A stretch of 64,000 bases of DNA from an uncultured Gammaproteobacteria bacterium. GTDB taxonomy: Bacteria > Patescibacteriota > Patescibacteriia > UBA9934. The stretch covers positions 451,053 to 515,052 of the forward strand of contig CAYVLY010000001.1 of NCBI GenBank assembly GCA_964452565.1, in the 5' to 3' direction. Below the pieces are notes generated by a model. The model saw only the letters and a list, made by a program, of their open reading frames with translations, was not told where the DNA came from and made no database searches. Shown here one piece after another: positions 1 to 64,000 of this stretch. Numbering within the stretch: the stretch's first letter is position 1; the number at the start of each line of letters is the position of its first letter. A program made the position numbers and the translations under genes.

Positions 1-1162
1 TGCCTGTGATTCCTTGTACTACTACTGGGAGGATGGCAATGATTGCTAGGAATGATGCTCCACCAAACAGAATTCGATTTCGTAGCCATCCCAGGTAATC
101 CTCTGTTGGTGCTCCTGGTCGAACTCCTGGAATGAATCCCCCCTGCTTCTGCAAGTTCTCTGCAACCTGATCTGGTCGGAATACTACTGTTGCATAGAAA
201 TATGTAAATCCAAACACCAGCAAGAAGTATACGACTCCATAGAACCAGCTATTTGCAAATGCTTCGATCACAAAGTTTGCAACAGTTTGTACCACTTCTG
301 TCTTTGCCTCAACAAAGAACTGAGCAATAAGCGCTGGGAATACAATGATTGATACTGCAAAGATGATCGGAATCATTCCTCCCAAGTTCACCCGCATTGG
401 CAAGTGAGACTGCACTTTTCGTGATGCTGTTCCTCGAACTCCACGAGCATACTGGATTGGGATATTTCGCTGTCCTTCATTCACTATCACAACTGCCAGG
501 ATTGTTACTACTGTAATAACTAGGAACAAGATAAGGTTAAACAGATCTGCTTGTGTATATGTTGCTGCAACTTGCTGCAAGAATCCAGGGAATCCAGCAA
601 CGATTCCAGCTAAAATCAAGATTGATATACCGTTTCCAACGTTTTTCTCTGTCATTAACTCTCCCAACCACATCAAGAAGATAGTTCCGGCTGTCATTGC
701 TACAAGAGCTGACACAAGTGCAAATCCCTCGATGGCAAATCCGGTTCCAAGTTGCCCACCTTGCTGTCCAATGAGCTGCATAAGAGCAAAACTTTGCACT
801 AGTGCTAATGGAGCTGTTGCCCAGCGTGTCCATCGATTAATCTTCTCTCTTCCCTGCTGGTCTTTCTGCATCTCTTCCATTTGCGGGAAAATCATTCCGA
901 GAAGCTGGAAGATAATTGATGATGTAATGTATGGAGCAATTCCAAGGGCAACGACCGAGAAGTTCTCAAGCGTTCCACCAGAGAACATATTCAAAAGCCC
1001 TAGGAACTGGTTGGAGTTGAGGAAGGCGTCTAGCCCTGCAGCATCAATTCCAGGAACGGTAATATGAGCAGCAACTCGGAAGATGCTAACACAGAGAACT
1101 AAAAACAGCAGGCTGTTACGAAGCTGTTTTATTTTCCAAATTCGACGAACGGTCTCCCACAT
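1..1162 (-). CDS. secY: preprotein translocase subunit SecY; partial, the gene's 3' end runs off the window start and the N-terminus starts at 1160-1162
   Basis: Reverse translation from the ATG at 1160-1162 reads MWETVRRIWKIKQLRNSLLFLVLCVSIFRVAAHITVPGIDAAGLDAFL...GIAPYITSSIIFQLLGMIFPQMEEM, a canonical SecY N-terminus. It sits where expected at the end of the spc operon after rplO. The ORF track misses it because there is no in-window stop codon. Confidence 0.9.
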   Translation of the reverse strand, partial: MWETVRRIWKIKQLRNSLLFLVLCVSIFRVAAHITVPGIDAAGLDAFLNSNQFLGLLNMFSGGTLENFSVVALGIAPYITSSIIFQLLGMIFPQMEEMQKDQQGREKINRWTRWATAPLALVQSFALMQLIGQQGGQLGTGFAIEGFALVSALVAMTAGTIFLMWLGELMTEKNVGNGISILILAGIVAGFPGFLQQVAATYTQADLFNLILFLVITVVTILAVVIVNEGQRNIPIQYARGVRGTASRKVQSHLPMRVNLGGMIPIIFAVSIIVFPALIAQFFVEAKTEVVQTVANFVIEAFANSWFYGVVYFLLVFGFTYFYATVVFRPDQVAENLQKQGGFIPGVRPGAPTEDYLGWLRNRILFGGASFLAIIAILPVVVQGITG

Positions 1163-1171
1163 AGAATATTG

Positions 1172-1615
1172 TTATGCCTCTATTTTACCACCAACTGCCA
1201 TTATTTTCTCTGCAGCAGTCTTTGAGACTGCACATTTCTTGATTGTGACAGCTTTTGTAATCTCACCGTTTGCAAGGATCTTTACGTCCTTTGTGGCACT
1301 TCTAATAAGTCCCTTGCTGTGTAATGTCTTTGGTGTTACTACTTCTTTTGCAATATACTTCGCCTCCAAATCGCTTAACCGAACAATCTGTGCATCAGGA
1401 TTTGGTGACTTAAAACCACGCAACTTTGGAGTTGATAGGATTAGTCGGCGCATTCCACGTCGTTTGTGTCCAGAACTTCCTGATCGAGACTTTTGTCCCT
1501 TCATTCCACGTCCAACAGTATGTCCACCTTTGGTAGATCCATATCCGCGACCAACGCGTCGTCTTGATTTTTGTGTACCCTTGTTTGCTTTAAGGGTGTG
1601 CATTGAAAGTGTCAT
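1172..1615 (-). CDS. rplO: 50S ribosomal protein L15
   Basis: 147 aa with a basic G/R-rich N-terminus (KGTQKSRRRVGRGYGSTKGGHTVGRGMKGQKSR) typical of L15, sitting between rpsE and secY. Confidence 0.9.
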   Translation of the reverse strand: MTLSMHTLKANKGTQKSRRRVGRGYGSTKGGHTVGRGMKGQKSRSGSSGHKRRGMRRLILSTPKLRGFKSPNPDAQIVRLSDLEAKYIAKEVVTPKTLHSKGLIRSATKDVKILANGEITKAVTIKKCAVSKTAAEKIMAVGGKIEA

Positions 1616-1620
1616 ACTAT

Positions 1621-2385
1621 TTATTTATCAGCCTTTTTGGGTCCCTCGGCTCCTCGCGCAAGCGCTCGGTCGCTCGGGATGACGGCTTCTGGAATACTAT
1701 TATCCGCAACCGTCACTTTCTTGGATACCTTCTTGGCTTCAGGCTTTTTCTTTGCAGGCCCCTTCACTTCAGGCTTCTGTGTCTTCTGATCTGTTTTCTG
1801 CTTTCTGCTTTCTGCCTTCTTCTGCTCCTTCTTCTCTTCTTCAACGGCCTTTAGCTGCCCAAGCGCAGCAAATGCTGCCTTGGCGTTATTGATTTTATTG
1901 TTTGTTCCAAGAATCTTTGAAACTGCGTTTGGAACTCCAGCCAAAGAAAGAACCATGCGAACAGCACCACCAGACTTAAGTCCAGTTCCCTTTGGAGCAG
2001 GCTTAATGATCACTTTTGCTGCACCAAATTTTGCTTTAACTTCGTATGGGATGGTCTCCTTTGACATTGGAACAGTAATGACGTTCTTCTTTGCCTGTCG
2101 ATATGCCTTTTCAATCGAAATCTGAACGTCAGCTCCCTTTGCAACTCCAACTCCTACGCGACCTTTTCGGTCACCAATTAGAAGACACGTTCGGAAACGC
2201 ATTCGCTTTCCACCCTTTGTCACACGTGTAACGCGTGAGAGCTCTAGAATCTTCTGCTCAAACTCACGTTGCTCACGCTTTTGAAAACGCTTACGACGTC
2301 GTGGCTTTCGAGCACCATGCTTTGCTCCTGGTTTCTTTGTATTCTGTTGATTCATCATAGGATTAGAATTCAAGTCCATTCTCAC
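1621..2385 (-). CDS. rpsE: 30S ribosomal protein S5 with a roughly 85-aa Lys/Glu-rich C-terminal extension; the start may be the internal Met near 2358
   Basis: The core TKGGKRMRFRTCLLIGDRKGRVGVGVAKGADVQISIEKA...GTGLKSGGAVRMVLSLAGVP matches the S5 dsRBD and S5 C-terminal domains. The tail AVEEEKKEQKKAESRKQKTDQKT... is low complexity. rplO follows directly with no rpmD between them. Confidence 0.9.
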   Translation of the reverse strand: MRMDLNSNPMMNQQNTKKPGAKHGARKPRRRKRFQKREQREFEQKILELSRVTRVTKGGKRMRFRTCLLIGDRKGRVGVGVAKGADVQISIEKAYRQAKKNVITVPMSKETIPYEVKAKFGAAKVIIKPAPKGTGLKSGGAVRMVLSLAGVPNAVSKILGTNNKINNAKAAFAALGQLKAVEEEKKEQKKAESRKQKTDQKTQKPEVKGPAKKKPEAKKVSKKVTVADNSIPEAVIPSDRALARGAEGPKKADK

Positions 2386-2722
2386 GTGCTGCGTCAGCCA
2401 ATGACTTTACGCGGCCGTGGTACAAATAAGAACCTCGGTCAAAAACAACCTTTGTTACTCCTGCAGCTGTTGCCTTCTTTGCAACTTCAGCTCCAACAAG
2501 TGCTGCAATCTCAACTGGCTTTTTACCTTTAGCGTCAACATGTGAATCAGCAACAACTGCCAAAACCTTCCCAGTTTCATCGTTAATCACCTGTGCTGAG
2601 ATGTGCTTAAGAGATCGGAACACTGTTAATCGTGGTCGTTCTTGAGTACCTCGAATACGACTACGAGTTCGGTGTGCTCGTCGCAATTTCTTTTCTTGCT
2701 TTTTCTTAATTGGATCCTTCAT
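2363..2722 (-). CDS. rplR: 50S ribosomal protein L18
   Basis: 119 aa: RRAHRTRSRIRGTQERPRLTVFRSLKHISAQVINDETGKVLA...GRVKSLADAARENGLEF, the L18 family pattern. Confidence 0.9.
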   Translation of the reverse strand: MKDPIKKKQEKKLRRAHRTRSRIRGTQERPRLTVFRSLKHISAQVINDETGKVLAVVADSHVDAKGKKPVEIAALVGAEVAKKATAAGVTKVVFDRGSYLYHGRVKSLADAARENGLEF

Positions 2723-2725
2723 ATG

Positions 2726-3277
2726 CTATTCAGTCTTAGCCGCCTTACCAGCCTTTCGTCGAACAACTTCATCAGTGTATCGAAATCCTTTGCCCTTGTA
2801 AGGCTCTGGCTTTTTAAATGCTCGAATCTCGGCAGTTACTTGACCAACAAGCTGCTTATCGATTCCTGAAATGGTCAAAAGATTTCCATCAATTGTGGCT
2901 TCAATTCCTTCTGGCAAATCATATTCAATCTGATGAGAGAATCCAAGTCGCATCACAAGCTTCTTCCCTTTAACATCCATTCTGAAACCAACTCCATGCA
3001 ATTCTAGAGCTCGAGTCCAGCCCTGTGAAACTCCAAGGATCATGTTTGCGATGTTTGCTCGTGTAGTTCCCCAGATCGCGCTGTCTTGCTCCTTGTCGAC
3101 TGGAGTTGATATCACCTGATTCTCTGCGACCTCGATCTTTACTCGATTCGAGATCTGAGTCTTGAGCTCACCCTTTGGACCTTTTGCAGTTACCTCAAGA
3201 CCCTTAACATCTAGAGTAACGCCATCTGGAAGCTCAATAACCTTTTTTCCGATTCGTGACATATTAGAAGATTTCAC
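2726..3277 (-). CDS. rplF: 50S ribosomal protein L6; an alternative start is MSRIGKK at about 3262
   Basis: MSRIGKKVIELPDGVTLDVKGLEVTAKGPKGEL... with two L6 alpha-beta domains and the expected spc operon position. Confidence 0.9.
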   Translation of the reverse strand: MKSSNMSRIGKKVIELPDGVTLDVKGLEVTAKGPKGELKTQISNRVKIEVAENQVISTPVDKEQDSAIWGTTRANIANMILGVSQGWTRALELHGVGFRMDVKGKKLVMRLGFSHQIEYDLPEGIEATIDGNLLTISGIDKQLVGQVTAEIRAFKKPEPYKGKGFRYTDEVVRRKAGKAAKTE

Positions 3278-3656
3278 AAATTACTTCTCCACCAAGACGT
3301 CGCTTTCGCGCCTCATTGTTTGTCATTAACCCATTTGGTGTTGAAATGATAGCAATACCATGACCTGAGCGTACATATGGTAGCTCTTCTGTCTTTACAT
3401 ACACGCGTCGTCCTGGCTTACTAATACGCTTGATAGACTCAATATTTGATACTCCATCGTCGTACTTTAACTTAAGACGCAACACGGGGTGTTTAAGACC
3501 GTCTGTTCTTTCAACTCCCACAAGGTATCCTGCATTTTCCAATACCTTTGCAAGAGCGAATTTTACTTTTGACATTGGGACATCAACCGTTTGCTTTCGA
3601 ACCATTGAAGCATTACGGATACGTGTCAACATGTCTGAGATTGGATCTGTCATCAT
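3264..3656 (-). CDS. rpsH: 30S ribosomal protein S8; start taken at the MMTDPISD Met, not the upstream ORF start at 3692
   Basis: MTDPISDMLTRIRNASMVRKQTVDVPMSKVKFALAKVLENAGYL... is the S8 signature. The chosen start avoids overlap with the S14 stop at 3658. Confidence 0.9.
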   Translation of the reverse strand: MMTDPISDMLTRIRNASMVRKQTVDVPMSKVKFALAKVLENAGYLVGVERTDGLKHPVLRLKLKYDDGVSNIESIKRISKPGRRVYVKTEELPYVRSGHGIAIISTPNGLMTNNEARKRRLGGEVICEIF

Positions 3657-3657
3657 A

Positions 3658-3843
3658 TTACCAACTTGCTTTCTTAATTCCGGGAATCTCACCCTTGTTT
3701 GCTAGCTCTCTAAAACAAATACGACATAGGCCAAATGCGCGCATATATGCTCGGTTACGTCCGCAGCGCCAACATCGGTTCACGTGTCGAGACATGAACT
3801 TAGGTCGTTTTTGTGACTTTACAATTTGATTTCTTGTAGCCAT
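3658..3843 (-). CDS. rpsZ: 30S ribosomal protein S14, type Z (zinc-binding, 61 aa)
   Basis: 61 aa carrying a CxxC...CxxC pattern ([26 protein letters not shown]), typical of the short Zn-ribbon form of S14. Confidence 0.9.
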
Positions 3844-3846
3844 AGA

Positions 3847-4392
3847 CTATTTCGTATTTGTCTTAAATGGGAATCCAAGAGCCTTGAATAGAGCCAATCC
3901 TTCTTCTTGGGTTTCTGCTGATGTGGTTATGTTCACCTGAAGCCCATGCAATTGATCAACCTCATTGGCATTAATCTCAGGAAATGCTGTGTGCTCTTTA
4001 AATCCGTAGTTGAAGTTTCCTGTTGCATCCACTGCTGATTCTGGAATCCCTCTGAAATCTCGGATTCGTGGGAACGTAACGTTAACAAGCTTCTCAACGA
4101 AATCCCACATCCGATTTCCACGCAATGTAACCATTGCTCCAATTGGCATTCCTTCACGGATCTTAAATCCAGCCTCTGACAAACGTGCTTTTGTTTGTAC
4201 AGGCTTTTGACCTGAGACTCGCTCAAGGGTCTCAAGTAACACTTCCATAAACTTTGAATCACGCTTAGTGCTAAGTCCAGTGTTCAATGTTACTTTTTTA
4301 ATCCGCGGTACCTGTAGCGCATGCTTACGCTCCAACTGCTCTTTTAGAGCTGGTACAACAGCTGTCTTGTATGTTTCTTTAAGGCTGCTCAT
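3847..4392 (-). CDS. rplE: 50S ribosomal protein L5
   Basis: 181 aa: LKETYKTAVVPALKEQLERKHALQVPRIKKVTLNTGL...FPEINANEVDQLHGLQVNITTSA, the L5 pattern. Confidence 0.92.
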   Translation of the reverse strand: MSSLKETYKTAVVPALKEQLERKHALQVPRIKKVTLNTGLSTKRDSKFMEVLLETLERVSGQKPVQTKARLSEAGFKIREGMPIGAMVTLRGNRMWDFVEKLVNVTFPRIRDFRGIPESAVDATGNFNYGFKEHTAFPEINANEVDQLHGLQVNITTSAETQEEGLALFKALGFPFKTNTK

Positions 4393-4393
4393 A

Positions 4394-4717
4394 TTAATCT
4401 AAATCTTGTGTTCCCTTCTTTGTCTTGAGAACTCGTACTTTAACCTTTTTTCCGTTCTTATCAATAAACTTATATCCAACACGTCCTTCTGCATCTTTTC
4501 CTTGAATCTTAACATTTGATGCATGAATAGGAGCTGTGTATTCAACACGCTGACCTGGGGTATTACCACGCTTCTTAAGATGCTTTACAGATTTGTTTAT
4601 TCCCTCAACAACAACCTTGTCGAGCTTAGGAAAAACCTGCAACACCTTTCCGGTCTTACCCTTATCTTTGCCTGCGGTTACCCGCACCATGTCTCCAGTC
4701 TTAATCTTCATAAGCAT
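4394..4717 (-). CDS. rplX: 50S ribosomal protein L24
   Basis: MKIKTGDMVRVTAGKDKGKTGKVLQVFPKLDKVVVEGIN, a KOW motif as in L24. Confidence 0.9.
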   Translation of the reverse strand: MLMKIKTGDMVRVTAGKDKGKTGKVLQVFPKLDKVVVEGINKSVKHLKKRGNTPGQRVEYTAPIHASNVKIQGKDAEGRVGYKFIDKNGKKVKVRVLKTKKGTQDLD

Positions 4718-5088
4718 TACAATACCTCAGGAGCTAGAGAGATAATCTTCGGATATCCAAGTCCTCGCAATTCGCGTGGAACTGGTCCAAAGATACGTGT
4801 TCCCTTTGGCTCTTTTGTTTCTTTGTCTATGATAACTCCAGCGTTTTCATCAAATCGCACATAAGATCCATCTGCTCGTCGCATTTCCTTCTTAGTTCTT
4901 ACAATTACAACATGTACAATGTCACTTTTCTTAACATTGCTATGTGGAACAGCTTCTTTGACTACTGCTGTAACTACGTCACCAATACGTGCGTATCGCT
5001 TTTTGTATCCCCCAAGCACACGAATCACCATAAGCTTTTTAGCTCCAGTGTTATCAGCTACGTTAAATTTTGATAAATGCTGCAACAT
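4717..5088 (-). CDS. rplN: 50S ribosomal protein L14
   Basis: [27 protein letters not shown]...[11 protein letters not shown] matches L14. Confidence 0.92.
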
Positions 5089-5090
5089 AT

Positions 5091-5339
5091 CTACTTAATA
5101 TCAATAATTCTCCATGACTTATCCTTTGAAAGCGGTCTACACTCTTCGATGACAACCCTATCTCCCACCTTTGCTTTATTTTCCTCATCATGTGCCTTGT
5201 ATCGCTTGCTCTTGGTAAATCGTTTTAGGTACTTTGAGTGTAAAACAGTTCGGTCAATCTCAACAACAGCTGTCTTTTCCATTTTATCTGAGACAACTAC
5301 ACCTATTAATCGACGACGTTTTGATTGTTCCTTTTTCAT
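5091..5339 (-). CDS. rpsQ: 30S ribosomal protein S17
   Basis: 82 aa: [44 protein letters not shown], an S17 OB fold. Confidence 0.9.
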
Positions 5340-5347
5340 AATGAGAT

Positions 5348-5536
5348 TTATTTAGTCACTTCTTGCAAGCGAGTTAGAATGCGTGCAATATTTGCTCGAA
5401 CTTCACGAACCTCGCGAACATCCTTGAGTTGGTTTACAGAAATCTTTGTTCGCAATTCATAAAGACTTGCACGCTCTTCTGCCAAAAGCTTTTGCAGTTC
5501 TTTTTCTGTCTTTTTTTCTAGATCCTTGAATTCCAT
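5348..5536 (-). CDS. rpmC: 50S ribosomal protein L29
   Basis: 62 aa helical protein (ELQKLLAEERASLYELRTKISVNQLKDVREVREVRANIARILT) between rplP and rpsQ. Confidence 0.85.
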   Translation of the reverse strand: MEFKDLEKKTEKELQKLLAEERASLYELRTKISVNQLKDVREVREVRANIARILTRLQEVTK

Positions 5537-5537
5537 A

Positions 5538-5951
5538 CTATTTTCGCGTTACAACTTTGGTTTTCATTGGAAGCTTGTGTGCTGCAAGACGCAATGCCTC
5601 ACGTGCAATATCTTCTTCAACACCATCCATTTCAAACATGACTGTTCCAGCTCGCACAGGTGTCATGTAGTAATCTACTCCCCCCTTTCCTTTTCCCATC
5701 GGAGCTTCAGATCCATGAGATGTTATTGGGTGGTCAGGAAAAATTCTAATCCAGATCTTACCACCACGTTTGACGTAACGAGTCATCGCACGACGCGCAG
5801 CCTCAATCTGACGAGATGTCACCCATGACTCTGTCATTGCCTTCAAGCCATACGCACCAAACGCAACATTAGTCTTTTGCGTTGCAACACGATCACCTTT
5901 TGTGCGTCGCTTGTGCCACTTTCGAAATTTCATCTTTTTTGGAACCAACAT
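5538..5951 (-). CDS. rplP: 50S ribosomal protein L16
   Basis: MLVPKKMKFRKWHKRRTKG...GAYGLKAM...RQIEAARRAMTRYVKRGGKIWIRIFPDHPIT matches L16. Confidence 0.92.
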   Translation of the reverse strand: MLVPKKMKFRKWHKRRTKGDRVATQKTNVAFGAYGLKAMTESWVTSRQIEAARRAMTRYVKRGGKIWIRIFPDHPITSHGSEAPMGKGKGGVDYYMTPVRAGTVMFEMDGVEEDIAREALRLAAHKLPMKTKVVTRK

Positions 5952-5963
5952 ATACTTCTATAA

Positions 5964-6653
5964 TTACGCCCGCTTGTTATAACGTGCTGGCCTTGGACCT
6001 TTATCTTCCTCACCCTCAAATACTTCTCCTTTATAAATCCAAACCTTTACACCAATAGCACCATAAATAGTATCTGCCTGAACATGAGAATAGCTAACAT
6101 CAGCACGCAGGTTATGTAGAGGAATACTTCCCTGATGAACTCGCTCCTTTCGGGCGATATCTGCACCATTAAGTCGTCCGCCAACCTGAATCTTCACTCC
6201 CTTTGCTCCTGCCTTCATAACACGCTCCATTGCCATCTTCATTGAACGACGGAACGGGAGGCGTTTTTCAATATCCTGAGCTACCTGTGTTGCTACAACG
6301 TTTGCTGAAAGCGATGGCTGAGAGATTTCTTGAACATTAATCACTAGGTTTACCTTTTTTCCTCGGTAAAACTTCTTCATCATCTTTGATCGTAGATCCT
6401 CAATCCCTGCACCTGAGCGTCCAATTACAACTCCAGGCTTTGCAGCATGTATAGTTGTAGTAATCTTGTTCGCATTGCGATCAATCTCCAGCAGGTCAAT
6501 GCCCGCGTCCTTAAGTTCCTTTCTTAGGAAATCACGAATACGCACATCGTCACTAAGTTGAGCGATGTAATTTTTCTTATTTCCAAACCACTTTGAATCC
6601 CATTTATAAATGGTTGAGAGGCGGAATACTTTTGGATGAATCTTTCGTCCCAT
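5964..6653 (-). CDS. rpsC: 30S ribosomal protein S3; start taken at MGRKIHPK
   Basis: MGRKIHPKVFRLSTIYKWDSKWF... carries a KH domain and an S3 C-terminal domain. The ORF's upstream extension would overlap rplV, so the internal Met is chosen. Confidence 0.92.
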   Translation of the reverse strand: MGRKIHPKVFRLSTIYKWDSKWFGNKKNYIAQLSDDVRIRDFLRKELKDAGIDLLEIDRNANKITTTIHAAKPGVVIGRSGAGIEDLRSKMMKKFYRGKKVNLVINVQEISQPSLSANVVATQVAQDIEKRLPFRRSMKMAMERVMKAGAKGVKIQVGGRLNGADIARKERVHQGSIPLHNLRADVSYSHVQADTIYGAIGVKVWIYKGEVFEGEEDKGPRPARYNKRA

Positions 6654-6657
6654 ATAT

Positions 6658-7020
6658 TTACTTGTCTTTTTTTGTAGCTTTTTGCTCCTTAGCTGGACCA
6701 ATCTTTACAGTTATATGCGATGTTCGCTTTCGAATCATAGCTGATCGTCCATGTGCACGAGGCCGGAATCGCTTAATTGTTGGTCCCTCGTCAACCTTAA
6801 TGCTTGCAACCTTATATCCACTAACATCAATAGAGCTGTTATTCTCTGCGTTTGCAATGGCTGAATTTAGGACCTTAAGCACTGGCTTTGCTGCCAACTT
6901 CGGACTAAACTGCAGCTGCTTTTGTGCTTCAACAATTCCAAGACCACGTACTAAATCTACAACGAGTCGTACCTTTCGTGGTGACATGTGAATATATTTT
7001 GCTGTTGCTTGAACTTGCAT
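6658..7020 (-). CDS. rplV: 50S ribosomal protein L22
   Basis: MQVQATAKYIHMSPRKVRLVVDLVRG...AQKQLQFSPKLAAKPVLKVLNSAIANAENN matches L22. Confidence 0.9.
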   Translation of the reverse strand: MQVQATAKYIHMSPRKVRLVVDLVRGLGIVEAQKQLQFSPKLAAKPVLKVLNSAIANAENNSSIDVSGYKVASIKVDEGPTIKRFRPRAHGRSAMIRKRTSHITVKIGPAKEQKATKKDK

Positions 7021-7029
7021 ATATTAAAC

Positions 7030-7305
7030 TTATTTCCTTGGAGCCTCAGCTGTCTTTCCACCATGACGGGTGAACTTTCGAGTTGGTGCAAACTCACCCA
7101 ACTTGTGTCCCACCATGTTTTCAACAATGCTTATCTCAATAAATCGCTTTCCATCATGGATCGCAATCACTAATCCAACCATTTCTGGTGTGATTGTTGA
7201 AGAACGCGACCAAGTCTTTATTGGCTTTTTACTTCCTTGACTTGTCTGAACCTTCTTCAATAGAGATGGGTCAACAAATGGACCTTTTTTTAGACTTCTT
7301 GCCAT
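7030..7305 (-). CDS. rpsS: 30S ribosomal protein S19
   Basis: [19 protein letters not shown]...[17 protein letters not shown] matches S19. Confidence 0.92.
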
Positions 7306-7308
7306 ATG

Positions 7309-8145
7309 CTACTTTTTCTTGCCCTTTCGTCGTGAAAGGATGAGTTTATCTGACGCCTTCTGTCGGCGAGTTTTAACACCAAGAGCATGCTTTCCAGTAG
7401 GTGTCTTTGGATGAGTCAAACCAATTGGAGAACGTCCCTCTCCACCACCATGAGGGTGATCGCACGGGTTCATAGCCTTACCACGAACAGTTGGTCGCAC
7501 GCTGCGGTGTCGTGTTCGTCCAGCCTTTCCCCATCGGATAAGACGCCAATCTGGGTTTGATACGCTTCCAATTGAACCCATACACTCCTTCAAAACCATT
7601 CGAACTTCTCCTGATGGCATTCGTAGTGTTGCATGCTTTCCTTCAACCGCCATAAGTGTTGCTCCTACTCCCGCCCCACGAACAATCTGTCCACCTTTTC
7701 CAGGCTGCAACTCAATATTGTAAATCTCCATTCCAAGTGGGATGTTCTCAAGAGTGAATCGATTTCCAACCTGTGGCTCACCCTTGTTCTTTGAAGTTAC
7801 GATCTCCATTCCTTTCTTCAGTCCCTTTGGAGCCAAAATGTAACGCTTCTCACCATCTGCATATGCAACAAGAGCGATACGAGCTCCACGGTTTGGATCA
7901 TACTCAATAGTTTGCACAACTGCTGGAACCTCAAACTTATCAAACTTCCAATCAATTACACGTGTGTGGCGCTTTGCACCACCTCCACGATGTCGCACAG
8001 TGATCTTTCCCTTTGTTCGACCAGCCATCTGCTTCTTACTCTTAAGTAGCTTCTTGTGTGGCTTCTTACTGGTGACATCATCAAAAGTCTGCACGCTTGA
8101 TTTGCGGCGTCCTGGAGTTGTTGGTTTGTGTACTCGAATTCCCAT
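7309..8145 (-). CDS. rplB: 50S ribosomal protein L2
   Basis: 278 aa with the GRNxxGxITxRHRGGGxKRxYR motif block and a C-terminal SIGxV...GxxRxKPxVRGxAMNPxDHPHGGGEG. Confidence 0.95.
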   Translation of the reverse strand: MGIRVHKPTTPGRRKSSVQTFDDVTSKKPHKKLLKSKKQMAGRTKGKITVRHRGGGAKRHTRVIDWKFDKFEVPAVVQTIEYDPNRGARIALVAYADGEKRYILAPKGLKKGMEIVTSKNKGEPQVGNRFTLENIPLGMEIYNIELQPGKGGQIVRGAGVGATLMAVEGKHATLRMPSGEVRMVLKECMGSIGSVSNPDWRLIRWGKAGRTRHRSVRPTVRGKAMNPCDHPHGGGEGRSPIGLTHPKTPTGKHALGVKTRRQKASDKLILSRRKGKKK

Positions 8146-8147
8146 AC

Positions 8148-8579
8148 TTAGATTCCTTCAAAAATATCAATCCTCTTACCCTCTGGAAGAGTAATGAATG
8201 CTTTCTTCCAATCCTTTCGCTTTCCTAACTTTCGACCAAACGCTACACGCTTTCCTCGCATGTTCATCACATTAACTCTAACCGGTACTACACCGTATAG
8301 TTCATTAAATGCATTCTTTATCTCTACTCGATTCGCGTCTCTAGAAACCTCAAATACCATTACATTATTTTCAGAAAGTTGTGCTGTCTTTTCAGTTACC
8401 AATGGGCGTACTAAAACAGTTAACGCCTTCTTTGAGATTCCGCGCTTTTCTTTCTTCGCTGGAGTCTTCTTTGCTGCAGCCGCTTTCTTTGGAGCTTTCT
8501 TCTGAGCTTTTGGTTTTTCCTGCTTTTTTTCTTCAGGCTTTACCTCTTGCTCTTTCTTTTTCTTCTTTAACAAAGCCAT
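8148..8579 (-). CDS. rplW: 50S ribosomal protein L23 with a Lys-rich N-terminal extension (roughly 45 aa)
   Basis: The C-terminal 95 aa (LVRPLVTEKTAQLSENNVMVFEVSRDANRVEIKNAFNELYGVVPVRVNVMNM) matches L23. The N-terminal KKKKKEQEVKPEEKKQEKPKAQKKAPKK... is low complexity. Confidence 0.85.
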   Translation of the reverse strand: MALLKKKKKEQEVKPEEKKQEKPKAQKKAPKKAAAAKKTPAKKEKRGISKKALTVLVRPLVTEKTAQLSENNVMVFEVSRDANRVEIKNAFNELYGVVPVRVNVMNMRGKRVAFGRKLGKRKDWKKAFITLPEGKRIDIFEGI

Positions 8580-8580
8580 A

Positions 8581-9207
8581 TTATGAATATACTTCAATCA
8601 TTTTCTCAACTGCGCCCTTTGATGCAATTACGTACTGATACTTGAGCAAGTCTCGCACATTTAAACTATGAGCTGCAAGTGAACCTGTTTTTGGCAGATT
8701 TCGCGCTGCTCGAACTACAGCTTTATCTTCACTTCCTGAAACAATAACAGCTGACTTGTCTGCGCCGGGCAATGCCTTTCGCATCTTAGCGACCTTACTT
8801 GTTGCTCCATCTGTATCAAACTGATCAACAACTATTAGTAGTCCGGATGCAACCTTGTCAGACAATACTGCAATCAAAGCTTTTCGCTTTACCTTTTTGT
8901 TTATCTTCATTCCAAAATTTCGCAACTTGGTTGGACCAAAGGTAATACCTCCACCAATCCAAATCGGTGATCGTCGGGATCCATGTCGAGCACGTCCAGT
9001 TCCTTTCTGCTTCCAAGGCTTTCGTCCACCTCCACGCACTTCACTTCGATCCTTTGTATTTGCGTATGTTTCTCGAGTGTTTGCTTCTTGAATACGCAAA
9101 GCCTCAGAAACAATATTTGAATCTACCTGCGCCGCAAATAAGTGGCCAGGCAACTCCATTGTTCCTGTCTTAGATCCATCGATCTTGTATATATCTACTT
9201 TTGCCAT
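8581..9207 (-). CDS. rplD: 50S ribosomal protein L4
   Basis: 208 aa with the basic loop ETYANTKDRSEVRGGGRKPWKQKGTGRARHGSRRSPIWIGGG typical of L4. Confidence 0.9.
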   Translation of the reverse strand: MAKVDIYKIDGSKTGTMELPGHLFAAQVDSNIVSEALRIQEANTRETYANTKDRSEVRGGGRKPWKQKGTGRARHGSRRSPIWIGGGITFGPTKLRNFGMKINKKVKRKALIAVLSDKVASGLLIVVDQFDTDGATSKVAKMRKALPGADKSAVIVSGSEDKAVVRAARNLPKTGSLAAHSLNVRDLLKYQYVIASKGAVEKMIEVYS

Positions 9208-9815
9208 ATATCTCCGTCAGTTCCAATTATTTGAATGATGCTTCCACGACTTCCAGGAATCGCACCCTTGATTGCAAGAGTTCCGTCTTTTTCGTTAACC
9301 TGTACAACTTCTAAATTCTTTACTGTTACTCGATCTCCACCCATGCGTCCTGCCATACGAACTCCCTTAAACACCTTTTGTGGTCCACCGGCTCCAATAG
9401 AACCGGGCATTCGCAACTGATCTTTATGTCCATGAGACGCTGGGCTTCCATGGAATCCGTGGCGTTTTACAACTCCTTGGAATCCTTTTCCTTTCGAAAC
9501 CCCTATCGCATCAACCATGTCTCCCTGCTCAAATACAGAAAGGTTGATTGTATCTCCTTTTTTAAATTCCTCCCCTTCCGGAAGCTTGATCTCACAAACA
9601 TGTGCAAAAGATCCTAGACCTTCCCATTGCTTCTGCTGTGGCTTTGCAAGATTCTTCTTATTTCCAAAACCAACTACAACCGCTTTTCTATCTTGATACT
9701 CGCGAACCTCAATAACTGTACAAGGTCCTGCTTGCACAAGAGTGACAGGTACGACTGTTCCATCGTCTTTAAACACCTGTGTCATCTCGATTTTTTTTCC
9801 GATGATGGCTTTCAT
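9195..9815 (-). CDS. rplC: 50S ribosomal protein L3
   Basis: MKAIIGKKIEMTQVFKDDGTVVPVTLVQAGPCTV...FKGVRMAGRMGGDRVT matches L3. Confidence 0.92.
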   Translation of the reverse strand: MKAIIGKKIEMTQVFKDDGTVVPVTLVQAGPCTVIEVREYQDRKAVVVGFGNKKNLAKPQQKQWEGLGSFAHVCEIKLPEGEEFKKGDTINLSVFEQGDMVDAIGVSKGKGFQGVVKRHGFHGSPASHGHKDQLRMPGSIGAGGPQKVFKGVRMAGRMGGDRVTVKNLEVVQVNEKDGTLAIKGAIPGSRGSIIQIIGTDGDIWQK

Positions 9816-10054
9816 ACATTTATCTTAGAATGATCTTTAGAGGTTTTCTCAGGTCAACACCTGAGTTACATAAAAACCAGAAGTCTTTAAATGTTACATT
9901 TCGCACATTTAAAGGCTTCTAGCCCTTAAGTATCGTTCAACTTTAGGGGATGTTGTGTTTTTACGAGGCAGGTTCCTTTCGCATTTTGTCCAAATCGTCA
10001 GGAAGGTTTTCGTTTAGATCTTTCTTCCTGGTTTAGATTCAAAATGATCGGATT

Positions 10055-10116
10055 GGCTTTCTGTGAGCCTGCAAAAACCTCGTTTGAAGATCTTTGCAGG
10101 CTCACAGAGCAAGCCT
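10055..10116 (-). promoter_or_regulatory. Long stem-loop between rpsJ and rplC: a perfect 15-bp stem CTGTGAGCCTGCAAA/TTTGCAGGCTCACAG that extends to about 21 bp with a bulge, and an 18-nt loop
   Basis: Read directly from the sequence. It starts 3 nt after the rpsJ stop and there is no T-tract after it. The rpsJ-rplC spacer is an unusual 303 nt. Confidence 0.5.
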
Positions 10117-10118
10117 TA

Positions 10119-10448
10119 TTACATTTTAATTTCGACATCCACTCCAGCTGGTAGGTTTAATGACATGAGGGAGTCGATAGTGGTCTCACCTGGATTAACA
10201 ATGTCAATGAGACGCTTGTGAATACGCATTTCGTACTGATCGCGTGACTTCTTGTGAACAAAGGTTGATCGGTTTACGGTGTAACGTCGTTTCTCTGTAG
10301 GCAACGGAACAGGCCCAATTGCATCAGCTCCACTTCGCTTTACTGTTTTTATAATTGTCTCTGCAGCCGTATCGATCAACTTGTGATCATAAGCGCGAAT
10401 CTTTATGCGGATTCGTGGCTTTTGCTCTTTTTTTTCTGTGTTTGCCAT
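10119..10448 (-). CDS. rpsJ: 30S ribosomal protein S10
   Basis: 109 aa: [71 protein letters not shown] matches S10. Confidence 0.92.
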
Positions 10449-10509
10449 AGAAGGTACATGTGTGATTAAGCCAAGCGAGGAAAGGCTTTAACCTTTCCCC
10501 GCATGCATA

Positions 10510-11688
10510 TTACTCAACAATTTTTGTTACTGTTCCTGCTCCAACTGTTCGTCCACCCTCTCGGATAGCGAAACGCATCTGATCTTCAATCGCAACAGCT
10601 TTTCCAAGCTCAACAGTAAGGTTCAATGTGTCGCCAGGCATAACCATCTCTGCTCCATCTCCTAGCTCGGTTACCTCACCTGTTACATCAGTTGTTCGAA
10701 TATAGAACTGTGGCTTGTAGCCCTTGAAAAATGGCTTATGTCGTCCACCCTCTTCCTTAGTCAAAGCATAAACCTTAGCTTCAAACTTTGTATGTGGCTT
10801 CACAGATCCAGGTGCAGCAAGAACCATTCCGCGCTCTACATCTTCCTTTTTAACTCCTCGCAAGAGAATTCCAGCGTTATCTCCAGCCATTCCCTTATCA
10901 AGTAGTTTGTTAAACATTTCAATTCCTGTAACAACAGTCTTTTGAGTATCACCCAATCCAACGATTTCAATTTCATCGTTTAGGTTCAAAGTTCCACGCT
11001 CAATTCGTCCTGTTACAACAGTTCCACGTCCCTCAATTGAGAAAACATCCTCGATAGGCATCAAGAAAGACTTGTCAGTTTCTCGAGTTGGTTCTGGGAT
11101 GTACTCATCAAGTGCCTTTACAAGCTCCTTGATTGAATTAACTGCTTCCTCATCTCCCTCAAGTGCCTTAAGAGCTGATCCGCGGATAATTGGAGTTTCA
11201 TCTCCAGGGAACTCATACTGCTTCAAAAGATCTCGAATCTCTTCCTCAACTAGGTCAACAAGCTCAGGGTCATCAACCATGTCAGTCTTGTTCATGTAAA
11301 CAACCATTGCAGGTACTCCAACCTGACGTGCTAGCAAAATATGCTCACGTGTCTGTGGCATTGGCCCATCAGCTGCTGATACAACCAAAATAGCACCATC
11401 CATCTGCGCTGCACCTGTAATCATGTTCTTTACGTAGTCAGCGTGTCCTGGACAGTCAACGTGAGCAAAGTGTCGAGCCTCAGACTCGTACTCAACGTGT
11501 GATGTTGAAATAGTAATTCCTCGCTCTCGCTCTTCTGGAGCCTTGTCAATCTGATCAAAAGCCTTCTTTTGATCTGATGGTGAGAAAAGGCTAGAAAGCG
11601 CAGCGGTAAGTGTTGTCTTACCATGGTCAACGTGTCCAATTGTTCCAACGTTGACGTTTGGTTTCGAACGGTCAAACTGTTCTGCCAT
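10510..11688 (-). CDS. tuf: elongation factor Tu
   Basis: 392 aa: [13 protein letters not shown]..., [12 protein letters not shown], and a C-terminal domain ending ...[15 protein letters not shown]. Confidence 0.97.
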
Positions 11689-11856
11689 ATTATTTAAACT
11701 AAGAGTAATATGTATTAAGATTTTGGCTTAATTTGTGGAAAATTTACACCTTCCACGAACGCCGAGATGATAACAAAGTTGGCGAAATTATGCAAGCCTT
11801 AAGCTGTGAATTCCTTGTGAATAGGTTTTTATGCTAATTCTTGGCGAATTTCAGCA

Positions 11857-12240
11857 CTATTCTACTGGTTCTAGATAAAACTGCTCTTCTGCTGATTCTG
11901 GGTCAATTTCAGGTCCTTTTTCAGCAGTCAAACCCTCATTTTCCTGCACAACTGACTCAAGCTCCTCTGGCAGCTCTTCGAGATCTATATCAGATGCCTC
12001 TATTGAGAACTCATCAAGTGACTCTTCAGATTCGATCTCTCCGTCAAAACCCTCAAATTCCTCATCCACGAAGAACTCTTCAGACAGCCCACACTCTTCA
12101 TCGGAATACTCATCAATAAGCGCCTCATAACTGGAAAGTGGCAGAATCACCATTTCTTCCTGATTCTCATCCAAAACCACTACTGGAGAATTAGTCTTAC
12201 GCGCAATGCGCATTAGTCTGTTGAGCTGATTATTGTCCAT
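11857..12240 (-). CDS. Hypothetical highly acidic protein. The N-terminal roughly 45 aa resemble a Phd/YefM-type fold and are followed by a roughly 85-aa Asp/Glu-rich tail. The start is taken at MDNNQLNRL.
   Basis: MDNNQLNRLMRIARKTNSPVVVLDENQEEMVILPLSSYEALIDEY, then DEECGLSEEFFVDEEFEGFDGEIESEESLDEF.... No toxin-like partner was seen. Function unknown. Confidence 0.5.
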   Translation of the reverse strand: MDNNQLNRLMRIARKTNSPVVVLDENQEEMVILPLSSYEALIDEYSDEECGLSEEFFVDEEFEGFDGEIESEESLDEFSIEASDIDLEELPEELESVVQENEGLTAEKGPEIDPESAEEQFYLEPVE

Positions 12241-12355
12241 ATGTGCCAATGTTATCTTACTGGGACAAAAAAGCAAGAGTTTATATCATCATAAAAATCA
12301 TCCAGAAAAATTGACGCCCCCCGTGGGAGTTCCCAGGGAGGGCGTACAAACCGGG

Positions 12356-12598
12356 TCAGGCGATCGGTGGAGGTGTTCCGCTAGCAAGCATGGCTGAGAG
12401 CTCTGCAAGAGCTACCATATCACACATGCCACGAGGCAACTCCCAGGCATTTGGCTTTTTCCGATTCCTGTATCTTTTCCTATACAGACCCGTGGGGAGG
12501 CCAGGACAGTAGACTGGGGGCGGAATCCGAACCCCAAGCGGTGCCAAGCCGCCGGCACCGAAACTCACTTCGCGTATACACTGAACATCTACTTGCAT
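12356..12598 (-). CDS. Small basic protein (80 aa), paralog A of a two-member family in this window; conserved motif FGAGGLAPLGVRIPPPVYCP
   Basis: An AGGAG Shine-Dalgarno motif sits 6 nt before the ATG. The region is GC-rich (about 60%). The gene shares a 15-codon block with 46759..46989 in which 9 of 10 differing codons are synonymous. A GC hairpin plus T-run follows the stop at about 12300-12340. Confidence 0.55.
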   Translation of the reverse strand: MQVDVQCIREVSFGAGGLAPLGVRIPPPVYCPGLPTGLYRKRYRNRKKPNAWELPRGMCDMVALAELSAMLASGTPPPIA

Positions 12599-12912
12599 GA
12601 CAATCTCCTGTTATAGTGATTGTCCGTAAAAGCCCAAAGCTACGCGGACGCACCTGTTGTGGAGACACTCGCGTGTCCCGCACCCCTTACTCAACGCACT
12701 TTGCTGGTTTTCCACGCCAGCACCGCCTTACCGCCCGTTCCACCAGTACAGCACGGCGGCTTAGTGCACCCACTTTTACCCGGCAACGATATTCATTCTA
12801 TAGGCTCGCGTGCAATTTAAAAAATACATGTGTGGAAAACTAATAAAAAGTAAAGCACTCCGCATACGAGCGGAGCGCCGAGAGACAAGTCAGAGGAATA
12901 GCTTATGACCTG

Positions 12913-13500
12913 TTACCTACCCTTCCGGGCTAGTACCGCAACCACAAGGTGGAAGAGTGCCAGGTAGGCAGGGTTGAAGATACTAACAAAGTCACCGTTG
13001 TACGACAGTGTGGCATTCAGAAGCGTCACCAGACATGCCACTGTCCAAACCCACCACGAAAGCGGCTCATCTTTAGTTGGATCCTTGTACACATCCTTGA
13101 GCGTGGGATGAAATGAGATCACAACCGTGAGCATCATGATGAGATTCGCGGTACTGGCATCCCTGTAGTACCAGTACACCACAAACGAAAGAACGCATAG
13201 AACGAGAACAAAGATCTCGACAGAGTCAGGCCACTTGAACTTCTTCCAGCGCAAGGCCAGGATGAATGTCACTGTTGCGGCAAAACTCCCTACGATGTAC
13301 TGAAGCGCCAGAGGAAAACTCGTCACTTCAGTGAAGGTCACGGCGTTAATCGTAGCCGCAATCATCCAAATGAACCACGTAACGAACTTGGGCTTGGAGC
13401 TTCCTCTCTTCGTCTGGATGTTATAGAGGACGTAGCCGGTGGCGTGGATCAACGCCGCAGGCACACCGAGAACCCATTCAAGAAGCTGATCTTCTTGCAT
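12913..13500 (-). CDS. Hypothetical integral membrane protein with about 6 transmembrane helices; start taken at MQEDQLLEW
   Basis: Hydrophobic helices (FIWMIAATINAVTF, LALQYIVGSFAATVTFILAL, IFVLVLCVLSFVVYWYY, LIMMLTVVISF, WWVWTVACLVTLL). It lies in the insert between fusA and tuf. Confidence 0.55.
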   Translation of the reverse strand: MQEDQLLEWVLGVPAALIHATGYVLYNIQTKRGSSKPKFVTWFIWMIAATINAVTFTEVTSFPLALQYIVGSFAATVTFILALRWKKFKWPDSVEIFVLVLCVLSFVVYWYYRDASTANLIMMLTVVISFHPTLKDVYKDPTKDEPLSWWVWTVACLVTLLNATLSYNGDFVSIFNPAYLALFHLVVAVLARKGR

Positions 13501-13586
13501 TGTAACTCCCCGTACCTGGAATATTAACTCGATCCGCACCATGCGAACTTGTTAAATAACTTAACAAACCCACAAATACAGGTCAA

Positions 13587-13612
13587 TTTTGTACGCAAAA
13601 AAACCTACCAAT
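13587..13612 (-). terminator. Intrinsic terminator after fusA: stem CTACC / GGTAG followed by a T7 run on the minus strand
   Basis: Plus-strand sequence aaaaaaacctaccaattgctcggtag; read on the minus strand this is a hairpin followed by TTTTTTT, about 55 nt after the fusA stop. Confidence 0.6.
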
Positions 13613-13665
13613 TGCTCGGTAGATTTTTAAAAATCTAAATTCTAAGTTCTGTTTTCTATGTTCTA

Positions 13666-15771
<2,106 letters not shown>

Positions 15772-15791
15772 AAAAAGTATTAATGAAAAGA

Positions 15792-16262
15792 TTAACGTCG
15801 CGCAAAGTGCGCAAATGCTTTGTTAGCCTCAGCCATTCGCTGAACATCAAGCTTCTTCTTCATTGCATCCCCTTCGCCCTCTGAAGCAGCAAGTAACTCG
15901 TTCGCGAGCTTTTGTGCCATTGGCTTTCCCTTTTTTGCTCGAGCAGCTTCAAGGATCCATCGGTATGCCAAAGCAACTCGTCGCTCAGCTCGCACAGGCA
16001 TTGGGATCTGATAGTTTGCTCCTCCAACACGACGTGATCGAACCTCAACAGAAGGCATTATGTTTTTCATTGCCTCGTCAAAAAGATCCATTGCATCCTT
16101 TTTCGACTTTTTTGCAGCAATCTCAAGTGCATCGTATACAACACGTTCTGCTGTGGTCTTCTTACCATCCAGCATCACATAGTTAATAAGTTTTGTAATT
16201 AAAACATTGCCGTACTTATGGTCCGGCAATAATATTCGCTTTGGGGCTTGTTTTCCACGCAT
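15792..16262 (-). CDS. rpsG: 30S ribosomal protein S7
   Basis: 156 aa: [32 protein letters not shown]...[27 protein letters not shown]. Confidence 0.95.
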
Positions 16263-16338
16263 AGTTTTAGTTAGTTGGCTCTGTCATTTCCTGCCGCGTA
16301 GTGGCAGTACTAGAGCTATGAATTATTTGATCGTTAAT

Positions 16339-16758
16339 TTATTTCTTCGGCTTCTTTGTTCCGTATCGCGAACGAGACTTAGTCCGTCCTTCTACTCCAG
16401 TTGTATCATATCGTCCACGAACAATTGTATATCGCACACCTGGGAGGTCCTTAATCTTTCCACCTCGAATCATTACAATAGAGTGCTCTTGTAGGTTGTG
16501 CCCTTCTCCTGGGATGTATGCAATAACTTCTTGTCCATTTGAAAGTCGAACACGCGCAACTTTACGCAACGCTGAGTTAGGCTTCTTTGGAGTTGTTGTA
16601 TACACACGGACACATACTCCACGCTTAAATGGAGCTCCACGACGCAACTGTGTGCGCTTTCGGTGAAGTGTATCTGTAGTGAACTGCATAGCAGGTGCTT
16701 TTGACTTTGTCTTTACCTGCTTTCGTCCCTTTCGAATCAATTGATTGATTGTTGGCAT
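16339..16758 (-). CDS. rpsL: 30S ribosomal protein S12
   Basis: [14 protein letters not shown]...[54 protein letters not shown]. Confidence 0.95.
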
Positions 16759-16856
16759 AATGCTCTAATCTTTGTCTAAAGTTGTAGAAAATACGGCGGT
16801 AGAGTACCACGAGCCTTAAAATAGGTCAATATGTTGATATGGGCGAAATATCAGTG

Positions 16857-16885
16857 TTGACTTTTACGCGAAACTGGGCTATATT
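16857..16885 (+). promoter_or_regulatory. sigma70-like promoter: TTGACT, 17-nt spacer, TATATT
   Basis: ttgact tttacgcgaaactgggc tatatt, about 50 nt upstream of the TTG start at 16939. That start is preceded by AAGGAG. Confidence 0.55.
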
Positions 16886-16938
16886 GCCAGACCTCTTCAC
16901 TGATCCGCAAGGATACAACCCCATACAAGGAGACTGCC

Positions 16939-17415
16939 TTGCTCGAAACCTGGAACCTCTTCCGTACCGCCTGGTTACTGTATACACAGAGACGAAAGCG
17001 GCAAAAGCTCATCAAGAAGGGCTACAGGATCCCTCCTGCTCTGGCTGCAACTGACCTGATGAATCTCATCCAGTCCCCCTACGTCAACAACGACGTCGTA
17101 GTATCTATGTGGGAGATCTTCCACGAGGTGTGGTGCTACGAAGATGACTTCTACGCTGCTCGCGAGAAGGTCGTAAATGCTATGCGTGAGCACCGCCCCG
17201 GGTTGTTCAGGGCCATCCGACAGCGTGACGAACAACGGATGATGGCTGAGATGCTCCAGGACTTCGCAATGTTCTTCACGGCCATGGGACTCATGCCACC
17301 CGTCGTCGAAACTCACATGTTCGAGGTTCGCATGATCGTGCCCTCTCCTAACTGCGACGAATGCGGAGATCGCCACTCCTGCGGCCTGCGCCCTCGTGGC
17401 TGCGGAGAGGAATAG
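16939..17415 (+). CDS. Hypothetical protein in a GC-rich cassette, 158 aa with a TTG start and a Cys-rich C-terminus (CDECGDRHSCGLRPRGCGEE)
   Basis: The ORF has its own promoter and Shine-Dalgarno motif. Its composition is clearly more GC-rich than the flanking rpsL and S2P genes. No family was recognised. Confidence 0.5.
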   Translation: MLETWNLFRTAWLLYTQRRKRQKLIKKGYRIPPALAATDLMNLIQSPYVNNDVVVSMWEIFHEVWCYEDDFYAAREKVVNAMREHRPGLFRAIRQRDEQRMMAEMLQDFAMFFTAMGLMPPVVETHMFEVRMIVPSPNCDECGDRHSCGLRPRGCGEE

Positions 17416-17436
17416 CCTCTCCTAGACCCCCTCGCG

Positions 17437-17468
17437 TCCCGCGCCCTCACCCGGTGCGGGCGTTTTGC
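17437..17468 (+). terminator. Intrinsic terminator: GC hairpin cgccctcacccggtgcgggcg followed by TTTTGCTTT
   Basis: Read directly after the stop of 16939..17415. Confidence 0.5.
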
Positions 17469-17469
17469 T

Positions 17470-18144
17470 TTAAAAAATCAAAGCCAGCAAGTACTGACAA
17501 TTCTCTCCAACCAATGCAGAGCAAACTGCATATGATGGAGCGCTTACAAAAAAGAAAATATTGAAAGATGTAAAAATCGACAGGATCACAAGTGCAAATA
17601 AAACGCGCGGGCCGTACATCATGATTTGCATCTTGATTTTCTGATGCTGCGGCTTGATAAGTATCGCATCCAAGATTTTCGATCCATCAAGCGGGTAAAT
17701 CGGAATCAAATTAAAGAACATTAGGAACAGATTGATGATGATCAGCAACAGCAAGAATGCAAAAAGCATATCTACTTCAGCGAAAACTCCAGCCACCAGC
17801 AAACCTCGAAGAACCGTAGCCGCCAAGGTCGCCATAAACAAATTTGAGATTGGTCCAGCAAGTGCAATCCATAAAGCATCCTTTCGAGGGTCTTTTAGAT
17901 TATACGGATTAAACGGCACTGGCTTTGCCCAGCCAAACCCAAGCGTCACCAACAACAGCATTCCCATCCAATCAATATGTGCCAAAGGATTTAAAGTTAA
18001 ACGCCCAGCCATCTCAGCAGTCTTGTCGCCTTTGATGTTTGCTACCCAGGCGTGCGCAAACTCATGAATGGTCAAAGAAACAAGAATAGCTGCCAGCCAA
18101 ACAACTAGCAGTATTGGTTGCTGTGCTATTAAAGATAAAATCAT
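17470..18144 (-). CDS. Site-2 protease family (M50) intramembrane zinc metalloprotease
   Basis: An HEFAHA (HExxH) motif lies inside transmembrane helix 1, and the NLIPIYPLDGSKIL motif is typical of S2P/SpoIVFB-type proteases. The protein is polytopic. Confidence 0.7.
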   Translation of the reverse strand: MILSLIAQQPILLVVWLAAILVSLTIHEFAHAWVANIKGDKTAEMAGRLTLNPLAHIDWMGMLLLVTLGFGWAKPVPFNPYNLKDPRKDALWIALAGPISNLFMATLAATVLRGLLVAGVFAEVDMLFAFLLLLIIINLFLMFFNLIPIYPLDGSKILDAILIKPQHQKIKMQIMMYGPRVLFALVILSIFTSFNIFFFVSAPSYAVCSALVGENCQYLLALIF

Positions 18145-18146
18145 AG

Positions 18147-19448
18147 TTATTCCTCCCGGACCTCAAGATCCGCTCCAATGGATTTTAGATTTCCGTACAA
18201 GTTCTCGTACCCACGCTCCAAATGCTCAACGCCGTCAATCTCTGAAGTACCCTCCGCGGCAAGTGCCGCTGCAACATATGCCAATCCCGCACGGATGTCA
18301 GGCACAGTCATCTGTGATGCCTTGAGTGGTGTGGGGCCCTTAATCACTGCAGAGTGCTTATAATTCTCCCCTGCAAATCGACACGGCATCTCACCCAAGC
18401 ACTTATCAGACAATGTAATATCTGCTCCCATTTCATTCAATATCTCTGTGTATCCAAATCGCTCCTGATACACAGTTTCATGAATAACCGATGTTCCTTC
18501 AGCCTGTGTCAACACGACCACAAATGGCTGCTGCCAATCAGTTGCAAACCCTGGATGTGTGTCGGTCTCAAGTTCAATACCTTTATACTTATCCGACCCT
18601 TTGAAGAGAACCCCGTCCTGATCAACAATATACTCTCCGCCAATCCTTCGAACAGCATTCAAGAAAGTAATCATACTTGAGTGACCTGCACCACGGCAGT
18701 AGATCTCTCCTCGGGTAGCAAGTGCAATGCACGCATATGACGCAGCCTCGAGTCTATCTGCCAATACGCGGTGCGTACATCCATGCAACTTCTCTACTCC
18801 AATTACTTCAATGTAACGACCAACTCCACGCTGGATAATCGCCCCCATCTTTTGAAGCATCATGATAAGCGAAATGATCTCAGGTTCAATCGCAGCATTC
18901 TTGATAACAGTCCGGCCTTCAGCCAAAACTGAAGCGAACAATATAGTCTCTGTTGCTCCAACTGAAGGATACGGTAACTCAATCTTTGCCCCCTTAAGTC
19001 CATTTGGCGCCTTCACTACATGTGCTTCTGGAGAGTCTTCAATCACAGCACCCATTTTCTCAAGAGCATCAAGATGGAAGTTAACAGGCCGAGGTCCAAT
19101 CTTATCTCCTTCTGGTTTTGGAACATAAGCTTCGCCTGCACGATGTAAGAGCGGCGCGACCGTAAGAATCGAGAGTCGATTACGCCGTGACATCTCAATT
19201 GCCGATGTCTGACTTATCTCTGGAACTTTTATCGAAAGTGAGTGGTCACTTACTGCACTCTCACCGCCAAATGTATGTACCAGCTCACGCGCAATATCAG
19301 TCTCTTGCTGAAGCGGCACGTTGTGCAAAATCACCTCCTCTTCAGTCAGTAATGAAGCGAGAATCATCTTTGAAGCGCCATTCTTAGCTCCTACGATTTG
19401 TACCTCTCCACTGAGCGGCTCACCACCTTTAATAAAGATTTTTTTCAT
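18147..19448 (-). CDS. murA: UDP-N-acetylglucosamine 1-carboxyvinyltransferase
   Basis: 433 aa: MKKIFIKGGEPLSGEVQIVGAKNGASKMILASLL... and the EPSP/MurA fold repeats. Confidence 0.93.
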   Translation of the reverse strand: MKKIFIKGGEPLSGEVQIVGAKNGASKMILASLLTEEEVILHNVPLQQETDIARELVHTFGGESAVSDHSLSIKVPEISQTSAIEMSRRNRLSILTVAPLLHRAGEAYVPKPEGDKIGPRPVNFHLDALEKMGAVIEDSPEAHVVKAPNGLKGAKIELPYPSVGATETILFASVLAEGRTVIKNAAIEPEIISLIMMLQKMGAIIQRGVGRYIEVIGVEKLHGCTHRVLADRLEAASYACIALATRGEIYCRGAGHSSMITFLNAVRRIGGEYIVDQDGVLFKGSDKYKGIELETDTHPGFATDWQQPFVVVLTQAEGTSVIHETVYQERFGYTEILNEMGADITLSDKCLGEMPCRFAGENYKHSAVIKGPTPLKASQMTVPDIRAGLAYVAAALAAEGTSEIDGVEHLERGYENLYGNLKSIGADLEVREE

Positions 19449-19518
19449 AGTTGAAGTTCGATATTTGATATGTATAGGGTGTCATATTTGAGCGGGAAAA
19501 TCAATGCTTGTGACACAA

Positions 19519-19790
19519 CAAAAAAACTTCCAAATTTGGAAGTGTTATTGCAGCTCCGGACGGTAGGACGAATTAGTCCTCTGCCACATGTGGGCTAAAC
19601 GATTTCAGGTGGCGCACAAGTGAGCCGGAGCCCAGTTGAACGGTCCCGAATCGCAGAGAACCGCTGGATCCCCGCATGCGCGCACTGCTTCATTGTGCGA
19701 ACAGCTAGACTGCGTAATCTCGCAGATGGTTCTTTCGAATCAGTGGATCCTTTCTTGTTGTAATTGGCTAATTACGTTCTACCGTCTTGA
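19519..19790 (-). ncRNA. Candidate roughly 270-nt non-coding transcript between ndk and murA, identity unknown
   Basis: On the minus strand a promoter reads TTGCAA (19823-19828), 18-nt spacer, TAATAT (19799-19804). An intrinsic terminator follows: the perfect palindrome cttccaaatttggaag (19527-19542) plus a T-run. The only ORF in between is a weak 32-aa one. Confidence 0.3.
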
Positions 19791-19883
19791 AGCTATTTAT
19801 ATTATCGCAAAGTTGGTGGTTTTTGCAAAGAAAAACAGGTGAATTCATCCACCCGTTATCCATAGTTTTTCCACATTTGTTAT

Positions 19884-20345
19884 CTATGCTCCAAAATGGT
19901 ACTGATCTGTAAGCTTTTTGTAGTCAAATACCTCATCCTTATCGAAGAATCGATCAATTTCTATTGCTGCATTTTCAACCGAATCTGAGGCATGGACGAC
20001 ATTTCCTGCAAGATCCATTGAAAGATCTGCTCTTATAGTTCCAGCATCAGCCTCTCGTGGATTTGTTGATCCAACAATCTTTCTAACCTCATTTATAACA
20101 TCAATACCCTCTAACACCATGCCTAATACAGGAGTCTGCATCATAAACTCTGAAAGACCTTTGTAAAAAGGCTTATCAACGTGGTGACTATAGTGATCTG
20201 CAAGAATAGTTTCATCAAGGTTAATCAACTTCATTCCTGCGATTTTCAAACCCTTTCTTTCAAATCGATGCACTATCTCCCCAACCAACTCTCGCTGAAA
20301 AGCATCTGGCTTGATCAGTACTAATGTTTTTTGTACGTCTGACAT
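19884..20345 (-). CDS. ndk: nucleoside diphosphate kinase
   Basis: 153 aa: TLVLIKPDAFQRELVGEIVHRFERKGLKIAGMKL, and NVVHASDS containing the active-site His. Confidence 0.93.
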   Translation of the reverse strand: MSDVQKTLVLIKPDAFQRELVGEIVHRFERKGLKIAGMKLINLDETILADHYSHHVDKPFYKGLSEFMMQTPVLGMVLEGIDVINEVRKIVGSTNPREADAGTIRADLSMDLAGNVVHASDSVENAAIEIDRFFDKDEVFDYKKLTDQYHFGA

Positions 20346-20405
20346 AAAATATGTTTAATTCGCAGGAAATATAGCAATAAACTACAAAAGAATCAAGCAC
20401 ATAGA

Positions 20406-20441
20406 GCTTCATGAATTGAACGATCGTTCAATTCATGAAGC
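20406..20441 (-). terminator. 36-bp perfect palindrome GCTTCATGAATTGAACGATCGTTCAATTCATGAAGC that abuts the stop codon of 20442..20984
   Basis: Each half is the exact reverse complement of the other, centred on GATC. A T-rich tract follows on the minus strand. Confidence 0.6.
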
Positions 20442-20984
20442 CTACAGTTCAGAAGCAAGAAAAACCCTGAACCAATTATCAGATTTGAATCTTGAAGAAA
20501 ACAACCTAGCCACATAGTCACTAATATTTTTCGAACAGCACCATACACTTCGATGCATCTGCTTAAAGCCTAATCGCTTCAATATGTGCCTAACCTGATT
20601 ACGTAGTCGTTTGTGATCCTCAGGTATATCAAATGAGATCAAACAAATCTGGCCACCTGGTAGATTATTTGCGTTCATTGAGAGCTGCGCCATATATTCC
20701 TCGAACCCTGCCTTAGAAAATGATGTTAAATACCCGTCAGCTATCTTTTTTCTATCGATTAATCTTCTTTTCTCTAACCTCCTAAATTCCTGTCTCCTTA
20801 GTTTAGCCTCTTTTCTGTCTAAGAACTCTCTTGCGCCCTCTATACCAAATCTAACCACCAACCCCGGCCTAGAAAGACCAAAGTGAACATCTTCAATAGC
20901 TTGCCCGATATCAACAAGTATTCTCGCTGTTCTAGAATGAGGTTGAAGAGGCCTTACAGCTTCATTAATTAAACGATCGTTCAT
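20442..20984 (-). CDS. Hypothetical protein whose C-terminal roughly 85 aa resemble the Cas2/VapD fold; the N-terminal roughly 95 aa are a basic helical extension (possibly a PaaX-like regulator family)
   Basis: The C-terminal half ICLISFDIPEDHKRLRNQVRHILKRLGFKQMHRSVWCC...DNWFRVFLASEL follows the Cas2 pattern (beta1-YD[IV], RRR-KV-K-L, G-R-Q-SV[FW]EC, R[IV][FY]-L). No cas1 gene or CRISPR array is in the window. Confidence 0.5.
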   Translation of the reverse strand: MNDRLINEAVRPLQPHSRTARILVDIGQAIEDVHFGLSRPGLVVRFGIEGAREFLDRKEAKLRRQEFRRLEKRRLIDRKKIADGYLTSFSKAGFEEYMAQLSMNANNLPGGQICLISFDIPEDHKRLRNQVRHILKRLGFKQMHRSVWCCSKNISDYVARLFSSRFKSDNWFRVFLASEL

Positions 20985-20999
20985 AAAGTGAAACTTTTA

Positions 21000-21845
21000 T
21001 TAATACAATTTAATTTCATATCCCTCCGATGAGCAAATGACTCTAATATCGCCATGAAGGTCTGTTCTATAGACTTGCACGTTCATCTGATCTAGACGAT
21101 TCAGAACCTCATCATGTGGATGGCCGTAGTCGTTCTCACCAACTGAGATTATCGCCACCTCTGGATCAACTGCTTTGAGAAAATCAACATGCGACGATGT
21201 GTAACTCCCCTGATGCGCAACCTTGAGAATATCTATATCTCCGACATATTCCATGATCGCCAGCTCCTGGTCAGCGCCAATATCACCGGTCAACAAAATT
21301 CGAGTTTCAAAGCATTCGACTAGCATGACGATCGATCCATCATTGGGATCGTCAAGTTGCACCCCTTCGAGGTTCGCGACAGGCCACACGACTTCAATCG
21401 AAACTTGCTCGTCGATCCACAACCTCTCGCCCGACAGCACAGTCGAATCCCTACCCTCGATCAGATCTTCAAACTCATTCGAAAAACTTGTGCCATATTC
21501 TTGCCCACTAACCCAAACACTACCGACCAAATATCTATCAAGTACATCAATCAAACCAGTAAGATGATCAGCATGCGGGTGTGTATTCACAATCAGGTCA
21601 ATCGACCTATCCCAAAACGGCATAACTATGGACAGCTTTTCAACAATCACATTTGATGGTCCGCCATCGATCAATACTTGCATATCGGAGTCGATAAAGA
21701 TTGCATCCCCCTGCCCCACATCAAACACCCACACAGAAACCTCATCACCCCAAGACTGAAATCGGAAAGACTGAATCAGTACTACTATAACCAACGTAAA
21801 AGTTAGGACTGCAATGCTAATGATACGTTTATTTTTGAACTCCAT
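21000..21845 (-). CDS. comEC: ComEC/Rec2 C-terminal metallo-beta-lactamase domain protein (a membrane anchor followed by an MBL fold)
   Basis: VWVFDVGQGDAIFI...IVNTHPHADHLTGL...LKVAHQGS...DYGHPHDEVL are MBL motifs. It overlaps the upstream ORF by 43 nt in a different frame. Confidence 0.75.
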   Translation of the reverse strand: MEFKNKRIISIAVLTFTLVIVVLIQSFRFQSWGDEVSVWVFDVGQGDAIFIDSDMQVLIDGGPSNVIVEKLSIVMPFWDRSIDLIVNTHPHADHLTGLIDVLDRYLVGSVWVSGQEYGTSFSNEFEDLIEGRDSTVLSGERLWIDEQVSIEVVWPVANLEGVQLDDPNDGSIVMLVECFETRILLTGDIGADQELAIMEYVGDIDILKVAHQGSYTSSHVDFLKAVDPEVAIISVGENDYGHPHDEVLNRLDQMNVQVYRTDLHGDIRVICSSEGYEIKLY

Positions 21846-23338
21846 ATTTTGATATTAAGGACCAGCCAACCAAGTAGTGTAATCATGATCACAATCCAAT
21901 GAATCGACTGCATAAACAGATCCAAGCCAGCAAAAGCTTCTACAGTCCAGAGCATCGCAGTGAGTGAAAGCCACGTAGGTGCACTTAGAATCGCAGCGAT
22001 CTTCACACTTATAAGACCCATGCATGTCGCAATAGCACCAGTAGCCATGGCAAGTGGAATCCATGGCAGAACAAACACATTTGCAAATAAACTCACAAGC
22101 GAAAACTCTCCGAATTGCAAAAGTATAACCGGCAAACTCATAAACGTTGCGGCCAAGGTTGCAATAACCGATTCCCTGATCACGAGCTGCTTTGGCAGCC
22201 ACTTCAATCGCTTTTCGATAATCGGAGACAAGTAAATCAGACCAATCGTTGACATCATTGAAAGCTGAAACCCAACATCATCTCGAAGCAACCTTGGATT
22301 GATCATCAACATTATGGAAGCGGTCAAAAGTAATACGTTGATCATGCTGGTACGTCGCCCTGTTTGATTGGCTGTAATCAAAACAATTCCCATTACCCCT
22401 GCTCTAAAAACAGCAGCATCTGCTCCTGCCAACATAATGTATCCAACAACTGCTGCTACTAAGAATGCAAAGGCACGCTGGCGCTTCACGCCAATGGATG
22501 CGAAGAACCCCATTGCAATCCAAAGCACAACTGAAATGTTATAACCTGAGGCCGCAACGATATGAGTAGTCCCTGTTTGTAAGAATCGTTCCTCCCATTC
22601 TTCGCTGAATCGCTGCTCGCCCAACAATAAGCCAACAAGCAAGGACCCATGCGGCTCTCCAAATACTTGATCCAACTTTTTGATAAATGCTGACCGTGCA
22701 TCAAGCAAAATAGACTTCCAGTTCCTATTCCCTTCCTCGATCAAGAAAACATTGTACGTAAAACACGTCGCGTAAATACTTTTCGAAGCTAAGTATCGAT
22801 CGTATGCAAAGTCCTCAATCATTCCAGGCGCCTCAAGCTCACATCGGGCCCTCAGCTGATCGCCATACTCGTACTTAGGATATGGCAAGGTGATGACCTG
22901 AACTCGATCTTCGATCGCAGCATCATTAACGATCAGATTCGACAAAACAATCCGCTGCCAACCATTACTCACTTCAACATCGGCAACAGCGCCATCGATA
23001 ATTAACTCTTGACCTGCATAATTTGCAATCGACTCACTTGAAGGAAAGCTGTGCATATATCGCCATGCACCAACTCCCGATACAAGCAGGCAGATCAAAA
23101 CCAACAGAAAACCAACTTGCCTTACTACTTTAGAAAGCACGATTCCGATCAATGCTATAAAACCTGCGACCCAGATCCACTGCACCTCACTGTTCAAATT
23201 CAAACACCACGACAAAACAGCGATTCCCGCAAGGAACCCGACACATATCGCACGCACTACATTTGATGGTGATACTTTCATAAGCAAAAACCCCCTCTCG
23301 GGGGCTTTTTCTGGCATTTGCATGACGACTTTTGTCAT
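21803..23338 (-). CDS. comEC: ComEC/Rec2 N-terminal part: a DUF4131-like region plus the polytopic competence membrane domain
   Basis: 511 aa with a multi-transmembrane competence-channel architecture. Together with 21000..21845 it equals a full-length ComEC of about 790 aa. It is either a natural split or a frameshift. Confidence 0.75.
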   Translation of the reverse strand: MTKVVMQMPEKAPERGFLLMKVSPSNVVRAICVGFLAGIAVLSWCLNLNSEVQWIWVAGFIALIGIVLSKVVRQVGFLLVLICLLVSGVGAWRYMHSFPSSESIANYAGQELIIDGAVADVEVSNGWQRIVLSNLIVNDAAIEDRVQVITLPYPKYEYGDQLRARCELEAPGMIEDFAYDRYLASKSIYATCFTYNVFLIEEGNRNWKSILLDARSAFIKKLDQVFGEPHGSLLVGLLLGEQRFSEEWEERFLQTGTTHIVAASGYNISVVLWIAMGFFASIGVKRQRAFAFLVAAVVGYIMLAGADAAVFRAGVMGIVLITANQTGRRTSMINVLLLTASIMLMINPRLLRDDVGFQLSMMSTIGLIYLSPIIEKRLKWLPKQLVIRESVIATLAATFMSLPVILLQFGEFSLVSLFANVFVLPWIPLAMATGAIATCMGLISVKIAAILSAPTWLSLTAMLWTVEAFAGLDLFMQSIHWIVIMITLLGWLVLNIKIWSSKINVSLALQS

Positions 23339-23384
23339 TTAAACCATAATAAATACCCCCCTGGGTGTCAATAGCTTAAACCTA

Positions 23385-23452
23385 TGGACCTGAAGGGATT
23401 CGAACCCTTTAGACAAAGTTGACAAAAATCGTCTCGCAAGCCTGCCAGGCCC
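23385..23452 (-). other. tRNA-like fragment with an intact acceptor stem and a canonical T-arm (AAGGG-TTCGAAT-CCCTT) but no foldable D-arm or anticodon arm
   Basis: The minus-strand sequence is gggcctggcaggcttgcgagacgatttttgtcaactttgtctaaagggttcgaatcccttcaggtcca. The acceptor pairs as GGGCCTG/CAGGTCC. Only 36 nt lie between position 8 and the T-arm, and no 5-bp anticodon stem exists. Confidence 0.4.
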
Positions 23453-23550
23453 ATAGATTAAAGCTATCGAACAAAAAACTCCCCAGTGATCGTTCTAGAA
23501 CAATCAATAGGGAGTTTCTTATTCTATTTCAGCATCCAAAAAGACTAGTG

Positions 23551-24783
23551 TCAATGCGACGTGTGGACTTCTGGCTCAAGTGTGAATTTTGTTAGGAATG
23601 TAATACCAAATGCTGCGACTGCTGCAGCAACAAAGGCAACAGATATAGACATATAAATTGTCAAAACTGCAAGCAAGGCTACGATAATAACACGTCCAAA
23701 GGTAAGCGCCATCTCGCGAATCACTGTGAACTCATCAATATAATGGCCTGAGTCAGCTGCCTTCTCGTAAATCATTACGTCTACTGGCGTACGCATAAGA
23801 ATTGATCCAAACGTATGGAAAGTTGAAACAGCAAACACACCAACAACAGAATCAACTAACGCCTTGAAGAACCACCCCAGAGCATACAAATCAACACCCA
23901 CCTTAATCATCTTTCGTTTATGATGATGGTCAATCTGCTTTCCGACTATTAACTGTAAAAGAATATTCACAACAACCAATAATGACGCAAAGATTCCAAT
24001 ATTTAAGTAAGCGCCATCAAACACGATGAACAAGAATATCGGCCAAGCTATATATCCTACAGCACTATCTGCTCCATAAGCCATCATTGAAAGAGTAAGA
24101 TATCTGTAACGCTTCTGAAACATCTTCTTAAACGTTTCGAGGAATCCATACTCATACTGCACATTTGTGCGTGGCAAGAACGACAATGGAATTAGTGATA
24201 GAAGTACAAGGCCAATGCCAACTGCAAATGCTGCCCCATACGAATATGTCGCGATCATGAATCCACCAGCGATCGGTGCTCCAACTCCCACCAACCTTTG
24301 CAAAGCATAGAATATACCAACTTGCTTTCCCCTGTGCTTTTTAGATGAAAACTTTGCAAAGTCAACGTGAAATGGCGCCCAATAAAACGCATTTGTAATT
24401 GCACTGAATGCAATTAGTAACCCTAAAAATGTCCAAGGGTGAAAATCAGGTGCAACATCAAGTAAATAAGCAGTTCCATAAATCGCGATCCAGGAGATCG
24501 TTCCAATAAACATGCTCGCCACTAAGCCTGTGCGTGAAAAAATCTTCGCACCCCAAATGAAAAACGGAATTCTAAATAGGTAATTTGCTGCAAACCACAA
24601 AAGTGTCCACTGCAGATCTAATCCAAAAAACTCGTACAAAAATACTGGGAAGAATATTCCAATAATCTGAGTTGCGCTAAATCCCAAAAGCCGACTTATC
24701 GCAAGCTGAGGTAATGCTCCCAGGTGTCTGACATCAAACTTGTGATGTGTAAGTGGGAATGATTGTTTATGCTGACTCTTCAT
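23551..24783 (-). CDS. MFS-type transporter (12 transmembrane helices)
   Basis: 410 aa, polytopic; the pattern G-x-x-x-D-R/K between transmembrane helices 2 and 3 (RTGLVASMFIG) fits an MFS transporter. Confidence 0.65.
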   Translation of the reverse strand: MKSQHKQSFPLTHHKFDVRHLGALPQLAISRLLGFSATQIIGIFFPVFLYEFFGLDLQWTLLWFAANYLFRIPFFIWGAKIFSRTGLVASMFIGTISWIAIYGTAYLLDVAPDFHPWTFLGLLIAFSAITNAFYWAPFHVDFAKFSSKKHRGKQVGIFYALQRLVGVGAPIAGGFMIATYSYGAAFAVGIGLVLLSLIPLSFLPRTNVQYEYGFLETFKKMFQKRYRYLTLSMMAYGADSAVGYIAWPIFLFIVFDGAYLNIGIFASLLVVVNILLQLIVGKQIDHHHKRKMIKVGVDLYALGWFFKALVDSVVGVFAVSTFHTFGSILMRTPVDVMIYEKAADSGHYIDEFTVIREMALTFGRVIIVALLAVLTIYMSISVAFVAAAVAAFGITFLTKFTLEPEVHTSH

Positions 24784-24865
24784 GCAAATACTATTATAAC
24801 AAAAAGAACCTCAATGGTCTGAGGCTCTCTTGATAATTATTCATCAAGCGTTTTCTGCTCAGTTG

Positions 24866-27800
24866 CTAAACAACGAAGTTGATTAGCCTACCTGGAACAT
24901 AAACTACTTTCTTTACATCGTCCTTGATGTGCTTTGTAACATTCTCATCAGCTTTTGCTAGGTCTTCGACTTCATCCTGAATTGCATCTGGCGCTGCCTG
25001 GACCTCACCACGAAGTTTGCCGTTTACTTGAACTGCAATATTTACAAGCTCATCGACCACAAGCTCCTGATCATACTCAGGCCACTCGCCTTCTTCGAGC
25101 ATCTTCTTTTCACCAAGCTGCTCAGCAAGTTCATTTGCAAGATGTGGCGCAAATGGGCACAAAATCTGTAAGAACCTCTGGAATGTATCTTTTGTAATCG
25201 TATCTGATGCTTGGCACTGATTAACAAATGTCATCATCTGCGCAACTGCAGTGTTGAACCTCATGGTTTCAATATCTTCTGTGACCTTTTTGATCGTCTT
25301 ATGAAGTGCACGTGTAACAAATTCTGGCTCCTTATCTCCAGTCAACTCAGCCAATCGAACTACCCTATCCAAGAATCGCCGAACTCCAACTGATCCATTT
25401 GTATTCCATGGCACAGGCTCTTCAAACGGCCCCATGAACATTTCATAAACACGAAGCGTATCAGCACCATACTTTTCTACAATCTCGTCCGGATTTATTA
25501 CATTGCCCTTGGACTTTGACATCTTGTGACCATCCTCAGCCAAGATCAAACCATGCGAAGTACGCTTTTCATATGGCTCGCTAGTTGGAGCTGCGTCAAT
25601 GTCAAACAAAAACTTATTCCAGAATCGTGAATATAAAAGATGTAGTGTTGTATGCTCCATTCCACCGTTATACCAAGTCACTGGTCCCCAATAATTTAAC
25701 GGGTGGCTCATGTAATCTTTCAGGAACTGAACTTTTTCGTCATCCTCCTTGCCTTCACGAGTCTCTGGGAATGTCTCATGCAAAAAATTATAGTGATGCA
25801 GCATGTACTTTGGAGATAGTGTTTGGAATGACTCACCCCAAAGGAACCCACGCTCAGATAACTCTAAATCTGGCTTATGTAAAATCTGTTGCCTAATCTC
25901 AGGTGGCAAACTCTTATCTCGCAGATGAGTGTAGATATCACCTCCAAGGTGATACGCAGGAACCAACTCAACCATCATTCCGTCCTTTTCAATCCTATTC
26001 CATCCTCGATCTTCTTCATGGACCACAAATCCATCACCACGCAGAATCTCAAGTGCCTTATCAAAGTTTTCTCCAAGAATAAAAAGATCAAGATCGTGCA
26101 TGTGACGCCACAACTCCTTATTAAGTCCATTAATCATTAGTGACCCTGACGCCCAGAGCATAATGTTGTGCTCTGCAAGCAGAGCCTTCATATGCTTGAA
26201 CAAATCAAATAGCTTATGATCTAATTCGTCGGGTTGGATTTCAGCTCGCTTCCATTTATTCACGCCAAACATCTCATTACTCTGCGGTGCAGCATAGCGC
26301 ATAAAGTACCAACTTGATCCTGCCCAGTTTGGCATCACATCAGTTTCACGCCGCGCCGGCTTTCCACACTCAGGACAATCAACACTTACCCAATCTTCTA
26401 TGTTCGAAAGTGGACTCTCGCCGGTATCAGTTGGTTCATACTTATCTACTTCAGGAAGTGTAAGCGGCAATTGCTCCTCGCTCATTGGGAACCATCCGTC
26501 ACCATATCGACTCTTACTCTTACAATGCTCACAATGAACCATTGGAATTGGCTCACCCCAATAACGCTGACGAGAAAAAACCCAGTCACGCAACTTGTAC
26601 TGAACCTTTGATGCCCCAATGCCATAATCCTCAAGCCAATCTGTGATCTTTTTCTTTGCGTCTGCTGTTGAGAGGCCATTCAAGAAATCTGAGTTAATCG
26701 CAGTCCCTTCTCCAGAAAAGCAACAATCAGTCTCTTGAGATCCTTCGACTCCCTCTGGTCGCTCAGGATGACGGATTGCGGTATCCGCGACCGTCACTTC
26801 CACGACTTTTAATCCAAACTTCTGAGCAAACTCGTAGTCACGCTCATCGTGTGCCGGAACTGCCATTATTGCTCCAGTTCCATAGCCTGTCATGACATAA
26901 TCTGCGACCCAGATTGGAATCCTTTCATCTGTGAGCGGATTTAGAGCTTGCAATCCCTTAAGCTCAACTCCTGTCTTTTCTTTTGAAGCATCGCCACGCT
27001 CGAAATCTGATTTTGATGATGCATCTTTGACATATTCTCGAACCTCTTTGATATTTTCAATCTTATCTGAGTGCCTCTCAATCATCCCATGCTCTGGAGC
27101 AATTACCATGTAGGTTGCTCCAAACACAGTATCGGGTCGTGTTGTGAAAACTTCCAAATGATTCTTAGCATGCTCTGGACCATACTCTTCCTCAACAATG
27201 TCAGGGAGTGGGAACTTGATCATTGCCCCCTCTGATCTGCCGATCCAGTTCTTTTGCTGCAGTTTGACTGGTTCGATATAATCCAAAAACTTTAAATCTT
27301 TAATCAACCGATCAGCATACTGAGTAATCCGCAACATCCACTGTTCCTTGCTTCGTTTCTCAACTTCCCCACTACAACGTTCACATGCGCCATTTACAAC
27401 CTCCTCATTTGCAAGTCCAATCTTGCAGTTCAAACACCAGTTGATTGCGACCTTATCTTTGTAAGCAAGTCCGTTTTTGAAAAGCTGCAAAAAGATCCAC
27501 TGCGTCCATTTGTAATACTCGGGATCTGTCGTATTGATCTCGCGCGACCAATCAAAACTAAAACCAAGTGACTGAAGTTGTCTTCGAAATGTATCAGTAT
27601 TTTCTTTTGTAACATCTTGCGGCTTACGACCAGTCTTAATGGCATAGTTCTCTGTTGGAAGACCAAACGCATCCCATCCAATCGGATATAAGACATTGCG
27701 ACCCTCCATGCGCTTTTTGCGCGCGATAATGTCTAGCGCTGTGTAGCTCCTGGGATGACCAATGTGCAGTCCGGCACCTGATGGATATGGAAACTCGATC

Positions 27801-27907
27801 AGAAGATAGTACTTCTCAAGAGTTGGATCATCTTTGGCCTCAAACACGCCGGAATCCATCCAGCGCTTTTGCCATTTCTTTTCAATATTGTTGTGATCGT
27901 AAGGCAT
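24866..27907 (-). CDS. leuS: leucyl-tRNA synthetase carrying a roughly 200-aa in-frame insertion of a LinA/ANT(2'')-like nucleotidyltransferase domain (aa 545-745)
   Basis: HIGH motif (PYPSGAGLHIGHPRSY), a CP1 editing domain, GGMEHTTLHLLYSRFW, and KMSKSKGN. The insertion lies between the Zn-knuckle region and GGMEH; see the findings. Confidence 0.95.
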   Translation of the reverse strand: MPYDHNNIEKKWQKRWMDSGVFEAKDDPTLEKYYLLIEFPYPSGAGLHIGHPRSYTALDIIARKKRMEGRNVLYPIGWDAFGLPTENYAIKTGRKPQDVTKENTDTFRRQLQSLGFSFDWSREINTTDPEYYKWTQWIFLQLFKNGLAYKDKVAINWCLNCKIGLANEEVVNGACERCSGEVEKRSKEQWMLRITQYADRLIKDLKFLDYIEPVKLQQKNWIGRSEGAMIKFPLPDIVEEEYGPEHAKNHLEVFTTRPDTVFGATYMVIAPEHGMIERHSDKIENIKEVREYVKDASSKSDFERGDASKEKTGVELKGLQALNPLTDERIPIWVADYVMTGYGTGAIMAVPAHDERDYEFAQKFGLKVVEVTVADTAIRHPERPEGVEGSQETDCCFSGEGTAINSDFLNGLSTADAKKKITDWLEDYGIGASKVQYKLRDWVFSRQRYWGEPIPMVHCEHCKSKSRYGDGWFPMSEEQLPLTLPEVDKYEPTDTGESPLSNIEDWVSVDCPECGKPARRETDVMPNWAGSSWYFMRYAAPQSNEMFGVNKWKRAEIQPDELDHKLFDLFKHMKALLAEHNIMLWASGSLMINGLNKELWRHMHDLDLFILGENFDKALEILRGDGFVVHEEDRGWNRIEKDGMMVELVPAYHLGGDIYTHLRDKSLPPEIRQQILHKPDLELSERGFLWGESFQTLSPKYMLHHYNFLHETFPETREGKEDDEKVQFLKDYMSHPLNYWGPVTWYNGGMEHTTLHLLYSRFWNKFLFDIDAAPTSEPYEKRTSHGLILAEDGHKMSKSKGNVINPDEIVEKYGADTLRVYEMFMGPFEEPVPWNTNGSVGVRRFLDRVVRLAELTGDKEPEFVTRALHKTIKKVTEDIETMRFNTAVAQMMTFVNQCQASDTITKDTFQRFLQILCPFAPHLANELAEQLGEKKMLEEGEWPEYDQELVVDELVNIAVQVNGKLRGEVQAAPDAIQDEVEDLAKADENVTKHIKDDVKKVVYVPGRLINFVV

Positions 27908-28064
27908 AGTGCATCTAGTTTATCGAAATCCGCTGAAAATGGGAAATACATATCAAGGTTAAGCCCCCGAGGTTCAACCTTGGATGCAAATCCTGCCAAA
28001 CAAAGGCTTTGACAAACCGACCTTAGTACGGCAATGTATAGCCATCCCTTTCAAACCCCTGCCC

Positions 28065-28580
28065 ATGGAGCAAAGCATGCAACATGCACAACGACCCAGT
28101 ATCTCAACCATGATCCTCGTGTCGCTCTTCGTGGTGAGCCTCGCAGTCCTTATGAGGCCCAACGACACCGAGGTAATCGAGAACGCTAGTGACGTGATGG
28201 TCGGGCCGACAGAAGAAGAACACGAGTTCGCCCACACGATCGTCGACAACAACTGCGACGGCCTCAACTGCTTCGCGTACATCGCCAGTCCGCAGGACAC
28301 GGACGATGAACTCTACGACGCAGGCTCTGATCGCGGCCGGTTCGTGCGCCTCATCACCCCACAGGGAGATGATCTCGCATTCGACATCCGCTACGGTGAC
28401 ATCTTCGTAGCGATCGACATCCTGCACTGCCGGGTCGACTCGAACTGCGGTGTGAGACCAATGCAATTCAATGAGGGGTTCGGTCTCATCTTCTACGACG
28501 CGCCCCGAGGAGATCACAAGCAGACCATGCACCCAAACGATCTGCGCTTCAGCCTAGCACCCAAAAAGGAGACGCCATGA
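28065..28580 (+). CDS. Hypothetical secreted or membrane-anchored protein in a GC-rich island; the start is uncertain (28065 or 28104) and the protein contains an HEFAH motif
   Basis: An N-terminal hydrophobic segment MILVSLFVVSLAVLM, 6 Cys, and about 60% GC. The track ORF begins at 27984. Confidence 0.45.
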   Translation: MEQSMQHAQRPSISTMILVSLFVVSLAVLMRPNDTEVIENASDVMVGPTEEEHEFAHTIVDNNCDGLNCFAYIASPQDTDDELYDAGSDRGRFVRLITPQGDDLAFDIRYGDIFVAIDILHCRVDSNCGVRPMQFNEGFGLIFYDAPRGDHKQTMHPNDLRFSLAPKKETP

Positions 28581-29002
28581 ACACTCGACACCTCATCCTC
28601 CTGATCATGACCATGCTCTCTGGCTGCTGGTGGGCTCCTTCGGCCCAAGAGGTCGAGCTGATCCGTGCGATCGACGCAGCCGGCTGCGGCTACAACCACA
28701 AGAGATGCAAGATCTACATAGATCGCCGAGAAGAGAGTGATCCTACTGTCCACCTGGAGTACTTCCGCATTGTGAGCGCGGGGTCACTACGGGCAGGAGA
28801 AGATGTCGACAAGACTTTTGAGATAGCAAAGGGCAGGATCTTTCGCGCTCTTGAAGAACTTGACTGCACGAAAGATGGCCACTGTGGGGTCCGGGTATAC
28901 GTCGTGTGCTCGAACATCGTCTACGCCAAGGTTGCTCACCCCAAGAAACAGCCCATCAACATCAACACCGGCATCGATGCTGACATGCTCAAGGAGGAAT
29001 GA
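28577..29002 (+). CDS. Hypothetical lipoprotein (lipobox LSGC) in the same GC-rich island
   Basis: MNTRHLILLIMTMLSGCWW... is a signal peptide ending in a lipobox cysteine. The protein is 141 aa and about 58% GC. Confidence 0.5.
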   Translation: MNTRHLILLIMTMLSGCWWAPSAQEVELIRAIDAAGCGYNHKRCKIYIDRREESDPTVHLEYFRIVSAGSLRAGEDVDKTFEIAKGRIFRALEELDCTKDGHCGVRVYVVCSNIVYAKVAHPKKQPININTGIDADMLKEE

Positions 29003-29004
29003 TC

Positions 29005-29118
29005 ATGCGGAGGATATGGTTCAAGTTCTGGTTCCAGGTCAACTCGAACATGCCATTGATGATCGTCATCGCACTGATCATCGCAGCTGCCTGGCTCCTG
29101 CCCTATGGCAGCCACTAG
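29005..29118 (+). CDS. Possible 37-aa single-transmembrane small protein, MRRIWFKFWFQVNSNMPLMIVIALIIAAAWLLPYGSH
   Basis: An AAGGAGG motif sits 7 nt upstream of the ATG, and the start overlaps the stop of the preceding gene. The ORF is too short for the ORF track. Confidence 0.3.
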   Translation: MRRIWFKFWFQVNSNMPLMIVIALIIAAAWLLPYGSH

Positions 29119-29291
29119 GCGTTCAATATGCCTGTCTCGCCCGCCCGCGTCCCCACCAGGACGCGGCTTCTGCTTTTCACAGAACCCAGACGCCAGACTT
29201 CAGAACCCAGAAAGGATCTTATCTGTGTTCTGTGTTCTGCCCAAGCACAAGACCCCGACGCGCGGGACGGGGTCGATAGACGGTTGAAACG

Positions 29292-31148
29292 TTACTGAAC
29301 ATTGACCCTGTGGGGTCGCGGTCCGGATCCAGAGGAGAACTTGGAGCCTCCTGGATCCTGCGGCGTTGCTGTGATTCGGTAGTCGATGCCGTTGGAGAAC
29401 GTATCATCCCACGATATCGTAGCCTGGTAGGCGCCACCACGCGTGGCAAGCGGTTTGGACTTGTATGCACCCGAGTTTGTCGGACGATAGTAGACCACCA
29501 CCTTGTAGCTGCCTTCTGGGTGCACGCGCGCCTTGACCATGAAATCCTGGCCGATAGTGAGCGAACTCACTGGCACGTGCTGGATCCCAGGCTCGATGGT
29601 TGGCTCAGGCTCAGGTGCGGCGACCATAGCCTCAGGTTCAGGTTCGACCGTCACCTCGGGCTCGATCAGCACTTCTGGCTCAGGGATCTCAATGACTGGC
29701 TCAGGCTCAGGGGCCTTGGCAACCGAATCAGGTTCGATCGGATCGGGCACCGGAACGACTTCAGGCTCAGGCTCGATCACCACTTCAGGTTCGATCTGTA
29801 CCAATGCTTCGAGCTCGACAACCTTGGCTGCCTCAGGGCTGGGACCATGGGTTTCGATCTGTACCTCAGGCTCGGGCTCGGGAACTACGATCGGTTCTGG
29901 GTCCGACATGCCGGCCAGTTCGACCACAGGCTCCGATGCAGTAGCCTCTGGCGTCGCATCACCATCACCGAAGAGGACCATCCCCGCAACACAGAGCAAG
30001 ACCACTAGCCCAATGATTGCCACTGGGATGGGCCACCTGCTCCTGCGAGGTGTCGGTACATCGTCAGACAGACTATCGCCGGGCAGAACCGTGTGACCAC
30101 CTGGATCAAACGTTGTGCCAGCACTTCGGAGACCATCCAGATCTTGATCACCACTGACTGCATGCCCGTAACGTTCCTCAGGAACTTCGAGCTCCTCAGG
30201 AACCATTGTGCCGCCAGGCGGGACGACGCTCTGTGGCTCAGCCTCTACGGCCTCAGGCACACTAGCAAGCGCTTCATCAGGCTCGGACTCTGGTTCGACC
30301 ACCACCTCAGGTTCGGGCGGATCGTCAGGAAGCTCGTCGTAGATCGCACGAAGCGCATCGATCATCTCTTGCGCGCTCTGAAAGCGATCTTTGCGATTGT
30401 ACTTCGTTGCTTGCTCGATAAGCCCACGGAACACCTCAGGCACACTATTGAGCATATCAAGATCAAGCTCGCACGATTGAAGGTCTGGAGGAACTTCTAC
30501 CCCAACCAGCATGCAGTACAGCGTTGCGCCAACAGCGAAGATGTCAGAACGCAGATCTACGGAAGATCCATCACTCTTCTGCTCTGGCGACATGAAGCCA
30601 AACGTTCCCATCGGGGTACCGATCTTGGTAAGGCCTGTATCTTCGAGCTCCATCTGAACGATGCCGAAGTCAGTGACCTTCACCGCACCATCCTCAGTGA
30701 AAAGGATGTTCGCGGGCTTAATGTCACGGTGTACCATACCACGACCATGTGCGAGAGACAGTGCTCTGAGAACTGCAATACACACGCTAGCAGACCACTT
30801 CTGGCCTAGCGAACCGCGTTGATGAATCCTGTTAAGCAACGAGCCACCGGTGATGAATTCCATAACAATGAACTGCTTATCGCCACCATCACCATTACCG
30901 AATACGTCGTAGACAGATACGATGTGGTGGTGCCTAAGCCTTGCCATCGCCTTAGCTTCACGTACAAATCGCTCGCGAATCATCGGCCTATGAGACAGAT
31001 TGGGCAGCAACATCTTGATAGCAACTTCTGCATCCAGAGCGGTATTAGTCGCCCTGTACACCACTGCCATACCCCCCTCACCAATGATGGAGCCCAACTC
31101 ATACTTACCATCCGCAAGGAAGCGGTCTGGCGTTTTTTTCGAAGTCAT
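29292..31148 (-). CDS. Hanks-type Ser/Thr protein kinase with one transmembrane helix, a Pro/Glu-rich (PEPE repeat) extracytoplasmic linker and a roughly 90-aa C-terminal domain
   Basis: Kinase subdomains are present: GEGGMAVVYRA, VAIK, HRDIKPANIL, DFG and SPEQ. The transmembrane helix is WPIPVAIIGLVVLLCVAGMVLFG. The gene is about 62% GC, and AAGGAG sits 6 nt before the ATG. Confidence 0.85.
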   Translation of the reverse strand: MTSKKTPDRFLADGKYELGSIIGEGGMAVVYRATNTALDAEVAIKMLLPNLSHRPMIRERFVREAKAMARLRHHHIVSVYDVFGNGDGGDKQFIVMEFITGGSLLNRIHQRGSLGQKWSASVCIAVLRALSLAHGRGMVHRDIKPANILFTEDGAVKVTDFGIVQMELEDTGLTKIGTPMGTFGFMSPEQKSDGSSVDLRSDIFAVGATLYCMLVGVEVPPDLQSCELDLDMLNSVPEVFRGLIEQATKYNRKDRFQSAQEMIDALRAIYDELPDDPPEPEVVVEPESEPDEALASVPEAVEAEPQSVVPPGGTMVPEELEVPEERYGHAVSGDQDLDGLRSAGTTFDPGGHTVLPGDSLSDDVPTPRRSRWPIPVAIIGLVVLLCVAGMVLFGDGDATPEATASEPVVELAGMSDPEPIVVPEPEPEVQIETHGPSPEAAKVVELEALVQIEPEVVIEPEPEVVPVPDPIEPDSVAKAPEPEPVIEIPEPEVLIEPEVTVEPEPEAMVAAPEPEPTIEPGIQHVPVSSLTIGQDFMVKARVHPEGSYKVVVYYRPTNSGAYKSKPLATRGGAYQATISWDDTFSNGIDYRITATPQDPGGSKFSSGSGPRPHRVNVQ

Positions 31149-31219
31149 GCACCTCTCCTTGTCGAATGTGCAAAAGAACGCTCCTCACCTGACCCTGTGT
31201 CAGATTTGGAGAAGATGGG

Positions 31220-31248
31220 ACTATACTTAAAATAGCAGAAATAATCAA
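31220..31248 (-). promoter_or_regulatory. sigma70-like promoter for the kinase gene: TTGATT, 17-nt spacer, TATAGT
   Basis: Read on the minus strand upstream of the strong Shine-Dalgarno motif (AAGGAG) and ATG at 31148. Confidence 0.45.
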
Positions 31249-31272
31249 GAATCGCACCCCTGGATGCGATTC
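31249..31272 (-). terminator. Intrinsic terminator after gdhA: stem GAATCGCA / TGCGATTC followed by a T-rich tract
   Basis: An 8-bp perfect stem with the loop cccctgga, then ttgattatttctgctatttt on the minus strand. Confidence 0.55.
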
Positions 31273-31290
31273 TCTGAATAATTATGTTAT

Positions 31291-32505
31291 TCACCAATTT
31301 TTAGGCGCTGCTTCCTGCAATCTTTCAAGAGCTAGGATGAATGCCCCACGCCGAAAGTCTGTTTTATACTTTTGCTTACGCTCCCATACCTCATTTGCTG
31401 CATCAGTCATCGCTTTCTTCAACTTATCGTCAACTTCTTCCTCAGTCCAAGTCTCCCCCTTCATATTCTGGTCCCACTCATAGTAACTGACTGTCACCCC
31501 ACCAGAGTTTGCAAGAATATCTGGAATAACCTCAACTCCACGTTCGTGCAAAATGTCATCTGCCTCAGGTGTTGTCGGCCCGTTAGCAAGTTCAAGAACC
31601 ACACGAGCTTTAATGCTCGCAGCGTTGTCCTTTGTGATTTGATTTTCAAGCGCCGCCGGAATCAACAAGCCACACTCAAGCTCAAGTAACTCCTCATTTG
31701 TAATATCCTCTGCGCTATCAAACCCCTGAACAGTGCGTGTTGCATCCTTATGACCTTCGAGCGCATCAACATCAAGCCCCAAAGGATTGTAAACACCACC
31801 ACGCGAGTCAGAAACAGCAACTACCTTCCACCCATGTCGATTTAACAGCGTTGCCATGATGCGTCCAGCATTTCCAAAGCCTTGAATAACAGCTGTGCGC
31901 ATCTCAGGCTCAAGGTGTAACTTATCAATCAAAGTATCAAGAACATAATATCCACCTGTCGCAGTTGCAGTTCCTCGGCCAGCACTCCCACCAGCTTCGA
32001 TAGGCTTTCCAGTCACAACCGCAGGGTGACCAAACTCATCTGCAATCCATGCCATCTCACGAGGAGAGGTGTTGACGTCCGGCGCTGGAACATCAACTTC
32101 CGGACCAATCACATCCTTCATTCCACGCGTCCACCCGCGAGTAAGCTTCTCTATTTCAGATTCTGATAATTCCTTTGGATTTACAACTACACCGCCTTTT
32201 CCTCCACCCATTGGAATACCAGCAACTGCACACTTGAATGTCATCCAAGTAGCAAGTGCTTTCACTTCTTGAAGATCAACCTGTTGATGATAACGAATCC
32301 CGCCCTTAAACGGTCCGCGCCAGTTATTGTGCTGAACGCGAAAACCCTCGAACACACGCTCTGAACCATCATCCATGGTTACAGGGATGTCGATCTTTAC
32401 TTCATTCATCGGCACGAAAAGCTTTGACAAAATCTGCTCGTCGATCTTAGCTAAATCTGCCGCTCTACGAATCTGATTAATTGCATTATCAAATACTGTA
32501 CTCAT
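31291..32505 (-). CDS. gdhA: NAD(P)-specific glutamate dehydrogenase
   Basis: 404 aa: FRVQHNNWRGPFKGGIRYH...GIPMGGGKGG... matches the Glu/Leu/Phe/Val dehydrogenase family. Confidence 0.9.
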   Translation of the reverse strand: MSTVFDNAINQIRRAADLAKIDEQILSKLFVPMNEVKIDIPVTMDDGSERVFEGFRVQHNNWRGPFKGGIRYHQQVDLQEVKALATWMTFKCAVAGIPMGGGKGGVVVNPKELSESEIEKLTRGWTRGMKDVIGPEVDVPAPDVNTSPREMAWIADEFGHPAVVTGKPIEAGGSAGRGTATATGGYYVLDTLIDKLHLEPEMRTAVIQGFGNAGRIMATLLNRHGWKVVAVSDSRGGVYNPLGLDVDALEGHKDATRTVQGFDSAEDITNEELLELECGLLIPAALENQITKDNAASIKARVVLELANGPTTPEADDILHERGVEVIPDILANSGGVTVSYYEWDQNMKGETWTEEEVDDKLKKAMTDAANEVWERKQKYKTDFRRGAFILALERLQEAAPKNW

Positions 32506-32509
32506 ATTG

Positions 32510-32620
32510 GAGGAGGGTGATAGAGGTTATTAAGGGTAATAAGAGGTGATAGAGGTTATTAAAGGTGATGAAAGACAATAATCACTTTTTATCACCTTTT
32601 CAACCTTTAATCACTTTTGT
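32510..32620. repeat. Cluster of GGTGAT and ATCAC(C) hexamers arranged as inverted arrays, including an 18-nt direct repeat ggtgatagaggttattaa present twice, lying upstream of gdhA
   Basis: GGTGAT occurs at 32516, 32545 and 32564. ATCAC occurs at 32581, 32591 and 32610. aaaggtgat and atcaccttt are reverse complements. Confidence 0.5.
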
Positions 32621-33530
32621 CAGCCAACCATCTCTCAGCATCAAGTGCTGCGATGCAACCAGTCCCAGCTGAGGTTATTGCCTGGCGATACCATGGATCA
32701 ATAACATCTCCACAAGCATAAACACCTTCAACGCTTGTTTTGGATGTCCCTGGTTGATTTTTGATATAACCCTTATCCAGTTCGATCTGTTCGTTCAAAA
32801 ATTCTGTGTTTGGCTTGTGCCCGATAGCCACGAAAAATCCGTCCGCAGGAATATCAGATTCTTCTTGAGTCTTATTATTAACAGCACGAACAGTCTCGAG
32901 CTTGTCAGTTCCAATCAACTCCCTGGTCTCTGTATTCCACATAAAGTTGATCTTTGGATTATCCATAGCACGCTTTTGCATGATCTTTGAAGCCCGCAGC
33001 TCATCGCGTCGAACCAATATAGTGACAGATTCTGCAAATCGAGTTAAGAACATGGCCTCCTCCATTGCCGAATCACCGCCGCCAACCATCACGATCTTTT
33101 TGTCGCGGAAAAAGAAACCATCACATGTCGCACATGCTGAAACTCCCTTGCCTTTGAGTTCATCCTCACCAGGAACTCCCAACCAGCGTGCTGAAGCGCC
33201 TGTTGCGATAATCACCGCATCGGCTTCATACTCACCCTGATCAGTCTTCATTTTGAATGGCCGCTCTGAAAAATTAATCTCAGTCACAGTTGAATCAACA
33301 ACCTCTGTTCCGAAACGCACAGCCTGAGCTTTAAGATTGTCCATGAGTTGTGTTCCCATAATCCCTTCAGGCTCTCCTGGCCAATTCTCAACCTCAGTTG
33401 TGGTTGTAAGCTGACCACCGGGCTGTTGTCCTGTAAATAAAAGAGGCTGCAAATCAGCCCGAGCAGCATAAATAGCCGCTGTGTATCCGGCAGGCCCGGA
33501 TCCAATAATAATCAATCGACGCTTTTCCAT
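32607..33530 (-). CDS. trxB: thioredoxin-disulfide reductase
   Basis: 307 aa: IIGSGPAGYTAAIYAARA, the redox centre CATCDGFF, and a GGGDSAMEEA NADPH-binding site. Confidence 0.92.
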   Translation of the reverse strand: MEKRRLIIIGSGPAGYTAAIYAARADLQPLLFTGQQPGGQLTTTTEVENWPGEPEGIMGTQLMDNLKAQAVRFGTEVVDSTVTEINFSERPFKMKTDQGEYEADAVIIATGASARWLGVPGEDELKGKGVSACATCDGFFFRDKKIVMVGGGDSAMEEAMFLTRFAESVTILVRRDELRASKIMQKRAMDNPKINFMWNTETRELIGTDKLETVRAVNNKTQEESDIPADGFFVAIGHKPNTEFLNEQIELDKGYIKNQPGTSKTSVEGVYACGDVIDPWYRQAITSAGTGCIAALDAERWLADKSD

Positions 33531-33590
33531 ACGAAAGCTATTTTAGCACATGCAATCCTGGCTCCGCCATGTTTATCCACCGATTTGATC

Positions 33591-33617
33591 AAAAAAACCG
33601 ACTTTCGTCGGTTTTGT
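33591..33617. terminator. Bidirectional intrinsic terminator between trxA and trxB: ACCGAC tttc GTCGGT with A and T runs on both sides
   Basis: aaaaaaaccgactttcgtcggttttgtc. Confidence 0.55.
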
Positions 33618-33650
33618 CTGTGTTCTAGGTTCTGGCGTCTGAGTTCTGCA

Positions 33651-33962
33651 TTATTCAACATGCTTCTCAATCCGCTCCTTCAACATCTCCTTATTCATTG
33701 ATCCAGAAAACTGCTCTACAACCTGTCCTGATTTGAAAACAATGAAAGTCGGAATTGATAGAATATTAAACTGACGTGCTAGGTCCGGATTATCATCAAC
33801 ATTTACCTTTCCTACCACCACCCCATCAAGCTCTTCGGCAAGCTCATCCACAATTGGACTCATCATTTTGCAAGGCCCGCACCACTCAGCCCAAAAATCA
33901 ACCAAAACAAGCCCATCGGCTTGAAGTACTTTCTCATCAAAAGTATCTGTTGTTAACTCCAT
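33651..33962 (-). CDS. trxA: thioredoxin
   Basis: 103 aa with the WCGPC active site. Confidence 0.92.
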   Translation of the reverse strand: MELTTDTFDEKVLQADGLVLVDFWAEWCGPCKMMSPIVDELAEELDGVVVGKVNVDDNPDLARQFNILSIPTFIVFKSGQVVEQFSGSMNKEMLKERIEKHVE

Positions 33963-34210
33963 AGTTTTATTTTATGAATCGGCAAAAAGTATTTTACCAT
34001 ATTCGAATTTTCTGACAATAAAAATGAAGACACCCGGCCGCGAGGGGTCGGGTGTCAACGGATGCGCCGAGCTCGGCGCAACATGTGGCAGTAGAGACTC
34101 ACAAGATCAGCCCTGCCAAGCTGACCAAGATGATCTGGCCCATCGGTGCCATCGAAGACGATCACTCGCCCTCAGCACTCGTGGACCAACTCGTCGGCGC
34201 CGTCGCAGGC

Positions 34211-34336
34211 TCAGGTCTGCATGTAGTGGCGCAGGCGGCGGTCGACGTCGGCCTCGATGTCCTTGGCAGCGAAGGATTCGGCATAGCAGCGCGATGACAG
34301 GCGGGCGAGGGCGAAGGTGCGCGGGGGATCGTTCAT
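34211..34336 (-). CDS. Possible 41-aa small ORF (MNDPPRTFALARLSSRCYAESFAAKDIEADVDRRLRHYMQT) inside a 66% GC island
   Basis: It is the only frame in 34000-34450 that reads like a protein. The overlapping longer ORFs on both strands are Arg/Gly-rich and are treated as GC artefacts. Confidence 0.2.
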   Translation of the reverse strand: MNDPPRTFALARLSSRCYAESFAAKDIEADVDRRLRHYMQT

Positions 34337-34504
34337 GGTTCGTTGGCTCCTGGATGAGTTTCACCGAAGCAGACTCTGACTATTCTGCTACCACGGTTTC
34401 GAAACGCTTGCGCGCTCCGCACAGGCTGCCCTAGGCAGGCTTCCTGTGGTCAGGAGCCAAAATGTAACAAAAACAACCAGGTCTGTCAACCCCTTTTGCA
34501 TAAA

Positions 34505-34533
34505 TTGACACATTGCTGATTATCCTTTAATTT
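34505..34533 (+). promoter_or_regulatory. sigma70-like promoter: TTGACA, 17-nt spacer, TAATTT
   Basis: ttgaca cattgctgattatcctt taattt, about 45 nt upstream of 34578. Confidence 0.5.
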
Positions 34534-34577
34534 AAATATATCCATCCTCTAAAACACTCAGACCAAAGGAACGCCCA

Positions 34578-35069
34578 ATGTCTGGCTACAATCCCCAAGA
34601 TACACTCGAAGGAATGCTGCTCGCACTTCTCCACACCATGAAAAAAAACGCAGACCACTTGGCTGCATCACACTCTAATAGGGCCCAAGAGGCCAGAACA
34701 GAAATGCTACGTGTTCACGAGCAAATGTCCGACAGGCTCACTGCCCTACCAGGCACTGGTGTCTGGATGGGAAGGGAACGAATTCGGCTGATAGAAACAC
34801 TTGTCAGCGCTGCTGACAAACTCCATCATGGAGCAACCCAGATACAGATCAGGGAACAGGTCCAGACATGCTTCAGCTTCTTTGATGCTATCTGCACCCA
34901 GATATCCGATAACGGTGTTCGAGCCAAGCAATTCTGCCGACAACCGCTGGGGCTCATCGCTGAGCTAGTGATGCGAATCGACAGTGGCGAACACCAAAAC
35001 AACGATCTTCACCGATGGCTTGACCAGGAGATCGCTAAATTGCGCCAGGCTGCACTACACAGTGAATAG
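34578..35069 (+). CDS. Hypothetical helical protein (163 aa)
   Basis: An ORF with a promoter, a Shine-Dalgarno motif (AAAGGA) and a downstream bidirectional terminator. No family was recognised. Confidence 0.5.
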   Translation: MSGYNPQDTLEGMLLALLHTMKKNADHLAASHSNRAQEARTEMLRVHEQMSDRLTALPGTGVWMGRERIRLIETLVSAADKLHHGATQIQIREQVQTCFSFFDAICTQISDNGVRAKQFCRQPLGLIAELVMRIDSGEHQNNDLHRWLDQEIAKLRQAALHSE

Positions 35070-35160
35070 CCTTGGTGCTTTCGCCTGACACCTCTTTCCC
35101 CGCCTCCAAACGGAAGTGGGGAATCTTGCTTTATGAACCCAAGGTTGAACCTTAAAGCCA

Positions 35161-35187
35161 AAAACCAGCTATGAGCTGGTTTTTAGT
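35161..35187. terminator. Bidirectional terminator between the convergent 34578..35069 and infB genes: aaaaaCCAGCTatgAGCTGGttttt
   Basis: A perfect 6-bp stem flanked by A5 and T5 runs. Confidence 0.6.
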
Positions 35188-35230
35188 AATGAGCCCCTAA
35201 TCTAAGTCAGGGATGATAAATTCTAATATT

Positions 35231-37258
35231 TCACTTGGCTCCTTCAATATCGAGCGTTCGAGCCTTTTCTTCCTCACGATAAATCTCTAGGATATCTCCC
35301 TCTTCAATCTTTGCCTTTCCAGCAAACTCAATTCCACACTCATTACCTCGCTCAACTTCCTTCACATCCATCTTACCCATCTGTAACCCCTTAATCTTCC
35401 CCTCAGCAATCACTTCCTCATCTCGTACAACACGAGCGGTTGCACCAACTTCTACAACACCCTTTTTGACATGCCCTCCAACAATCATTCCCTTTTGCAG
35501 TTTCTGGAATGTTGCGCGAATGTCCACTGCTCCAAGCTCAGTATAAACCTGCTCTGCAGGAATAAGAATCCGAAGCTTCTCAACCAAATCTTCAAACAAC
35601 TTATAGATCACAGTGTACTGGCTCAACTTTACCCTCTTATCACGCGCCAGCGTCTCAACTGCAGTAGGTGGCTTTACATTAAAAGCGAACACCCATGCCT
35701 TTGTTGCCTCAGCGTTCAAGATATCTGCGTCAGTCACATTCCCAAGCCCCTTAGATATGACCTTTACTCCCACATGTGGGTTGTCGATCTTCTCAATCAT
35801 TCCAAGTACGGCCTCAAGTGAACCAAGGACATCTGCTCGTATAACAATATTTAGCATCACCTTCTTATCTCCATCACTCTCGTCGTCTGAATCTACTTCA
35901 GCCTGTGAGGTATGTACCTTCATCTCATCAGCCCCAGCCTTTCGTGTTGGTTGTGCCTTAAGTTTTTGAAGTGACTTTGGATCCTCTGGGACCTCCATTA
36001 CATCTCCGATTGACGGTGCTGCCTTAAACCCGAGAATTCGCACAGGAGTAGACGGCTTTGCCTCCTTGATACTGTGGCCGTCCCATGTTTGCATGGCACG
36101 CACCTTTCCGTAACCAGTACCACGTACGCCAAGTGAATCTCCCAAATTCAATGTTCCAGACTGAACAAGAACTGTGGCCACTGGCCCACGTGTCTTATCA
36201 ACTTTTGATTCAATAATTGTTCCAATGGCACTTCTATCAGCATCGGCTACAATCTTTTCCTTATGCATGTCAGCCACAAGAATCAGCATGTCCAAAATCT
36301 GATCAATATTTTTTCCTTGCTTTGCAGAGATTGGAACCATGACTGTATCTCCGCCATAATCTTCAGGAATCAATCCAAACTCTGAAAGTTGACTCTTCAC
36401 CATGTCGATATTTGCATTCTCTTTATCAATCTTGTTGATTGCTACAATAAATGGCATCTTTGATGCTTTGACAATATCAATTACTTCACGAGTCTGGGGT
36501 TGCACTCCATCATCTGCTGCCACAACAATAATCGCGATGTCAGCAACCTTTGCTCCACGCGATCGCATCACTGTAAAAGCTTCGTGTCCCGGAGTGTCAA
36601 TAAATGTGAGTTCACGATCCTGTCGAGTGACCTGGTAAGCACCAATGTGCTGTGTGATTCCTCCGTGTTCAGTGTCAATAACGTTTGTATCTCGAATCGC
36701 ATCAAGCAACTTTGTTTTACCATGATCAACATGGCCCATCACGACAATAACTGGTGGTCGCTCCTCTGCACCATCTTGATCCGCAAGTACTCCCTCAAGC
36801 TTCTCTAGGCCCTCCTCATCTGCCGCCTTTGCCTCAGTATCCTCTGGCTCTGCAATAAATCCAAGATCAGCTGCAATGATTGCAGCGCTGTCAAAATCAA
36901 TTCGTTCGTTTAGTGATGCCAAGATTCCAGCGCGCATCAACTCTTGCATAACCTTTGCAATCGGCATCTCAAGCTTGTCTGCAAAATCACGTACAGTTAT
37001 TGCACTTGGCAGATAGATCTTCTGAGCTGTCCCCTCTACCACTTTTTGCTTGCGCTCTGCACGTGCTCGCTGCTCATCACGCTTTTTTGCCAAAAACTGA
37101 CGCTTTCTATACTGACGCCATGCATATTGGATTCGTCCAGCCTCGCGGTCTGGTATCTTGATCGCCTTTGCTCCAATATCAAAACCGAGCTCGGGTAATT
37201 TGTCTCTAAGCTCGTCAGTCGAAACACGCAATCTTCGGGCTAATTCTGAAATATTCAT
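35231..37258 (-). CDS. infB: translation initiation factor IF-2 (short form)
   Basis: 675 aa: [33 protein letters not shown], and the beta-barrel domains. Confidence 0.95.
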
Positions 37259-37440
37259 GGCGCAAGAATACGAAAATTAGGGAAAAATGTCAATCGACGG
37301 TCGCAATTGGTGTTGTTCCAGAGACCGTCGTCCTGAGCGACCGAGCGTTTACGCGAGGAGTGAAGGATCTCCAAAAACAAAGAACCCCCACTGCCGCAAG
37401 GACCGAGGGGGTCCAATGCGGGCGGGGGTGAGGTGGGTAG

Positions 37441-37941
37441 CTAGTCCCAGGCGGGATCGGGCTGGCCATCCGGGACGGTGAGGGTCATGCAGGCGGCCTC
37501 GAACGAACCCTCGGGGTACACAGGCTTGCTTGAGGGTTCGAGCTGGTCCTCGTGCTCACCATCGAGCCAGGCGTTCACGTCCGCATCCGAGTCCTCAAGG
37601 TCGGGGGTGAAGTCGGCCAGATTGTGCTCGAACTGCTCCGCGAAGCTTTCCACCTGGTAGAGGATGCCGAGCATATCCATCTCGACCTCAGCCACAGGCG
37701 TGCACAGAACGCAGAGGTGGATGTCACCATCCTCCCTGAAGCGGCGGAAGACCTTGTAGGCCGGGCCGATCGAGACACTCGGGTTCTGCACGTACTGGCC
37801 CACCTGGATCTGGCCGAGCGTATCCACGGTAACACCATCGTACACATCCCGTCCGAAGCGCCAGGCGTGCACGACCTCCGCATCAGACTCCTCGCTCGCA
37901 CGCAGCTCCACGATCACATTCTCGAACTTACGGATAGCCAT
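37441..37941 (-). CDS. Hypothetical acidic protein in a GC-rich cassette (166 aa)
   Basis: About 60% GC. It is driven by the conserved promoter-leader module at 38035-38103 shared with 60653..60982. Confidence 0.5.
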   Translation of the reverse strand: MAIRKFENVIVELRASEESDAEVVHAWRFGRDVYDGVTVDTLGQIQVGQYVQNPSVSIGPAYKVFRRFREDGDIHLCVLCTPVAEVEMDMLGILYQVESFAEQFEHNLADFTPDLEDSDADVNAWLDGEHEDQLEPSSKPVYPEGSFEAACMTLTVPDGQPDPAWD

Positions 37942-38034
37942 GGTAGGCTCCTCTTAGCTAGGGTGGAAGTATTGGGAAAGGGGGATCTGATAACGATGTT
38001 CGCTATTCAAACCTCCTTTTCCCAAACATACCTA

Positions 38035-38103
38035 TTTCAAATGAACGGCTAAGAATAGCACAAAAAAGGCCTTTTGTCAAGCCTTTTTGCTAATTTTAGC
38101 CTT
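38035..38103 (-). repeat. Copy A of a roughly 68-nt conserved promoter-leader module: on the minus strand TTGACA, 17-nt spacer, TATTCT, followed by a conserved +1 region GTTCATTTGAAATAGGTATGTT
   Basis: About 85% identical to 61085-61152. The -35 is at 38075-38080 and the -10 at 38052-38057 (minus strand). Confidence 0.6.
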
Positions 38104-38115
38104 GTTTTGTAGGAA

Positions 38116-38607
38116 TTACTGAATCAAACTCATTAACCGCACGTGTTCTGCTCCAGACGGATCACAAGCACCAATTTCAAGAACCTCATCCTCAAATAGC
38201 ATGTAATACCCAGTACGAACTCGTGAAAAAGTCTCATCTGATGTATCAAATGGTAGCTCCTCCAAATAGCTCTCAGGTAGATATTCCTGAACATTGAGAC
38301 ATGCATCGGCCAACTCTACATCCTCACATTGATCACCAAATGATCCATCGCACCCCTCTCCTATTCCAATCATGACTTTCTGATACTGCGCCTGGAGAGC
38401 AACCTCGTAAAAAAGATCAACATCTGATGCTTGAAGCTCAAGCATCACTTCCATATAATCACGCACCCCATCAAGTTGCTGCTCCCGATACGCGTCTTCA
38501 AGTGAATCCTTTGGATTAGCAATCACAATTCCGATTAACAAAATCAAAGCCACAACTAGAACCGCTGTGATGACCTCTATGATTGTGTACCCACGTGGCT
38601 TATTCAT
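38116..38607 (-). CDS. Type IV pilin / pseudopilin-like protein with a prepilin N-terminal cleavage-methylation motif
   Basis: MNKPRG|YTIIEVITAVLVVALILLIGIVIA is a class III signal peptide with Glu at +5. Four Cys lie in the C-terminal domain. Confidence 0.65.
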   Translation of the reverse strand: MNKPRGYTIIEVITAVLVVALILLIGIVIANPKDSLEDAYREQQLDGVRDYMEVMLELQASDVDLFYEVALQAQYQKVMIGIGEGCDGSFGDQCEDVELADACLNVQEYLPESYLEELPFDTSDETFSRVRTGYYMLFEDEVLEIGACDPSGAEHVRLMSLIQ

Positions 38608-38613
38608 AAAATC

Positions 38614-39372
38614 ATGTTACGATTTCATTATATGCCGAAATCAGGATTTCTTCTAATCAATAAACCACAAGGCTGGACAAGCTTTGATGTTGTTGCAAAA
38701 CTGCGCACGATCACGAACATAAAAAAGATTGGTCATGCTGGAACACTTGATCCGTTTGCGACTGGGCTTTTGATAATAGCAATAGGCCGTGAAGCAACAC
38801 GAGAAATAGACAAACTCATGGGATTGGATAAAGAATACCTCGCAGAGTTTGTTCTTGGTGCCACAACTGAGAGTCTTGATACTGAGACTGAGGTAAAGAT
38901 CGATGATGACATGCCAGAACTTTCACAAGACCAGATCCTGGCCACCATGCAAGAACTGACCGGCGAAATCGATCAGATTCCGCCAATGCACTCAGCAATC
39001 AAAGTTGGCGGGAAACGACTCTATAAAATAGCACGCAAAGGTGAGGAGGTTGAGCGCAAGCCTCGTAAGGTTAGGATCGAACACTTCGAACTTACCTCCC
39101 CTCCTTACGAAGGAGGGGCAGGGGGAGGTCGCACACCGCTAATCCTCGAGGTTCGCATTAAGTGTTCAAGCGGCACGTACATTCGAGCCCTGGCCCGCGA
39201 CCTTGCTGAAAAACTAGGAACTACTGGATACACGCGCGCTCTTTGTCGTACAAAGATCGGAAACTTCAACGTATCTGACGCAATTGAAATCGATCAGATC
39301 GATGACCAAACTTGGCAAAACTTCGTAAAAAACCTTGAAATCGATGCAATTGACGAAAGTGCCCGATCGTGA
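38614..39372 (+). CDS. truB: tRNA pseudouridine(55) synthase TruB carrying a 12-aa in-frame insertion (SPPYEGGAGGGR) encoded by a hairpin repeat
   Basis: GHAGTLDPFATGLL is the catalytic Asp motif, together with MHSAIKVGGKRLYK and CSSGTYIRALARDL. Confidence 0.9.
   Translation: MLRFHYMPKSGFLLINKPQGWTSFDVVAKLRTITNIKKIGHAGTLDPFATGLLIIAIGREATREIDKLMGLDKEYLAEFVLGATTESLDTETEVKIDDDMPELSQDQILATMQELTGEIDQIPPMHSAIKVGGKRLYKIARKGEEVERKPRKVRIEHFELTSPPYEGGAGGGRTPLILEVRIKCSSGTYIRALARDLAEKLGTTGYTRALCRTKIGNFNVSDAIEIDQIDDQTWQNFVKNLEIDAIDESARS
39095..39130 (+). repeat. C-rich/G-rich hairpin repeat cctcccctccttacgaaggaggggcagggggaggtc inserted in-frame inside truB
   Basis: The palindrome CCCCTCCTT-acgaa-GGAGGGG is followed by GGGGAGGTC. 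Related copies lie at 41107-41141 and 41169-41204. Confidence 0.65.
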
Positions 39373-39563
39373 TAGTCTGAGTCTGTAAAAATTAACTGAG
39401 TTTGGAAGAATTTCAGGCATACCGGCAGTATCTATGACTTCATTTTGTACATCTAGCACAAAAATCTTTAATAAAGATTTTGAGCTAACCATCGTGAACA
39501 ATCGAAGAATAGAATCACAGGAATAATTCCTGCCTGTTTTCGTTTCCAACTCCTAAACACTCT

Positions 39564-41099
39564 ATGCTAACACAAGAAGTTGTGATTGCTGCAGGGTTGG
39601 GAGTCTTTTTACTTGGAATTTTGATCGGTTACTTCCTTCGAAAAACCATAATGAAAGGCAAGGCGAAGTCTGTAGAGGCTCGCGCTGAAAAAATCCTACA
39701 CAAAGCAAAGTCACAAGAAAAAGAAATTCTTCTTCAAGCAAAGGAAAAGGCTATCAAGGCTCTTGAGGAAGGTAAGAAAGAAGCTGAGGCACGAAGACGC
39801 GAACTTCAATCTCAGCAATCACGTCTAGAAAATCGCGAAAACAAATTTGACCAACAGCTACTTGCACTTGAGGATCGAAAATCCAAGCTTGATGCTCAAC
39901 GCAAAGAAGTGGACCAAGTAAAAGCAAAGATTGATGAGATCAAGCATGAGCAGCTTGATAAACTTCAGAAGATTGCCGGTCTTACTCACGAGCAAGCTCG
40001 TGAAGAACTTTTGAATGCTATTGAGCAGGCAGAAAAAGAGACCCTACTCAATCGAATGCACAAGCTTGAGCAGGTTAGTGAAGAAGAAGTTGAGAAACGC
40101 GCAAAGTCAATTATCTCTTTGGCGGTGCAACGCTTTGCTGCAAGTCATGTTTCTGATGCAACAACAACAATGGTTGAACTTCCATCAGATGAAATGAAAG
40201 GACGCATCATTGGTAAGGAAGGTCGAAACATTAAAACTTTGGAGCGACTTACAGGTTGCGAGTTGATCATCGACGATACACCGGAGATGATTATGATTAG
40301 TGGATTCTCCCCTGTCCGACGTCAGGTTGCGAACCGTGCTCTTAAAGCACTTATTAAAGATGGTCGCATTCAACCAGCACGCATTGAAGACGCAGTGACT
40401 GAGGCCAAGAAGGGTCTTGCCAAGGAGATGAAAAAGGCTGGAGAAGATGCACTATACGAACTTGGGATCCCAGTTTCATCTATTGATCCAAAGTTGATTT
40501 CAATCTTGGGTCGACTCAGGTTCAGAACAAGTTATGGTCAGAATGTACTGCAGCACTCAATTGAGGTTGCCCGCATCTCTGGAATGCTTGCTGAAGAGCT
40601 TGGTGCAAATGTATTTGACTGTAAGAAGGGTGGTCTGTTCCATGACATTGGAAAGGCAGTTGATCACGACATGCAAGGTGCACACCCAGAGATCGGATAC
40701 AACATCATGAAAAAGTTTGGATTCCCTGAGGAGCTTTGTTACCAGTCAATCGCCCATCATGAGGACAAACCAAAAACTATCGAAGGTGTAATCGTCAAAG
40801 CAGCTGATGCTATTAGCGGAGCACGTCCTGGTGCACGTCGCAACACGCTCGAAGAGTACATTCAGCGACTCCAGAATCTTGAACAAACTGCTAGTGAATT
40901 TGAAGGAGTTGAAAAGGCTTATGCGATCCAAGCTGGACGAGAGGTTCGTGTATTTGTACAGCCTAATGAGGTTGATGAATACACTTCTGAGAACCTTGCT
41001 CGTGAGATTGCAAAGAAGATTGAATCAGAACTCACGTATCCTGGAGAAGTGCGCGTGACCGTGATTAGAGAGACGCGTGCAACCGAGTACGCTCGATAA
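39564..41099 (+). CDS. rny: ribonuclease Y
   Basis: 511 aa with an N-terminal transmembrane helix, a coiled coil, a KH domain (GKEGRNIKTLERLTG) and an HD domain (LFHDIGKAVDH...HHED). Confidence 0.9.
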   Translation: MLTQEVVIAAGLGVFLLGILIGYFLRKTIMKGKAKSVEARAEKILHKAKSQEKEILLQAKEKAIKALEEGKKEAEARRRELQSQQSRLENRENKFDQQLLALEDRKSKLDAQRKEVDQVKAKIDEIKHEQLDKLQKIAGLTHEQAREELLNAIEQAEKETLLNRMHKLEQVSEEEVEKRAKSIISLAVQRFAASHVSDATTTMVELPSDEMKGRIIGKEGRNIKTLERLTGCELIIDDTPEMIMISGFSPVRRQVANRALKALIKDGRIQPARIEDAVTEAKKGLAKEMKKAGEDALYELGIPVSSIDPKLISILGRLRFRTSYGQNVLQHSIEVARISGMLAEELGANVFDCKKGGLFHDIGKAVDHDMQGAHPEIGYNIMKKFGFPEELCYQSIAHHEDKPKTIEGVIVKAADAISGARPGARRNTLEEYIQRLQNLEQTASEFEGVEKAYAIQAGREVRVFVQPNEVDEYTSENLAREIAKKIESELTYPGEVRVTVIRETRATEYAR

Positions 41100-41106
41100 A
41101 CTAGAT

Positions 41107-41141
41107 TCCCCCTCCTTCGAAAGGAGGGGTTAGGGGAGGTC
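41107..41141. repeat. Hairpin repeat copy ccccctccttcgaaaggaggggttaggggaggtc
   Basis: CCCCTCCTT-cgaaa-GGAGGGG, then GGGGAGGTC; intergenic between rny and hup. Confidence 0.6.
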
Positions 41142-41168
41142 CATTAGCTCTAATTAATTCGATCAAAA

Positions 41169-41204
41169 CCCCCTCCATCTCCCCCTTCGAAAGGGGGAGG
41201 GGCA
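41169..41204. repeat. Hairpin repeat variant ccccctccatctcccccttcgaaagggggaggggc
   Basis: CCCCCTTCGAAAGGGGG is a palindrome, with flanking CCCTCC and GGAGGGG. Confidence 0.55.
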
Positions 41205-41273
41205 AAACGGGCCTTGAACAAAATCGCCAATCTTGGTATTATATCTATTGAAAACTAGTAATAAAGATCATTT

Positions 41274-41672
41274 ATGAATAAAGCTACACTTGCTCTCAAG
41301 ATTTCAGAACGATTGAATATTCCAAAAAAGGATGCAGAAGACTTCATTGCGATGTTTCAAGAAGTTGTAATTGATGCTCTAAGGCGTGACGAGGAAGTAA
41401 CAATCGCAGGTTTTGGAACATTCTCATCTCGTGTTCGACATGCTCGCAAAGGCGTGAACCCACGAAAGCCAAATGAAATGATTGATGTACCTGCAGTAAA
41501 AGTTCCAAAGTTCAAAGCTGGAAAGCGACTCAAGGATGATTTGAAGGCAAGTATGGCAAGTTCAGCTCCTTCGGAAGAGCCAGAGCCAAAGCCAGAACCA
41601 GCTGCACCTGCACCAGAAACACCAGCTGAAGAGACTCCGGCACCAACGCCAGAAACACCAGCGGCTGAGTAA
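41274..41672 (+). CDS. hup: DNA-binding protein HU/IHF family with a Pro/Ala/Glu-rich C-terminal tail
   Basis: TIAGFGTFSSRVRHARKGVNPRKP..VPAVKVPKFKAGKRLKD is the HU beta-arm. The tail is EPEPKPEPAAPAPETPAEETPAPTPETPAAE. Confidence 0.85.
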   Translation: MNKATLALKISERLNIPKKDAEDFIAMFQEVVIDALRRDEEVTIAGFGTFSSRVRHARKGVNPRKPNEMIDVPAVKVPKFKAGKRLKDDLKASMASSAPSEEPEPKPEPAAPAPETPAEETPAPTPETPAAE

Positions 41673-41687
41673 TGTCAAAATAAAAAA

Positions 41688-41720
41688 GAACTGATCCTCG
41701 CGATCGGTTCTTTTGTTTCT
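41688..41720 (+). terminator. Intrinsic terminator after hup: GAACTGATC ctcgc GATCGGTTC followed by TTTTGTTTCT
   Basis: A 9-bp stem with one mismatch, then a T-run. Confidence 0.6.
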
Positions 41721-41777
41721 AGAAACACGAATCCGCGCTGCATCGCAGCGCGGGAGAAAAGATCTGGTGCCGCCAAA

Positions 41778-42233
41778 CTATGGCTCCAGATGCGTGGTGG
41801 TGTCTCGAAACTCTGCCCTACAACTTCTCTTGGCCCTCCTGTTTGCCCGTCTGATCTGGTGCAGCGGCCAATCCGGGTCCTCCAACCTTACGTAGGTGTA
41901 ATTCACCTCTGGCAGCCCTGGCCACAGATTGCACCACTCCAACCACCCAGCCAGATGGAGGTCTTGTCTTTCAATATAGAAATCTACTCGATTCCTTCCA
42001 GAATCCGGAGTGTCGTCAAGTCGGATGGTATAGCCCTCATATATGAACACTACCGTATCCTTTCTTTCAGACGTACCGTGCCACCTGTAGTCAACGTGTT
42101 CCACGTAGCTCGAGCCAGGCACTGAGAAATGTATGCTCATTGGCATGACCGTGTTGTCACCCTCAGCAGAGACGGTCGGGGAAAGCAGAAGGATGTAACA
42201 GGAAATGAAGAGGGAGAGGAGACGACGAGGCAT
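41778..42233 (-). CDS. Hypothetical secreted protein (signal peptide MPRRLLSLFISCYILLLSPTVSA) in a moderately GC-rich cassette
   Basis: AAAGGGG lies 7 nt before the ATG at 42233. The gene is about 55% GC. The track ORF begins further upstream at 42284. Confidence 0.45.
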   Translation of the reverse strand: MPRRLLSLFISCYILLLSPTVSAEGDNTVMPMSIHFSVPGSSYVEHVDYRWHGTSERKDTVVFIYEGYTIRLDDTPDSGRNRVDFYIERQDLHLAGWLEWCNLWPGLPEVNYTYVRLEDPDWPLHQIRRANRRAKRSCRAEFRDTTTHLEP

Positions 42234-42374
42234 GGTAACGCCCCTTTCATGTTCGAACACATCACAAGTGAGGCTGATCCTCATTCGCGACTAAATAAAG
42301 GTAACAGGAAAATCGGCTTATGTAAATCGTTACAGCACAAACTCCGCCGCGTTCTCGGAACGGGCGGAGTTAGG

Positions 42375-43547
42375 CTACACCTTTGGTCTAAATCTGTATA
42401 GCACAGCGCATGCGCTCAAGATTGCCACACTGGTACCAAGCCAGAGCCAAGGGATTACGGATATATCAGATCCAAGTACCTTGAATACTCCGGTTAGCGT
42501 CAACTGCACCGCAACAAGTCCAAAGAGTCCAAGAAAGGATTGCAACGATCCGTAAGTCGCACGATATGCAGAGTCGACTCGCTGCTGCACGTAGGTCTCA
42601 AGATATGGCGTCACCATACCGCGACCGAATTCGTGCACAGCAATCAAGATAACCCATATTACACCACTGCCTGTGGTCCAAACAAATGCCATTGCAACTG
42701 CGACTAGTACAAGCGCCTTGATGGTTCGAATTGCAAGGTGGTTGCGAGCAGACTCTTCATCATTGCCCTGCTTGCGAACAATGAGCCCTGCAATCACGCA
42801 GCAAACGTACATAATGATCCAAATCCATCCAAGTTCAATCTGAGAGAACTGCGTGATCATTAGTGGTGCCCAAAACAAGTTATAAGCACCAAAGAACCCA
42901 GTAGCCAAGTTCACGCCAAGTGCCCAGCGCATGGATCGTGATCCACGCAAGTGCGCAGTAGCATGCTTGAGGGCCTCAAACTCACTCATAGTATGTTCAG
43001 GCTCGCGCCCGCGCATGAAGATCCAGGCGAACACCATAGCAACAATGTACCAAACAGCGCACAAAAGGAACACAAGGCTACGATCAGACCAAGTTACGAG
43101 GTATACACCACAAAGGGTACCTATTGCCGTTGCCACTCCATCCATGATAGTCCTGTTTGCATAAACTTTTTGCAAAGGAATATCACGATCTGGTGCGTCA
43201 GCAATCCAGGCCGTCAAGGCTCCAGTAAAGAATGCTGAGCCTACGGCCCAAAGAGCTTCGGCTAGTAGCGCCGTCCAAAATCCTTGAGCTAGCCATAACG
43301 CAACACCCGCAAGGGCCGTAAAGAGCGCTCCTCCCATTACGGAATACCCTCTGCCGCGTCCATCGGCAAGCATGCCGGTTGGAAGCTCAAAAAAGATCAG
43401 GAAGACAAAGAACAGTGCATTGATCAGAGTTACCTGACTGTAGCTCAAACCAATATCCAAAAGATAGAGCACATAGATCGAACTAATCGATCCCATACCC
43501 AGTCTCGTGAGGAAAGTGAAGATGTAGAACGCTTTTGTTGAGCGCAT
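42375..43547 (-). CDS. MFS-type transporter
   Basis: 390 aa, 12 transmembrane helices, and an MGGALFTALAGVAL-type MFS signature region. Confidence 0.65.
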   Translation of the reverse strand: MRSTKAFYIFTFLTRLGMGSISSIYVLYLLDIGLSYSQVTLINALFFVFLIFFELPTGMLADGRGRGYSVMGGALFTALAGVALWLAQGFWTALLAEALWAVGSAFFTGALTAWIADAPDRDIPLQKVYANRTIMDGVATAIGTLCGVYLVTWSDRSLVFLLCAVWYIVAMVFAWIFMRGREPEHTMSEFEALKHATAHLRGSRSMRWALGVNLATGFFGAYNLFWAPLMITQFSQIELGWIWIIMYVCCVIAGLIVRKQGNDEESARNHLAIRTIKALVLVAVAMAFVWTTGSGVIWVILIAVHEFGRGMVTPYLETYVQQRVDSAYRATYGSLQSFLGLFGLVAVQLTLTGVFKVLGSDISVIPWLWLGTSVAILSACAVLYRFRPKV

Positions 43548-43705
43548 AGAAGCCTCCTTCGCTTAAAGCGATGGATTGCTTTTGTAGTTGGATGCAGTAC
43601 TAGGAGAAATCGAGCAATTTGCGAGACGTACTAGAGCGTACGACGAGCAAAGAGCGGAGATTTCGACAACGTAATGCGCCAGCTACAGAAGCAAGATGAA
43701 TTAGA

Positions 43706-43732
43706 ATAACCCGGGTTTACCGGGTTATTCCT
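43706..43732. repeat. 27-bp perfect palindrome GAATAACCCGG gttta CCGGGTTATTC in the divergent promoter region between the 42375..43547 transporter gene and 43943..44944
   Basis: An 11-bp perfect inverted repeat around a 5-nt centre, with no T-run on either side. Confidence 0.5.
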
Positions 43733-43942
43733 ACGCTCAAAATGTAAAAATCAATATATTAATTCATTAAACGCATATTAAACCCGGCAAACAAAAGTCC
43801 TGCCCCAACAGAGATACCTGTAGGTAGCGCGAACTTCATGTGATTTCGGGTTAGATATTCCATAACTGTATAAATTTACCGGGATTTAAGAACCATGTCA
43901 AGTGCCGATCTTATAACAAGAGATATGTTAAAATAGACAAAT

Positions 43943-44944
43943 ATGAAACTAGGAATGAAGATAATCTGTTTTCTCACACTGCTAGCAGCTCTGACATTAG
44001 TCCTTATGGTTATTTGGCTAACCACTCAAAATGATACAACGTGGCAGGAATTGACATACGAGGAATACCAGGAAGAGGATAAAGAAGAAGCATGGAGCCT
44101 TGTGAATAATGTACTTGAGATAAGCAATAATGAGGGTAGTATCTTAATGGCCGACGTGATACTTCTGGATGATGGGTCTTACCGGATGTACTACGCAATT
44201 CGTTCGCAGGATGAATCAAGTATACGATTTGCTAATTCCGAAGATGGTATCAATTGGGAAGATGGTGAGGTGATTATACAAGGGAGCGCTGACGCTACTG
44301 CGCAGGATTTCACTCTTGGCGGCCCGAGTGTCATAAAGCTTAACGATGGACGCTATAGGATGTACTACAGCGCAACACCTAAGCAAGAGGATGATCACGA
44401 GCACCCAAACTCGGTTATATTAAGTGCAGTATCTGAAGATGGCATTCATTTTGATGTTGAAGACGGCATTCGAATGGATACTAATAAAAATGACAGTGAT
44501 GCAGAAATACAATTTGCAGGGCATGGTCAATTTTTCATAAATAACGACGATCTATTTGTTGCCGTGATATCTGCAAATAAACTTGATGATGACGGGCCTA
44601 GCGACCTTATGTTATTCATATCTGAAGATGGACTTGATTGGGAGTATGAAAAAACGCTTTTTGCAGATTGGCACGATCCAGTTATTGTTTACCACAATGG
44701 CGTGTACAAAATGTATGCGACTTATTTGAAAGAATGGCAAGGAATAGCAATGTCTACGGACGGTCTATCTTGGTCAATAGAGATGAGTTCAGTGAAAATA
44801 CAAAATCAAGAAGGTATAACTCTAATAGATAATGAACTAGGCGGCGGTGACATAGGCGCAGTAGTTACAAAAGAAGATGACATTCTGTTATATACCAACT
44901 TTGGAAAACCATCATCAAGTATTGCAGTATTTCAAAAAGACTAG
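43943..44944 (+). CDS. Membrane-anchored BNR/Asp-box repeat beta-propeller protein (sialidase or glycoside-hydrolase-like)
   Basis: An N-terminal transmembrane helix is followed by repeated S-x-D-G-x-x-W Asp-boxes (SEDGINWEDG, SEDGLDWEYE, STDGLSWSIE) and DG-YRMYY blades. Confidence 0.55.
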   Translation: MKLGMKIICFLTLLAALTLVLMVIWLTTQNDTTWQELTYEEYQEEDKEEAWSLVNNVLEISNNEGSILMADVILLDDGSYRMYYAIRSQDESSIRFANSEDGINWEDGEVIIQGSADATAQDFTLGGPSVIKLNDGRYRMYYSATPKQEDDHEHPNSVILSAVSEDGIHFDVEDGIRMDTNKNDSDAEIQFAGHGQFFINNDDLFVAVISANKLDDDGPSDLMLFISEDGLDWEYEKTLFADWHDPVIVYHNGVYKMYATYLKEWQGIAMSTDGLSWSIEMSSVKIQNQEGITLIDNELGGGDIGAVVTKEDDILLYTNFGKPSSSIAVFQKD

Positions 44945-44958
44945 ACCATAATTAAAAA

Positions 44959-45051
44959 ACCAGCCCCACCCCATCACCATCCCGAACGAAGTGAGGGATC
45001 TTCTTGAGAAGACCTCTCGCTATGCTCGAGGTGGTGTGAGGGAGGCTGGTT
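44959..45051. terminator. Long imperfect hairpin (AACCAGCC...GGCTGGTT) between the convergent 43943..44944 and proS genes; probable bidirectional terminator
   Basis: A-run before the stem and T-rich tract after it on both strands. Confidence 0.45.
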
Positions 45052-45077
45052 CTTTAATATATGTTTTGAATTCTGTA

Positions 45078-46349
45078 TTACTCCTTGACCCAACCTGCGA
45101 CCTCTTTGACAGCACCCTCGATTTTCACGAATCGCATGTCATCAGACGCACGTTCCTTCCACTCAACCGAATCGTCTGCAAGGGTTTTTTCTGATACAAC
45201 CAATCGGATCGGGAGACCGATTAGATCAGCATCGGCAAACTTTTCACCAAAAGACTGATCGATCCGATCGTTCCAAAGAACTTCGACTCCTGCCTTTTGA
45301 AGGTCGCCATAGAGAGATTCAGATACTGAATCGATTCGACCCTGAACAGTTTCATCTTTCGAAGCTAACGACACGATATGGACAGTAAATGGCGCAACGC
45401 TCTTTGGCCAGATTATTCCCTTGTCGTCATGACTTGCCTCAACGATAGCTCCCATTGTTCTTGATGGCCCAATACCATAACATCCCATCATCACCGGCTT
45501 CTCTTCCCCATCCTCATCTGTATATGTGTAGTCAAATGCTTCCGAGTACTTAGTTTTGAGTGGAAAAATATTACCAACTTCGATTGCTTTAACTTCTTTA
45601 ACCTTTCCAGATCCTTTGGGAGCATCATCTCCATCTTTCATGTCTGGGAACAACTCATCATTCCAAGCATAGTCTCCTGCTTCATTCACATAGATTGTAT
45701 CCTCACCGCTCTCTGTGGGCATTTGGAATTCATGACTCCACTTTGAGAAAGATCCACCTGAAGCTTCTGTGACGATTGCATTAATTCCACATCTTTCGAA
45801 AACATTCTTATATGCCTCAAGTGCCTTTTGATAATACGCTTCCATATCCTCTTCTGATGTGTGGAAACTATAGAGATCCTTCATGTTGAACTCGCGACCA
45901 CGAAGGATTCCTGCCTTACACCGAAGCTCGTTCCTAAACTTATCCTGAATCTGATAAACAGCAAATGGAAAATCTTTGTATGAGCGTGCGAACTTCTTAG
46001 CTAGCGGTGTCACGATCTCTTCGTGTGTTGCACCAAGTGCATATTCTTTGTCCCCAGCTCCATCAAGCTTAAACAAAACATCAAGCCCATCCCAGCGTCC
46101 TGTTGCCTGCCAATTCTCTTTTGGAGCAAGCGCAGGCATAAGAATCTCCTGTCCACCAATTGCGTTCATCTCCTCGCGAACAATGTTTTGAATCTTACCC
46201 AACACACGGAGACCAAGTGGCAAGTAAGTGTAGACACCTGACATGACTTGATCAACAAAACCAGCCTGCACTAGAAAGCGTGCATTTGCGCTGTCGGCAT
46301 CTGCTGGAACCTGCTTAGAGGTTTTTGTAAATAACTGAGACTGCTTCAT
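45078..46349 (-). CDS. proS: prolyl-tRNA synthetase (short form without the editing insertion)
   Basis: 423 aa with class II motifs (FRNELRCKAGILRGREF, GCYGIG) and an anticodon-binding C-terminus. Confidence 0.9.
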   Translation of the reverse strand: MKQSQLFTKTSKQVPADADSANARFLVQAGFVDQVMSGVYTYLPLGLRVLGKIQNIVREEMNAIGGQEILMPALAPKENWQATGRWDGLDVLFKLDGAGDKEYALGATHEEIVTPLAKKFARSYKDFPFAVYQIQDKFRNELRCKAGILRGREFNMKDLYSFHTSEEDMEAYYQKALEAYKNVFERCGINAIVTEASGGSFSKWSHEFQMPTESGEDTIYVNEAGDYAWNDELFPDMKDGDDAPKGSGKVKEVKAIEVGNIFPLKTKYSEAFDYTYTDEDGEEKPVMMGCYGIGPSRTMGAIVEASHDDKGIIWPKSVAPFTVHIVSLASKDETVQGRIDSVSESLYGDLQKAGVEVLWNDRIDQSFGEKFADADLIGLPIRLVVSEKTLADDSVEWKERASDDMRFVKIEGAVKEVAGWVKE

Positions 46350-46450
46350 ACAAAATCGAATTAATTCTTATACAGACTACCGTTTTTGAACCAAAACCGC
46401 AAACAGCAAACAAAAAAGCACATGTAATCCATGCGCCTTTTTCTCATTAT

Positions 46451-46654
46451 TTAACCAATATACTCTCCCACGAAATGTCCGGCAATTAATAATACTCCGA
46501 TAAAGAAAATTGTGAGTACTACATTCACTGCAGCCTGAGCGATCTTATCGTCGCGTGCGAAAGAAAAGAAAATCACTAAGGCAAAACCAAGAATAAGCGC
46601 CGCTGGCACAACAGTGAGGACAATTCCTACAAATAAAATCATTGACATATTCAT
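46451..46654 (-). CDS. Hypothetical small membrane protein (67 aa, 2 transmembrane helices)
   Basis: MNMSMILFVGIVLTVVPAALILGFALVIFFSF...VVLTIFFIGVLLIAGHF. Confidence 0.4.
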   Translation of the reverse strand: MNMSMILFVGIVLTVVPAALILGFALVIFFSFARDDKIAQAAVNVVLTIFFIGVLLIAGHFVGEYIG

Positions 46655-46758
46655 AACTTGAGTATAACAGACTAGCCTGAATTGGGTGAGATGTCAAGAA
46701 ATGCAAACCGCCTCCCATGAGGAGCATCCTCATTGGAAGGCGTGCAAGAAAGGCCGGG

Positions 46759-46989
46759 TCAGGCCACAGATATTACCCCAGATGGGACAACAACGAACAC
46801 GGTGCCAAGTCGCAAGATCCTGACTTTGCGTCGTCGCTTATAGCCCCTCCTGGGCTGTGGTCTTCTGTCACTGTAAGAGTCCCAGGCCGTGTGGCCATAA
46901 GTGGGACAGCTCATTGGTGGTGGGATTTGCACCCCAAGTGGTGCCAGACCTCCGGCGCCACAGTACTTCAGTGTTGCGAGTTGCGGCAT
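46759..46989 (-). CDS. Small basic protein (76 aa), paralog B of the GAGGLAPLGV-motif family
   Basis: GGAG sits 6 nt before the ATG and the gene is GC-rich. The protein MPQLATLKYCGAGGLAPLGVQIPPPMSCP... shares its core with 12356..12598 through synonymous changes. The conserved 3' end ctgacccgg includes the stop codon. Confidence 0.55.
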   Translation of the reverse strand: MPQLATLKYCGAGGLAPLGVQIPPPMSCPTYGHTAWDSYSDRRPQPRRGYKRRRKVRILRLGTVFVVVPSGVISVA

Positions 46990-47185
46990 TTTAGACTCCT
47001 TTGGGTTAGAAGTCCGAAATCGCTGACTCGGCGTTTTACCCCTTGTGTTTTAATTCCAGCATCTCTGCTAGAATCTGACCCGGTAACACTATCCATTATA
47101 TCGATGTATCTTGAACTCATAAAATAGATGTGTGGGTAGAAAAATGAAAAACAAAAAAACCTTAGGCAAAAACCTAGGGCTTTTT

Positions 47186-47203
47186 TGGTACACCGGGTGG
47201 GAC
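47186..47203 (-). repeat. 18-nt exact duplicate of the tRNA-Lys 3' end (tggtacaccgggtgggac), 147 nt downstream of the intact tRNA; looks like an att-site scar
   Basis: Identical to 47351-47368, with the same T-run flank. The intervening 147 nt are GC-rich. Confidence 0.7.
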
Positions 47204-47350
47204 GTCGGCCTTCGGCCTCCCAGCCTGCGTCGCTCGGAAATGCCCGAGCTCAGCTCGGTCACTTCTCTCGCTATCCTTAGCTGAACGAACCTGTACTGTG
47301 GGTTCTCGTCCTCCGCATCAAAAGAACCGCAGACGAATCTACGGTTCTTT

Positions 47351-47427
47351 TGGTACACCGGGTGGGACTCGAACCCACGACCCACTGATTAAGAGTCAGT
47401 TGCTCTAACCAACTGAGCTACCGGTGC
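47351..47427 (-). tRNA. tRNA-Lys (anticodon CTT)
   Basis: Manual fold: acceptor GCACCGG/CCGGTGT, D-stem GCTC/GAGC, anticodon stem ACTGA/TCAGT with loop CTCTTAA, T-arm GTGGG-TTCGAGT-CCCAC, discriminator A, and an encoded CCA. Confidence 0.85.
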
Positions 47428-47428
47428 C

Positions 47429-47505
47429 TGGCGCGGCGTGAGGGATTCGAACCCCCGACCTACTGGTCCGAAGCCAGTCGCTCTATCCAGCTGAGCTAAC
47501 GCCGC
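47429..47505 (-). tRNA. tRNA-Arg (anticodon TCG)
   Basis: Manual fold: acceptor GCGGCGT/ACGCCGC, D-stem GCTC/GAGC, anticodon stem ACTGG/CCAGT with loop CTTCGGA, T-arm GGGGG-TTCGAAT-CCCTC, and an encoded CCA. It is separated from tRNA-Lys by 1 nt. Confidence 0.85.
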
Positions 47506-47598
47506 ATTGCAGCGAAATAATACGCCAATTTTCATAATAAGTCAAGACAAAACCCCTGAGTTTATCAGGGGTTTATTGATCTTATTATCGGCCGGTTG

Positions 47599-48294
47599 CT
47601 ACCAGCCCTTTGCCTCTAATGCCTTTGCCGCTGAATCAATCTGCGCCTCTTGTTTTGATGTTCCCTCTCCTTCCGCCACTAACTCTTTGCCTAAATATGC
47701 ACCGATTCGGAATAGCTTTTTATGATCTGGTCCAGATTCCTCAAGTACTCTGTAACTTGGCGTAATCGACATACGCGCCTGTGACTCTTCTTGAAACAAG
47801 CTCTTCGGATCAATGTAGAGCTTCTTCTCCAAAATCTCTGGCAATGTTGCGATAATAAACTTTGTTACAAACTTCTTTGCCTCATCCCATCCAAAATCTA
47901 GATAGACAGATCCAATTATTGATTCCATTGAGTTTGCCAAAATGTAATTGCGTGACTTCTCATTCTTATCCTGAGACTCTCCTTTGGATAGATATAACTG
48001 CTCTTCAACATCAAGTGTGCGTGCGACCTTTGCGAGATTCTGACCGTTAACCAAAGCTGCCCGATAGTTTGTAAGCTCGCCTTCAGGGTTATCAAAGGTC
48101 TCAAACAAATACTCAGTCACCACAAGTTCAAGCACTGCATCTCCCAAAAACTCAAGCCGTTCATTGTGGCCCAATGGAAAATCTGCGTGCTCGTTCAAAT
48201 ATGATCGGTGAACAAGTGCCTGCTTAAGATGTCCTTCTTCTAAATACTTAATGCCAAGCGTTTTGGCAAAAGCTTCTAGTTTTTTATCACTCAT
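47599..48294 (-). CDS. rnc: ribonuclease III
   Basis: HNERLEFLGDAVLELVVTEYLF is the RNase III signature, with a C-terminal dsRBD. Confidence 0.9.
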   Translation of the reverse strand: MSDKKLEAFAKTLGIKYLEEGHLKQALVHRSYLNEHADFPLGHNERLEFLGDAVLELVVTEYLFETFDNPEGELTNYRAALVNGQNLAKVARTLDVEEQLYLSKGESQDKNEKSRNYILANSMESIIGSVYLDFGWDEAKKFVTKFIIATLPEILEKKLYIDPKSLFQEESQARMSITPSYRVLEESGPDHKKLFRIGAYLGKELVAEGEGTSKQEAQIDSAAKALEAKGW

Positions 48295-48296
48295 AA

Positions 48297-48818
48297 TTAT
48301 TCTTTACTGGGTTCTGTAGTCTGTGTTCTGGATTCTGTTTTTGGCTTTGATCCTGACTCTGGCTCGTGAGATGTTTCTTTATCAACATCTTTAGTCTCAC
48401 CTTTTGCAACCATGTCGCGGAACATTGCCCCTAAAACACCGTTTACAAACTTACCTGATGCATCTCCTCCAAATGCTTTTCCAAGTTCGATTGCCTCATT
48501 AATCGCAACCTTGGCTGGGATCTTCTGATCAAACCTTAACTCATAAACCCCAAGGCGCAAAATGTTACGATCCGTGTTGGTCATCTCAGAAACCGGCCAC
48601 TCTGGAGCAAACTCAGTTAGTAGAGCATCAATGTCCTCAACATGATCGACAACATTACGGACTTGATTGCCAATATAACCCTCGTCATCAAAATCTGGGG
48701 CAAACTCTGTCTTTACATGATCGATAACATCATCAAGACGTTTTGAATCCTGTCCCTGAAAATCCCATTCAAACAAACACTGCATCACAGTTGTACGTGC
48801 TAGGTGTCGATTAGACAT
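48297..48818 (-). CDS. nusB: transcription antitermination factor NusB with a low-complexity Ser/Thr/Glu/Lys-rich C-terminal tail
   Basis: ARTTVMQCLFEWDF...RNILRLGVYEL...AINEAIELGKAFGGD matches NusB. Confidence 0.8.
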   Translation of the reverse strand: MSNRHLARTTVMQCLFEWDFQGQDSKRLDDVIDHVKTEFAPDFDDEGYIGNQVRNVVDHVEDIDALLTEFAPEWPVSEMTNTDRNILRLGVYELRFDQKIPAKVAINEAIELGKAFGGDASGKFVNGVLGAMFRDMVAKGETKDVDKETSHEPESGSKPKTESRTQTTEPSKE

Positions 48819-48920
48819 AAAAGTACTTCAAATGATTAACGCTACTAGTATAACCGATCGAGGGGTCTATAGCCACCACAATACACTCAGGTGAATCGAA
48901 AAGACAGGACTCTTACCTGT

Positions 48921-49184
48921 CTATTTCTTTTCCTTTGTTGTCTCTTCACCTTTCTCCGACTTTGCAGCCTTCTTTGCTGTTTTCTTTTCCAAAGTCTTTT
49001 CCACGGCTTCCATTCCACCAGTTACCTGCCGTCCTTTGTACTGCCCACACTCCTTACATGCAGTATGAGGAAGTCTGTTTGCCTTACAATTTGAACAAGT
49101 TGAGGTATCGGTTGCGTTAAGCGCGTGATGCGAACGTCGTCGACGTACTCGTGAGCGAGATTGTCTTGTTTTTGGTACTGACAT
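48921..49184 (-). CDS. rpmF: 50S ribosomal protein L32 with a Lys-rich C-terminal extension; start taken at MSVPKTRQS
   Basis: MSVPKTRQSRSRVRRRRSHHALNA...CSNCKANRLPHTACKECGQYKGRQV is the L32 zinc ribbon. Confidence 0.85.
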   Translation of the reverse strand: MSVPKTRQSRSRVRRRRSHHALNATDTSTCSNCKANRLPHTACKECGQYKGRQVTGGMEAVEKTLEKKTAKKAAKSEKGEETTKEKK

Positions 49185-49305
49185 AGTTTCTATGATTAAC
49201 GCGAGCAGTGTAGCTGAGATTGACAAAAAGGTCAACAAATACATCTAAAGATGCACGAAACCGGCCCCAGCGGGACCGGTTGACGTCAGTCGTTGCTACC
49301 CCAGC

Positions 49306-49761
49306 CTACGCCGAAGCACACATAGCGGAACGACGCGGACGGCTCGGGAGGCGCGGATGCATACCACGGCGGGCACCAACCGACTCATTGACCTCAGGCT
49401 CATCACCATTGCGACCGAAGCGAACCTTCAGATGCAAACGCAGACTCCTTGCTTGCCTGGGCAGCAAATCACGTACGGCCAAACGAATCTCTTCTTCGAG
49501 CTCCTCGCTGCCACCCCCTCCCTTGCCGCACCCGACGACCCAGTGGCCATGATTCTGGTGCAGAACAATGACTGGATCTTGATCCCTGCTGGTTTGAGGT
49601 TCAACCCTGATCTCGAAGTTGTCCTCGAACTCGGTGATCCCATCGAACAGGTCGATATGCCTTTTCAGGACACCGGCGACTGTACCCAGAACAGCGCATA
49701 CGTGTTTGGGCTTGGTACTGCCGTACTGTCTGAAGGTGAGTGTGAAAAGCTTTGTAGTCAA
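49306..49761 (-). CDS. Hypothetical protein in a GC-rich cassette (151 aa) with a TTG start preceded by AAGGAG
   Basis: A candidate promoter TTGACC, 17-nt spacer, TATTCT lies upstream at about 49850-49880 (minus strand). The gene is about 58% GC. The overlapping plus-strand ORF 49357..49839 is judged antisense. Confidence 0.45.
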   Translation of the reverse strand: MTTKLFTLTFRQYGSTKPKHVCAVLGTVAGVLKRHIDLFDGITEFEDNFEIRVEPQTSRDQDPVIVLHQNHGHWVVGCGKGGGGSEELEEEIRLAVRDLLPRQARSLRLHLKVRFGRNGDEPEVNESVGARRGMHPRLPSRPRRSAMCASA

Positions 49762-49890
49762 AGTGACTGTCTCCTTCTGCTCTCATCTGCTTGGTTTTTG
49801 TCACACACGCGTTCCGAACCGTTCAATACGCGCCTGTGAGAATAACCAAAAACCCTAAATAGGTCAAGTAGGGCTTATTGGGCTCATCAC

Positions 49891-49921
49891 AAAAGACCGA
49901 GCTCTATGGACTCGGTCTTTT
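49891..49921 (-). terminator. Intrinsic terminator after gyrA: GACCGAG ctctatgga CTCGGTC flanked by A4 and T4 runs
   Basis: aaaagaccgagctctatggactcggtctttt. Confidence 0.6.
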
Positions 49922-49932
49922 AATTCTCCAAA

Positions 49933-52620
49933 TTACTTTTTCCTGGCTGGCTTCTTAGCCTTCTTCTTCACAGGTGTTTTCTTGGCAGAAGATTTTTTAT
50001 TCACAGTCTTCTTTTTTCTCTCTTTTACTTCAGGCTCCTTCTTTTCTTCTTTCTCAACCTTCTCAACAACTTCTTCTACCTCTTCCATAGCCTCATCAAC
50101 ATCAATCAAGGCAACGCTTGAAACTCGATCTCCTTCCTTTTTGAATCGCATTATCCGAACACCTTGGGTTGCTCGACTTAATGACGAAATCGAATTAACT
50201 GACATCCTGATAACCTGACCACCTTCTGAAATTGCCAACAGATCACGTCCATCTTTCTTTCGGACAATACGGGCTGATACAAGTTTTCCGGTCTTACTTG
50301 TTATCTTTGCGGTACGTATTCCCATTCCTCCGCGACCTTGGCGCTTGTACTCACGCACCGCGGTTCTCTTTCCATAACCGTTTTCCATGACAACCATAAG
50401 TTGCAGCTCCTTGTCATCGCCCTTTTCAACCGTTCCCATGCCAACAACCTTGTCATCACCCTTTAATCTTAGACCTCGAACACCTGAAGCAACACGTCCC
50501 ATAGATCGAACGTCTTGTTCACTAAATCTAATTGCCATTCCATTTGCTGTAGCTAGCACAACGTCATCTTTTCCTGATGAAATCCTTACCCACTCAAGCG
50601 CATCTCCATTCTTGAGCTTAATCGCAATCAAGCCTGATCGCCTTACGTTCTCAAAATCCTTCAAATCAGTCTTTTTGATAGTTCCCTTGTTTGTAACCAT
50701 GATGATAAACTTTGCGTCTTCAAGGTCTGACGGTGTCATTGTAGCTGTTACTGACTCACCTGGAGCCAACTGCAAGAAGTTTACAATAGCCTGACCCTTT
50801 GCTGTCCGCGATGCTTCAGGAATCTCATGAACCTTCAATTTGAATACCCGCCCGCTTGATGTGAAGAACATCACCTCTTTATGGGTTGTTGTAGTAAAAA
50901 TACTTTCTACCATGTCCTCTTCTTTTGTAGTAAGCCCTACAACGCCTTTTCCACCACGAGTTTGTTGCTTAAAGGTATCTGGTGAAATTCGTTTGATATA
51001 CCCATCCTTAGTCATCATCACGATTGTTTGGTCATCTGGGATAACATCTTCAATTGAAAACTCTTTTATTCCAGTCTTAACAATCTTAGTACGTCGATCT
51101 TCACCATGCTTTTCCATGACCTCAAGAGTTTCCTTTCGAATAACTGCCATTATCTTCTTCTTTGACTTTAGAATAGACTCAAGAGCCTTGATGATTGCCA
51201 TCTTTTCTTTATATTCCTGCTCAATCCTCATTTGCTCAAGATTTGCAAGACTTTGTAGTCGCATCTCAAGAATCGCCACAGCCTGACGCTCACTCATCTT
51301 AAATGACTTCATAAGATTAGCGCGCGCAACATCTTTATCCTTTGACTTCTTGATAGTCGCTATTACTTTGTCGATCTTGGCGAGTGCGATCCGCAACCCT
51401 TCCAAAATATGTGCACGTTCCTTAGCTCTGGCTAGATCGTATTCAGTACGACGTCGCACAACCTCCAGACGGTGGGCTAAAAACTCTTCAAGCATTATCT
51501 TCAATCCCAGCGTCCTAGGTTGCATTCCATTTTCAACAAGTGCAACAACATTGAAGTGGAATGTTGTTTGAAGCGGAGTCATTTGATACAAGCGGTTCAA
51601 AACCTTGCGTGGATATGAGTCCCTCTTAAGTTCGATAACTACACGGACCCCATCCTTGTTTGACTCATCTCGCAAATCCTTGATCCCATCGATTTTCTTC
51701 TCACGAACTAAGTTCGCAATCTTTTCCAAAAGCGATGCCTTGTTTACCATGTACGGCACCTCGGTAATCACAATATCGTGGGCACCCTTTCTAGCTTCAA
51801 TCACCTCAGCATTAGCTCGCACAACTACTCCACCCTTTCCAGTAGCATAAGCGGCTTTGATATCTCTGGAGCTATACGCGATTGCTCCTGTTGGAAAATC
51901 TGGTCCCTTAACATGCTTCAAGAGATCATCAAGCGTTGCCTTAGGGTTGTCGATCATTTCAATAACTGCGTTTCCAATCTCACGAAGGTTATGTGGTGGG
52001 ATATTTGTAGCCATTCCAACAGCGATTCCAAGCGTTCCATTTATCAAAAGATTTGGCATCTTCGCAGGCAATACACTTGGCTCCTTATTAGAGCCATCGT
52101 AGTTTGGTCGAAAATCAACAGTGTCCTTTTCAATATCTAAAAGCATTTCTTCTGCCACAGTTTCTAGCTTTGCCTCGGTATAACGCATGGCAGCAGCTGA
52201 GTCACCGTCCATTGATCCAAAGTTTCCCTGACCACGAACAAGTGTGTGACGGAAAGAAAAATCCTGGGCCATTCGCACCATGGTTTCGTAAATAGATGAG
52301 TCGCCGTGCGGATGGTACTTGGCCATCACCTCTCCAACTACATTTGCAGACTTACGAAACTTTGCATTTGCTCTCAGTCCAATAGTCCACATCGCATAGA
52401 GAATTCGACGCTGTACTGGCTTCAGTCCATCGCGAACATCAGGCAAAGCGCGTGAGACAATTACAGACATGGCATAATCCAAATAACAACGCTTCATCTC
52501 ATCTGTAATCCCCTGGGGGATAAGCTTTGTCTCCGAACTGGGTTCTGTGCTCCCTTCGACTCGCTTCACTCGCTCAGGGCCTTTGGCTGTCCTCTTCTTT
52601 GTTGTTTTCTTCTTTGGCAT
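49933..52620 (-). CDS. gyrA: DNA gyrase subunit A with Lys-rich N- and C-terminal tails
   Basis: 895 aa: [29 protein letters not shown] containing the active-site Tyr region, and GyrA-box beta-pinwheel repeats. Confidence 0.97.
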
Positions 52621-52622
52621 AT

Positions 52623-53036
52623 TTATTCACTTGTTTGTTCATCTAACTCCTCTTGAGCTTGCTGCTCAGCTTCAAGCTGCTCTTGCAGTCTTGCAGCCGC
52701 CTCTTGTGCAACTGATTCAATGGCTTGACTCTCCTGATCCTCTTGCATAGCCCGCTCAGCTGCGTTTTGCGCATCAATCATCTCAACAATATTTTCAAAA
52801 TTATCAGCTACCCGTGGGAACTCCTGTTCCACCTCGCGCTGGAATGACTCTAGATCTTCTATTGTTTGAACATACTCATCTGAAAGCTCGTCACCTTCTT
52901 GAGCCATGGTGTCAGTGAATAAAGTACGCAACTGAAAGCCCCACACAATCAGCACGATCACCATCCCAACAATTACTGAAAAAATTATGAGGCGTTCTTT
53001 CTTCTTATCTTTTGTATGCATTTTCATATTACGCAC
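52623..53036 (-). CDS. Hypothetical membrane-anchored acidic coiled-coil protein
   Basis: A transmembrane helix [18 protein letters not shown] followed by a Glu/Gln-rich helical region. Confidence 0.45.
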
Positions 53037-53676
53037 GAGATAAAATCATCATACGCATATCCTCCTGCGGAAGACTGCTTTTAGTTATCTTGGCCTTATT
53101 TACCTCTTCTGTTGTACATCCAATCTCTTTGCAGAAATCTTTTACATCTGCAAACTTTTCCTTTACACCTTTTGCATGAGCATATGATGGGATGATCAAT
53201 CGCGGCTCAACTTGACCCACAACTTCAGCTGCTATCTTTGCACCCATAACGCTTTCTCCCCCAACAGGCACGATCAATACATCAATCTCTCCCAACGCCT
53301 CGACCTCATCATCTTCCAACTTTCGATCAAGCGCACCTAAAAATCCAATACGCACATCCTCAAGTGTCATTTTGTAAATTGTGTGAACTGAGTCATCCTT
53401 TTTTGGAGCCCTGATTCCCTGAACAAAAATGCCACGCACCTCATATTCTCCTGCATGCGTGATCTTGAATATATTTCTCTCTTCCTCTGGATTCACAGCA
53501 ACTAGGTTATTGGCATAATCTCCATCATGAGATTGAACCAAAATGGACGCTTTGAGCGTACGTGGAAAACGTAACCCCAAAGTGCCTTGATACGGATCTG
53601 TAACCAATATTGCCTCCCCATCAAGTGGCTTCCCCTTCATGGTGAAGCTCCCAAAACCATTCCAGCTTATGTTCAT
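53029..53676 (-). CDS. MBL-fold metal-dependent hydrolase; start taken at MNISWNGF
   Basis: WNGFGSFTMKGKPLDGEAILVTDPY...SHDGDYANNL... matches a UlaG/YtkL-like MBL fold. Confidence 0.6.
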   Translation of the reverse strand: MNISWNGFGSFTMKGKPLDGEAILVTDPYQGTLGLRFPRTLKASILVQSHDGDYANNLVAVNPEEERNIFKITHAGEYEVRGIFVQGIRAPKKDDSVHTIYKMTLEDVRIGFLGALDRKLEDDEVEALGEIDVLIVPVGGESVMGAKIAAEVVGQVEPRLIIPSYAHAKGVKEKFADVKDFCKEIGCTTEEVNKAKITKSSLPQEDMRMMILSRA

Positions 53677-53727
53677 AAAAACGTCAAAAAACCAATATTT
53701 AGCGTGTCTATTGTAGCACGGATACGC

Positions 53728-54069
53728 ATGAGAGTACAGTATCAACAAGCCTTGTTGACCATGAAGATTTTGAGGAATACTCTGCATGCAGAACTCACAT
53801 CCTTGGAGGGATTGATGGGCCAGAATATCGAGATTCGAATCGGGGCAATAGATGGTGCCGCAGCAGCTGTGATGATGGCTGAGATGTGCACAAAAGGATC
53901 AATTCGAGCGATCGACGAAGGCCAACAACGTATTCCATTCAATGGAAGTAGGCTCGAAATCAATGTTGTCAGGTTTGTACTTGCGCCCGACAGCAGCGCT
54001 GCCTTGCTCGTACAAATCTTGCACCAAATCAGAAAACCTGGATTCCTCGTGCTGACAGACACGTCCTAA
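53728..54069 (+). CDS. Hypothetical protein (113 aa) followed by a strong intrinsic terminator
   Basis: An ATG at 53728. The terminator CCCCACGC cctcgc GCGTGGGG plus a T-run lies at 54070-54104. Confidence 0.4.
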   Translation: MRVQYQQALLTMKILRNTLHAELTSLEGLMGQNIEIRIGAIDGAAAAVMMAEMCTKGSIRAIDEGQQRIPFNGSRLEINVVRFVLAPDSSAALLVQILHQIRKPGFLVLTDTS

Positions 54070-54150
54070 CCCCACGCCCTCGCGCGTGGGGCTCGTGCTT
54101 TTGTAAATAAAAACCCATAAGTCTTATAGGACCTATGGGTCTTATTATCT

Positions 54151-54828
54151 TTAATCCTCGGTCTCGTGCAAAACCGTATTCCAGTACTCAAGCTCTTTTT
54201 TAACTTCTTCTTCAGACGGATCACGCTCTACGATCGACCACCCCTCTTCAAGCCGATCACACACACTGTCAATCTCCCCTTTCCATTTATCATCTTCATC
54301 TCCCATCGCACGCAGATTATCGATCAGTCCTTGCAAACGCGCTGACTCCTTTTGCCAATCCTCAACCAAAGTCTCATACTGCTGCTGTTTCTTTTGCGCA
54401 CGCTCGTCGCATTGATGATCCAATGTATCCTCAGCCAACAAGATTGCCTGCTCGATCTGTAAACGCTCCTCAGGCTCAAGCTGCTCAAACATATCACTTG
54501 ATATGTAGTCATCAAGCATCACGCCGTGCTGTACAACCGCATGGACTTTCTTTTTCACCTCCTCATCAATCCGATCAAATACAAGCTTCTGCAAACGCTG
54601 CTCCTCATCTCCGGCGCACAGCTCATTGTAAGCCTTTCGATATGGAAATTCTTTCCGACCGATCAAGCTAAGAGCTTGATGGATCTGCTTGGTGGTTGCG
54701 TCCATGTTTTCCGAAAGTTCCTTATGAAGCGCAAGCGCCTGTTCCTTCACCTCAGCTGGCGTAAGCGGCACAAGCTTATCGATCGAAATCTTAAATTCAT
54801 CTAAATAAGATTGATGTGGATGTTTCAT
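54151..54828 (-). CDS. Hypothetical acidic helical protein (225 aa)
   Basis: An ORF with TATAAT 8 nt upstream of the ATG. No family was recognised. Confidence 0.5.
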   Translation of the reverse strand: MKHPHQSYLDEFKISIDKLVPLTPAEVKEQALALHKELSENMDATTKQIHQALSLIGRKEFPYRKAYNELCAGDEEQRLQKLVFDRIDEEVKKKVHAVVQHGVMLDDYISSDMFEQLEPEERLQIEQAILLAEDTLDHQCDERAQKKQQQYETLVEDWQKESARLQGLIDNLRAMGDEDDKWKGEIDSVCDRLEEGWSIVERDPSEEEVKKELEYWNTVLHETED

Positions 54829-54842
54829 ATGGACTTATTATA

Positions 54843-54884
54843 ACGCAGAAAGCAGAACGCAGAAAGCAGAACGCAGAAAAACTA
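54843..54884. repeat. Tandem repeat of the 14-mer cgcagaaagcagaa (about 2.7 copies) with a partially complementary right arm at 54890-54915
   Basis: cgcagaaagcagaa cgcagaaagcagaa cgcagaaaaac ... tgttccgagttctgttttctgtattctg. Confidence 0.55.
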
Positions 54885-55010
54885 AACTGTGTTCCGAGTT
54901 CTGTTTTCTGTATTCTGTAAATAAAGCACAATTCCCCGCGCCAGCCAGAGTGGCCGGGGCGGGGTTGAAGTGAGTTGTATCGCTGTTGATGTCTACAGCG
55001 ACTCGGCGTG

Positions 55011-55970
55011 CTATGCGGTCAGCCGACCTGAGCGGATGAGGTGTAGGAGCTGAAACCCTCGCTCACCAAGCAAGACGCCGCTGAGGTGCGGTAGTGCCCG
55101 TTCCAGATCTGATCCCTGCCGGCTGGCGTCATGCAGCCTAGCTTCGAGACGATCGCGACCATCTCCGAGCCTAGCAAGCGTCTTGGCTACATTGGGCACC
55201 AGCAGGAAGCTCGTACCAGCTGCCCGGAAAAGTCCCAGGTCAGTCTTGGGCGAATCACCAACACTAAGTACGCGCGGCAAAGGAATCTGCTGCTTTTGCG
55301 CCCAAAAAGCGAGCACATCCCCCTTGTTGAAGTCATGGACAACCGTTCTTGGCCAATAGCCAGAAATTTCATCGAGCCCATTCCAACTCAAGGACAACGC
55401 TCGTATGCTAAGCCGCCGATAATCTTCTGGCGTGAAAAAATGCCATGCCCACATTTCTATCGCATCCAAAAGCCCGTAGGAGGCAAACATGACCGGTTCT
55501 TCTGATGCATCCTGAGTAAGGAACGTCCTGAGGAATGTCTCAAGACCCAGACGGGGTGTGAAATCTTTGACAAGTTGCTGGAAGCTGATCTTGTCTACCT
55601 TGGCTGCAGCCAGACGGTCGACCGTGCGGAAGATCCAGTCCTCGAGCGCCTCCGGGCTATCGAACTCGCCGGCCAGATACTGACGCAGTTCGGCCAGATC
55701 AGCGTCCATGTCGACCTTGCTCATCAAGGCGCGAGTAGCGCCGAACGTCTGACCAGCATGAACCGTGCCGTCGAAGTCCAAGGCAGCGCCCTCGGCCTGC
55801 CTGACTCGCTCAAGCACCTGCTCAACCTCGGATCTCTCGAGATTCACAGCCAGAATATCTTCTTCCGGCCCAGCCCGCCCCATGAGATGGCGCAGCTCAT
55901 TGATACCTCTGAAACCAACAACCCGGAACGTATGACCATCATCCGTTTGAAAGGACATCCTGACCTCCAT
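55011..55970 (-). CDS. HAD-superfamily hydrolase-like protein in a GC-rich cassette
   Basis: ALDFDGTVH matches HAD motif I (DxDGT) and LSVGDSPKTDLG resembles motif IV. The gene is about 62% GC. Confidence 0.55.
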   Translation of the reverse strand: MEVRMSFQTDDGHTFRVVGFRGINELRHLMGRAGPEEDILAVNLERSEVEQVLERVRQAEGAALDFDGTVHAGQTFGATRALMSKVDMDADLAELRQYLAGEFDSPEALEDWIFRTVDRLAAAKVDKISFQQLVKDFTPRLGLETFLRTFLTQDASEEPVMFASYGLLDAIEMWAWHFFTPEDYRRLSIRALSLSWNGLDEISGYWPRTVVHDFNKGDVLAFWAQKQQIPLPRVLSVGDSPKTDLGLFRAAGTSFLLVPNVAKTLARLGDGRDRLEARLHDASRQGSDLERALPHLSGVLLGERGFQLLHLIRSGRLTA

Positions 55971-56052
55971 TGAAATACTGCGCCTGATTGCGCCTCAGGA
56001 TTGTTGAAACGTTAGCAAAAAAGAACCAATGGGTCAAAAAACAAATTTGTCA

Positions 56053-56124
56053 CCCCTGCGTAGGCAGGGGTCCATCGTTATATCTAGTTCAATAGTCGAT
56101 GGATCCCGGCTCTACGGCCGGGAT
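56053..56124. repeat. Two GC-rich perfect hairpins (CCCCTGC gtag GCAGGGG at 56053-56070; ATCCCGGC tctacg GCCGGGAT at 56103-56124) between the divergent HAD and rpsA promoters
   Basis: Read directly; they lie upstream of the rpsA promoter. Confidence 0.5.
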
Positions 56125-56136
56125 GACAAGTCAGTA

Positions 56137-56165
56137 TTGACCTTTTCACCAACATCAGCTACACT
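56137..56165 (+). promoter_or_regulatory. sigma70-like promoter for rpsA: TTGACC, 17-nt spacer, TACACT
   Basis: ttgacc ttttcaccaacatcagc tacact, about 80 nt before the ATG at 56245. Confidence 0.45.
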
Positions 56166-56244
56166 TCCCGCGTTCGATAACAAACTAATTATTAGCACCT
56201 GAAGCCCATGATCCACTAAGGATTATCGGAATCAGGCACAACAT

Positions 56245-57468
56245 ATGACAGATACACAGAATTCTCAGCTTTCTAGCTTGCTGGAGAGCGACCAGTATCT
56301 CAACATCCCTGAACTCGGTGCGCTTATTACTGCCACCGTTCTTTCTATTAAGGGGCGAGAGGTGCGATTGGATATTAATGGACTCACCACTGGTGTTGTT
56401 CGTGGACGTGAGCTTTTCACAGAAGGTGGGGCTTACAGCAACATTAAACGAGGAGATAAAGTAGAGGCAACAGTTGTTGACCTTGAAAACGAAAACGGTG
56501 AAATGGAACTTTCATTCCGATTCGCTGGAAACAAAAAAGCATGGGAGGACATGCAGGAACAGTTCCAACAGAATGACCCGGTTGAGGTCAAGGTTTTGGA
56601 TGCTAACAAGGGTGGGCTTATTGTTAAACTCAATCACATCACTGGATTTTTGCCAGTTTCTCAACTTGCTCCTGAAAACTACCCACGCGTAAGTGGTGGT
56701 GACAAAGGAAAGATTCTTGAAAAGCTTAAGAGCTTTGTTGGAAAGAAGATGCGTGTGCAGATTCTTGATATGAATGCTGATGATGAGAAGCTTATTGTTT
56801 CTGAAAAAACAATTTGGGAGTCAGAGCAAAAGAATGTTATCTCAAAGATCAATGTTGGAGACATGATTGAAGGTGAAATTACAGCACTTGCTGACTTTGG
56901 AGCATTTGTGAAGTTTATCCCTGAAGGATCAGATGCAAGTGGCGCTCTTGAAGGATTGGTTCACATCTCTGAAATCGCTTGGCAAAGAATTGATCATCCG
57001 CGAGACCTTTTGAAGGCTGGTGAAACCGTTAAGGCAGAAATCATTGGAATCGATGGAAGCAAAATCTTCCTTTCAATGAAAAAACTTAAGGAAGATCCAT
57101 GGGCTGATGTTGAAGAAAAGTATAAGATCGGTGACACAGTAGAGGGAACGGTTCTTAAGAGTAATCCATTTGGACTTTTTGTAGAGCTTGATAAGGACAT
57201 TCACGGACTGGCTCACATTTCAGAGCTTTCAGAAAAGCCAGTTGATCATCCGTCTAAGGTTGCAAAGGCCGGTGATTTGATGAAATTCAAGATTGTATCA
57301 ATCGAGCCAAAGGAACATCGTCTAGGACTTTCACTCCGAGCGCTCGAGGCTAAGCCAAAGGCTGAGAAGACAGACAAAGCACAGGGTGAAGAAAAGCCAG
57401 CTGAAAATCCTGAGCCTGTCGAGGCGCCTGAGGCTGAAGAGAAGTCTACAGAGGAAGCGCCTGTTTAA
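56245..57468 (+). CDS. rpsA: 30S ribosomal protein S1 (four S1 domains)
   Basis: 407 aa with repeated S1 OB-fold domains (GEITALADFGAFVKF..., GTVLKSNPFGLFVEL...) and an acidic C-terminal tail. Confidence 0.85.
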   Translation: MTDTQNSQLSSLLESDQYLNIPELGALITATVLSIKGREVRLDINGLTTGVVRGRELFTEGGAYSNIKRGDKVEATVVDLENENGEMELSFRFAGNKKAWEDMQEQFQQNDPVEVKVLDANKGGLIVKLNHITGFLPVSQLAPENYPRVSGGDKGKILEKLKSFVGKKMRVQILDMNADDEKLIVSEKTIWESEQKNVISKINVGDMIEGEITALADFGAFVKFIPEGSDASGALEGLVHISEIAWQRIDHPRDLLKAGETVKAEIIGIDGSKIFLSMKKLKEDPWADVEEKYKIGDTVEGTVLKSNPFGLFVELDKDIHGLAHISELSEKPVDHPSKVAKAGDLMKFKIVSIEPKEHRLGLSLRALEAKPKAEKTDKAQGEEKPAENPEPVEAPEAEEKSTEEAPV

Positions 57469-57649
57469 GTTACTGAAGAAGAGACAAAGACAGAAAAGGC
57501 AGCTGAGTAAAATCAACAGCAACAAAACCTCGTTATCTACTTACCATCTCGAGGAGCGTAGCGACGAGAGATCTTCTCAAGAAGTTTTCTCCCTACAGTC
57601 GAAATGGTGAAAGGGCGGGGTTTTGTGATTGAAAAGCCCCCACCCATGC

Positions 57650-57678
57650 TTGACAGGGAGTTGTTTTTCTGCTATCTT
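57650..57678 (+). promoter_or_regulatory. sigma70-like promoter: TTGACA, 17-nt spacer, TATCTT
   Basis: Upstream of 57717; AAAGGGA lies 7 nt before the ATG. Confidence 0.5.
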
Positions 57679-57716
57679 GCGACCTTGCCATCACTCCAAC
57701 ATGAAAGGGAACCGTC

Positions 57717-58001
57717 ATGGCAATGACCCGAAGCCCCATAGTCTTTCACTTGACCGTGCGGGTTACAGCAAGGCAACAGCAAGCAATCCGTACCGGACCT
57801 CCCCTCTGCGTCTCCCTGAAGAAGATCGTTCGTGTCGAGCGCATCAGGCACATCGACTACGAATTCGAGATCGAGCTCAGGTTCGAATTCGATGAACGCC
57901 TCGACGACGCACCCATGGTCTTCTTCACCCTCATGTCTATCCTCAGCACGGATGGCATGCCGTTTGAAGTCATCCGTATCACTGACGGAACCTCGGGCTG
58001 A
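57717..58001 (+). CDS. Hypothetical small protein (94 aa) in a GC-rich cassette
   Basis: It has its own promoter and Shine-Dalgarno motif. The overlapping antisense ORF 57672..58082 is judged spurious. Confidence 0.35.
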   Translation: MAMTRSPIVFHLTVRVTARQQQAIRTGPPLCVSLKKIVRVERIRHIDYEFEIELRFEFDERLDDAPMVFFTLMSILSTDGMPFEVIRITDGTSG

Positions 58002-58178
58002 GACGACAATCAGTCCCCTTTGGCCGTATCTGGCCTGTTCGACACCCACGACTGGGGTGTCGATTTCTTTTACTATTGACATGGTGCCTATTCCCTGCTA
58101 AGTTCCATGGCTTTCAAAGATGCGGTATGATTTGAACAAAGGTTCAATTCAGACCCCACCTTTCGAAAGGAGTGTCCC

Positions 58179-58469
58179 TTGAAGCTTGCAACCTTGACCA
58201 TCGGAGCCGCCTACTACATCCTTGGAGCAGTGTTCATCCTGCTGAGCCTCCTGCCCATGGGCGCCACGATCCTCTTCGTGGTATCTATTGTGAGACTCAC
58301 GATGAACCAAGCAATCAATGCTGATCTGATCACGACCATAGCCATCGCCTGCTCTGAGATCGGCATCATGACCATCGCCACTATAATCCTGGTCAAGTGG
58401 GCCATCGGTGTATTCAAGTGCACCAAGACACACACAGCCTGGATGCGCCACCGCCTGCAAGCACTCTAG
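58179..58469 (+). CDS. Hypothetical small membrane protein (96 aa, 3 transmembrane helices) with a TTG start
   Basis: AAAGGAG lies 6 nt before the TTG. That Shine-Dalgarno motif is embedded in a degenerate copy of the CCCC..TTCGAAAGG..GG hairpin motif. Confidence 0.4.
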   Translation: MKLATLTIGAAYYILGAVFILLSLLPMGATILFVVSIVRLTMNQAINADLITTIAIACSEIGIMTIATIILVKWAIGVFKCTKTHTAWMRHRLQAL

Positions 58470-58681
58470 TCGAAAATCGACTCTCGACACTCCCCTCTCG
58501 ACACCCTCTGGGGTGTCTTCTGCTTTGGGTTGCCAAAAGCCGCATTTTTTGGCATGATGCACGCGCTAAAAGGGTTGAAATGTTTAACCGCTCGGCCTCC
58601 CGCCTCGCTTGTTGAATATGTTGACGATTGTAATTTCCGACATAAACAATTTCAACACCTTTAACATATTAAACATCCACT

Positions 58682-60511
58682 ATGAAACCACTATCAAAAA
58701 ATCTAATTATCTTCTTTCTTGTTGTATTGGCGCTGGGAGTCATCTTTTCTTCATATAACCTCAAAGGTGATGAACCTGAGGTTATTGGTACTTCAGATCT
58801 AGTTGAAAAAATCACCAATAACGAAATCGACCGAATCGAAGTTGAGGAAGACACACTTTCAATCTTTGCACTTGATGAGACTGAGTATGAGGTGAAGAAG
58901 GAGTCAGGTGAATCACTTTCTGACCTTCTTACAAACTACGGAATTACGAGCGAGCAACTTGCAGCAGTAAATATCCAAGTTGTTGAACCAAGCATGTGGA
59001 TCTCACTTCTTCGAACAATCCTTCCGACTCTTATCTTCTTGATTGGATTCCTAGTCATCTTCTGGTTTTTGATAAATCAGATGCAGGGGGCAAATAATCG
59101 AGCAATGAGCTTTGGGCAATCAAAAGCAAAAGAAGTAACCAGTAAAAAAGATCGGGTATCATTTAAAGACGTTGCAGGTGAAGCAGAATCAAAAGAAGAA
59201 CTAACTGAAGTTGTTGATTTTCTAAAATCTCCAAAAAAGTACACGGAGGTAGGAGCAAAAATTCCTAAGGGAGTGCTTCTAATGGGTCCCCCAGGAACTG
59301 GTAAGACCTTACTTGCCCGGGCAGTAGCAGGAGAGGCCAATGTTCCATTCTTCCATATCTCAGGTTCTGAGTTTGTGGAGATGTTCGTAGGAGTTGGAGC
59401 TTCTCGTGTGCGTGACTTGTTTGCAAAAGCAAAGAAGGCGGCGCCATGTATTATATTTATTGATGAGATCGATGCTGTTGGACGCCAACGCGGAGCTGGA
59501 CTTGGAGGTGGGCATGATGAACGAGAGCAGACACTAAACCAAATCTTGGTTGAGATGGACGGGTTTGCACCAAACAATGGAGTCATTCTAATTGCTGCCA
59601 CTAACCGACCAGATGTTCTTGACCCTGCGCTATTACGACCCGGACGATTTGATCGACGTATTACCCTTGATCTTCCACCACTTAAAGATCGAAAGGCAAT
59701 TCTAGACATCCACGCCAAAGGCAAGCCACTTGAGGACAATGTTGATGTTGAACGCATTGCACAAAGAACTGTGGGATTCTCAGGAGCAGACCTAATGAAT
59801 ATCATGAACGAAGGTGCGATCTTAGCTGCTCGAAATAACAACAAAACTATCTCACAGAAGAATCTACTTGATGCGATTGAGAAGGTAATGCTCGGACCTG
59901 AACGCAAGAGCAGCATCTTGTCTGATAAAGAACGCAAAGTCACTGCATATCACGAAGCAGGTCATGCCATTGTTGGACACATGCTTCCAAACTGCGATGA
60001 TGTTCATAAAATCTCAATAATCTCACGAGGACGCGCTGCAGGATACACCATGAGTCTTCCAAGTGAGGACAAGAAGATGCACTTCCGTGCGGAGTTCATT
60101 GATGATCTTGCAATGATGCTTGCTGGGTACGCTATTGAGAAGCAAACCTTCGGGGATATCACAACAGGAGCATCAAATGACCTGCAACGGGCCACGAAAC
60201 TTGCAAAAAACCTAATCACTCAATATGGAATGAGTGACAAGATGGGACCGAGAACATATGGAGAGCGCGAAGATCTGGTATTCCTTGGAAAAGAGATAAA
60301 AGATCGACGCAACTACTCTGAACAAACTGCACAAGAGATTGATGAAGAAATTCTACGACTTGTTAACGACGCGCTCGAAACCGCCAACAAGGTTGTAAAA
60401 GAAAACAACGAAAAGGTTGAAAAAATAGTTGAAGTTCTTCTTGAGAAAGAAACAATTGAGAAAGAGCAGTTTGAAGAACTCATGGGACCAAAGGTTGAAG
60501 AAAAAGAATAG
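58682..60511 (+). CDS. ftsH: ATP-dependent zinc metalloprotease FtsH
   Basis: 609 aa with a transmembrane region, a Walker A motif [18 protein letters not shown], the SRH and the [10 protein letters not shown] zinc site. Confidence 0.95.
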
Positions 60512-60513
60512 TC

Positions 60514-60548
60514 AAAAAAACCGCCAAGCTCAACTTGGTGGTTTTTTA
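60514..60548 (+). terminator. Intrinsic terminator after ftsH: CCGCCAAG ctca CTTGGTGG followed by a T6 run
   Basis: aaaaaaaccgccaagctcaacttggtggtttttt. Confidence 0.65.
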
Positions 60549-60652
60549 TTATACATAAAGAACCCCCACGCGAACGCAGGGGTTCGAGGGGGCAACCGCA
60601 TTTTATAAAAAAGACCACCCTGCAAAGAGGGGCGGCCTCTTGAGGGTGGGTA

Positions 60653-60982
60653 TCAGTCGATGTTGGCGATGGGGCAAAGCACCACCGTGCCATCGATTGC
60701 CACAGCCCAACCTTCCCAGACTGTAGCGCTTTCAGTATCGCGCCAGTCGTCGAGGGGAAGGTTGGGAAGCTGATGCTCCAGCTCCACCCTCAGCTCGTCG
60801 TTCTTGCCGATTTCGTATATCTCTTCAGGGGTCAGTTCCCTGCCCCAGAGATATTCGATCATCGGAACGACGCTTTCAGATCCCTCCACATAGCAGCCAA
60901 ACACTCTAGCGATCGTCATGGGGTCAAACCCCTGGTGCGAGGCGAGAATAGCAGTAGTGGGGGTGGGGGTCGAAGCAGACAT
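60653..60982 (-). CDS. Hypothetical protein (109 aa) in a GC-rich cassette
   Basis: It is driven by copy B of the conserved promoter-leader module. The gene is about 60% GC. Confidence 0.45.
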   Translation of the reverse strand: MSASTPTPTTAILASHQGFDPMTIARVFGCYVEGSESVVPMIEYLWGRELTPEEIYEIGKNDELRVELEHQLPNLPLDDWRDTESATVWEGWAVAIDGTVVLCPIANID

Positions 60983-61084
60983 GAGGTCTCCCTTGCGGGT
61001 TCGTCAGACGAGATTGTCTAACGGTGGCCGACCTCAGTCGGACACTAAGTCGTGTGGATGCCAACCCATGCGACCATGAACATA

Positions 61085-61152
61085 CTCTTTCAATGAACAA
61101 CAGAATAATAGCACAAAAAAGCACTTTTGTCAAGAGTTTTGCTTGATTTTTG
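61085..61152 (-). repeat. Copy B of the conserved promoter-leader module (minus strand: TTGACA, 17-nt spacer, TATTAT, then GTTCATTGAAAGAGTATGTT)
   Basis: About 85% identical to 38035-38103. The -35 is at 61128-61133 and the -10 at 61105-61110. Confidence 0.6.
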
Positions 61153-61258
61153 GGCTAATTTAAAACAAAAAACTCAACCACCTATTCCTTTTATAGCGAT
61201 CTCACTATTAACTTGGATTCATGTTCCAATCTCTGACTTCTGCTATAATAAAATCACT

Positions 61259-62185
61259 ATGAAACATGAAAAAACAATAGAAAAGATTGCGCTAGTATGT
61301 TCGGTGATTCTGCTGGCAGTCTTCCTCTTCAAAGATGCTCATTGGTTCTGGGTTGACGCCTCGTTCCTATTGACTATCTTCATCCTTACAAGTCTGACAA
61401 GGACTCTAAAATGGTCCTGGGGGTTGATGACATTCTTGCAGGGTATGTTTATAAGCTTTGGTCTTACCTTTCTGTTTGGTGCTTTGATCACAGCGTTAGG
61501 TGCTGAGCCACATACTATTATTCGATCAATACTTGTTGGGCCAGCTGAAGAACTTTTCAAGCTTGTACCTGTATTAATAGCAATAGTGATATTCAAACAA
61601 TTCAGAAAACGTCCATTCAATCTTTCAGACTTTGCATTCCTTGGAGCTATGGCTGGCGGAGGCTTTAGCATGGTGGAAAAGTTCTTCTGGGAAGGAATAC
61701 ACTTCCCATTCACCTATGGACCTCACCTCGGAGATTGGTACTTGTTTGGTGACGCTCTTGGAGTCTATGCTGGCGGAGGTCAATTCGGATATATAGGCCA
61801 CGCAGCAGCAACAATGCTAATAGCAATTGGTATTGGATTTGCATGGCGACTTGCAAAGCAATACCCCGGCAAACCATGGCAGCTTATTCCGATTATTGTA
61901 TTCGCATGGGTAGCAATTGAGCACATCATTTTAAACAGCTACTATGCTGGAGCAGATGCAATTATGATTCTTGGCGGTGGAATGATAACTCCATGGATTG
62001 GACTTCTAATGTTGATCGGTGTACTGGCCTGGGACTTCTTGGATCAAAGACAACTCCTACAAGACAAGCGCTGGAAAAAGATATGGAAAAAAGCTTGGTC
62101 AATCAAATCAGTAAAGGATGTCGTGCAACTGTTTAGATTCTTACGCGTTCTCAATCTTGAAAGTTTAGACAAAGCTTACAAATAG
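61259..62185 (+). CDS. Polytopic membrane protein, possibly a PrsW-like or CPBP-like intramembrane protease; start taken at MKHEK because the upstream part of the track ORF overlaps promoter module B
   Basis: An EELFK (EExxK) motif in a transmembrane helix and downstream conserved His residues. This is pattern recognition only. Confidence 0.4.
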   Translation: MKHEKTIEKIALVCSVILLAVFLFKDAHWFWVDASFLLTIFILTSLTRTLKWSWGLMTFLQGMFISFGLTFLFGALITALGAEPHTIIRSILVGPAEELFKLVPVLIAIVIFKQFRKRPFNLSDFAFLGAMAGGGFSMVEKFFWEGIHFPFTYGPHLGDWYLFGDALGVYAGGGQFGYIGHAAATMLIAIGIGFAWRLAKQYPGKPWQLIPIIVFAWVAIEHIILNSYYAGADAIMILGGGMITPWIGLLMLIGVLAWDFLDQRQLLQDKRWKKIWKKAWSIKSVKDVVQLFRFLRVLNLESLDKAYK

Positions 62186-62189
62186 TCAT

Positions 62190-62501
62190 ATGGAAATATT
62201 AGAACTAATCGATTTAGTCGGTGCATTCCTCGACGGACACGCTGCATCACAAGGTAGTGGCGGAACATTGGCAGGAATCCTTGGAATATCACTTGGTGGC
62301 GCTGGTGGTTTCAGCTTTCACAGAGCAGCAGCCACCTATGTCGATCCAGATCATCCGCTGGCATATGGCAAGTCCACACCCGCCGAACCAATACCAAAAT
62401 CACACCACGACCCACGCATTGATGCACTTTGGCGCGGAGAGCAACCAACTACTCTCGCTGATATAGCTGAAGCGGCTCGAGAAAGCGGGGCAATAAAATA
62501 A
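62190..62501 (+). CDS. Hypothetical Gly-rich protein (103 aa)
   Basis: An ORF followed by the terminator AGAAGCGC aaac GCGCTTCT plus a T-run at 62510-62540. Confidence 0.4.
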   Translation: MEILELIDLVGAFLDGHAASQGSGGTLAGILGISLGGAGGFSFHRAAATYVDPDHPLAYGKSTPAEPIPKSHHDPRIDALWRGEQPTTLADIAEAARESGAIK

Positions 62502-62703
62502 TGGACATAAAAAAGAAGCGCAAACGCGCTTCTTTTCTCATCTTAGCCACACTGCGAGCACGTTCATGCTTATCCCCGGGCAGGAGAACGGAATAGCATT
62601 TTGCGTGACATTTATCCATATAAACAAATGGAGCTCAAAATGCCCGTTTGTATGTCAGGGGTAATGCATGGACAGCGCAGCACTGTGGCTAGCAGTTTCT
62701 TTT

Positions 62704-62788
62704 CCCCATTTCTTTGCTGCTTCAAAGAAATGGGGCCCTGGGCCTGCCTGCCGGCAGGCAGGGGTTTGGGGGACGGAGTCGCCCCCAA
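62704..62788. repeat. Three consecutive GC-rich hairpins: a 13-bp perfect stem CCCCATTTCTTTG/CAAAGAAATGGGG, a 20-bp perfect palindrome CCTGCCTGCCGGCAGGCAGG, and TTGGGGGAC ggag TCGCCCCCAA
   Basis: Read directly. The cluster is intergenic and lies upstream of the -10 box (TATAAT at 62848-62853) of the next gene. Confidence 0.55.
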
Positions 62789-62882
62789 GGAGTTATCGAG
62801 ATTCAAAAGATCCCTCGACTTTGCTCGGGATGGGTTAGTGCTACATTTTTTGCTATAATAACAACGATATTAACAAGGAGGT

Positions 62883-63872
62883 ATGTCACTTTCGAAGTCA
62901 ATGGATACTTACACAAAAATCATCAAGAAAGCTTGCGAAATTACGCTTGCGCAAAAAGAATGGTGGGCGCTGGCTGCGCTTGCTGGACTCGTGCACACAG
63001 GAGCGATTTTCAACATGCTCATTCGATCTTTCTTGCACTTACAACCCGCAACAGAACTAGATGTATCGGCGCTACAGCAGATCAGCCCATTCTTTGCATG
63101 GGTGCTAAGCTATGCGCGTAATCTAACACTTCTCGAAACCCCACATCTTTTGGGTTACCTCTTAGTATCGGTCGTGGTATTCGTAATCATTGCGCTCTTA
63201 GCGCTTACAGCTCAGTACATTCTCCTATTTATCGTATCAAAAGGAAAAAAGAACATAAGTTGGAGGATGATCCGAAGAAAACTTCACCATATCCATATCT
63301 TGCGACTCTTTAGCGTGAACGCTGTGATGAGAATTCTATTTACAATAATTATTGGACTTACAACCTTGGCACTTGCGTTTGCAGTAACTGAATCACTTTT
63401 TGTAGATGCACTTTGGAGCGTTGGAATCTATGCAGTAGCACTTCCACTTGCTTTCATAACCCAAATCTTTGGAATGCTGTGCTTGATTCAACTTGTAAAA
63501 AAAGATATCAGTCTAGGAAAGGTGATTCACAAAGTAACAAACCTGCTACACAAGCACTGGCTAACTGCTTTTGAACTTGCGCTGATACTATTTGTGATCA
63601 ACTTCCTAACTTCAGGCGTGCTCTTTGTTGTCTTGATCTGCTTTGCGATCTTAGCAGGTATCGCATTTGAAATGGCGCTTGCAGTTGGTTCATACATCCT
63701 AATGTCAGTCGTGACATTCCTCTCACTGCTAATCTCAGCTGCGATCCTTCTTATCTATGCTGGAGGAATCACAACATTTAACTACAGTGCGTGGACAAAG
63801 CTGTCTGACCACCTAAATAGGTATCCACACTTCCCTGCAATTGAACACGCAATAAAAAAGTTTATTAAATAG
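62883..63872 (+). CDS. Hypothetical polytopic membrane protein (329 aa)
   Basis: AAGGAGG lies 7 nt before the ATG, TATAAT sits about 35 nt upstream, and the protein has about 8 transmembrane helices. Confidence 0.55.
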   Translation: MSLSKSMDTYTKIIKKACEITLAQKEWWALAALAGLVHTGAIFNMLIRSFLHLQPATELDVSALQQISPFFAWVLSYARNLTLLETPHLLGYLLVSVVVFVIIALLALTAQYILLFIVSKGKKNISWRMIRRKLHHIHILRLFSVNAVMRILFTIIIGLTTLALAFAVTESLFVDALWSVGIYAVALPLAFITQIFGMLCLIQLVKKDISLGKVIHKVTNLLHKHWLTAFELALILFVINFLTSGVLFVVLICFAILAGIAFEMALAVGSYILMSVVTFLSLLISAAILLIYAGGITTFNYSAWTKLSDHLNRYPHFPAIEHAIKKFIK

Positions 63873-63875
63873 TTA

Positions 63876-64000
63876 TGGCTGATGGATTGCCATCAATTGA
63901 AGATCTTCTGAAAAAATCTGCGCCAGCACCGCAGCCTATTTCTGATGCAAAAGAAGAAGAGGTAAAGGGGGCAGAAGTGGTAAAAGAGGCAGAGGAGCCA
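63876..64000 (+). CDS. 5' end of an unknown gene (MADGLPSIEDLLKKSAPAPQP...), which runs off the window
   Basis: The ATG at 63876 and an open reading frame that continues to the window end. Confidence 0.3.

Follow-up and report, generated by a model that had tools for sequence, protein, structure and literature searches.

Short GC-rich segments between conserved core genes of a Uhrbacteria-like CPR genome, and what lies in the same gaps in its relatives

The window analysed here, a 64-kb stretch of DNA, has a GC content of 45.7%. Twelve segments noted earlier as GC-rich reach 55.1% when pooled, against 43.9% for the remainder. Set against 276 stretches of 400 nt taken from core DNA alone (mean 0.443, sd 0.027, maximum 0.522), 11 of the 12 lie at 52–61% GC versus 44% in the core, with z values of 2.7 to 6.0. 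The GC-rich observation itself is confirmed. The dozen segments between core genes of the preliminary description are reduced to these 11: the last, at 62500-62860 (0.49, z 1.7), is not a clear member of the set and contains no convincing gene, its ORFs lacking codon periodicity. The values given for each segment (55–66%) and for core genes (about 40%) need correction to 0.49–0.61 and about 44%, respectively. Cassette DNA also departs from the core in dinucleotide signature, with a delta* of 86 for a null of 27 ± 9. The features are as follows.

11857-12276, minus strand: Phd/YefM-like gene of native composition (GC 0.43, GC3 0.39), within the tuf-fusA insert
12300-12700, plus strand: cassette 1, GC-rich non-coding element, paralogue of 46680-47110
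12913-13542, minus strand: gene A, predicted 209-aa multi-pass membrane protein, GC3 0.63; promoter 13558-13586
16857-17469, plus strand: cassette 2, with promoter (16857-16885), gene B (16939-17415) and hairpin region (17416-17469)
27984-29166, plus strand: cassette 3a, operon of C, D and a 39-aa peptide; terminator 29145-29166
27984-28580, plus strand: gene C, TM anchor, GC3 0.71
28577-29002, plus strand: gene D, lipoprotein-like signal LSGC, GC3 0.68
28999-29118, plus strand: 39-aa hydrophobic peptide, GC3 0.85
29292-31148, minus strand: cassette 3b, predicted 618-aa Ser/Thr protein kinase with one TM segment (residues 369-399)
31220-31248 and 29252-29268, minus strand: promoter-like signal and terminator, respectively, flanking the kinase gene
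33990-34489, minus strand: cassette 4a, transcription unit of GC 0.60; promoter 34461-34489 (TTGACA-17-TACATT)
34505-35069, plus strand: cassette 4b, with promoter (34505-34533) and gene F (34578-35069, 163 aa)
37296-38120, minus strand: cassette 5, complete 826-bp unit; promoter 38052-38080, terminator 37383-37404
37441-37941, minus strand: gene G, 166 aa, 34 D+E versus 10 K+R, GC1/2/3 of.68/.37/.81
41733-42284, minus strand: cassette 6, gene H (41778-42284), 168 aa, signal-peptide-like N-terminus, GC3 0.61
46680-47110, plus strand: cassette 7, conserved non-coding element adjoining tRNA-Lys and tRNA-Arg; terminator 47160-47179
49306-49867, minus strand: cassette 8, with promoter (49839-49867) and ORF J (49306-49761, 151 aa)
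55011-55970, minus strand: cassette 9, gene L, 319 aa, putative divergent HAD-superfamily hydrolase; promoter 56009-56037
57650-58469, plus strand: cassette 10, two plus-strand units
57650-57678 (promoter) and 57717-58001 (94-aa ORF, periodicity.55/.40/.71), plus strand: cassette 10, unit 1
58076-58104 (promoter) and 58179-58469 (96-aa hydrophobic ORF, periodicity.46/.41/.74), plus strand: cassette 10, unit 2
60653-61133, minus strand: cassette 11, gene O (60653-60982), 109 aa, acidic, GC3 0.66; promoter 61105-61133
62502-62882, no strand: segment 12, intergenic, GC 49%, z = 1.7

In most segments, a promoter, RBS, ORF and terminator together make up a complete unit. Promoters of the form TTGAC-N17-TAnnnT precede A, B, F, G, L and O, and further ones are found within cassettes 8 and 10 and the 34000-34490 unit; hairpins with a T-run stand 3′ of G, H, the kinase, the C-D operon and the RNA-like element. 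Both kinds of signal, claimed beforehand, are thereby found at several cassettes. The 5′ regulatory parts have 41–49% GC, their ORFs 51–62%, and longer non-coding stretches within the slots 53–57%. Most of the encoded proteins have no known family; a HAD-like hydrolase and a Ser/Thr kinase stand beside small secreted, membrane or acidic proteins, and two segments carry a conserved RNA-like non-coding element in place of a gene. The insert said to split the fusA-tuf pair is real: 1977 bp separate tuf (10510-11688) from fusA (13666-15771).

Within this insert, the Phd/YefM-like gene is also called in an independent assembly and matches PF02604 weakly (E 7.6e-6, 26.1 bits versus a gathering cut-off of 29.8); no toxin-like neighbour was found beside it. 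Gene A has three TM-like segments, a TTGACC-17-TAAGTT promoter and a distant homologue in a relative (orf196 of L087; tblastn E 7e-6) that is AT-rich and occupies a different slot. Gene B (158 aa, 5 Cys, GC1/2/3 of.58/.39/.71) is followed by a terminal hairpin region of 72% GC and has no family in Pfam, PADLOC, PHROGs or NCBIfam. Gene C shares 50% identity (local alignment) with orf227 of L087, found in the same place beside LeuRS, and D is weakly similar to orf227 and orf195. In cassette 4a, with a hairpin and T-run near 34020-34065, a 41-aa ORF is possible at 34211-34336 (GC3 0.86, GGAG 10 nt upstream); a 136-aa plus-strand ORF was rejected on its non-coding periodicity (.62/.70/.55). Gene F is 25% identical to orf162 of L084, which sits in the same position beside trx with a GC3 of 0.66 versus 0.26–0.38 in the core. 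AGGAG lies in the 111-nt leader of the G unit, one edge of which is formed by an 80-nt repeat (37296-37376); the AF2 model of G was unusable, with a pLDDT of 36.7. Gene H carries a TM-like or signal segment at residues 22-40 and a terminator at 41733-41753 (9 pairs, 8 of them GC). ORF J starts with TTG, 8 nt after AAGGAG; an antisense ORF (49357-49839) leaves doubt as to which strand is coding. AAAGGAG precedes the 96-aa ORF of cassette 10, whose minus-strand ORFs are probably antisense shadows. The promoter of O (TTGACA-17-TATTAT) has 47 nt in common with that of G at 81%.

Two products fall into recognisable enzyme superfamilies. The catalytic domain of the protein encoded at 29292-31148, matched by Pkinase PF00069 (E 1.2e-42, residues 16-260), marks it as a Hanks-type Ser/Thr kinase. 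Its best full-length relative, 34% identical over 98% of the length, belongs to a 71% GC MAG; it reaches at most 46% identity to anything, and its other top matches come from GC-rich taxa. The PADLOC PD-T4-6 models also match it (PDLC04061, E 5e-77, profile positions 11-478 of 510), which is a lead only, because such models match many ordinary kinases. The kinase is absent from its slot in L084, L087 and L095.

Gene L itself has no Pfam match, but PF12710 is matched by 24 of the 38 members of its family. The motifs DFDGT, K216 and GDxPTD (D239/D244) are invariant or nearly so in the 38 sequences, and gene L carries motif I, the motif III Lys and the motif IV acidic residues of the HAD superfamily. 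Among 1.84 billion representatives, 40 remote homologues were found; all family members have more R than K, most of them far more. Homologues occupy the same locus in L094 (33% identity; GC3 0.63 versus 0.29–0.36 in the core) and L097 (31%; 0.76 versus 0.61). The gene tree is incongruent with the species relationship, the L094 allele being nearer to other clusters (40%) than to the window allele, and 33% identity at a dS of about 1 would imply a dN/dS of about 1 for an enzyme. Together, these two points favour allele replacement over divergence in situ.

The non-coding element of cassette 7 is probably a structured RNA. It retains 70% nucleotide identity with L084, mismatches being even over codon phases (45/125, 40/124 and 38/123), and the L084 copy has stops in all frames; 15 base pairs persist although both partners have changed, and a long-range helix of 10 bp is predicted. 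The cassette 1 copy scores E 3.7e-73 by nhmmer against a three-sequence profile, a figure that is partly circular because the profile includes that copy; collinear motifs, a 56-nt block at 73% and hairpins in common support the relationship independently. The sole ORF in the cassette 1 element (12356-12598) shows no coding periodicity (GC1/2/3 of.62/.54/.51). Rfam 15 gave no match at gathering score or E ≤ 1 over the whole window, nor at E ≤ 10 over a 661-nt stretch, and ARAGORN found no tmRNA in the window. The element is absent at its locus in L094.

Codon usage sets the cassette genes apart as the GC content does. Once GC3 and codon usage were computed, the cassettes remained outliers: median GC3 is 0.35 in r-proteins, 0.39 in other core genes and 0.62 (range 0.47–0.81) in cassette ORFs (cassette vs core, Mann-Whitney p = 9e-8). 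The GC excess consists mainly of more C-ending and fewer A-ending codons, with R in place of K. Core genes avoid NNC codons (CCC.05, TCC.04, GCC.08); cassettes use TTC at.76, TAC at.76 and ATC at.72, and Lys falls from 8.2% in the core to 3.1%. The C-over-G excess in cassettes is specific to the coding strand. Codon periodicity is strong (GC2 lowest, GC3 up to 0.81) in A, B, C, D, G, H, L, O and the kinase; in G, the gap between GC3 and GC2 is about 8 standard errors. Within the core, A3 is.345 in r-proteins versus.256 in other genes, and r-protein GC3 is lower (p = 3.6e-4), a gradient that indicates codon selection for A-ending codons.

We compared the 64 kb with seven short loci of relatives (labelled L083, L084 and so on). 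ORFans lie there in the same gaps between core operons, an architecture seen in unrelated samples. L, C/D and F are common to relatives, with C, F and L represented at the same loci by very divergent homologues; each of G, cassettes 7 and 8, H, the kinase and cassettes 10 and 11 is lacking from one relative or more, or has something else in its place there. The G unit and cassette 8 are missing from sisters and strain-specific, and the sisters also differ at cassette 7 and the H slot, in keeping with the expectation of strain-variable cassettes. In L083, whose IF-2 is 90% identical, 43 bp replace the 826-bp G unit and a terminator is directly followed by the IF-2 promoter; its H slot contains a PALP-family gene of native GC instead. 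At cassette 8, the window is longer than L094 by about 660 bp; in L094, the gyrA terminator directly adjoins the rpmF promoter. In L097, just 183 bp separate S1 from FtsH at the cassette 10 slot, and cassette 11 is absent: FtsH is followed, after 52 bp, by a homologue of 62883-63872.

The compositional offset is found across these loci. ORFans exceed their own core by about 10–14 GC points in relatives of 42–44% GC and in those of 53–54% GC alike; in the latter, they reach 61–68% GC with GC3 up to 0.90. The GC3 of ORFans versus core is.59 vs.31 in L084,.68 vs.35 in L087,.63 vs.35 in L094,.78 vs.62 in L095 and.76–.85 vs.61 in L097. At four-fold sites, core genes diverge from those of near sisters by 0.43–0.56, with 0.63 in the short x225 gene; the value for L087 is 0.65, and saturation lies at about 0.68. 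Despite such near-saturated synonymous sites, C and orf227 keep GC3 values of.71 and.68, and the excess of L is kept in three lineages. The same pattern at the same places argues for an old feature of the lineage rather than recent DNA from a high-GC host.

The organism is not the Saccharibacteria-like epibiont first suggested. IF-2 matches of 66–72% identity are named Candidatus Uhrbacteria or Patescibacteria group, the closest named relatives (about 72%) being Candidatus Uhrbacteria; Saccharibacteria loci reach just 40–43%. Nor did a high-GC partner emerge from our searches, thorough at donor level for four cassette proteins. Ten cassette proteins looked up among 15 billion are singletons or members of pairs, except B, which is not on record, and the cassette proteins have no close viral relatives. 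Of the preliminary interpretation, there stand the compositional outliers, their self-contained form, their mostly unassigned families and the variability of several; the Saccharibacteria-like identity, a donor and, for several cassettes, acquisition find no support.

We now propose, with about an even chance of being right, that the segments mark variable slots, present throughout the clade, whose accessory genes turn over fast and persistently keep a non-adapted, C-ending codon usage. The GC-rich segments would make up the accessory genes of this Uhrbacteria-like CPR genome, and the slots would be gaps of fixed position, each running from the terminator of a conserved operon to the promoter of the following one. 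Most units would be autonomous: a sigma-70 promoter of native type and an RBS would serve one or two short ORFs, and an intrinsic terminator would close the unit. Units would be gained, lost or swapped for very divergent alleles, probably by recombination in the conserved flanks; the lineage encodes ComEC and a pilin-like protein. The GC excess would then be an old trait that genes of this class show throughout the clade, rather than the trace of a donor: translational selection may hold core genes at A/U-ending codons, and rarely used, fast-evolving accessory genes, free of such selection, may have a composition that is GC-richer and non-adapted. True imports from outside the clade would be few, namely the kinase and perhaps G. 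To judge by signal peptides, TM segments and the folds of the kinase and the HAD protein, the products may act at the cell surface, be secreted, or take part in signalling or possibly in defence.

Several points weigh against this explanation. A GC-rich neutral point is undemonstrated, since the short spacers between core genes are AT-rich (0.30–0.46), and the GC3 of G, B and C (.71–.81) exceeds any plausible neutral value seen here. Codon selection that shifts all core genes is unexpected in a slow-growing organism with a tiny genome; the strand-specific C-over-G excess also fits foreign codon usage. Gene 52623-53036, inside a core operon, evolves fast (51% identity to its L094 homologue) yet is not GC-rich. 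The L tree and its dN/dS fit poorly as well.

An assembly or binning chimera, in which reads of a GC-rich organism were mixed into an AT-rich genome, has nothing in its favour beyond the compositional contrast and can practically be dismissed. Independent Logan contigs from two runs and a different assembler (SRR8146440, SRR8146441) match window 29181-41194 at 100% identity along 12,014 bp, and one also covers murA-M50-S12-S7-fusA-A-Phd-like-tuf; the junction check is thus passed at 100% identity for cassettes 1, 2, 4 and 5 and one edge of 3, which is not the mark of an artefact. Moreover, the compositional switches coincide with promoters and terminators, and relatives from unrelated samples share the architecture. 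We also find it improbable that the islands are mainly non-coding, as structured RNAs or transcribed GC-rich DNA whose ORFs are low-stop by-products or young de novo genes. Cassettes 1 and 7, with compensatory base pairs and no coding periodicity, agree with this, as do the 33990-34489 unit, cassette 8 and segment 12, devoid of a convincing long ORF, and the frequent overlapping antisense ORFs; the strong periodicity of nine genes, the enzyme superfamilies of L and the kinase and the protein-level homologues of C, F and L do not.

Two further explanations involve foreign DNA. Repeated, recent piecemeal uptake between core genes from a high-GC partner or host, such as an actinobacterium, draws on the divergent composition and dinucleotide signature, the strain-specific G with its GC3 of 0.81, the GC-rich relatives of the kinase and the presence of competence genes. 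It accords badly with cassette proteins lacking donor-level similarity (34–46% at best for the kinase), with the resident-type promoters and 5′ regions, with the Uhrbacteria affiliation and with an L family whose members turned up on no other than small CPR-type contigs, among them contigs with the lengths of those that carry this clade's IF-2 (579,396 and 48,956 bp). The same-locus homologues of L, C/D and F, which share the GC excess, are what the preliminary description had itself named as evidence against acquisition, and we judge recent uptake to be a poor prospect. Continuous turnover fed by GC-richer genomes, whether from the same candidate phylum or from GC-rich bacteria not yet sampled, deserves more weight, although we still hold it to be rather unlikely. 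Alleles would be replaced faster than they are ameliorated, so every resident ORFan would be a fairly recent arrival. The numbers 36 to 58 in the names of Candidatus Uhrbacteria genomes are presumably GC percentages by naming convention. These names (NCBI taxonomy) are consistent with such turnover, as are the clean presence/absence and replacement polymorphisms, the incongruent L tree with its divergence implausibly high for vertical descent, the A family being AT-rich in L087 and GC-rich here, and a GC3 spectrum of 0.47–0.81 that could reflect age. Against it, the 61–68% GC ORFans of the 53–54% GC relatives require donors of at least 65% GC, and neither a clade member nor a non-CPR carrier of the L family with such a composition was seen. 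Genes always residing in some CPR genome should still ameliorate, and the flanks, at 73–81% nucleotide identity between lineages, are rather divergent for homologous recombination.

The proposed variable slots have counterparts among known systems. Oliveira, Touchon and Rocha reportedly described hot spots, or flexible genomic islets, where accessory genes cluster at few conserved intergenic sites. The slots share their fixed positions between core genes, variable content and short genes of unknown function, and mobility genes would be unneeded if exchange occurs by homologous recombination in the flanks. They differ in being very small (0.5–3.3 kb, 1–3 genes), very dense (about 12 in 50 kb, the longest contig of the genome measuring about 0.71 Mb) and GC-richer than the core; accessory DNA is usually AT-richer. 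Like bacterial ORFans, the genes are short, fast-evolving, without homologues and poorer in optimal codons. Across 4,644 gut species, orphan GC follows conserved-gene GC nearly one for one (0.45 vs 0.46, Rho 0.96; PMC11293555), and prokaryote ORFans average 3.9% lower GC and 12.5% lower GC3, with higher values in some species only (PMC4706650). In contrast, the offset here is +10–14 GC points and +0.2–0.4 GC3 in every relative examined.

Horizontally acquired islands with amelioration, the model of Lawrence and Ochman as cited in PMC11293555, have in common with the slots the atypical composition and codon usage and the patchy presence among relatives. Unlike them, the slots have native promoters and same-locus homologues that keep their GC excess at near-saturated synonymous sites; mobility genes (no integrase or transposase Pfam domains in the ORFs scanned), att sites or flanking direct repeats, and a donor were not found. 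Integron gene cassettes are likewise short, mostly single-gene units of unknown function, but the units here are dispersed, on both strands, each with its own promoter. No integrase occurs among the ORFs screened, no repeat family is common to cassette boundaries, and unit ends share no attC-like repeat or imperfect inverted repeat; an integron array of promoterless, co-oriented cassettes was therefore rejected. A 33-nt copy of the tRNA-Lys 3′ end, at 47171-47203, is the sole hint of an att-like repeat.

The window has a GC content of 45.7%; its 12 GC-rich segments, pooled, reach 55.1% and the remainder 43.9%. Against 400-nt windows of core sequence only (mean 0.443, sd 0.027, maximum 0.522), 11 segments lie at 0.516-0.606, equivalent to z = 2.7-6.0. 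The last one, at 62500-62860, has a GC of 0.49 and is not convincing as a member of the set. The preliminary description had put the contrast at 55-66% against 40%: the pattern holds, but these figures overstate it.

Third codon positions carry most of the contrast. Median GC3 is 0.35 in ribosomal-protein genes (n = 21), 0.39 in other core genes (n = 33) and 0.62 in the cassette ORFs (n = 12, range 0.47-0.81; Mann-Whitney p = 9e-8). The 5′ regulatory parts of the cassettes have resident composition (0.41-0.49), and the GC excess sits in ORFs and terminator hairpins. No known RNA gene accounts for the peaks, since only tRNA-Lys and tRNA-Arg (47351-47505) were detected in the window. Assembly chimerism is excluded as the source of the pattern: Logan contigs of two runs are 100% identical to the window over 29181-41194 (12,014 bp), and such contigs likewise cover murA-M50-S12-S7-fusA-A-Phd-like-tuf, where A is a cassette gene.

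Most segments are complete expression units, each filling the gap that separates a conserved operon's terminator from the promoter of the operon after it. The unit of cassette gene G shows this most clearly.

The G unit, in order along the minus strand
5′ side, minus strand: stop of the pilin-like gene, then a hairpin with TTGACA in its loop
Promoter and leader, minus strand: TTGACA-17 nt-TATTCT, then a 111-nt leader with AGGAG
Gene G, minus strand: acidic ORF of 166 aa, GC1/2/3 =.68/.37/.81
3′ side, 37383-37404, minus strand: hairpin and T-run, then the IF-2 promoter

Strict TTGAC-N17-TAnnnT sites were found upstream of genes A, B, F, G, L and O and of the GC-rich unit 33990-34489 (minus), with additional ones inside cassette 8 (minus) and cassette 10 (two, plus). 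Because of the sites in cassette 10, we reassign it to a pair of ORFs on the plus strand, 57717-58001 and 58179-58469, of which the latter is hydrophobic and preceded by a good RBS. The promoters of G and O (38051-38097 and 61104-61150) have 47 nt in common at 81% identity, with the −35 box carried in the loop of a terminator-like hairpin; the two genes are unrelated, and the shared stretch suggests a reusable promoter/terminator module.

Predicted products of the cassette genes
12913-13542: A, multi-pass membrane protein
16939-17415: B, Cys-containing protein
27984-28580 and 28577-29002: C, TM-anchored, and D, lipoprotein-like, in one operon with a 39-aa hydrophobic peptide
37441-37941 and 60653-60982: G and O, acidic proteins
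41778-42284: H, signal-peptide protein

Apart from a kinase gene, no cassette product matched Pfam, NCBIfam, PHROGs or PADLOC. Viral-contig scans with G, L, C and the kinase returned no relatives, and a metagenome scan with A gave no match in a collection that evidently lacks JGI contig L084. A single-sequence AlphaFold model of G had a pLDDT of 36.7, too low for use.

We compared the DNA around IF-2 and around the L homologues in seven relatives. Core synteny is kept, and the variation falls in identical gaps.

Content of the gaps in the window and in relatives' contigs (L083 to L097; orf and x numbers are ORFs on contigs)
Pilin-like gene to IF-2: window, G unit, 826 bp; L083, 43 bp; L084, non-coding hairpin repeats over 435 bp; L095, an unrelated ORFan (62% GC)
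IF-2 to trx: window, F and the 33990-34489 unit; L084, three ORFans, among them one with 25% identity to F; L087, two other ORFans
GDH to LeuRS: window, kinase, D and C; L087, orf195 and orf227, without the kinase; L084 and L095, other ORFans
HU to MFS: window, H; L083, a PALP gene of native GC
RNase Y to TruB: window, empty; L087, an ORFan of 306 aa and 59% GC
gyrA to rpmF: window, cassette 8; L094, absent
tRNAs to orf63: window, RNA-like element (cassette 7); L084, present; L094, absent
Upstream of S1: window, L; homologues in L094 (33% identical) and L097 (31%)
S1 to FtsH: window, cassette 10; L097, empty
FtsH to x329: window, cassette 11 and neighbours; L097, empty

The G unit and cassettes 7 and 8 are clean-edged indels, and the H slot differs in gene content from genome to genome. 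C and orf227 of L087 are 50% identical in local alignment. As the window contains genes for ComEC and a pilin-like protein, turnover of the slots by uptake and recombination is plausible.

In all relatives examined, the GC3 of the ORFans lies above that of their own core.

GC3 of ORFans and core genes in relatives
L084: ORFans.59, core.31
L087: ORFans.68, core.35
L094: L homologue.63, core.35
L095 (54% GC genome): ORFans.78, core.62
L097 (53.5% GC): ORFans.76-.85, core.61

The shift is in every case chiefly a rise in C3 and a fall in A3; in the AT-rich lineages C3 goes from ~.10-.18 to.30-.53. It follows the coding strand whichever way the gene is oriented. At four-fold sites, core genes of the window differ from those of L083, L084 and L094 by 0.43-0.56 (0.63 for the short x225 gene) and from those of L087 by 0.65, saturation for this composition being ~0.68. 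Under a simple two-state relaxation model, a gene acquired before the split of the window from L087, even from a donor of 95% GC3, would have relaxed to a GC3 of ~0.47 or lower by now. C and orf227 stand above this expectation, at 0.71 and 0.68, and L retains its excess in three lineages. The preliminary description, which proposed repeated acquisition, itself took orthologues of shared composition at the same loci across the lineage as the mark of an ancestral feature; judged by that standard, several cassettes are ancestral features and not recent acquisitions.

We tentatively propose, as a possibility well short of probable, that the variable-slot genes of this CPR clade form a separate compositional class, 10-14 GC points above the genome (42-54% GC), using C-ending codons that the core avoids. 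The class would be maintained through synonymous saturation by a gene-class-specific force, such as selection for poorly decoded codons (a translational throttle) or expression-tied strand-specific mutation, and two of the islands would in addition hold paralogous copies of a structured RNA, ~400 nt long and not described before.

Codon selection for A/U endings does exist here, as follows from the A3 of ribosomal-protein genes (.345, against.256 in the remaining core genes of that strand) and from the strong avoidance of NNC in four-fold boxes by core genes. Ribosomal-protein GC3 is also below that of other core genes (p = 3.6e-4). The cassettes are the unadapted end of this axis. A picture in which codon selection draws the core towards AT and leaves accessory genes behind fits these data, as well as the 53-57% GC of the longer non-coding stretches within the slots. 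However, the short spacers are rich in AT, the values of G, B and C lie beyond any neutral one observed here, and selection of such strength is unexpected for this type of organism.

The main rival to this picture is import that outpaces amelioration; it requires a reservoir of at least 65% GC, and none was seen. GC-biased gene conversion is unlikely as the sole cause, because the excess of C over G is bound to the coding strand in both orientations and the flanking ends of core genes are not GC-enriched. Mutagenesis by a diversity-generating retroelement was also rejected: the screened ORFs include no reverse transcriptase, the repeat scan gave no template repeat, and the bias spans whole genes.

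L (55011-55970) is a predicted HAD-superfamily hydrolase. It has no Pfam match itself; its 40 remote homologues have DFDGT, K and GDxPTD motifs in common, and PF12710 is matched by 24 of 38 family members. Arginine exceeds lysine in every member and far exceeds it in most. The L-family clusters lie on contigs with the same lengths as contigs that bear IF-2 in this clade (579,396 and 48,956 bp), and on no large genome. GyrA is 91% identical between the window and L094, L only 33%, and the L allele of L094 shares up to 40% with other L clusters. At dS ~1, an identity of 33% would imply dN/dS ~1 for an enzyme, which makes replacement by old divergent alleles more likely than divergence in place.

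The kinase is of Hanks type with one TM segment, and was seen in the window alone, not in the relatives' loci compared. The closest relative over the full length, at 34% identity, comes from a MAG of 71% GC. The gene (29292-31148, minus) matches PADLOC models of PD-T4-6, a kinase-type anti-phage defence, almost end to end (E 5e-77); such models match many kinases, so that we treat this as a lead only.

Two segments are not protein-coding.

46680-47110, plus strand: RNA-like element, with its own terminator at 47160-47179
12300-12700, plus strand: shorter paralogue of it, within the fusA-tuf insert

The longer element is 70% identical to positions 340-790 (minus) of the sister contig L084, with mismatches even over the three codon phases and stops in every frame of the L084 copy. 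Fifteen base pairs are preserved between the two through changes on both sides, including a 10-bp long-range helix, GCCGGGTCAG/CTGACCCGGY, that closes the element. Rfam and ARAGORN gave no family match, and we regard these two paralogues and one orthologue, in one sister, as a candidate new structured RNA of ~400 nt. RNase P RNA had been suspected by eye for 46680-47110 (GAAAGGCCGGG ... CTGACCCGG); Rfam models lend this no support even at E<=10. The candidate lacks codon periodicity. A 32-nt degenerate motif of the element occurs in JGI contig L084; a scan for it in the metagenome collection that evidently lacks this contig gave no match. Nearby, a second copy of the tRNA-Lys 3′ end with its CCA (47171-47203 against 47336-47368, 88% identity) lies 165 nt downstream and may have been left by an ancient integration at this tRNA.

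The IF-2 relatives, at 90, 85, 84, 79, 77 and 72% identity, are, where named, Candidatus Uhrbacteria or Patescibacteria group, and Saccharibacteria loci reach 40-43% among the matches listed (all <=47%). The suggestion of a Saccharibacteria-like epibiont on an actinobacterial host is therefore without basis. An exact look-up of S12 returned the same genome alone and one of EF-Tu gave no record, so that neither added a sister.

In their way of working, the slots resemble chromosomal integration hot spots or flexible islets, here in miniature and at high density. They fail the tests for classical genomic islands, as no mobility genes, att repeats or donor were found, and those for integrons, since attC is lacking and every unit carries a promoter of its own. 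Orphans of gut species have a GC equal to that of the genome (PMC11293555), and ORFans are AT-richer on average, with higher GC3 in some species only (PMC4706650). The ORFans here depart from this rule in being GC-richer than the core; the proposed class, if real, would be its reverse.

CPR bacteria have tiny genomes with a large share of genes without known function. The window locates lineage-specific genes in plug-in units with native promoters, set in terminator-to-promoter gaps, and these genes keep GC-rich, non-adapted codon usage in all relatives examined. If this were genome-wide, composition alone would mark the accessory, probably host-interaction, gene set of these genomes. It would also caution against taking GC-rich islands in CPR genomes for host-derived DNA or bin contamination, and offer a test case for the upkeep of base-composition differences inside one genome.

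Several repeat families occur in the window. Tandem heptads (CAGAANN)n lie at 1789-1821, 13640-13665, 29180-29239, 33616-33648, 48305-48344 and 54839-54917 (22 matches, 0.17 expected by chance), mostly in sense orientation right after the stops of fusA, trx, the D operon, the kinase and L, or at the 3′ ends of nusB and the S5 ORF. Shared with the nearest sisters L083 and L087 and missing from more distant relatives, they may be a 3′-UTR or termination signal. An 81-nt inverted repeat pair (1634-1714 and 37296-37376) is 73% complementary; its second copy sits precisely on the edge of the G-cassette indel, immediately upstream of the IF-2 promoter. A long-hairpin element of ~56-100 nt with the core CTTCTTGAGAAGAYCTCTCG (44964-45019, 57565-57620; L087 4522-4570) occupies the edge of cassette 10 and the ends of convergent genes. 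Short CCCCTCC...GGAGGGG hairpins occur at 39098-39118, 41109-41129 and 41167-41201, the last matched in variable slots of sisters (L084 8816-8849 and 17184-17218; L087 4444-4477), and resemble a small family of dispersed terminators or REP-like elements.

The IF-2 gene appears leaderless: its −10 box, TATTCT, ends 6 nt 5′ of the ATG, in sisters alike (window 37259-37293; L083 5791-5830; L084 9155-9193). At 20442-20984 (minus), a gene of core composition contains a central domain of Cas2-like or PaaX type (PF20803, E 1.9e-10; PF09827, E 1.3e-5); neither a CRISPR array nor further cas genes lie near it. Finally, the S5 ORF (1621-2385, minus) has an unusual length of 254 aa; both the heptads and the 81-nt repeat overlap it at the 3′ end, so the true gene may be shorter than the ORF.

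Follow-up and report, generated by a model that had tools for sequence, protein, structure and literature searches.

The genomes of CPR/Patescibacteria are tiny, a large part of their genes is unannotated, and to our knowledge almost nothing is known about their post-transcriptional control. Clamping of an mRNA by pairing of its 5′ with its 3′ end is best known from the type I toxin mRNAs of Proteobacteria and Helicobacter. In the full-length aapA1 mRNA a long-distance interaction that joins the 5′ end to the 3′ end gives stability and blocks translation, and such an end-protecting, translation-limiting clamp has been described for the full-length mRNAs of both aapA1 and hok (PMC5416894). The DNA analysed here (“the window”, a stretch of 64,000 nucleotides) carried two small genes whose transcripts are predicted to be closed in a comparable way. 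The EF-G encoded in the window fell in Patescibacteria near Uhr-, Falkow- and Kerfeldbacteria (best identity 81%).

The two ORFs, A (12356..12598, 80 aa) and B (46759..46989, 76 aa), both on the minus strand, were present as the initial annotation had claimed, and their peptides matched each other by BLASTP at E = 8e-10. In the 15-codon block that they shared, 10 codons were different, nine by synonymous changes and one by R to Q, in agreement with the earlier count. A 26-nt core pattern occurred at two places only in the window, at A and at B (chance expectation 0), and a six-frame search recovered the core motif at the same two genes only (A, GAGGLAPLGVRIPPPVYCP at 12559–12503; B, 46959–46903). 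Each ATG was preceded at 6 nt by a GGAG Shine-Dalgarno (SD) sequence (12608–12605 in A, 46999–46996 in B), and the conserved 3′ end CTGACCCGG held the TGA stop in both copies (12358–12350 in A, 46762–46754 in B). The reverse complement of this 3′ end, CCGGGTCAG, was found in the leader of B (47083–47075), and the leader of A contained a counterpart, CCGGGT (12783–12778), of the CCGGGT(CAG) of B. Units A and B were richer in GC than the window, as had been noticed, with a measured content of 0.51–0.61 versus 0.46.

A search of 5.8 billion proteins with ORF A alone as the query matched nothing but ORF A itself. The closest relative of a Phd-like gene that lies 3′ of A was on a Logan contig of 974 nt (L083); there the small ORF was present in a third copy, in the orthologous place, and a profile made from the three peptides (A, B and the L083 copy) found seven more called proteins (P0006–P0012) and one metagenome locus (L089); only this three-sequence profile reached relatives. 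By this search the family had about ten members of 70–90 aa in related Patescibacteria. An exhaustive HMMER pass over 1.84 billion representatives yielded four cluster representatives of the family and a distant B-like protein (P0015), nothing more. Scanning for the exact 26-nt core pattern (22 specified bases) gave 0 matches in genome, metagenome and viral contig collections, and units A and B searched by nhmmer and blastn against 80 fusA loci of related CPR genomes matched only themselves, indicating that the family was narrower than the EF-G neighbourhood. No curated family for the small protein was found in Pfam, NCBIfam, PADLOC or PHROGs, and a PDB profile search gave a best E-value of 0.21, which was no match. 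The homology search with both peptides that the initial annotation had proposed thus delivered a narrow family of Patescibacteria with no curated match. The family is real yet very narrow, restricted to a Patescibacteria lineage and previously unannotated.

In the proteins the N-terminus varied; it was followed by a proline-rich linear motif that was invariant, by a linker that varied and was in most cases basic, and by a tail specific to the subtype. The protein as a whole was also usually basic. The motif common to both subtypes was (C/F)GAGGLxPxGV(R/Q)IPPPxxCP, located at residues 14–32 of 76–90. ORF A was an A-type member, with orthologs of 53–65% identity; the A-type tail was ...AWE..AR.M.AL.ELS..FA.GTPPPIA, and the C-terminal helix region of ORF A read ...AWEL...DMVALAELSAMLASGTPPPIA. 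The B-type, with a tail of ...VRIL..GT.F...P(S/D), comprised ORF B (...KVRILRLGTVFVVVPSGVISVA) and its relatives L089 (...WVRILGTSFIIAPDSIPNA) and L103 (P0012). AlphaFold2 predicted for ORF A only an amphipathic helix at residues 53–73 with low confidence (pLDDT 59), a value at which no fold search made sense, and the small protein may, as a weak statement owing to this low confidence, be described as a disordered motif plus a helix. One copy (L104) contained an in-frame stop and another (L102) a shortened tail; some copies may be in decay, or the C-terminal part may not be needed.

The two genes had been interpreted from A and B alone as paralogs that code for proteins of an unrecognised family and are under purifying selection, and this held up with ten sequences rather than two. 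The ORF frame was free of stops in 10/10 members, while frames 1 and 2 contained 1–5 stops each. A test of selection of the dN/dS type, also proposed at the outset, gave, over 21 A-type pairs, a median pN/pS of 0.42 in the ORF frame; the two shifted frames had medians of 1.15 and 1.41. Between A and its L083 ortholog 38 of 72 residues were identical, synonymous sites were saturated (pS 0.68) and dN/dS was 0.23. Invariant core residues were encoded by 2–4 synonymous codons (e.g. Leu by TTG/CTG/TTA/CTC, Arg by CGG/CGA/CGC/CGT), substitutions among the relatives were codon-periodic, and GGAG or GGAGG was found 5–6 nt before the ATG in 8/9 complete units. Comparative evidence of this kind supported translation of the small ORF and purifying selection on it.

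Promoter-like and terminator-like sequences were located around both ORFs, all on the minus strand. The predicted promoter region of unit A (12795..12835) contained CCACA (12835–12831) and a −10-like box, TATAGAAT (12802–12795), and was followed by a 5′ leader of 189 nt (12599..12787) starting with GUUGCCGGGU; a terminator-like hairpin, ACGCCCUCCCUGGGAACUCCCACGGGGGGCGU, and a T-run lay at 12306..12345. In unit B the predicted promoter region (47095..47135) contained CCACA (47135–47131) and TATAAT (47100–47095), the leader was 98 nt long (46990..47087), and a terminator-like hairpin, CGCCUUCCAAUGAGGAUGCUCCUCAUGGGAGGCG, with a U-rich tail lay at 46695..46742. In 9/9 units CCACA occurred at a constant 47–48 nt 5′ of the leader; a box resembling TATAnAAT ended 7–8 nt before the leader (9 units), where we infer the transcription start. 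Leaders were 98–189 nt long; their start (GUURCCGGGU in A and B) was kept across 9 units and the remainder was not conserved. The terminator hairpin of unit A was kept across species in position and partly in sequence (CCUCC...GGGA..UCCC...GGAGG), with compensatory changes, and the unit was flanked by the terminator of the upstream gene and by its own hairpin. With conserved promoter and unit boundaries, each gene looks like a stand-alone monocistronic transcription unit with promoter, leader, SD, ORF and terminator-like hairpin.

The complementary sequences CTGACCCGG and CCGGGTCAG reported in the initial annotation were the two strands of an end-to-end helix of the predicted mRNA, in which leader nt 4–11 paired with nucleotides that lie at the stop codon or directly 3′ of it. 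In unit A its 5′ strand was at 12784–12778 and its 3′ strand, ACCCGGU (12350..12356), began at the last base of the TGA stop (ensemble probability 0.90–0.99); in unit B the 5′ strand was ACCGGGUCAG (47084–47075) and the 3′ strand, CUGACCCGG (46754..46762), held the TGA stop (pair probabilities 0.99–1.00). In 9/9 units the helix had an ensemble probability of about 1. When nine sequences were aligned, 95.8% of the cells were paired, a percentage inflated by choosing the 3′ strands by eye, versus 19–50% when the partner was slid by 1–3 columns. Double changes occurred in 3 of the 8 pairs, one of which showed GC, GU, AU, UA and UG, and the covariation score was 0.455 versus 0.289 in shuffles (reached by 1/500), with these and the other covariation counts coming from 6–10 related sequences only. 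Pairing through G-U and U-G indicated a constraint on RNA, not on inverted repeats in DNA. Two members (L102 and L103) had a different stop codon, and in these the 3′ strand was found 13–17 nt past the stop, indicating that it was constrained independently of the end of the ORF.

Covarying helices were also found within the coding sequence. A core hairpin (in A at 12539..12560, C GGU GCC GG / CU UGG CAC CG, codons F13–P20) was built from the third codon positions of the 15-codon block, third position pairing and covarying with third position; 88% of its cells were paired in 10 members, and it ranked first of 1100 candidate hairpins both by pairing and by covariation. A second local hairpin predicted in A (GGGG...CCCC) was rejected by a hand check, its third-position pairs not being kept across members. 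RNAalifold on six A-type coding sequences gave 58 pairs, 16 of them with double changes. Against a null of permuted whole codon columns, the fold energy was −48.7 versus −32.2 ± 3.6 (z = −4.6, 0/300) and the number of double-change pairs was 16 versus 5.9 ± 2.1 (null maximum 13). Full-transcript folds had z of −2.8 to −6.3 in 7 of the 8 units scored; unit B folded better than its shuffles (z = −7.0) and unit A did not (z = −1.0 to −1.6). Clear pairing of the SD with a CUUC or CCUC segment that lies upstream of it was predicted for 4 of the 8 units scored, and in B the SD was predicted to be fully paired with a CUUC segment (P unpaired 0.00). The earlier argument that codon periodicity speaks against a structured RNA was thus not borne out, since the same transcripts hold a covarying 5′–3′ helix and covarying helices in the coding sequence: codon periodicity and RNA covariation are compatible and not mutually exclusive. 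As judged from these alignments, the mRNA is also under structural selection, on the end clamp and on coding-sequence helices at covarying synonymous sites.

Copy A had been placed in a 2-kb insert splitting fusA from tuf. The two genes were indeed separated by 1977 nt (fusA end 13666, tuf start 11688), but the implied recent or mobile insertion was not found: at least six other contigs, at the level of species, showed synteny with the position of A. Reading from fusA, one or two small ORFs that varied, the small ORF itself, the Phd-like gene and tuf came in the same order, with A-type members, in L083, L090–L093, L094–L097, L098–L100, L101 and L102. A 209-aa membrane ORF upstream of A was rejected as a partner; it was not conserved in L005, and the ORFs in this slot varied between species. 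A GC-rich element after fusA in L028 and L050 was unrelated to the family and had no Rfam match. The gene 3′ of unit A, conserved upstream of tuf in the lineage, encoded a protein of 127 aa that had a weak Phd/YefM domain at its N-terminus, and its tail was acidic. An A-type ORF was always immediately upstream of this gene, and three more distant relatives (L005, L084 and L085) had the Phd-like gene upstream of tuf with the small ORF absent; that the small protein is the partner of this neighbour is possible but less likely than the explanation proposed below. Copy B, as reported before, was beside a tRNA-Lys, directly downstream of tRNA-Lys(CTT), and so was a second B-type member (L103). The tRNA-Lys scar was genuine: the 3′ end of the tRNA was duplicated as a 33-nt direct repeat (47171–47203 and 47336–47368, 88% identical, 165 nt apart). 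A HExxH protein encoded 3′ of the B-type genes in L089 and L103 was absent from the window, and downstream genes were different among A, B, L089 and L103. On the earlier question of whether copies sit in mobile contexts, A-type members were syntenic and B-type members followed tRNA-Lys in two genomes, with the B-type member of L089 preceded by a transposase-like ORF. A distant-mode blastn search of a phage collection and scans of viral contigs for the core pattern and for a protein pattern gave no match.

Taken together, A and B probably represent two paralogous subtypes of a lineage-restricted small-protein family with an end-clamped, structurally selected mRNA. The first ~10 nt of the mRNA would pair with ~8 nt at or just after the stop, beside the base of the terminator hairpin, and the clamp, stacked by that hairpin, would protect both mRNA ends. 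Together with the internal helices it would give a compact, long-lived mRNA with throttled translation, the SD often being sequestered by the leader as predicted in half of the units scored. A ribosome arriving at the stop, its footprint over the 3′ strand, would have to open the clamp, so that translation and protection of the mRNA ends would be coupled. This mechanism, the most likely one, would resemble that of the hok and aapA1 toxin mRNAs. The protein would most likely function through its linear motif, docked onto a partner. A rather speculative extension is that these genes represent a new class of “closed” CPR mRNA, in which a proline-rich protein and an end-clamped transcript have co-evolved as one unit. 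If true, this might be, for example, a toxin-like or stress switch in which a ribosome at the stop, or EF-P-dependent pausing at PPP, opens the clamp and thereby decides what becomes of the mRNA, or alternatively an RNA–protein particle formed by the basic peptide on the RNA that encodes it.

It is unlikely, though less so than for the alternatives that follow, that the transcript is a dual-function RNA, mainly regulatory or structural and also encoding a small protein as in SgrS/SgrT or RNAIII. Structure in the coding sequence was conserved beyond the coding constraint, certain synonymous sites were invariant in the members (GCC of AWE, CCG of PPP, GAG of ELS), and the units formed GC-rich islands, with their own promoter and terminator, in a genome of 46% GC. 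The strongest conservation was nevertheless codon-periodic, the leaders were not conserved in sequence, and neither a conserved single-stranded seed region nor an Rfam family match was found.

Somewhat more doubtful is a type I toxin-antitoxin (TA) system, in which the small ORF would be a toxin, the clamp together with sequestration of the SD would keep the full-length mRNA inert, and a processed form would be neutralised by an unseen antisense RNA. No promoter-like site was positionally conserved in the opposite strand across the 9 units, an observation to be read with the poor definition of CPR promoters in mind. The maximum 19-residue Kyte-Doolittle mean was 0.7–1.5 in 8 of 9 members, below the grade of a membrane helix, although the C-terminal 19-mer of copy B in the window was hydrophobic (1.96). 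The toxins aapA1, of 30 aa, and Hok, of about 50 aa, are both shorter than the ORFs here (70–90 aa), and PADLOC gave no match. The patchy, lineage-restricted distribution of the family would suit such a system, as would a small ORF that stands alone and has a promoter and a terminator to itself, the 5′–3′ long-distance pairing like that of hok and aapA1, the SD predicted to be paired in several members and the highly structured mRNA (z down to −6.3), but across species the A-type kept to one fixed, syntenic place in the region of the str operon, unlike typical mobile TA loci. With no conserved antisense promoter found in the 9 units, no family-wide membrane helix and a fixed, syntenic A-type locus, membership of the type I TA systems was not supported.

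A regulatory arrest peptide, whose RIPPP/PPP motifs would stall ribosomes in an EF-P-dependent manner and so control the clamp, termination or a downstream gene, with the peptide as the sensor, is very unlikely. The invariant GV(R/Q)IPPP recalls what we take to be comparable arrest motifs, RAPP in ApdA and ApdP and RAGP in SecM, and in the A-type a second PPP lies three codons before the stop, where a paused ribosome would cover the 3′ strand of the clamp. This terminal PPP was absent from B-type members, however, and beyond the first motif the ORF ran for about 45 codons more and carried a conserved tail specific to the subtype. The next gene, which varied among A, B, L089 and L103, was also set apart from the ORF by a hairpin and a promoter of its own.

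Two further readings, a MITE-like element and an RNA that is purely non-coding, are effectively excluded. A structured RNA with an incidental ORF would be consistent with the GC richness, the strong fold of B (z = −7), the covarying helices and an AlphaFold2 model with no confident fold, but not with a frame open in 10/10 members and closed in the others, amino acids conserved through varied synonymous codons, pN/pS of 0.42 in frame versus >1 out of frame, and an SD and ATG conserved at the correct spacing. A known non-coding RNA, which the GC island, the closing helix and the z of B had suggested, was rejected on the same codon evidence and by Rfam, where the whole window gave only two tRNAs at the gathering threshold and units A and B only chance-level matches in E-value mode; the possibility raised in the initial annotation that the conserved block belongs to a known non-coding RNA family was thereby answered. 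A mobile cassette, with complementary ends as terminal inverted repeats of DNA and copies at insertion sites (the fusA–tuf gap and the tRNA-Lys scar), could account for two copies in one genome, the duplicated 33-nt tRNA-Lys end beside B, the transposase-like ORF beside L089 and the absence of unit A from the same slot in L005, L084 and L085, but the end pairing was kept through G-U and U-G pairs, sensible only in RNA, the promoter and terminator lay outside the “repeats” yet were conserved with the unit, A-type members were syntenic in at least six species and B-type members followed tRNA-Lys in two genomes, the phage collection and viral contigs gave no matches, and no identical copies with target-site duplications were seen at unrelated sites.

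The paralogous small-protein genes with an end-clamped mRNA are thus the preferred reading, and to the initial annotation it adds that the coding sequence is also a conserved RNA structure, with a hok/aapA1-like mRNA architecture predicted in CPR bacteria. Selection is clear on the peptide and on the fold of its mRNA together, in a small gene outside all curated families searched. Should stability or translation be under the control of the clamp, the logic by which small-ORF mRNAs are end-clamped would reach into a very distant lineage, and if the clamp is functional the gene offers a compact, mutable test system, an 8-bp helix permitting disrupting and compensatory mutants. For genome scans a caution follows that a GC-rich island in a genome otherwise richer in AT can be a structured mRNA and not a non-coding RNA.

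Compared with known systems, the invariant ...GVRIPPP... segment, about 20 residues long and conserved at the amino-acid level, resembles the proline-rich arrest peptides (SecM, RAGP; ApdA/ApdP, RAPP), a resemblance taken here as a lead only. In arrest peptides the motif ends a short regulatory ORF upstream of a cistron on the same mRNA, whereas here it was neither at the end of a short upstream ORF nor coupled to a downstream cistron, and a conserved C-terminal domain followed it. The type II TA systems of the Phd/YefM kind share with the A-type a usually basic small protein encoded 5′ of a weak Phd/YefM gene with an acidic tail. Unlike in those systems, which are marked by co-transcription and a known toxin fold, the two genes had separate promoters with a hairpin between them, the Phd-like gene occurred without the small ORF (L005, L084 and L085), B-type copies had no such neighbour, and the small protein showed no Doc, YoeB or RelE signature and no Pfam, NCBIfam or PADLOC match. 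The dual-function sRNAs (SgrS/SgrT, RNAIII/delta-haemolysin, SR1/SR1P) are likewise short, structured transcripts with their own promoter and terminator, encode a small protein and are under selection on both RNA and peptide; they differ in that here the ORF occupied most of the transcript and no seed region or Rfam match was found. The type I toxin mRNAs (hok/Sok of plasmid R1; aapA1/IsoA1 of Helicobacter pylori, PMC5416894) encode a membrane peptide of 30–50 aa (in type I systems usually a small hydrophobic peptide of <60 aa with one TM helix), whereas the proteins here were 70–90 aa, proline/glycine-rich and mostly hydrophilic, no antisense promoter was found in the 9 units, and the position in a core operon region was fixed and syntenic. 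They are alike, as far as sequence alone can tell, in a monocistronic small-ORF transcript of about 250–450 nt, in a compact, highly structured mRNA with an SD often sequestered (here predicted), and in the pairing of the extreme 5′ end with the 3′ end beside the terminator, the 5′–3′ mRNA lock being represented here by an 8-bp helix with compensatory changes. The best analogy for these transcripts is the end-clamped mRNAs of type I toxins.

The gene for one of the two paralogous small proteins of the window, unit B, lies next to a tRNA-Lys gene. A 33-nt direct repeat (47171–47203 and 47336–47368; arms 88% identical and 165 nt apart) duplicated the tRNA-Lys 3′ end and its downstream flank. This arrangement would fit an old scar, left by integration or deletion, in the interval from tRNA-Lys to unit B. 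In a related genome (L103), the same tRNA-Lys was followed by a B-type gene without the 33-nt repeat. The B-type gene of another related locus, L089, was flanked on opposite sides by a 384-aa transposase-like ORF (2525–3679), for which a Pfam search gave no match, and a gene for a protein with an HExxH motif (4567–5259). A counterpart of the latter protein (87% identical) was encoded in L103 (759–1304), and neither of these two L089 neighbour genes was present in the window.

Two family members had altered tails. In L104 (279–560), an in-frame TAA was found, after which the conserved tail continued in frame (ending in ...ALVGRFVILANGTIPSIA and a stop codon), and in L102 (870–1130) the ORF stopped 8 codons early, with the 3′ strand of the mRNA end-to-end helix still present farther downstream. 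Possible explanations are decay of these copies, errors in the assemblies or a tail that is dispensable.

Unit A of the window sits between fusA and tuf. A conserved non-coding element of ~250 nt was located directly after fusA in two Komeilibacteria-like genomes (L028, 8130–8410; L050, 7440–7700; example sequence ...ggggagggaatc...cccttggaaa...gcctagccag...ctgactagacaaa). It had no match in Rfam and no relation to the small-protein family of units A and B. In many related genomes (L006, L012, L013, L015, L017, L030, L031 and others), tblastn matches of EF-G extended over 2.8–3.1 kb instead of ~2.1 kb, suggesting an intein or other insertion inside fusA in part of this lineage.

Three further GC-rich islands were seen in the window. 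The ORF-poor island at 19531–19760 (GC content 0.59) contained on the minus strand a terminal hairpin (cacttccaaatttggaag) followed by a T-run. A search of Rfam with this island (E ≤ 1) gave only chance matches, which makes it a candidate for a small RNA or some other structured transcript. Few long ORFs covered the islands at 37281–37480 (0.65), which adjoined a 166-aa ORF (37441–37941), and at 54901–55050 (0.56).

Throughout this CPR lineage, tuf was directly preceded by a gene with its own promoter (e.g. 11857–12240 on the minus strand of the window; L005, 8812–9162; L085, 10001–10336). The encoded proteins of 111–137 aa have an N-terminal domain that matches Phd/YefM weakly, and their long acidic tail ends in EEQFYLEP(V/I)E.

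Follow-up and report, generated by a model that had tools for sequence, protein, structure and literature searches.

A short PaaX-like protein of CPR bacteria and its cassette with a private pair of CGATCG-centred palindromes

Results

The locus

We analysed a stretch of 64 kb of DNA, called the window throughout, around a gene that we refer to as X. The features relevant to this study are listed below in window coordinates; the two palindromic elements, P5' and P3', are given without a strand.

21000..21845, minus strand: metallo-beta-lactamase-fold protein (MBL), the C-terminal domain of ComEC as a separate gene; upstream boundary, outside the cassette
20955..20995, no strand: P5', an imperfect copy of the P3' element, overlapping the start codon of X and its codons 1-10 (M-N-D-R-L-I-N-E)
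20442..20984, minus strand: gene X, a 180-aa short PaaX-like protein with a winged helix and a Cas2-like PaaX_M domain, without PaaX_C
20676..20933, minus strand: N-terminal winged-helix domain of X (residues ~18-103), from AlphaFold2 secondary structure and weak profile matches
20445..20657, minus strand: Cas2-like (PaaX_M) domain of X (residues ~110-180), from profile match, conserved columns and structure match
20406..20441, no strand: P3', the 36-bp perfect palindrome GCTTCATGAATTGAACGATCGTTCAATTCATGAAGC, starting with the first base after the X stop codon
20368..20396, minus strand: ndk promoter, TTGATT-17-TGnTATATT, ancestral to the locus
19884..20345, minus strand: ndk, downstream boundary, with its own canonical terminator at 19834-19857

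The cassette, made up of P5', X and P3', lies between the MBL stop codon and the -35 box of ndk, its ~600 nt separate the MBL stop from the ndk promoter, and P3' ends 9 nt upstream of the -35 box. The MBL gene is one part of a split comEC pair (21803-23338 and 21000-21845) that adjoins X. Rfam found two tRNAs in the window and nothing else, and a search of the window for a second X-family gene gave only noise matches at E >0.01.

X resembles PaaX without its third domain

An earlier interpretation made from the DNA alone (called the sequence-only reading for simplicity) had described X as a 180-aa protein whose C-terminal half follows the Cas2/VapD pattern, and the open reading frame, motifs, Pfam scores and structural matches bear this out. 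The gene product contains the motifs LISFDIPE, KRLRNQVRHILKRL, GFKQMHRSVWCC and DNWFRVFLASEL. An AlphaFold2 (AF2) model of X, calculated with 60 family sequences as input, has a mean pLDDT of 93.6, and Foldseek searches of this model against the PDB returned Cas2 first, together with PaaX (8a39), Rv0674 (3kfw) and VapD. D119 of X, within SFDIPE, aligns with the beta1 Asp of the Cas2 protein SSO1404. In the family alignment of the Cas2-like domain D119 and S146 are invariant and P121, E122, R128, R132 and W148 near-invariant.

The best Pfam model was PaaX_M (PF20803, 'PaaX protein central Cas2-like domain'). It matches residues 114-164 with E 1.9e-10 and 41.1 bits (cutoff 24), and 60/60 family members match it above the Pfam threshold. 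On the C-terminal half of X the Pfam model CRISPR_Cas2 scores 25.7 bits, marginally above its cutoff of 23.8, and the NCBIfam cas2 model TIGR01573 scores 24.0 bits, just below its cutoff of 24.5. By the Pfam criterion X thus belongs to the PaaX_M-containing superfamily, and the suggestion of the sequence-only reading that it could be a member of a PaaX-like regulator family with a Cas2-like C-domain proved correct.

What the same reading took for an 'N-terminal basic extension' is, by prediction, a folded winged-helix domain within the N-terminal 105 residues. In the AF2 model it comprises two helices, a beta-hairpin wing and one helix, with pLDDT >90. A family profile gave weak matches to ArsR/CzrA, AspA, MarR and the N-terminus of PaaX (8a39), the winged-helix model DUF6293_C is matched by 16/60 family members, and PaaX_N (PF07848) finds one member out of the 60, weakly (E 0.0067). 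Pfam detected no PaaX_C (PF08223) in X, whose chain ends with the Cas2-like domain. X therefore is a short PaaX-like protein with counterparts of the first two PaaX domains, the N-terminal one by its predicted fold, and without the third. Three-domain PaaX-like proteins align with X over the part in common, including the signature FDIPE..R..R..QxSxW, and then run ~80 residues further. As the Asp is conserved in these proteins as well, its invariance is a signature of the family and alone no evidence for a nuclease. No HUH or Tyr motif was seen among the conserved columns. X is not PaaX proper, because it has no PaaX_C, its match to PaaX_N is weak and no paa catabolic genes lie nearby: X is surrounded by comEC, ndk, murA, leuS and a gene for an M50 peptidase, its paralogs by unrelated genes.

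The similarity to Cas2 and VapD lies in the ferredoxin-like fold of the C-terminal domain, the beta1 Asp and the QxSV(F/W) strand; X differs by its fusion to a winged helix and by the better fit of PaaX_M, and no VapX-like partner was seen. It is exceedingly improbable that X is a genuine orphan CRISPR Cas2 adaptation protein. The marginal CRISPR_Cas2 score, PADLOC Cas2 models (E 2e-6 to 2e-3) and the names of some database entries are in favour of this identity, but PaaX_M scores far higher (41 vs 26 bits), TIGR01573 stays below cutoff, X has twice the length of Cas2 and an N-terminal winged helix, and the 2-4 paralogs per genome are found in housekeeping contexts. An array search of the 64-kb window detected no CRISPR-like array, in agreement with the sequence-only reading, and no Cas Pfam families occur among the annotated neighbours in 15 related loci. 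With no array in the window, no Cas family among the annotated neighbours in the related loci and the better PaaX_M score, the CRISPR Cas2 identity was rejected.

A large family restricted to CPR bacteria

An exhaustive HMMER search for the X family retrieved 1,693 representative clusters (50% identity) at E <= 1e-3, and 299 at E <= 1e-10. Among the best 150 matches listed, almost all are 130-230 aa long. The named sources of family members are all CPR/Patescibacteria (Uhrbacteria, Paceibacterota, Berkelbacteria and others), i.e. the family is large and CPR-specific. The genomes of CPR/Patescibacteria are tiny; the species-representative ones contain 2-4 X paralogs each, which are 27-68% identical inside one genome and include lineage-specific expansions at 57-68% identity. 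In the databases, family members are called 'hypothetical', 'PaaX' or 'CRISPR-associated endonuclease Cas2', the last being a mislabelling in part of the NCBI annotation. PHROGs contained no match for X, and a phage origin was rejected on this basis. In the full-text literature searched, which includes few subscription journals, nothing was found on the X family, on a characterised member or on the bracketing palindromes described below; the arrangement described here is that of a short PaaX-like protein lacking the effector domain, whose gene travels in a cassette together with two palindromes of its own that are centred on CGATCG.

The cassette was inserted between MBL and ndk

The gene order leuS-(MFS)-comEC-MBL-X-ndk-murA-M50 is kept in all close relatives, with X orthologs of 59-74% protein identity at loci L001, L005 and L008. 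When metagenomes were queried with the MBL protein, loci whose MBL is at least 56% identical were found to have X and palindromes. At 39-54% MBL identity (L097, L099, L101, L103, L111, L114, L117 and L119) ndk follows 0-65 nt after the MBL stop, and these loci contain neither an X-family gene nor a CGNNCG palindrome. L099 and L101 have the ndk promoter (TTGACT-17-TAATAT or TATACT) immediately downstream of the MBL stop. Since MBL and ndk are directly joined in relatives that have neither gene nor palindrome, the unit formed by X and its two palindromes is an inserted cassette, and the adjacency to comEC is incidental. Gene and palindromes arrived together as a self-contained cassette, which an ancestor of this Uhrbacteria subclade acquired. 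No anomaly was seen in the GC content of X and the cassette, which together with vertical inheritance since then indicates that the insertion is old.

X paralogs elsewhere adjoin unrelated genes and are found after a ComM-like, a TPR, a glycosyltransferase and a gyrB gene. The sequence-only reading had pointed out ComEC as the neighbour and named conservation of the neighbourhood as a check: the adjacency is real and comEC-MBL-X-ndk is kept in close relatives, but it carries no functional weight in view of the relatives at 39-54% MBL identity, where MBL abuts ndk without X. Given these empty sites and the unrelated contexts of the paralogs (only one of which follows a ComM-like gene), a functional link between X and comEC or competence was rejected.

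Two copies of one palindromic element enclose X

Of all perfect palindromes in the 64 kb, P3' is the longest. P5', which the sequence-only reading had missed, keeps its blocks TTTCAy ... GAACGATCGTT ... rTGAA, and the two elements appear as a direct repeat of 29 nt with 90% identity between 20402-20430, which spans the left arm and centre of P3', and 20955-20983, within the first 10 codons of X. Positions 20958-20995 of P5' form a 73% palindrome. Allowing up to 2 mismatches, the core TGAACGATCGTTCA occurs at two sites only in the 64 kb, namely P3' and P5'. The hexamer CGATCG has 23 sites in the 64 kb, none of them palindromic apart from P3' and P5', and a HIP1-like genome-wide enrichment of CGATCG was rejected for this reason. 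In the window, the MBL stop is too close to P5' to leave space for a promoter.

In the orthologous loci L001, L005 and L008 a perfect or near-perfect palindrome of 36-40 bp directly follows the X stop; its arms differ by species, with the core ACGATCGT and the outer TTTCAy/rTGAAA blocks kept. The ortholog gene starts carry TTTCAy-N5-6-GAACGATCGT-N7-8-rTGAA. In L001 the start codon has moved upstream and the reading frame across the 5' blocks differs, yet the blocks are still conserved, indicating that the conserved N-terminal residues M-N-D-R..E of the ortholog group are probably dictated by the DNA element.

As RNA, P3' would fold into a 16-bp stem with a GAUC loop (-28.4 kcal/mol, z -6.45), and P5' forms no stable hairpin (-8.6 kcal/mol, z -0.6). 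No T-run follows the P3' stem, and a terminator scan made no call there, whereas the same scan did call the canonical terminator after ndk.

Bracketing is a trait of the family

In four distant homologs (21-54% identity) from unrelated contexts, all four genes are bracketed by a start/stop repeat. We then surveyed 75 further loci of ~6 kb each from species-representative genomes, 72 of which were analysed. A gene was scored as bracketed when the best ungapped match of its 76-nt 3' flank across the locus fell within -150 to +30 of its own start codon; 51/72 X-family loci passed, vs 0/232 neighbouring genes of the same loci. CGNNCG-centred palindromes are almost confined to both ends of family genes. 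At these gene ends (n=87) the median arm is 19 bp (range 8-35) and 38/87 palindromes are perfect. The median distance is 8 nt from the end of the 5' copy to the ATG, and 0 nt from the stop to the beginning of the 3' copy. The gene downstream of the 3' copy is convergent in 20/68 loci, so that the 3' copy there lies in no promoter. Inspection of 35 aligned 5' sites revealed no consistent placement of -35 and -10 boxes, and a promoter inside or beside P5' was rejected accordingly.

The centre of the palindromes is mostly CGATCG, sometimes CGGCCG or CGTACG and occasionally carries an asymmetric single change. CGGCCG and CGTACG are symmetric double changes, fixed in both copies of a pair. Positions 8-11 from the dyad are 80-95% A/T, and positions 4-7 and 12-18 are nearly uninformative but 75-93% symmetric. 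Among the mismatches on the sense strand, G:T was seen 42 times vs 27 times for A:C, an excess that is not significant. The two copies of a pair are often identical across 30-44 nt, and X paralogs in one genome carry different palindrome arms.

These family-wide data bear on the sequence-only claim that X has its own 36-bp palindromic terminator. The palindrome at 20406-20441 is exact, but it is one of two repeats and the terminator did not hold up. A stable stem-loop directly after the stop codon is what a plain intrinsic terminator would look like, its likeness to the gene start then being coincidental; we consider this highly improbable, since the T-run and the scan call are missing where the ndk terminator was called, the start/stop repeat is found in 51/72 family loci vs 0/232 control genes, the CGATCG centre is conserved and identical copies occur upstream of genes. 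The terminator scan and the family-wide statistics led us to reject it. Taken as written, the earlier reading, in which X is an orphan Cas2 beside comEC followed by a terminator of its own, is for the most part explained away.

A role of the palindromes at the RNA level is a different matter and appears rather unlikely to us. Here they would be 5' and 3' stem-loops of the X mRNA, acting as stabiliser, processing site or translational operator and bound, perhaps cut, by the Cas2/VapD-like X or by host RNase III. Cas2 and VapD are ribonucleases, P3' has a long and stable predicted stem (16 bp, GAUC loop, -28.4 kcal/mol, z -6.45), the arms vary in a compensatory manner with near-perfect pairing at non-conserved positions, and the copies are placed at the very ends of the message (P5' ending a median of 8 nt before the ATG, P3' beginning at the stop codon). 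The sense-strand lean towards G:T over A:C (42 vs 27) points the same way, but is not significant. Against stem-loops, the 5' copies of the window and its orthologs keep the sequence blocks without forming a stable hairpin, and the two central bases, which cannot pair in a hairpin, undergo symmetric double substitutions. A hairpin role alone also leaves unexplained why the 5' and 3' copies have the arm sequence in common, and the winged helix and the homology to PaaX point to double-stranded DNA.

Additional palindrome copies

Some loci contain more copies than the pair. In L020 the order is palindrome-uvrA-palindrome-X-palindrome-uvrC. In L008-L010 a third perfect copy follows the M50 peptidase gene, so the ndk-murA-M50 string is bracketed as well. 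A third, identical copy in L013 lies 25 nt before the start of a neighbouring gene, L059 has a copy similar to the palindrome of another X paralog of the same genome, and L014 has several sites with the common inner core GGTTCGATCGAACC. Copy numbers in the DNA sampled are low: the 64-kb window contains 2, and some loci of 6-12 kb contain 1-2 beyond the pair.

Such copies are what a selfish or mobile cassette resembling REP/RAYT or IS200 might produce, with the palindromes as element ends or as dispersed cognate repeats. X would then act catalytically through the Cas2-like metal site at the dimer axis, by nicking, cleavage or recombination, and its action would lead to insertion, to local spread of the palindromes or to maintenance of the cassette. 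We judge this account unlikely. It would explain the precise placement of the insert, with the MBL stop on one side and the ndk -35 box on the other, the empty sites without gene or palindrome, the unrelated contexts and the 2-4 paralogs of tiny genomes with their lineage-specific expansions. It would likewise account for pairs often identical over 30-44 nt, for extra cognate copies in nearby intergenic spaces and for the minimal unit, whose medians are 8 nt ahead of the ATG and 0 nt behind the stop. The X family keeps the beta1 Asp of Cas2 without exception, and the private palindromes have a parallel in RAYT genes, each of which is flanked by its own REP type. On the other side, no near-identical copies were seen in different contexts, the window locus is vertically inherited with an intact open reading frame in orthologs down to 59% identity, X has an ordinary GC content, PHROGs gave no match, and no HUH, DDE, tyrosine- or serine-recombinase signature is present in X. 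Palindrome copies are few, with 2 in the 64-kb window, and the Asp of FDIPE is conserved in three-domain PaaX-like proteins too, the relatives of a plain repressor. The more specific proposal of an unrecognised class of minimal selfish or mobile cassettes of CPR bacteria, in which X would be a catalyst acting on its private CGATCG-centred palindromes or would copy them, we hold to be more doubtful still.

Discussion

The best explanation we can offer, and one that we give about an even chance of being right, is that X is a dimeric DNA-binding autoregulator of the PaaX type acting on long dyad operators. DNA binding, dimer geometry and repression are what we infer from the family and its sites, and the role of X as the reader of the palindromes is suggested by their co-occurrence. 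A two-fold symmetric X dimer would bind a dyad operator of ~36 bp, with the Cas2-like dimerisation core placed over the CGATCG centre and the variable winged helices reading the gene-specific arms. With operator copies at the start codon and after the stop, X could control its own expression through P5', either by a roadblock at P3' or by looping to it across ~550 bp. P3', 9 bp away from the ndk -35 box, could also affect the ndk-murA-M50 peptidase string.

The model follows the precedent of the E. coli PaaX repressor, which combines a wHTH with a dimerisation motif and an effector domain, binds TGATTC(N27)GAATCA and represses its own promoter (PMC9493321). This operator is a 39-bp dyad and hence of the same size class as the palindromes of X. 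The symmetric double changes at the palindrome centre, at bases which cannot pair in a hairpin, point to a two-fold symmetric reader of DNA. Reading of double-stranded DNA also fits the 5' copy in the window, where the sequence blocks are kept and the hairpin is not, and the A/T tract, located a helical turn away from the dyad, fits a two-fold symmetric reader of this kind. A parallel between protein and site is consistent with it as well: the Cas2-like domain and the palindrome centre are conserved, the winged helix and the arms variable. Paralog-specific arms and the extra cognate copies in front of other genes count for the regulator model too.

Several observations speak against a regulator. 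Symmetry up to position 18, arms that can extend to 27 bp or beyond and perfection in 38/87 palindromes go beyond the typical need of an operator, and near-perfect symmetry of this length also fits the formation of hairpins or cruciforms. P3' abuts the stop codon and occurs between convergent genes (20/68), X has no recognisable effector domain, and in the window a promoter has no space between the MBL stop and P5'. The slight lean towards G:T over A:C mismatches (42 vs 27) hints only faintly at RNA pairing and does not settle the choice between the selfish-element and the RNA-hairpin explanations. The long symmetry, the abutment of P3', the missing effector domain and the cassette-like behaviour keep both the REP/RAYT-like and the RNA-hairpin alternatives alive.

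Among known systems, the closest is the PaaX repressor of E. coli and Pseudomonas, which responds to phenylacetyl-CoA and is built from PaaX_N (PF07848), PaaX_M (PF20803) and PaaX_C (PF08223) (PDB 8A39, 3L09). PaaX and X have in common an N-terminal winged helix, predicted in the case of X, followed by a Cas2-like domain with the FDIPE..R..R..QxSxW signature. PaaX binds a long dyad of 39 bp and autoregulates; the palindromes of the X family are of similar length (~30-50 bp), and in most loci one of them is located at the start of the gene. Unlike PaaX (~260-316 aa), X is 180 aa long, has no PaaX_C, no paa genes nearby and an N-terminal domain that the PaaX_N model barely matches (1/60). Its putative operators are perfect or near-perfect palindromes over their full length, have a CGATCG centre and lie on both sides of the gene, and its family is CPR-specific with several paralogs per genome.

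What REP/RAYT (TnpA_REP) and IS200/IS605 elements share with X is one small gene with cognate palindromic repeats on both sides (51/72 loci for X). As in REP/RAYT, different paralogs have private repeats, and extra copies are found in intergenic spaces after stops; the X unit of ~600-700 bp is similar in size to IS200. In contrast to RAYT proteins, X has no HUH-Y1 fold or motifs, and its repeats are present at very low copy number in the sampled DNA. REP dispersal reaches tens to hundreds of copies genome-wide. The long vertical inheritance of the X locus differs from both REP/RAYT and IS200/IS605.

We know of no characterised regulators in CPR/Patescibacteria. If X is a regulator, the family would provide compact, orthogonal repressor/operator pairs and a handle on gene regulation in CPR bacteria. 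The presumptive recognition sites come attached to the X genes as two private palindromes of 30-50 bp with a common CGATCG centre, and the specificity between protein and site should be readable from sequence across hundreds of natural protein/site pairs, which makes it directly testable. If X is catalytic, it would represent a new minimal mobile element on the Cas2 fold. A selfish cassette, if true, would be a functional analogue of REP/RAYT or IS200 built on this fold, and a Cas2-fold protein would recognise palindromes of CRISPR-repeat length outside CRISPR, which would bear on the origins of Cas2 and of repeat recognition. Whether X is a regulator or a selfish element, its position next to comEC should not be taken as a link to competence.

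Finally, the N-terminal winged helix of several family members shows weak matches to Csa3-type or CARF-associated winged-helix regulators and to DUF6293_C. X differs from these regulators in having no CARF domain and no CRISPR context; the PADLOC models CARF3 and WH_III-A match relatives of X through their winged-helix regions only.

A two-gene ComEC next to the PaaX-like gene

In the window, the gene for the short PaaX-like protein (gene X, 180 aa) lies beside a ComEC that is divided between two genes:

21803-23338 (-), comEC part 1, DUF4131 and Competence domains, 511 aa
21000-21845 (-), comEC part 2, metallo-beta-lactamase domain, 281 aa

The two ComEC genes (21000-23338, -) overlap by 43 nt, and the two-gene arrangement is kept in all related loci, with products of 485-488 aa and 282-285 aa. 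The same synteny block contains the gene for the leucyl-tRNA synthetase:

24866-27907 (-), LeuRS, 1013 aa

LeuRS measures 803-834 aa in related genomes versus 1013 aa in the window, and 998 aa in the related locus L001. The window protein contains an insertion of ~180 aa around 'QPDELDHKLFDLFKHMKALL...DYMSHPL'.

Palindromes near other genes and a possible local rearrangement

In related loci, palindromes of the kind that frames X were also observed around or near other genes. In locus L013, a 291-aa ORF without a Pfam match (5575-6450, -) adjoins the family gene and is itself framed by copies of that gene's palindrome (5532-5561 and 6475-6508), so that the palindrome bracket can enclose a second, unrelated gene. 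In locus L005, from the lineage of P0006, a perfect 36-bp palindrome, TTTGCACAATGTGAACGATCGTTCACATTGTGCAAA, occupies 9311-9346, with the M50 peptidase gene on one side and rpsL on the other. It is centred on CGATCG, but its arms do not match the palindrome arms of the X gene at this locus, so it may serve as the site for a different paralog of that genome. In the MAG locus L089 (3210-3700 and upstream of 2661), two cognate palindromes, TTTGGACGATCGTCCAAA, are spaced by 130 nt immediately ahead of a ksgA-like gene, and ~500 bp of unusual C/G-run repeats with cctcccccttcccaaagggaagggggagg-type hairpins surround the family gene. In locus L020 (320-410), a 13-codon piece of the uvrA N-terminus (MQDKIVIKGAREH...) is duplicated upstream of uvrA, directly after the extra palindrome, and is followed by a short insert and then the real uvrA start; the duplicated fragment suggests a local rearrangement beside the palindrome.

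A G+C-rich kinase-like ORF

The G+C content rises locally to 57% at 28000-31150 (window mean 46%), coinciding with one ORF:

29292-31148 (-), Ser/Thr kinase-like ORF, 618 aa

Its C-terminal half carries many acidic proline repeats of the PEPEPE/VVEPE type, which account for the direct repeats D1 and D2 of the window.

Taxonomic labels of the source MAGs

Many MAGs with the CPR-specific X family (L022, L030, L031, L033, L034 and others) are titled 'uncultured Gammaproteobacteria bacterium'. Because their family genes and contexts resemble Patescibacteria, these titles are probably taxonomic mislabels.

Follow-up and report, generated by a model that had tools for sequence, protein, structure and literature searches.

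Aminoacyl-tRNA synthetases are among the best-catalogued enzymes, and the domain plan of the bacterial leucyl-tRNA synthetase (LeuRS), with its CP1, CP2, Zn2, leucine-specific (LS), anticodon-binding and C-terminal domains, is held as settled. The stretch of 64,000 nucleotides analysed here (the window), from the genome of an ultra-small Patescibacteria bacterium related to Uhrbacteria, encodes a LeuRS that is longer than this plan accounts for. What are the additional residues within its catalytic domain, and what might they do? The initial annotation had read them as a LinA/ANT(2'')-like nucleotidyltransferase (NTase) domain of the pol-beta type.

The gene product is recognisably a bacterial-type, housekeeping LeuRS. 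In a profile search, the whole protein matched TIGR00396 leuS_bact at 964.7 bits (cutoff 548.4), the match being split into two stretches with the insert at the break. Pfam matches to tRNA-synt_1, tRNA-synt_1_2 and Anticodon_1 were obtained (191 bits for PF13603 and 66 bits for PF08264), and all LeuRS signatures, namely HIGH, KMSKS, the CP1 editing motifs and the anticodon-binding domain, were present. The features of the gene are as follows, with the short motifs placed by their motif coordinates.

24866..27907, minus strand: complete LeuRS gene, 1013 aa plus stop (ORF list, TIGR00396, Pfam and PDB alignment)
26276..27907, minus strand: LeuRS body N-terminal to the insert, aa 1-544 (alignment to Thermus thermophilus LeuRS 4-518)
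27755..27766, minus strand: HIGH, aa 48-51
aa 255-260: editing-domain motif TTRPDT
aa 352-357: editing-domain motif AHDERD
25703..26275, minus strand: ANT(2'')/Lnu(A)-like nucleotidyltransferase insert, aa 545-735 (191 residues)
25706..26230, minus strand: ordered fold inside the insert, about aa 560-734
24869..25702, minus strand: LeuRS body C-terminal to the insert, aa 736-1013 (T. thermophilus LeuRS 525-593 and 637-876; Pfam Anticodon_1)
25511..25525, minus strand: KMSKS, aa 795-799

The N-terminal part of the body holds the first Rossmann-fold half, the CP1 editing domain and the zinc-binding module, with SSWYFMRY (aa 531-538) at its end. The C-terminal part holds GGMEH (aa 748-752), KMSKS, the anticodon-binding domain and the C-terminal domain; in the alignment to T. 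thermophilus LeuRS, the leucine-specific domain was absent from it. When aligned to the T. thermophilus structure (1h3n), residues 3-545 of the window protein corresponded to 4-518 and residues 736-804 to 525-593, and about 190 window residues stand where T. thermophilus LeuRS has about 6. The insertion site is a surface loop leading from the zinc-binding CP module to the GGxEH strand of the second Rossmann-fold half. Among 89 other LeuRS sequences reaching across both flanking motifs, the spacing from SSWYxRY to GGxEH was exactly 25 residues in 86 and 196-206 in the other three, all of which bear the insert, while it is 209 in the window LeuRS. The earlier description of a 1013-aa LeuRS with extra residues in frame is borne out, with 191 residues standing against a short linker that is otherwise fixed. 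The range first given for the insert, 25675..26275, was correct except that it took in about 9 residues of the LeuRS body as well.

LeuRS tolerates idiosyncratic insertions, with CP1, CP2, Zn2 and LS domains all being known (PMC9424281), and this would favour an ordinary lineage-specific element, such as a leucine-specific or CP extension; the extra residues might otherwise come from faulty assembly or represent an intein-like element. We give practically no credence to any of these, and they are already refuted by the present results. The 25-residue linker is fixed in nearly all other LeuRS, and the insert adopts an NTase fold in which catalytic residues are present (see below). The same protein was found in an independent Logan assembly and insert-bearing orthologues were present in several further assemblies; this recurrence across independent assemblies and samples rules out an assembly artefact. 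As for an intein, the only non-NTase Pfam match to the insert was UBM (E 0.072), and nothing intein-like was seen.

Modelled in isolation with AF2 (pLDDT 85.5), the insert folds autonomously. The model matched solved pol-beta members with an alpha-beta-alpha-beta-alpha-beta core topology, and both of its lobes matched structures of the PF10706 family, that is the ANT(2'')/Lnu(A) family; its nearest fold matches, both lobes included, are small-molecule O-nucleotidyltransferases. Comparison with ANT(2'')-Ia by hhalign gave 89% probability (E 2.4e-6) with the catalytic residues in register. The profile search that had been suggested for the insert did retrieve NTase families, although the window insert itself stayed below the Pfam gathering scores: it reached 16.5-16.7 bits (E ~0.009) against PF10706, where 21 is needed, and 26.4-26.6 bits (E 6e-6) against PF14907 (NTP_transf_5), where 31.2 is needed. 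The PF10706 score was exceeded by two homologous inserts (P0122, 24.9 bits; P0125, 25.3 bits) and the model was matched by 6 of 7 family members; for PF14907 the lowest E among family members was 3.5e-7. The Lnu(P) model was matched by 7 of 9 members and the NCBIfam ANT_2pp_Ia model by one of 9 (E 0.19). When the PDB was searched directly by sequence, the insert found sub-significant matches only. The weak profile matches (PF14907, PF10706 and Lnu(P/D/C/A)) all point to one superfamily, and the profiles, hhalign and the fold, all the tests that were run, agreed with an NTase of the kind initially proposed. Together they support a complete two-lobed NTase belonging with ANT(2'')-Ia and Lnu(A), whose fold serves other bacteria in inactivating aminoglycosides and lincosamides.

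The predicted active site is made up of the following elements.

26141..26155, minus strand: WASGS, aa 585-589, in which G588-S589 forms the G[GS] element of the pol-beta NTase signature and equals Gly27-Gly28 of ANT(2'')-Ia
26087..26107, minus strand: RHMHDLD, aa 601-607, in hhalign register with ANT(2'')-Ia
25955..25972, minus strand: VELVPA strand, aa 646-651, in which E647 equals Asp86 of ANT(2'')-Ia
25781..25828, minus strand: motif FQTLSPKYMLHHYNFL of the C-terminal lobe, aa 694-709, which aligns with GRPVRCNSWEAIIWDY in ANT(2'')-Ia

Both the insert sequence quoted at the outset and its G-S...D-x-D signature are thus present in the protein, with the spacing of the pol-beta signature: G588-S589, 15 residues, D605-L-D607 and then E647. 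In the hhalign register, R601, D605 and D607 correspond to Arg40, Asp44 and Asp46 of ANT(2'')-Ia, in which the roles of Arg40, Asp44, Asp46 and Asp86 are documented (PMC4313920). D605 and D607 are therefore predicted Mg2+ ligands, R601 is a candidate triphosphate contact, and E647 is the third carboxylate and a candidate catalytic base. As judged from the alignment, the retained G-S, Arg, D-x-D and Glu are the residues that serve NTP-Mg2+ binding and acceptor-hydroxyl activation in ANT(2'')-Ia. The G-S of WASGS was invariant in every family member save P0123, and E647 in all nine. With one member left out, G588, S589, D605, D607 and E647 accounted for 5 of only 14 positions that were invariant at identities down to 24%; the metal- and NTP-binding residues were invariant in 8 of 9 members (24-81% identity). 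The motif FQTLSPKYMLHHYNFL is common to the substrate-cleft lobe of the ANT(2'')/Lnu(A) family, and its F694, Y706 and L709 were invariant or almost so.

The insert nevertheless differs from each known system with which it was compared. The aminoglycoside 2''-O-adenylyltransferase ANT(2'')-Ia (AadB; PDB 4xje, 4wqk and 5kqj) shares only about 19-21% identity with it, and has Asp86 and Asp32 where the insert has E647 and N593, respectively; it is a resistance protein of 177 aa that stands alone and is carried by mobile elements, whereas the insert lies inside an essential chromosomal LeuRS. Against the models of Lnu(A)/LinA (PDB 4fo1 and 4wh5) and Lnu(C/D/P) the insert scored 15-19 bits, with cutoffs of 300-325, and none of the NCBIfam exception models for Lnu(A/C/D/P) and ANT(2'')-Ia gave more than about 19 bits. 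As these scores are far below the curated cutoffs, the insert falls outside every named resistance-allele family; by sequence, it is no lincosamide-resistance allele, and it is embedded whereas Lnu(A)/LinA is free-standing. TM1012 (PDB 2ewr) and the proteins of PF10706 (Aminoglyc_resit) and PF14907 are likewise free-standing, unlike the insert, and their function is uncharacterised. PADLOC gave no match for the insert.

Among 1.84 billion representative proteins, every relative of the insert was itself a LeuRS from Patescibacteria that has the domain in the corresponding place, and no free-standing protein in this set matched the insert at E 1e-3. Word-index searches with the insert alone or its profile retrieved only P0001, as such an index hardly sees the family. 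The alignment with related LeuRS that had been proposed at the outset thus places the insert at one site in several lineages, and the domain has been inherited together with LeuRS across these lineages. Purifying selection on the insert is as strong as on the LeuRS body: dN/dS between L006 and L008 was 0.080 for the insert and 0.094 for the body, and pN/pS between the window and L003 was 0.125/0.826 and 0.107/0.754, respectively. GC3 was 0.44 in the insert and 0.41 in the LeuRS body. A recent foreign insertion was ruled out by this host-like composition together with the selection data, in keeping with the initial annotation, which had described the insert as host-like and of no recent arrival. 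Its guess that the DNA comes from Patescibacteria was likewise right.

In the P0123/L011 lineage the motif has been lost (GS to GN and DxD to ISL) while the domain was retained. This degenerate copy is basic (pI 8.8), and the same LeuRS holds a second paralogous domain elsewhere in the protein with an intact GT...DVD motif, as well as a Ser_hydrolase insert. A Ham1-like insert has been added to the LeuRS of another lineage. The pI of motif-intact inserts was about 5.1-6.9 (8.0 for the N-truncated P0001 fragment), compared with 4.5 for ANT(2'')-Ia and 5.0 for Lnu(A). Downstream of the window LeuRS lies an MFS transporter, which is kept only in the closest relative, L003; this position is taken by a DedA-like gene in L006 and directly by ComEC in L009 and L011. 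When LeuRS neighbours were compared across the relatives, no conserved gene hinting at a substrate was found.

We favour, with slightly better than even confidence, an active Mg-dependent NMP transferase that acts on a small molecule with LeuRS as its carrier. An NTP would be bound with two Mg2+ held by D605, D607 and E647, and its NMP would be passed to a hydroxyl group of an acceptor lying in the cleft between the two lobes. The acceptor would most likely be a small molecule, probably amine-bearing, for example an antibiotic or an aminoacyl-adenylate-like inhibitor directed against translation or LeuRS, or another metabolite. LeuRS would then be a constitutively expressed carrier and possibly also the protected target. 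Three pointers lead to a small-molecule acceptor: the nature of the closest folds, with both lobes present; the pI of motif-intact inserts relative to ANT(2'')-Ia and Lnu(A); and the small-molecule-type enzymes (Ham1-like and Ser_hydrolase) in sister LeuRSs. Against it stand the scores of the window insert under the PF10706 and PF14907 gathering thresholds, the outcome of the neighbour comparison, in which no conserved gene hinted at a substrate, and the persistence of the P0123 domain without catalytic residues. Nor is any natural product aimed at LeuRS known to us to be inactivated through nucleotidylation, and the literature yielded no such case.

The same persistence, in a basic domain with GN and ISL, favours a structural pseudoenzyme, co-opted for binding tRNA or a partner, for oligomerisation or for LeuRS folding, with the motif kept by structural constraint only, and purifying selection alone does not prove catalysis. 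We consider this unlikely, as the metal- and NTP-binding residues are otherwise invariant and the sole degenerate case is accompanied by an intact second copy, which suggests that the chemistry is being retained. By analogy with MenT toxins and CCA-adding enzymes, the NTase might instead act on RNA, adding a nucleotide to the 3' end or another hydroxyl of LeuRS-bound tRNA-Leu in end repair or regulation. This is quite improbable in our judgement. The tRNA-extending toxins MenT1 and MenT3 (PDB 8an4 and 6j7n) gave a weaker fold match and belong to another family (DUF1814), MenT/AbiEii (DUF1814) models gave no sequence match to the insert, and MenT1 and MenT3 are toxins with antitoxins whereas the insert is a synthetase domain. 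Protein-AMPylating NTases of the pol-beta fold exist, e.g. the MntA and GlnE classes, and a domain permanently tethered to LeuRS could in the same manner act as a regulatory switch by nucleotidylating either its own LeuRS or a partner protein. Very little weight is given to this explanation, since the top fold matches showed no specific similarity to the MntA and GlnE classes and no conserved candidate acceptor residue was found.

A broader reading, which we regard as conceivable though doubtful, is that LeuRS of Patescibacteria is a platform for working accessory enzymes, with the NTase in the window protein and a Ham1-like NTP pyrophosphatase or a serine hydrolase in sister lineages, and that the NTase acts in cis on a LeuRS ligand, either neutralising a leucyl-adenylate-like or other LeuRS-directed inhibitor at its target by nucleotidylation or modifying the acceptor end of tRNA-Leu. 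The structure prediction that had been suggested does present the insert as a discrete fold, but the full-length AF2 model was poor (pTM 0.41, pLDDT 69 in the Rossmann core and <50 in both linkers), owing to an alignment that is shallow in the N-terminal half, and so does not show how the NTase cleft faces the synthetic site, the editing site or the tRNA.

There are precedents for joining a housekeeping synthetase to a small-molecule-modifying enzyme, although the added enzymes are of other classes: an IleRS with a GNAT domain (NCBIfam NF040702, going by the model name) and the MetRS of Mycoplasma penetrans, which carries an aminotransferase domain (PMC7694997). In this MetRS the domain is appended at the N-terminus, whereas here the NTase lies within the catalytic domain, and one of the two precedents comes from a reduced genome. 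No description of an NTase-in-LeuRS architecture was found in the literature on LeuRS or other aminoacyl-tRNA synthetases with NTases, on Patescibacteria or on PF10706.

An intact antibiotic-type NTase in the LeuRS catalytic domain, conserved across divergent Patescibacteria by strong selection, points to a so far unrecognised activity linked with leucine charging in bacteria whose genomes are minimal; the two copies in one lineage and the Ham1-like and serine-hydrolase inserts in others also count toward it. Should a translation-directed compound be inactivated, the drug target would itself contain the resistance function, and if tRNA were acted on, there would be a new layer of tRNA-end control. 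If LeuRS is indeed a platform on which the NTase acts in cis, no earlier aminoacyl-tRNA synthetase would have had a nucleotidylating activity of its own.

Insert-bearing LeuRSs are publicly annotated as "leucine--tRNA ligase", "class I tRNA ligase family protein" or "hypothetical protein". As a practical warning, these labels give no sign of the extra NTase domain.

The leucyl-tRNA synthetase (LeuRS) gene and the segment inserted in it were located in the window as follows:

24866..27907, (-): LeuRS gene, a single uninterrupted ORF of 1013 aa
25703..26275, (-): insert, aa 545-735 of LeuRS

The protein is a bacterial-type LeuRS (964.7 bits on TIGR00396, cutoff 548.4) with Pfam matches to the class I catalytic, LeuRS editing and anticodon-binding domains, and its signatures are intact: HIGH (aa 48-51), KMSKS (aa 795-799) and TTRPDT and AHDERD of the editing site. 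As its neighbours are core housekeeping genes (EF-Tu, EF-G, IF-2, GyrA, FtsH, RNase Y, S1, MurA and a class II aminoacyl-tRNA synthetase, aaRS), the region is core chromosomal and the gene most likely encodes the working LeuRS of the cell. Both an independent Logan assembly and a 709-kb NCBI contig encode an identical protein.

In the alignment with T. thermophilus LeuRS (1h3n), residues 3-545 correspond to 4-518 and residues 736-804 to 525-593; thus, about 190 residues stand in place of about 6 in the reference. The spacing between SSWYxRY and GGxEH was exactly 25 residues in 86 of the 89 retrieved LeuRS sequences covering both flanking motifs, and 209 in the window protein. Both comparisons confirmed the in-frame extra segment proposed in the initial annotation, although the range assigned to it was about 9 residues too long C-terminally. 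The host-like composition claimed for it also held (GC 0.426 vs 0.445 and GC3 0.44 vs 0.41, insert vs rest of the gene). The insert is placed just ahead of the strand and helix bearing GGMEH...LHLLY in the catalytic domain.

Searched alone, the window insert matched PF14907 NTP_transf_5 (E 6e-6, 26.4 bits, cutoff 31.2), PF10706 Aminoglyc_resit (E 0.0095), and Lnu(P) and Lnu(D) (E 0.002-0.013); each of these profile matches is weak, yet at the sequence level all point in one direction. Within the insert family, PF10706 was matched by 6/7 members, PF14907 by 5/7 and Lnu(P) by 7/9, with weaker matches to Lnu(D), Lnu(C), Lnu(AN2), Lnu(E), Lnu(A) and ANT(2'')-Ia. The homologous inserts of two relatives, P0122 (24.9 bits) and P0125 (25.3 bits), exceeded the PF10706 gathering score of 21. 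Among PDB sequences, the family profile matched only ANT(2'')-Ia, an aminoglycoside nucleotidyltransferase (NTase), and TM1012. Hhalign, with reference sequences identical to the PDB chains, aligned the family with ANT(2'')-Ia (probability 89%, E 2.4e-6, 126 columns) and with the lincosamide NTase Lnu(A) (80.5%). The converging matches support the LinA/ANT(2'')-like identity suggested earlier.

AF2 modelling of the insert from a six-sequence alignment predicted a confident stand-alone domain (pLDDT 85.5, pTM 0.84), in which a helical lobe follows the alpha-beta-alpha-beta-alpha-beta NTase core, and Foldseek agreed with the NTase fold. The insert was again confident in the full-length LeuRS prediction (pLDDT roughly 65-96, mostly >75), between two linkers <50; therefore, the NTase domain is, in the model, a discrete lobe. 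The hhalign register paired the following residues of LeuRS and ANT(2'')-Ia:

G588-S589: Gly27-Gly28
R601: Arg40
D605: Asp44
D607: Asp46
E647: Asp86

In ANT(2'')-Ia, two Mg2+ ions are held by Asp44, Asp46 and Asp86, and Asp86 was proposed as catalytic base; the D44A and D86A mutants lack activity, and stabilisation of the triphosphate was proposed for Arg40 and His42 (PMC4313920). The insert family (n=9, identity down to 24%) has 14 invariant positions with one member left out, including G588, S589, D605, D607 and E647, and E647 is invariant in 9/9. LeuRS thus carries a complete, conserved ANT(2'')/Lnu(A)-type NTase with its catalytic residues kept, tethered to the catalytic domain by two flexible linkers.

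A phmmer scan of the insert against all 1.84 billion representative proteins (E of 1e-3 or better) gave five matches, of which four were genuine (P0121, P0122, P0123 and P0125, 54-32% identity), all being LeuRS proteins with the NTase domain at the identical site; no free-standing relative was found at this threshold. The fifth, a low-complexity repeat protein with seven short matched stretches, was rejected. One close relative was obtained from GTDB species representatives (L003, a Candidatus Uhrbacteria MAG; insert identity 81%). Metagenomes, Hainich groundwater 0.1-um fractions among them, provided five further loci, each a LeuRS ORF that carries the insert. The sources are named Candidatus Uhrbacteria or "Patescibacteria group bacterium", and the taxonomic range seen so far is narrow. 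The gene order LeuRS-ComEC-metallo-beta-lactamase is common to the window, L003 and two distant loci (L009 and L011), and insert and body (LeuRS outside the insert) identities run parallel (81/83%, 54/65%, 88/87%). The simplest explanation of this pattern is an old insertion passed down with the LeuRS gene. Between the L006 and L008 orthologues, the insert and the body gave dN/dS values of 0.080 and 0.094, respectively; between the window and L003, whose synonymous sites are saturated, their pN/pS was 0.125/0.826 and 0.107/0.754. By these ratios, the insert is under purifying selection equal to that on the body.

Further inserted domains were detected in two sister LeuRSs. L011:178-4350 (GCA_018818855.1, JAHIRI010000012.1) is one 1390-aa LeuRS ORF with three of them; of this ORF, the gene caller retained no more than the final 493 residues (NCBI label 'class I tRNA ligase family protein'; the full protein is at ENA). 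P0125 (L010:4001-7672, GAB4141874.1) is a 1223-aa Patescibacteria LeuRS annotated as 'hypothetical protein', in which the NTase insert is intact besides a Ham1-like domain.

L011, about aa 257-347: second NTase-like domain in the first hairpin of the CP1 editing domain, GT...DVD intact, PF10706 23.0 bits
L011, aa 655-826: Ser_hydrolase domain PF06821 in the zinc-module region, 59-64 bits
L011, canonical site: third inserted domain, NTase-like with degenerate motif
P0125, aa 244-349: Ham1-like NTP-pyrophosphatase domain PF01725, 33 bits, in the CP1 hairpin at the site where L011 has its second NTase

The second L011 copy aligned with the insert family by hhalign (94.7%, E 6e-8, 142 columns), and the alignment takes in the C-terminal tail, R-x-G-K-x-D...FL. 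An ENA fragment, P0003, joins a pyruvate-formate-lyase-like N-terminus (PF02901, 42 bits) to a LeuRS segment beginning YWLPVDWYNGGMEH, exactly at the NTase insertion site. The join probably reflects a chimeric assembly or gene call, but could be another insertion at a LeuRS hot spot.

The NTase domain would bind an NTP with two Mg2+ ions and, between its lobes, an acceptor, one hydroxyl of which would receive the NMP. By analogy, a small-molecule acceptor is favoured, since two-lobed O-nucleotidyltransferases of small molecules have the most similar folds, the sister inserted domains are also of small-molecule or nucleotide "house-cleaning" types, and motif-intact inserts have a pI of about 5.1-6.9, beside 4.5 for ANT(2'')-Ia and 5.0 for Lnu(A) (the computed value is 8.0 for P0001, an N-truncated fragment, and 8.8 for the degenerate P0123 copy). 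A plausible role would be to neutralise a compound directed at LeuRS or translation. Alternatively, the domain may act on the tRNA-Leu 3' end, its fold being common to MenT and CCA-adding enzymes; however, it is acidic, PADLOC gave no match, CCA is encoded in the tRNA genes of the window, and canonical CCA-adding enzymes are reported for Patescibacteria. LeuRS might also nucleotidylate itself via this domain. A purely structural role could be read from P0123, the L011 protein, where GN and ISL replace GS and DxD in the canonical-site insert, although motif invariance speaks against such a role. The decayed copy in P0123 is accompanied by an intact paralogue, and this single case fits selection for chemistry rather than bulk.

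In the literature, we found neither a LeuRS nor any other aaRS described as having an ANT/Lnu-type NTase inserted in it, and public records name the insert-bearing proteins plain LeuRS, class I tRNA ligase family protein or hypothetical protein, in line with the initial view of an undescribed architecture. The LeuRS and NTase parts are each of a known kind; what is new is that they are combined and that the combination is conserved. Loose precedents of an aaRS bearing another enzyme domain are IleRS with a GNAT domain (NCBIfam NF040702) and, according to PMC7694997, M. penetrans MetRS with an aminotransferase domain.

An MFS transporter gene lies directly downstream of LeuRS in the window (23551..24783) and in L003 (L003:6925-8148). 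In distant insert-bearing loci it is absent there (L006 has a DedA-like gene; L009 and L011 continue straight to ComEC), and therefore no reliable functional link with the NTase domain can be drawn. Between LeuRS and the glutamate dehydrogenase gene is an island of about 3 kb (27984..31148; GC 0.55-0.60 vs 0.42-0.45 on either side), containing a Ser/Thr protein kinase of 618 aa, Pro/Glu-rich in its tail, and two small ORFs that matched nothing in Pfam; in the syntenic L003 locus, a single small ORF occupies this position. As the LeuRS-proximal edge recurs on a Logan contig (L002), the island appears to be genuinely acquired, not chimeric. The L006 (L006:2387-5488) and L008 (L008:2306-5422) orthologues carry extra Ser/Arg/Lys-rich, low-complexity segments of about 20-35 residues in the anticodon-binding region, which the window LeuRS lacks. 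At 47351..47505 (-), tRNA-Arg(TCG) and tRNA-Lys(CTT) lie 1 nt apart, both with encoded 3' CCA.
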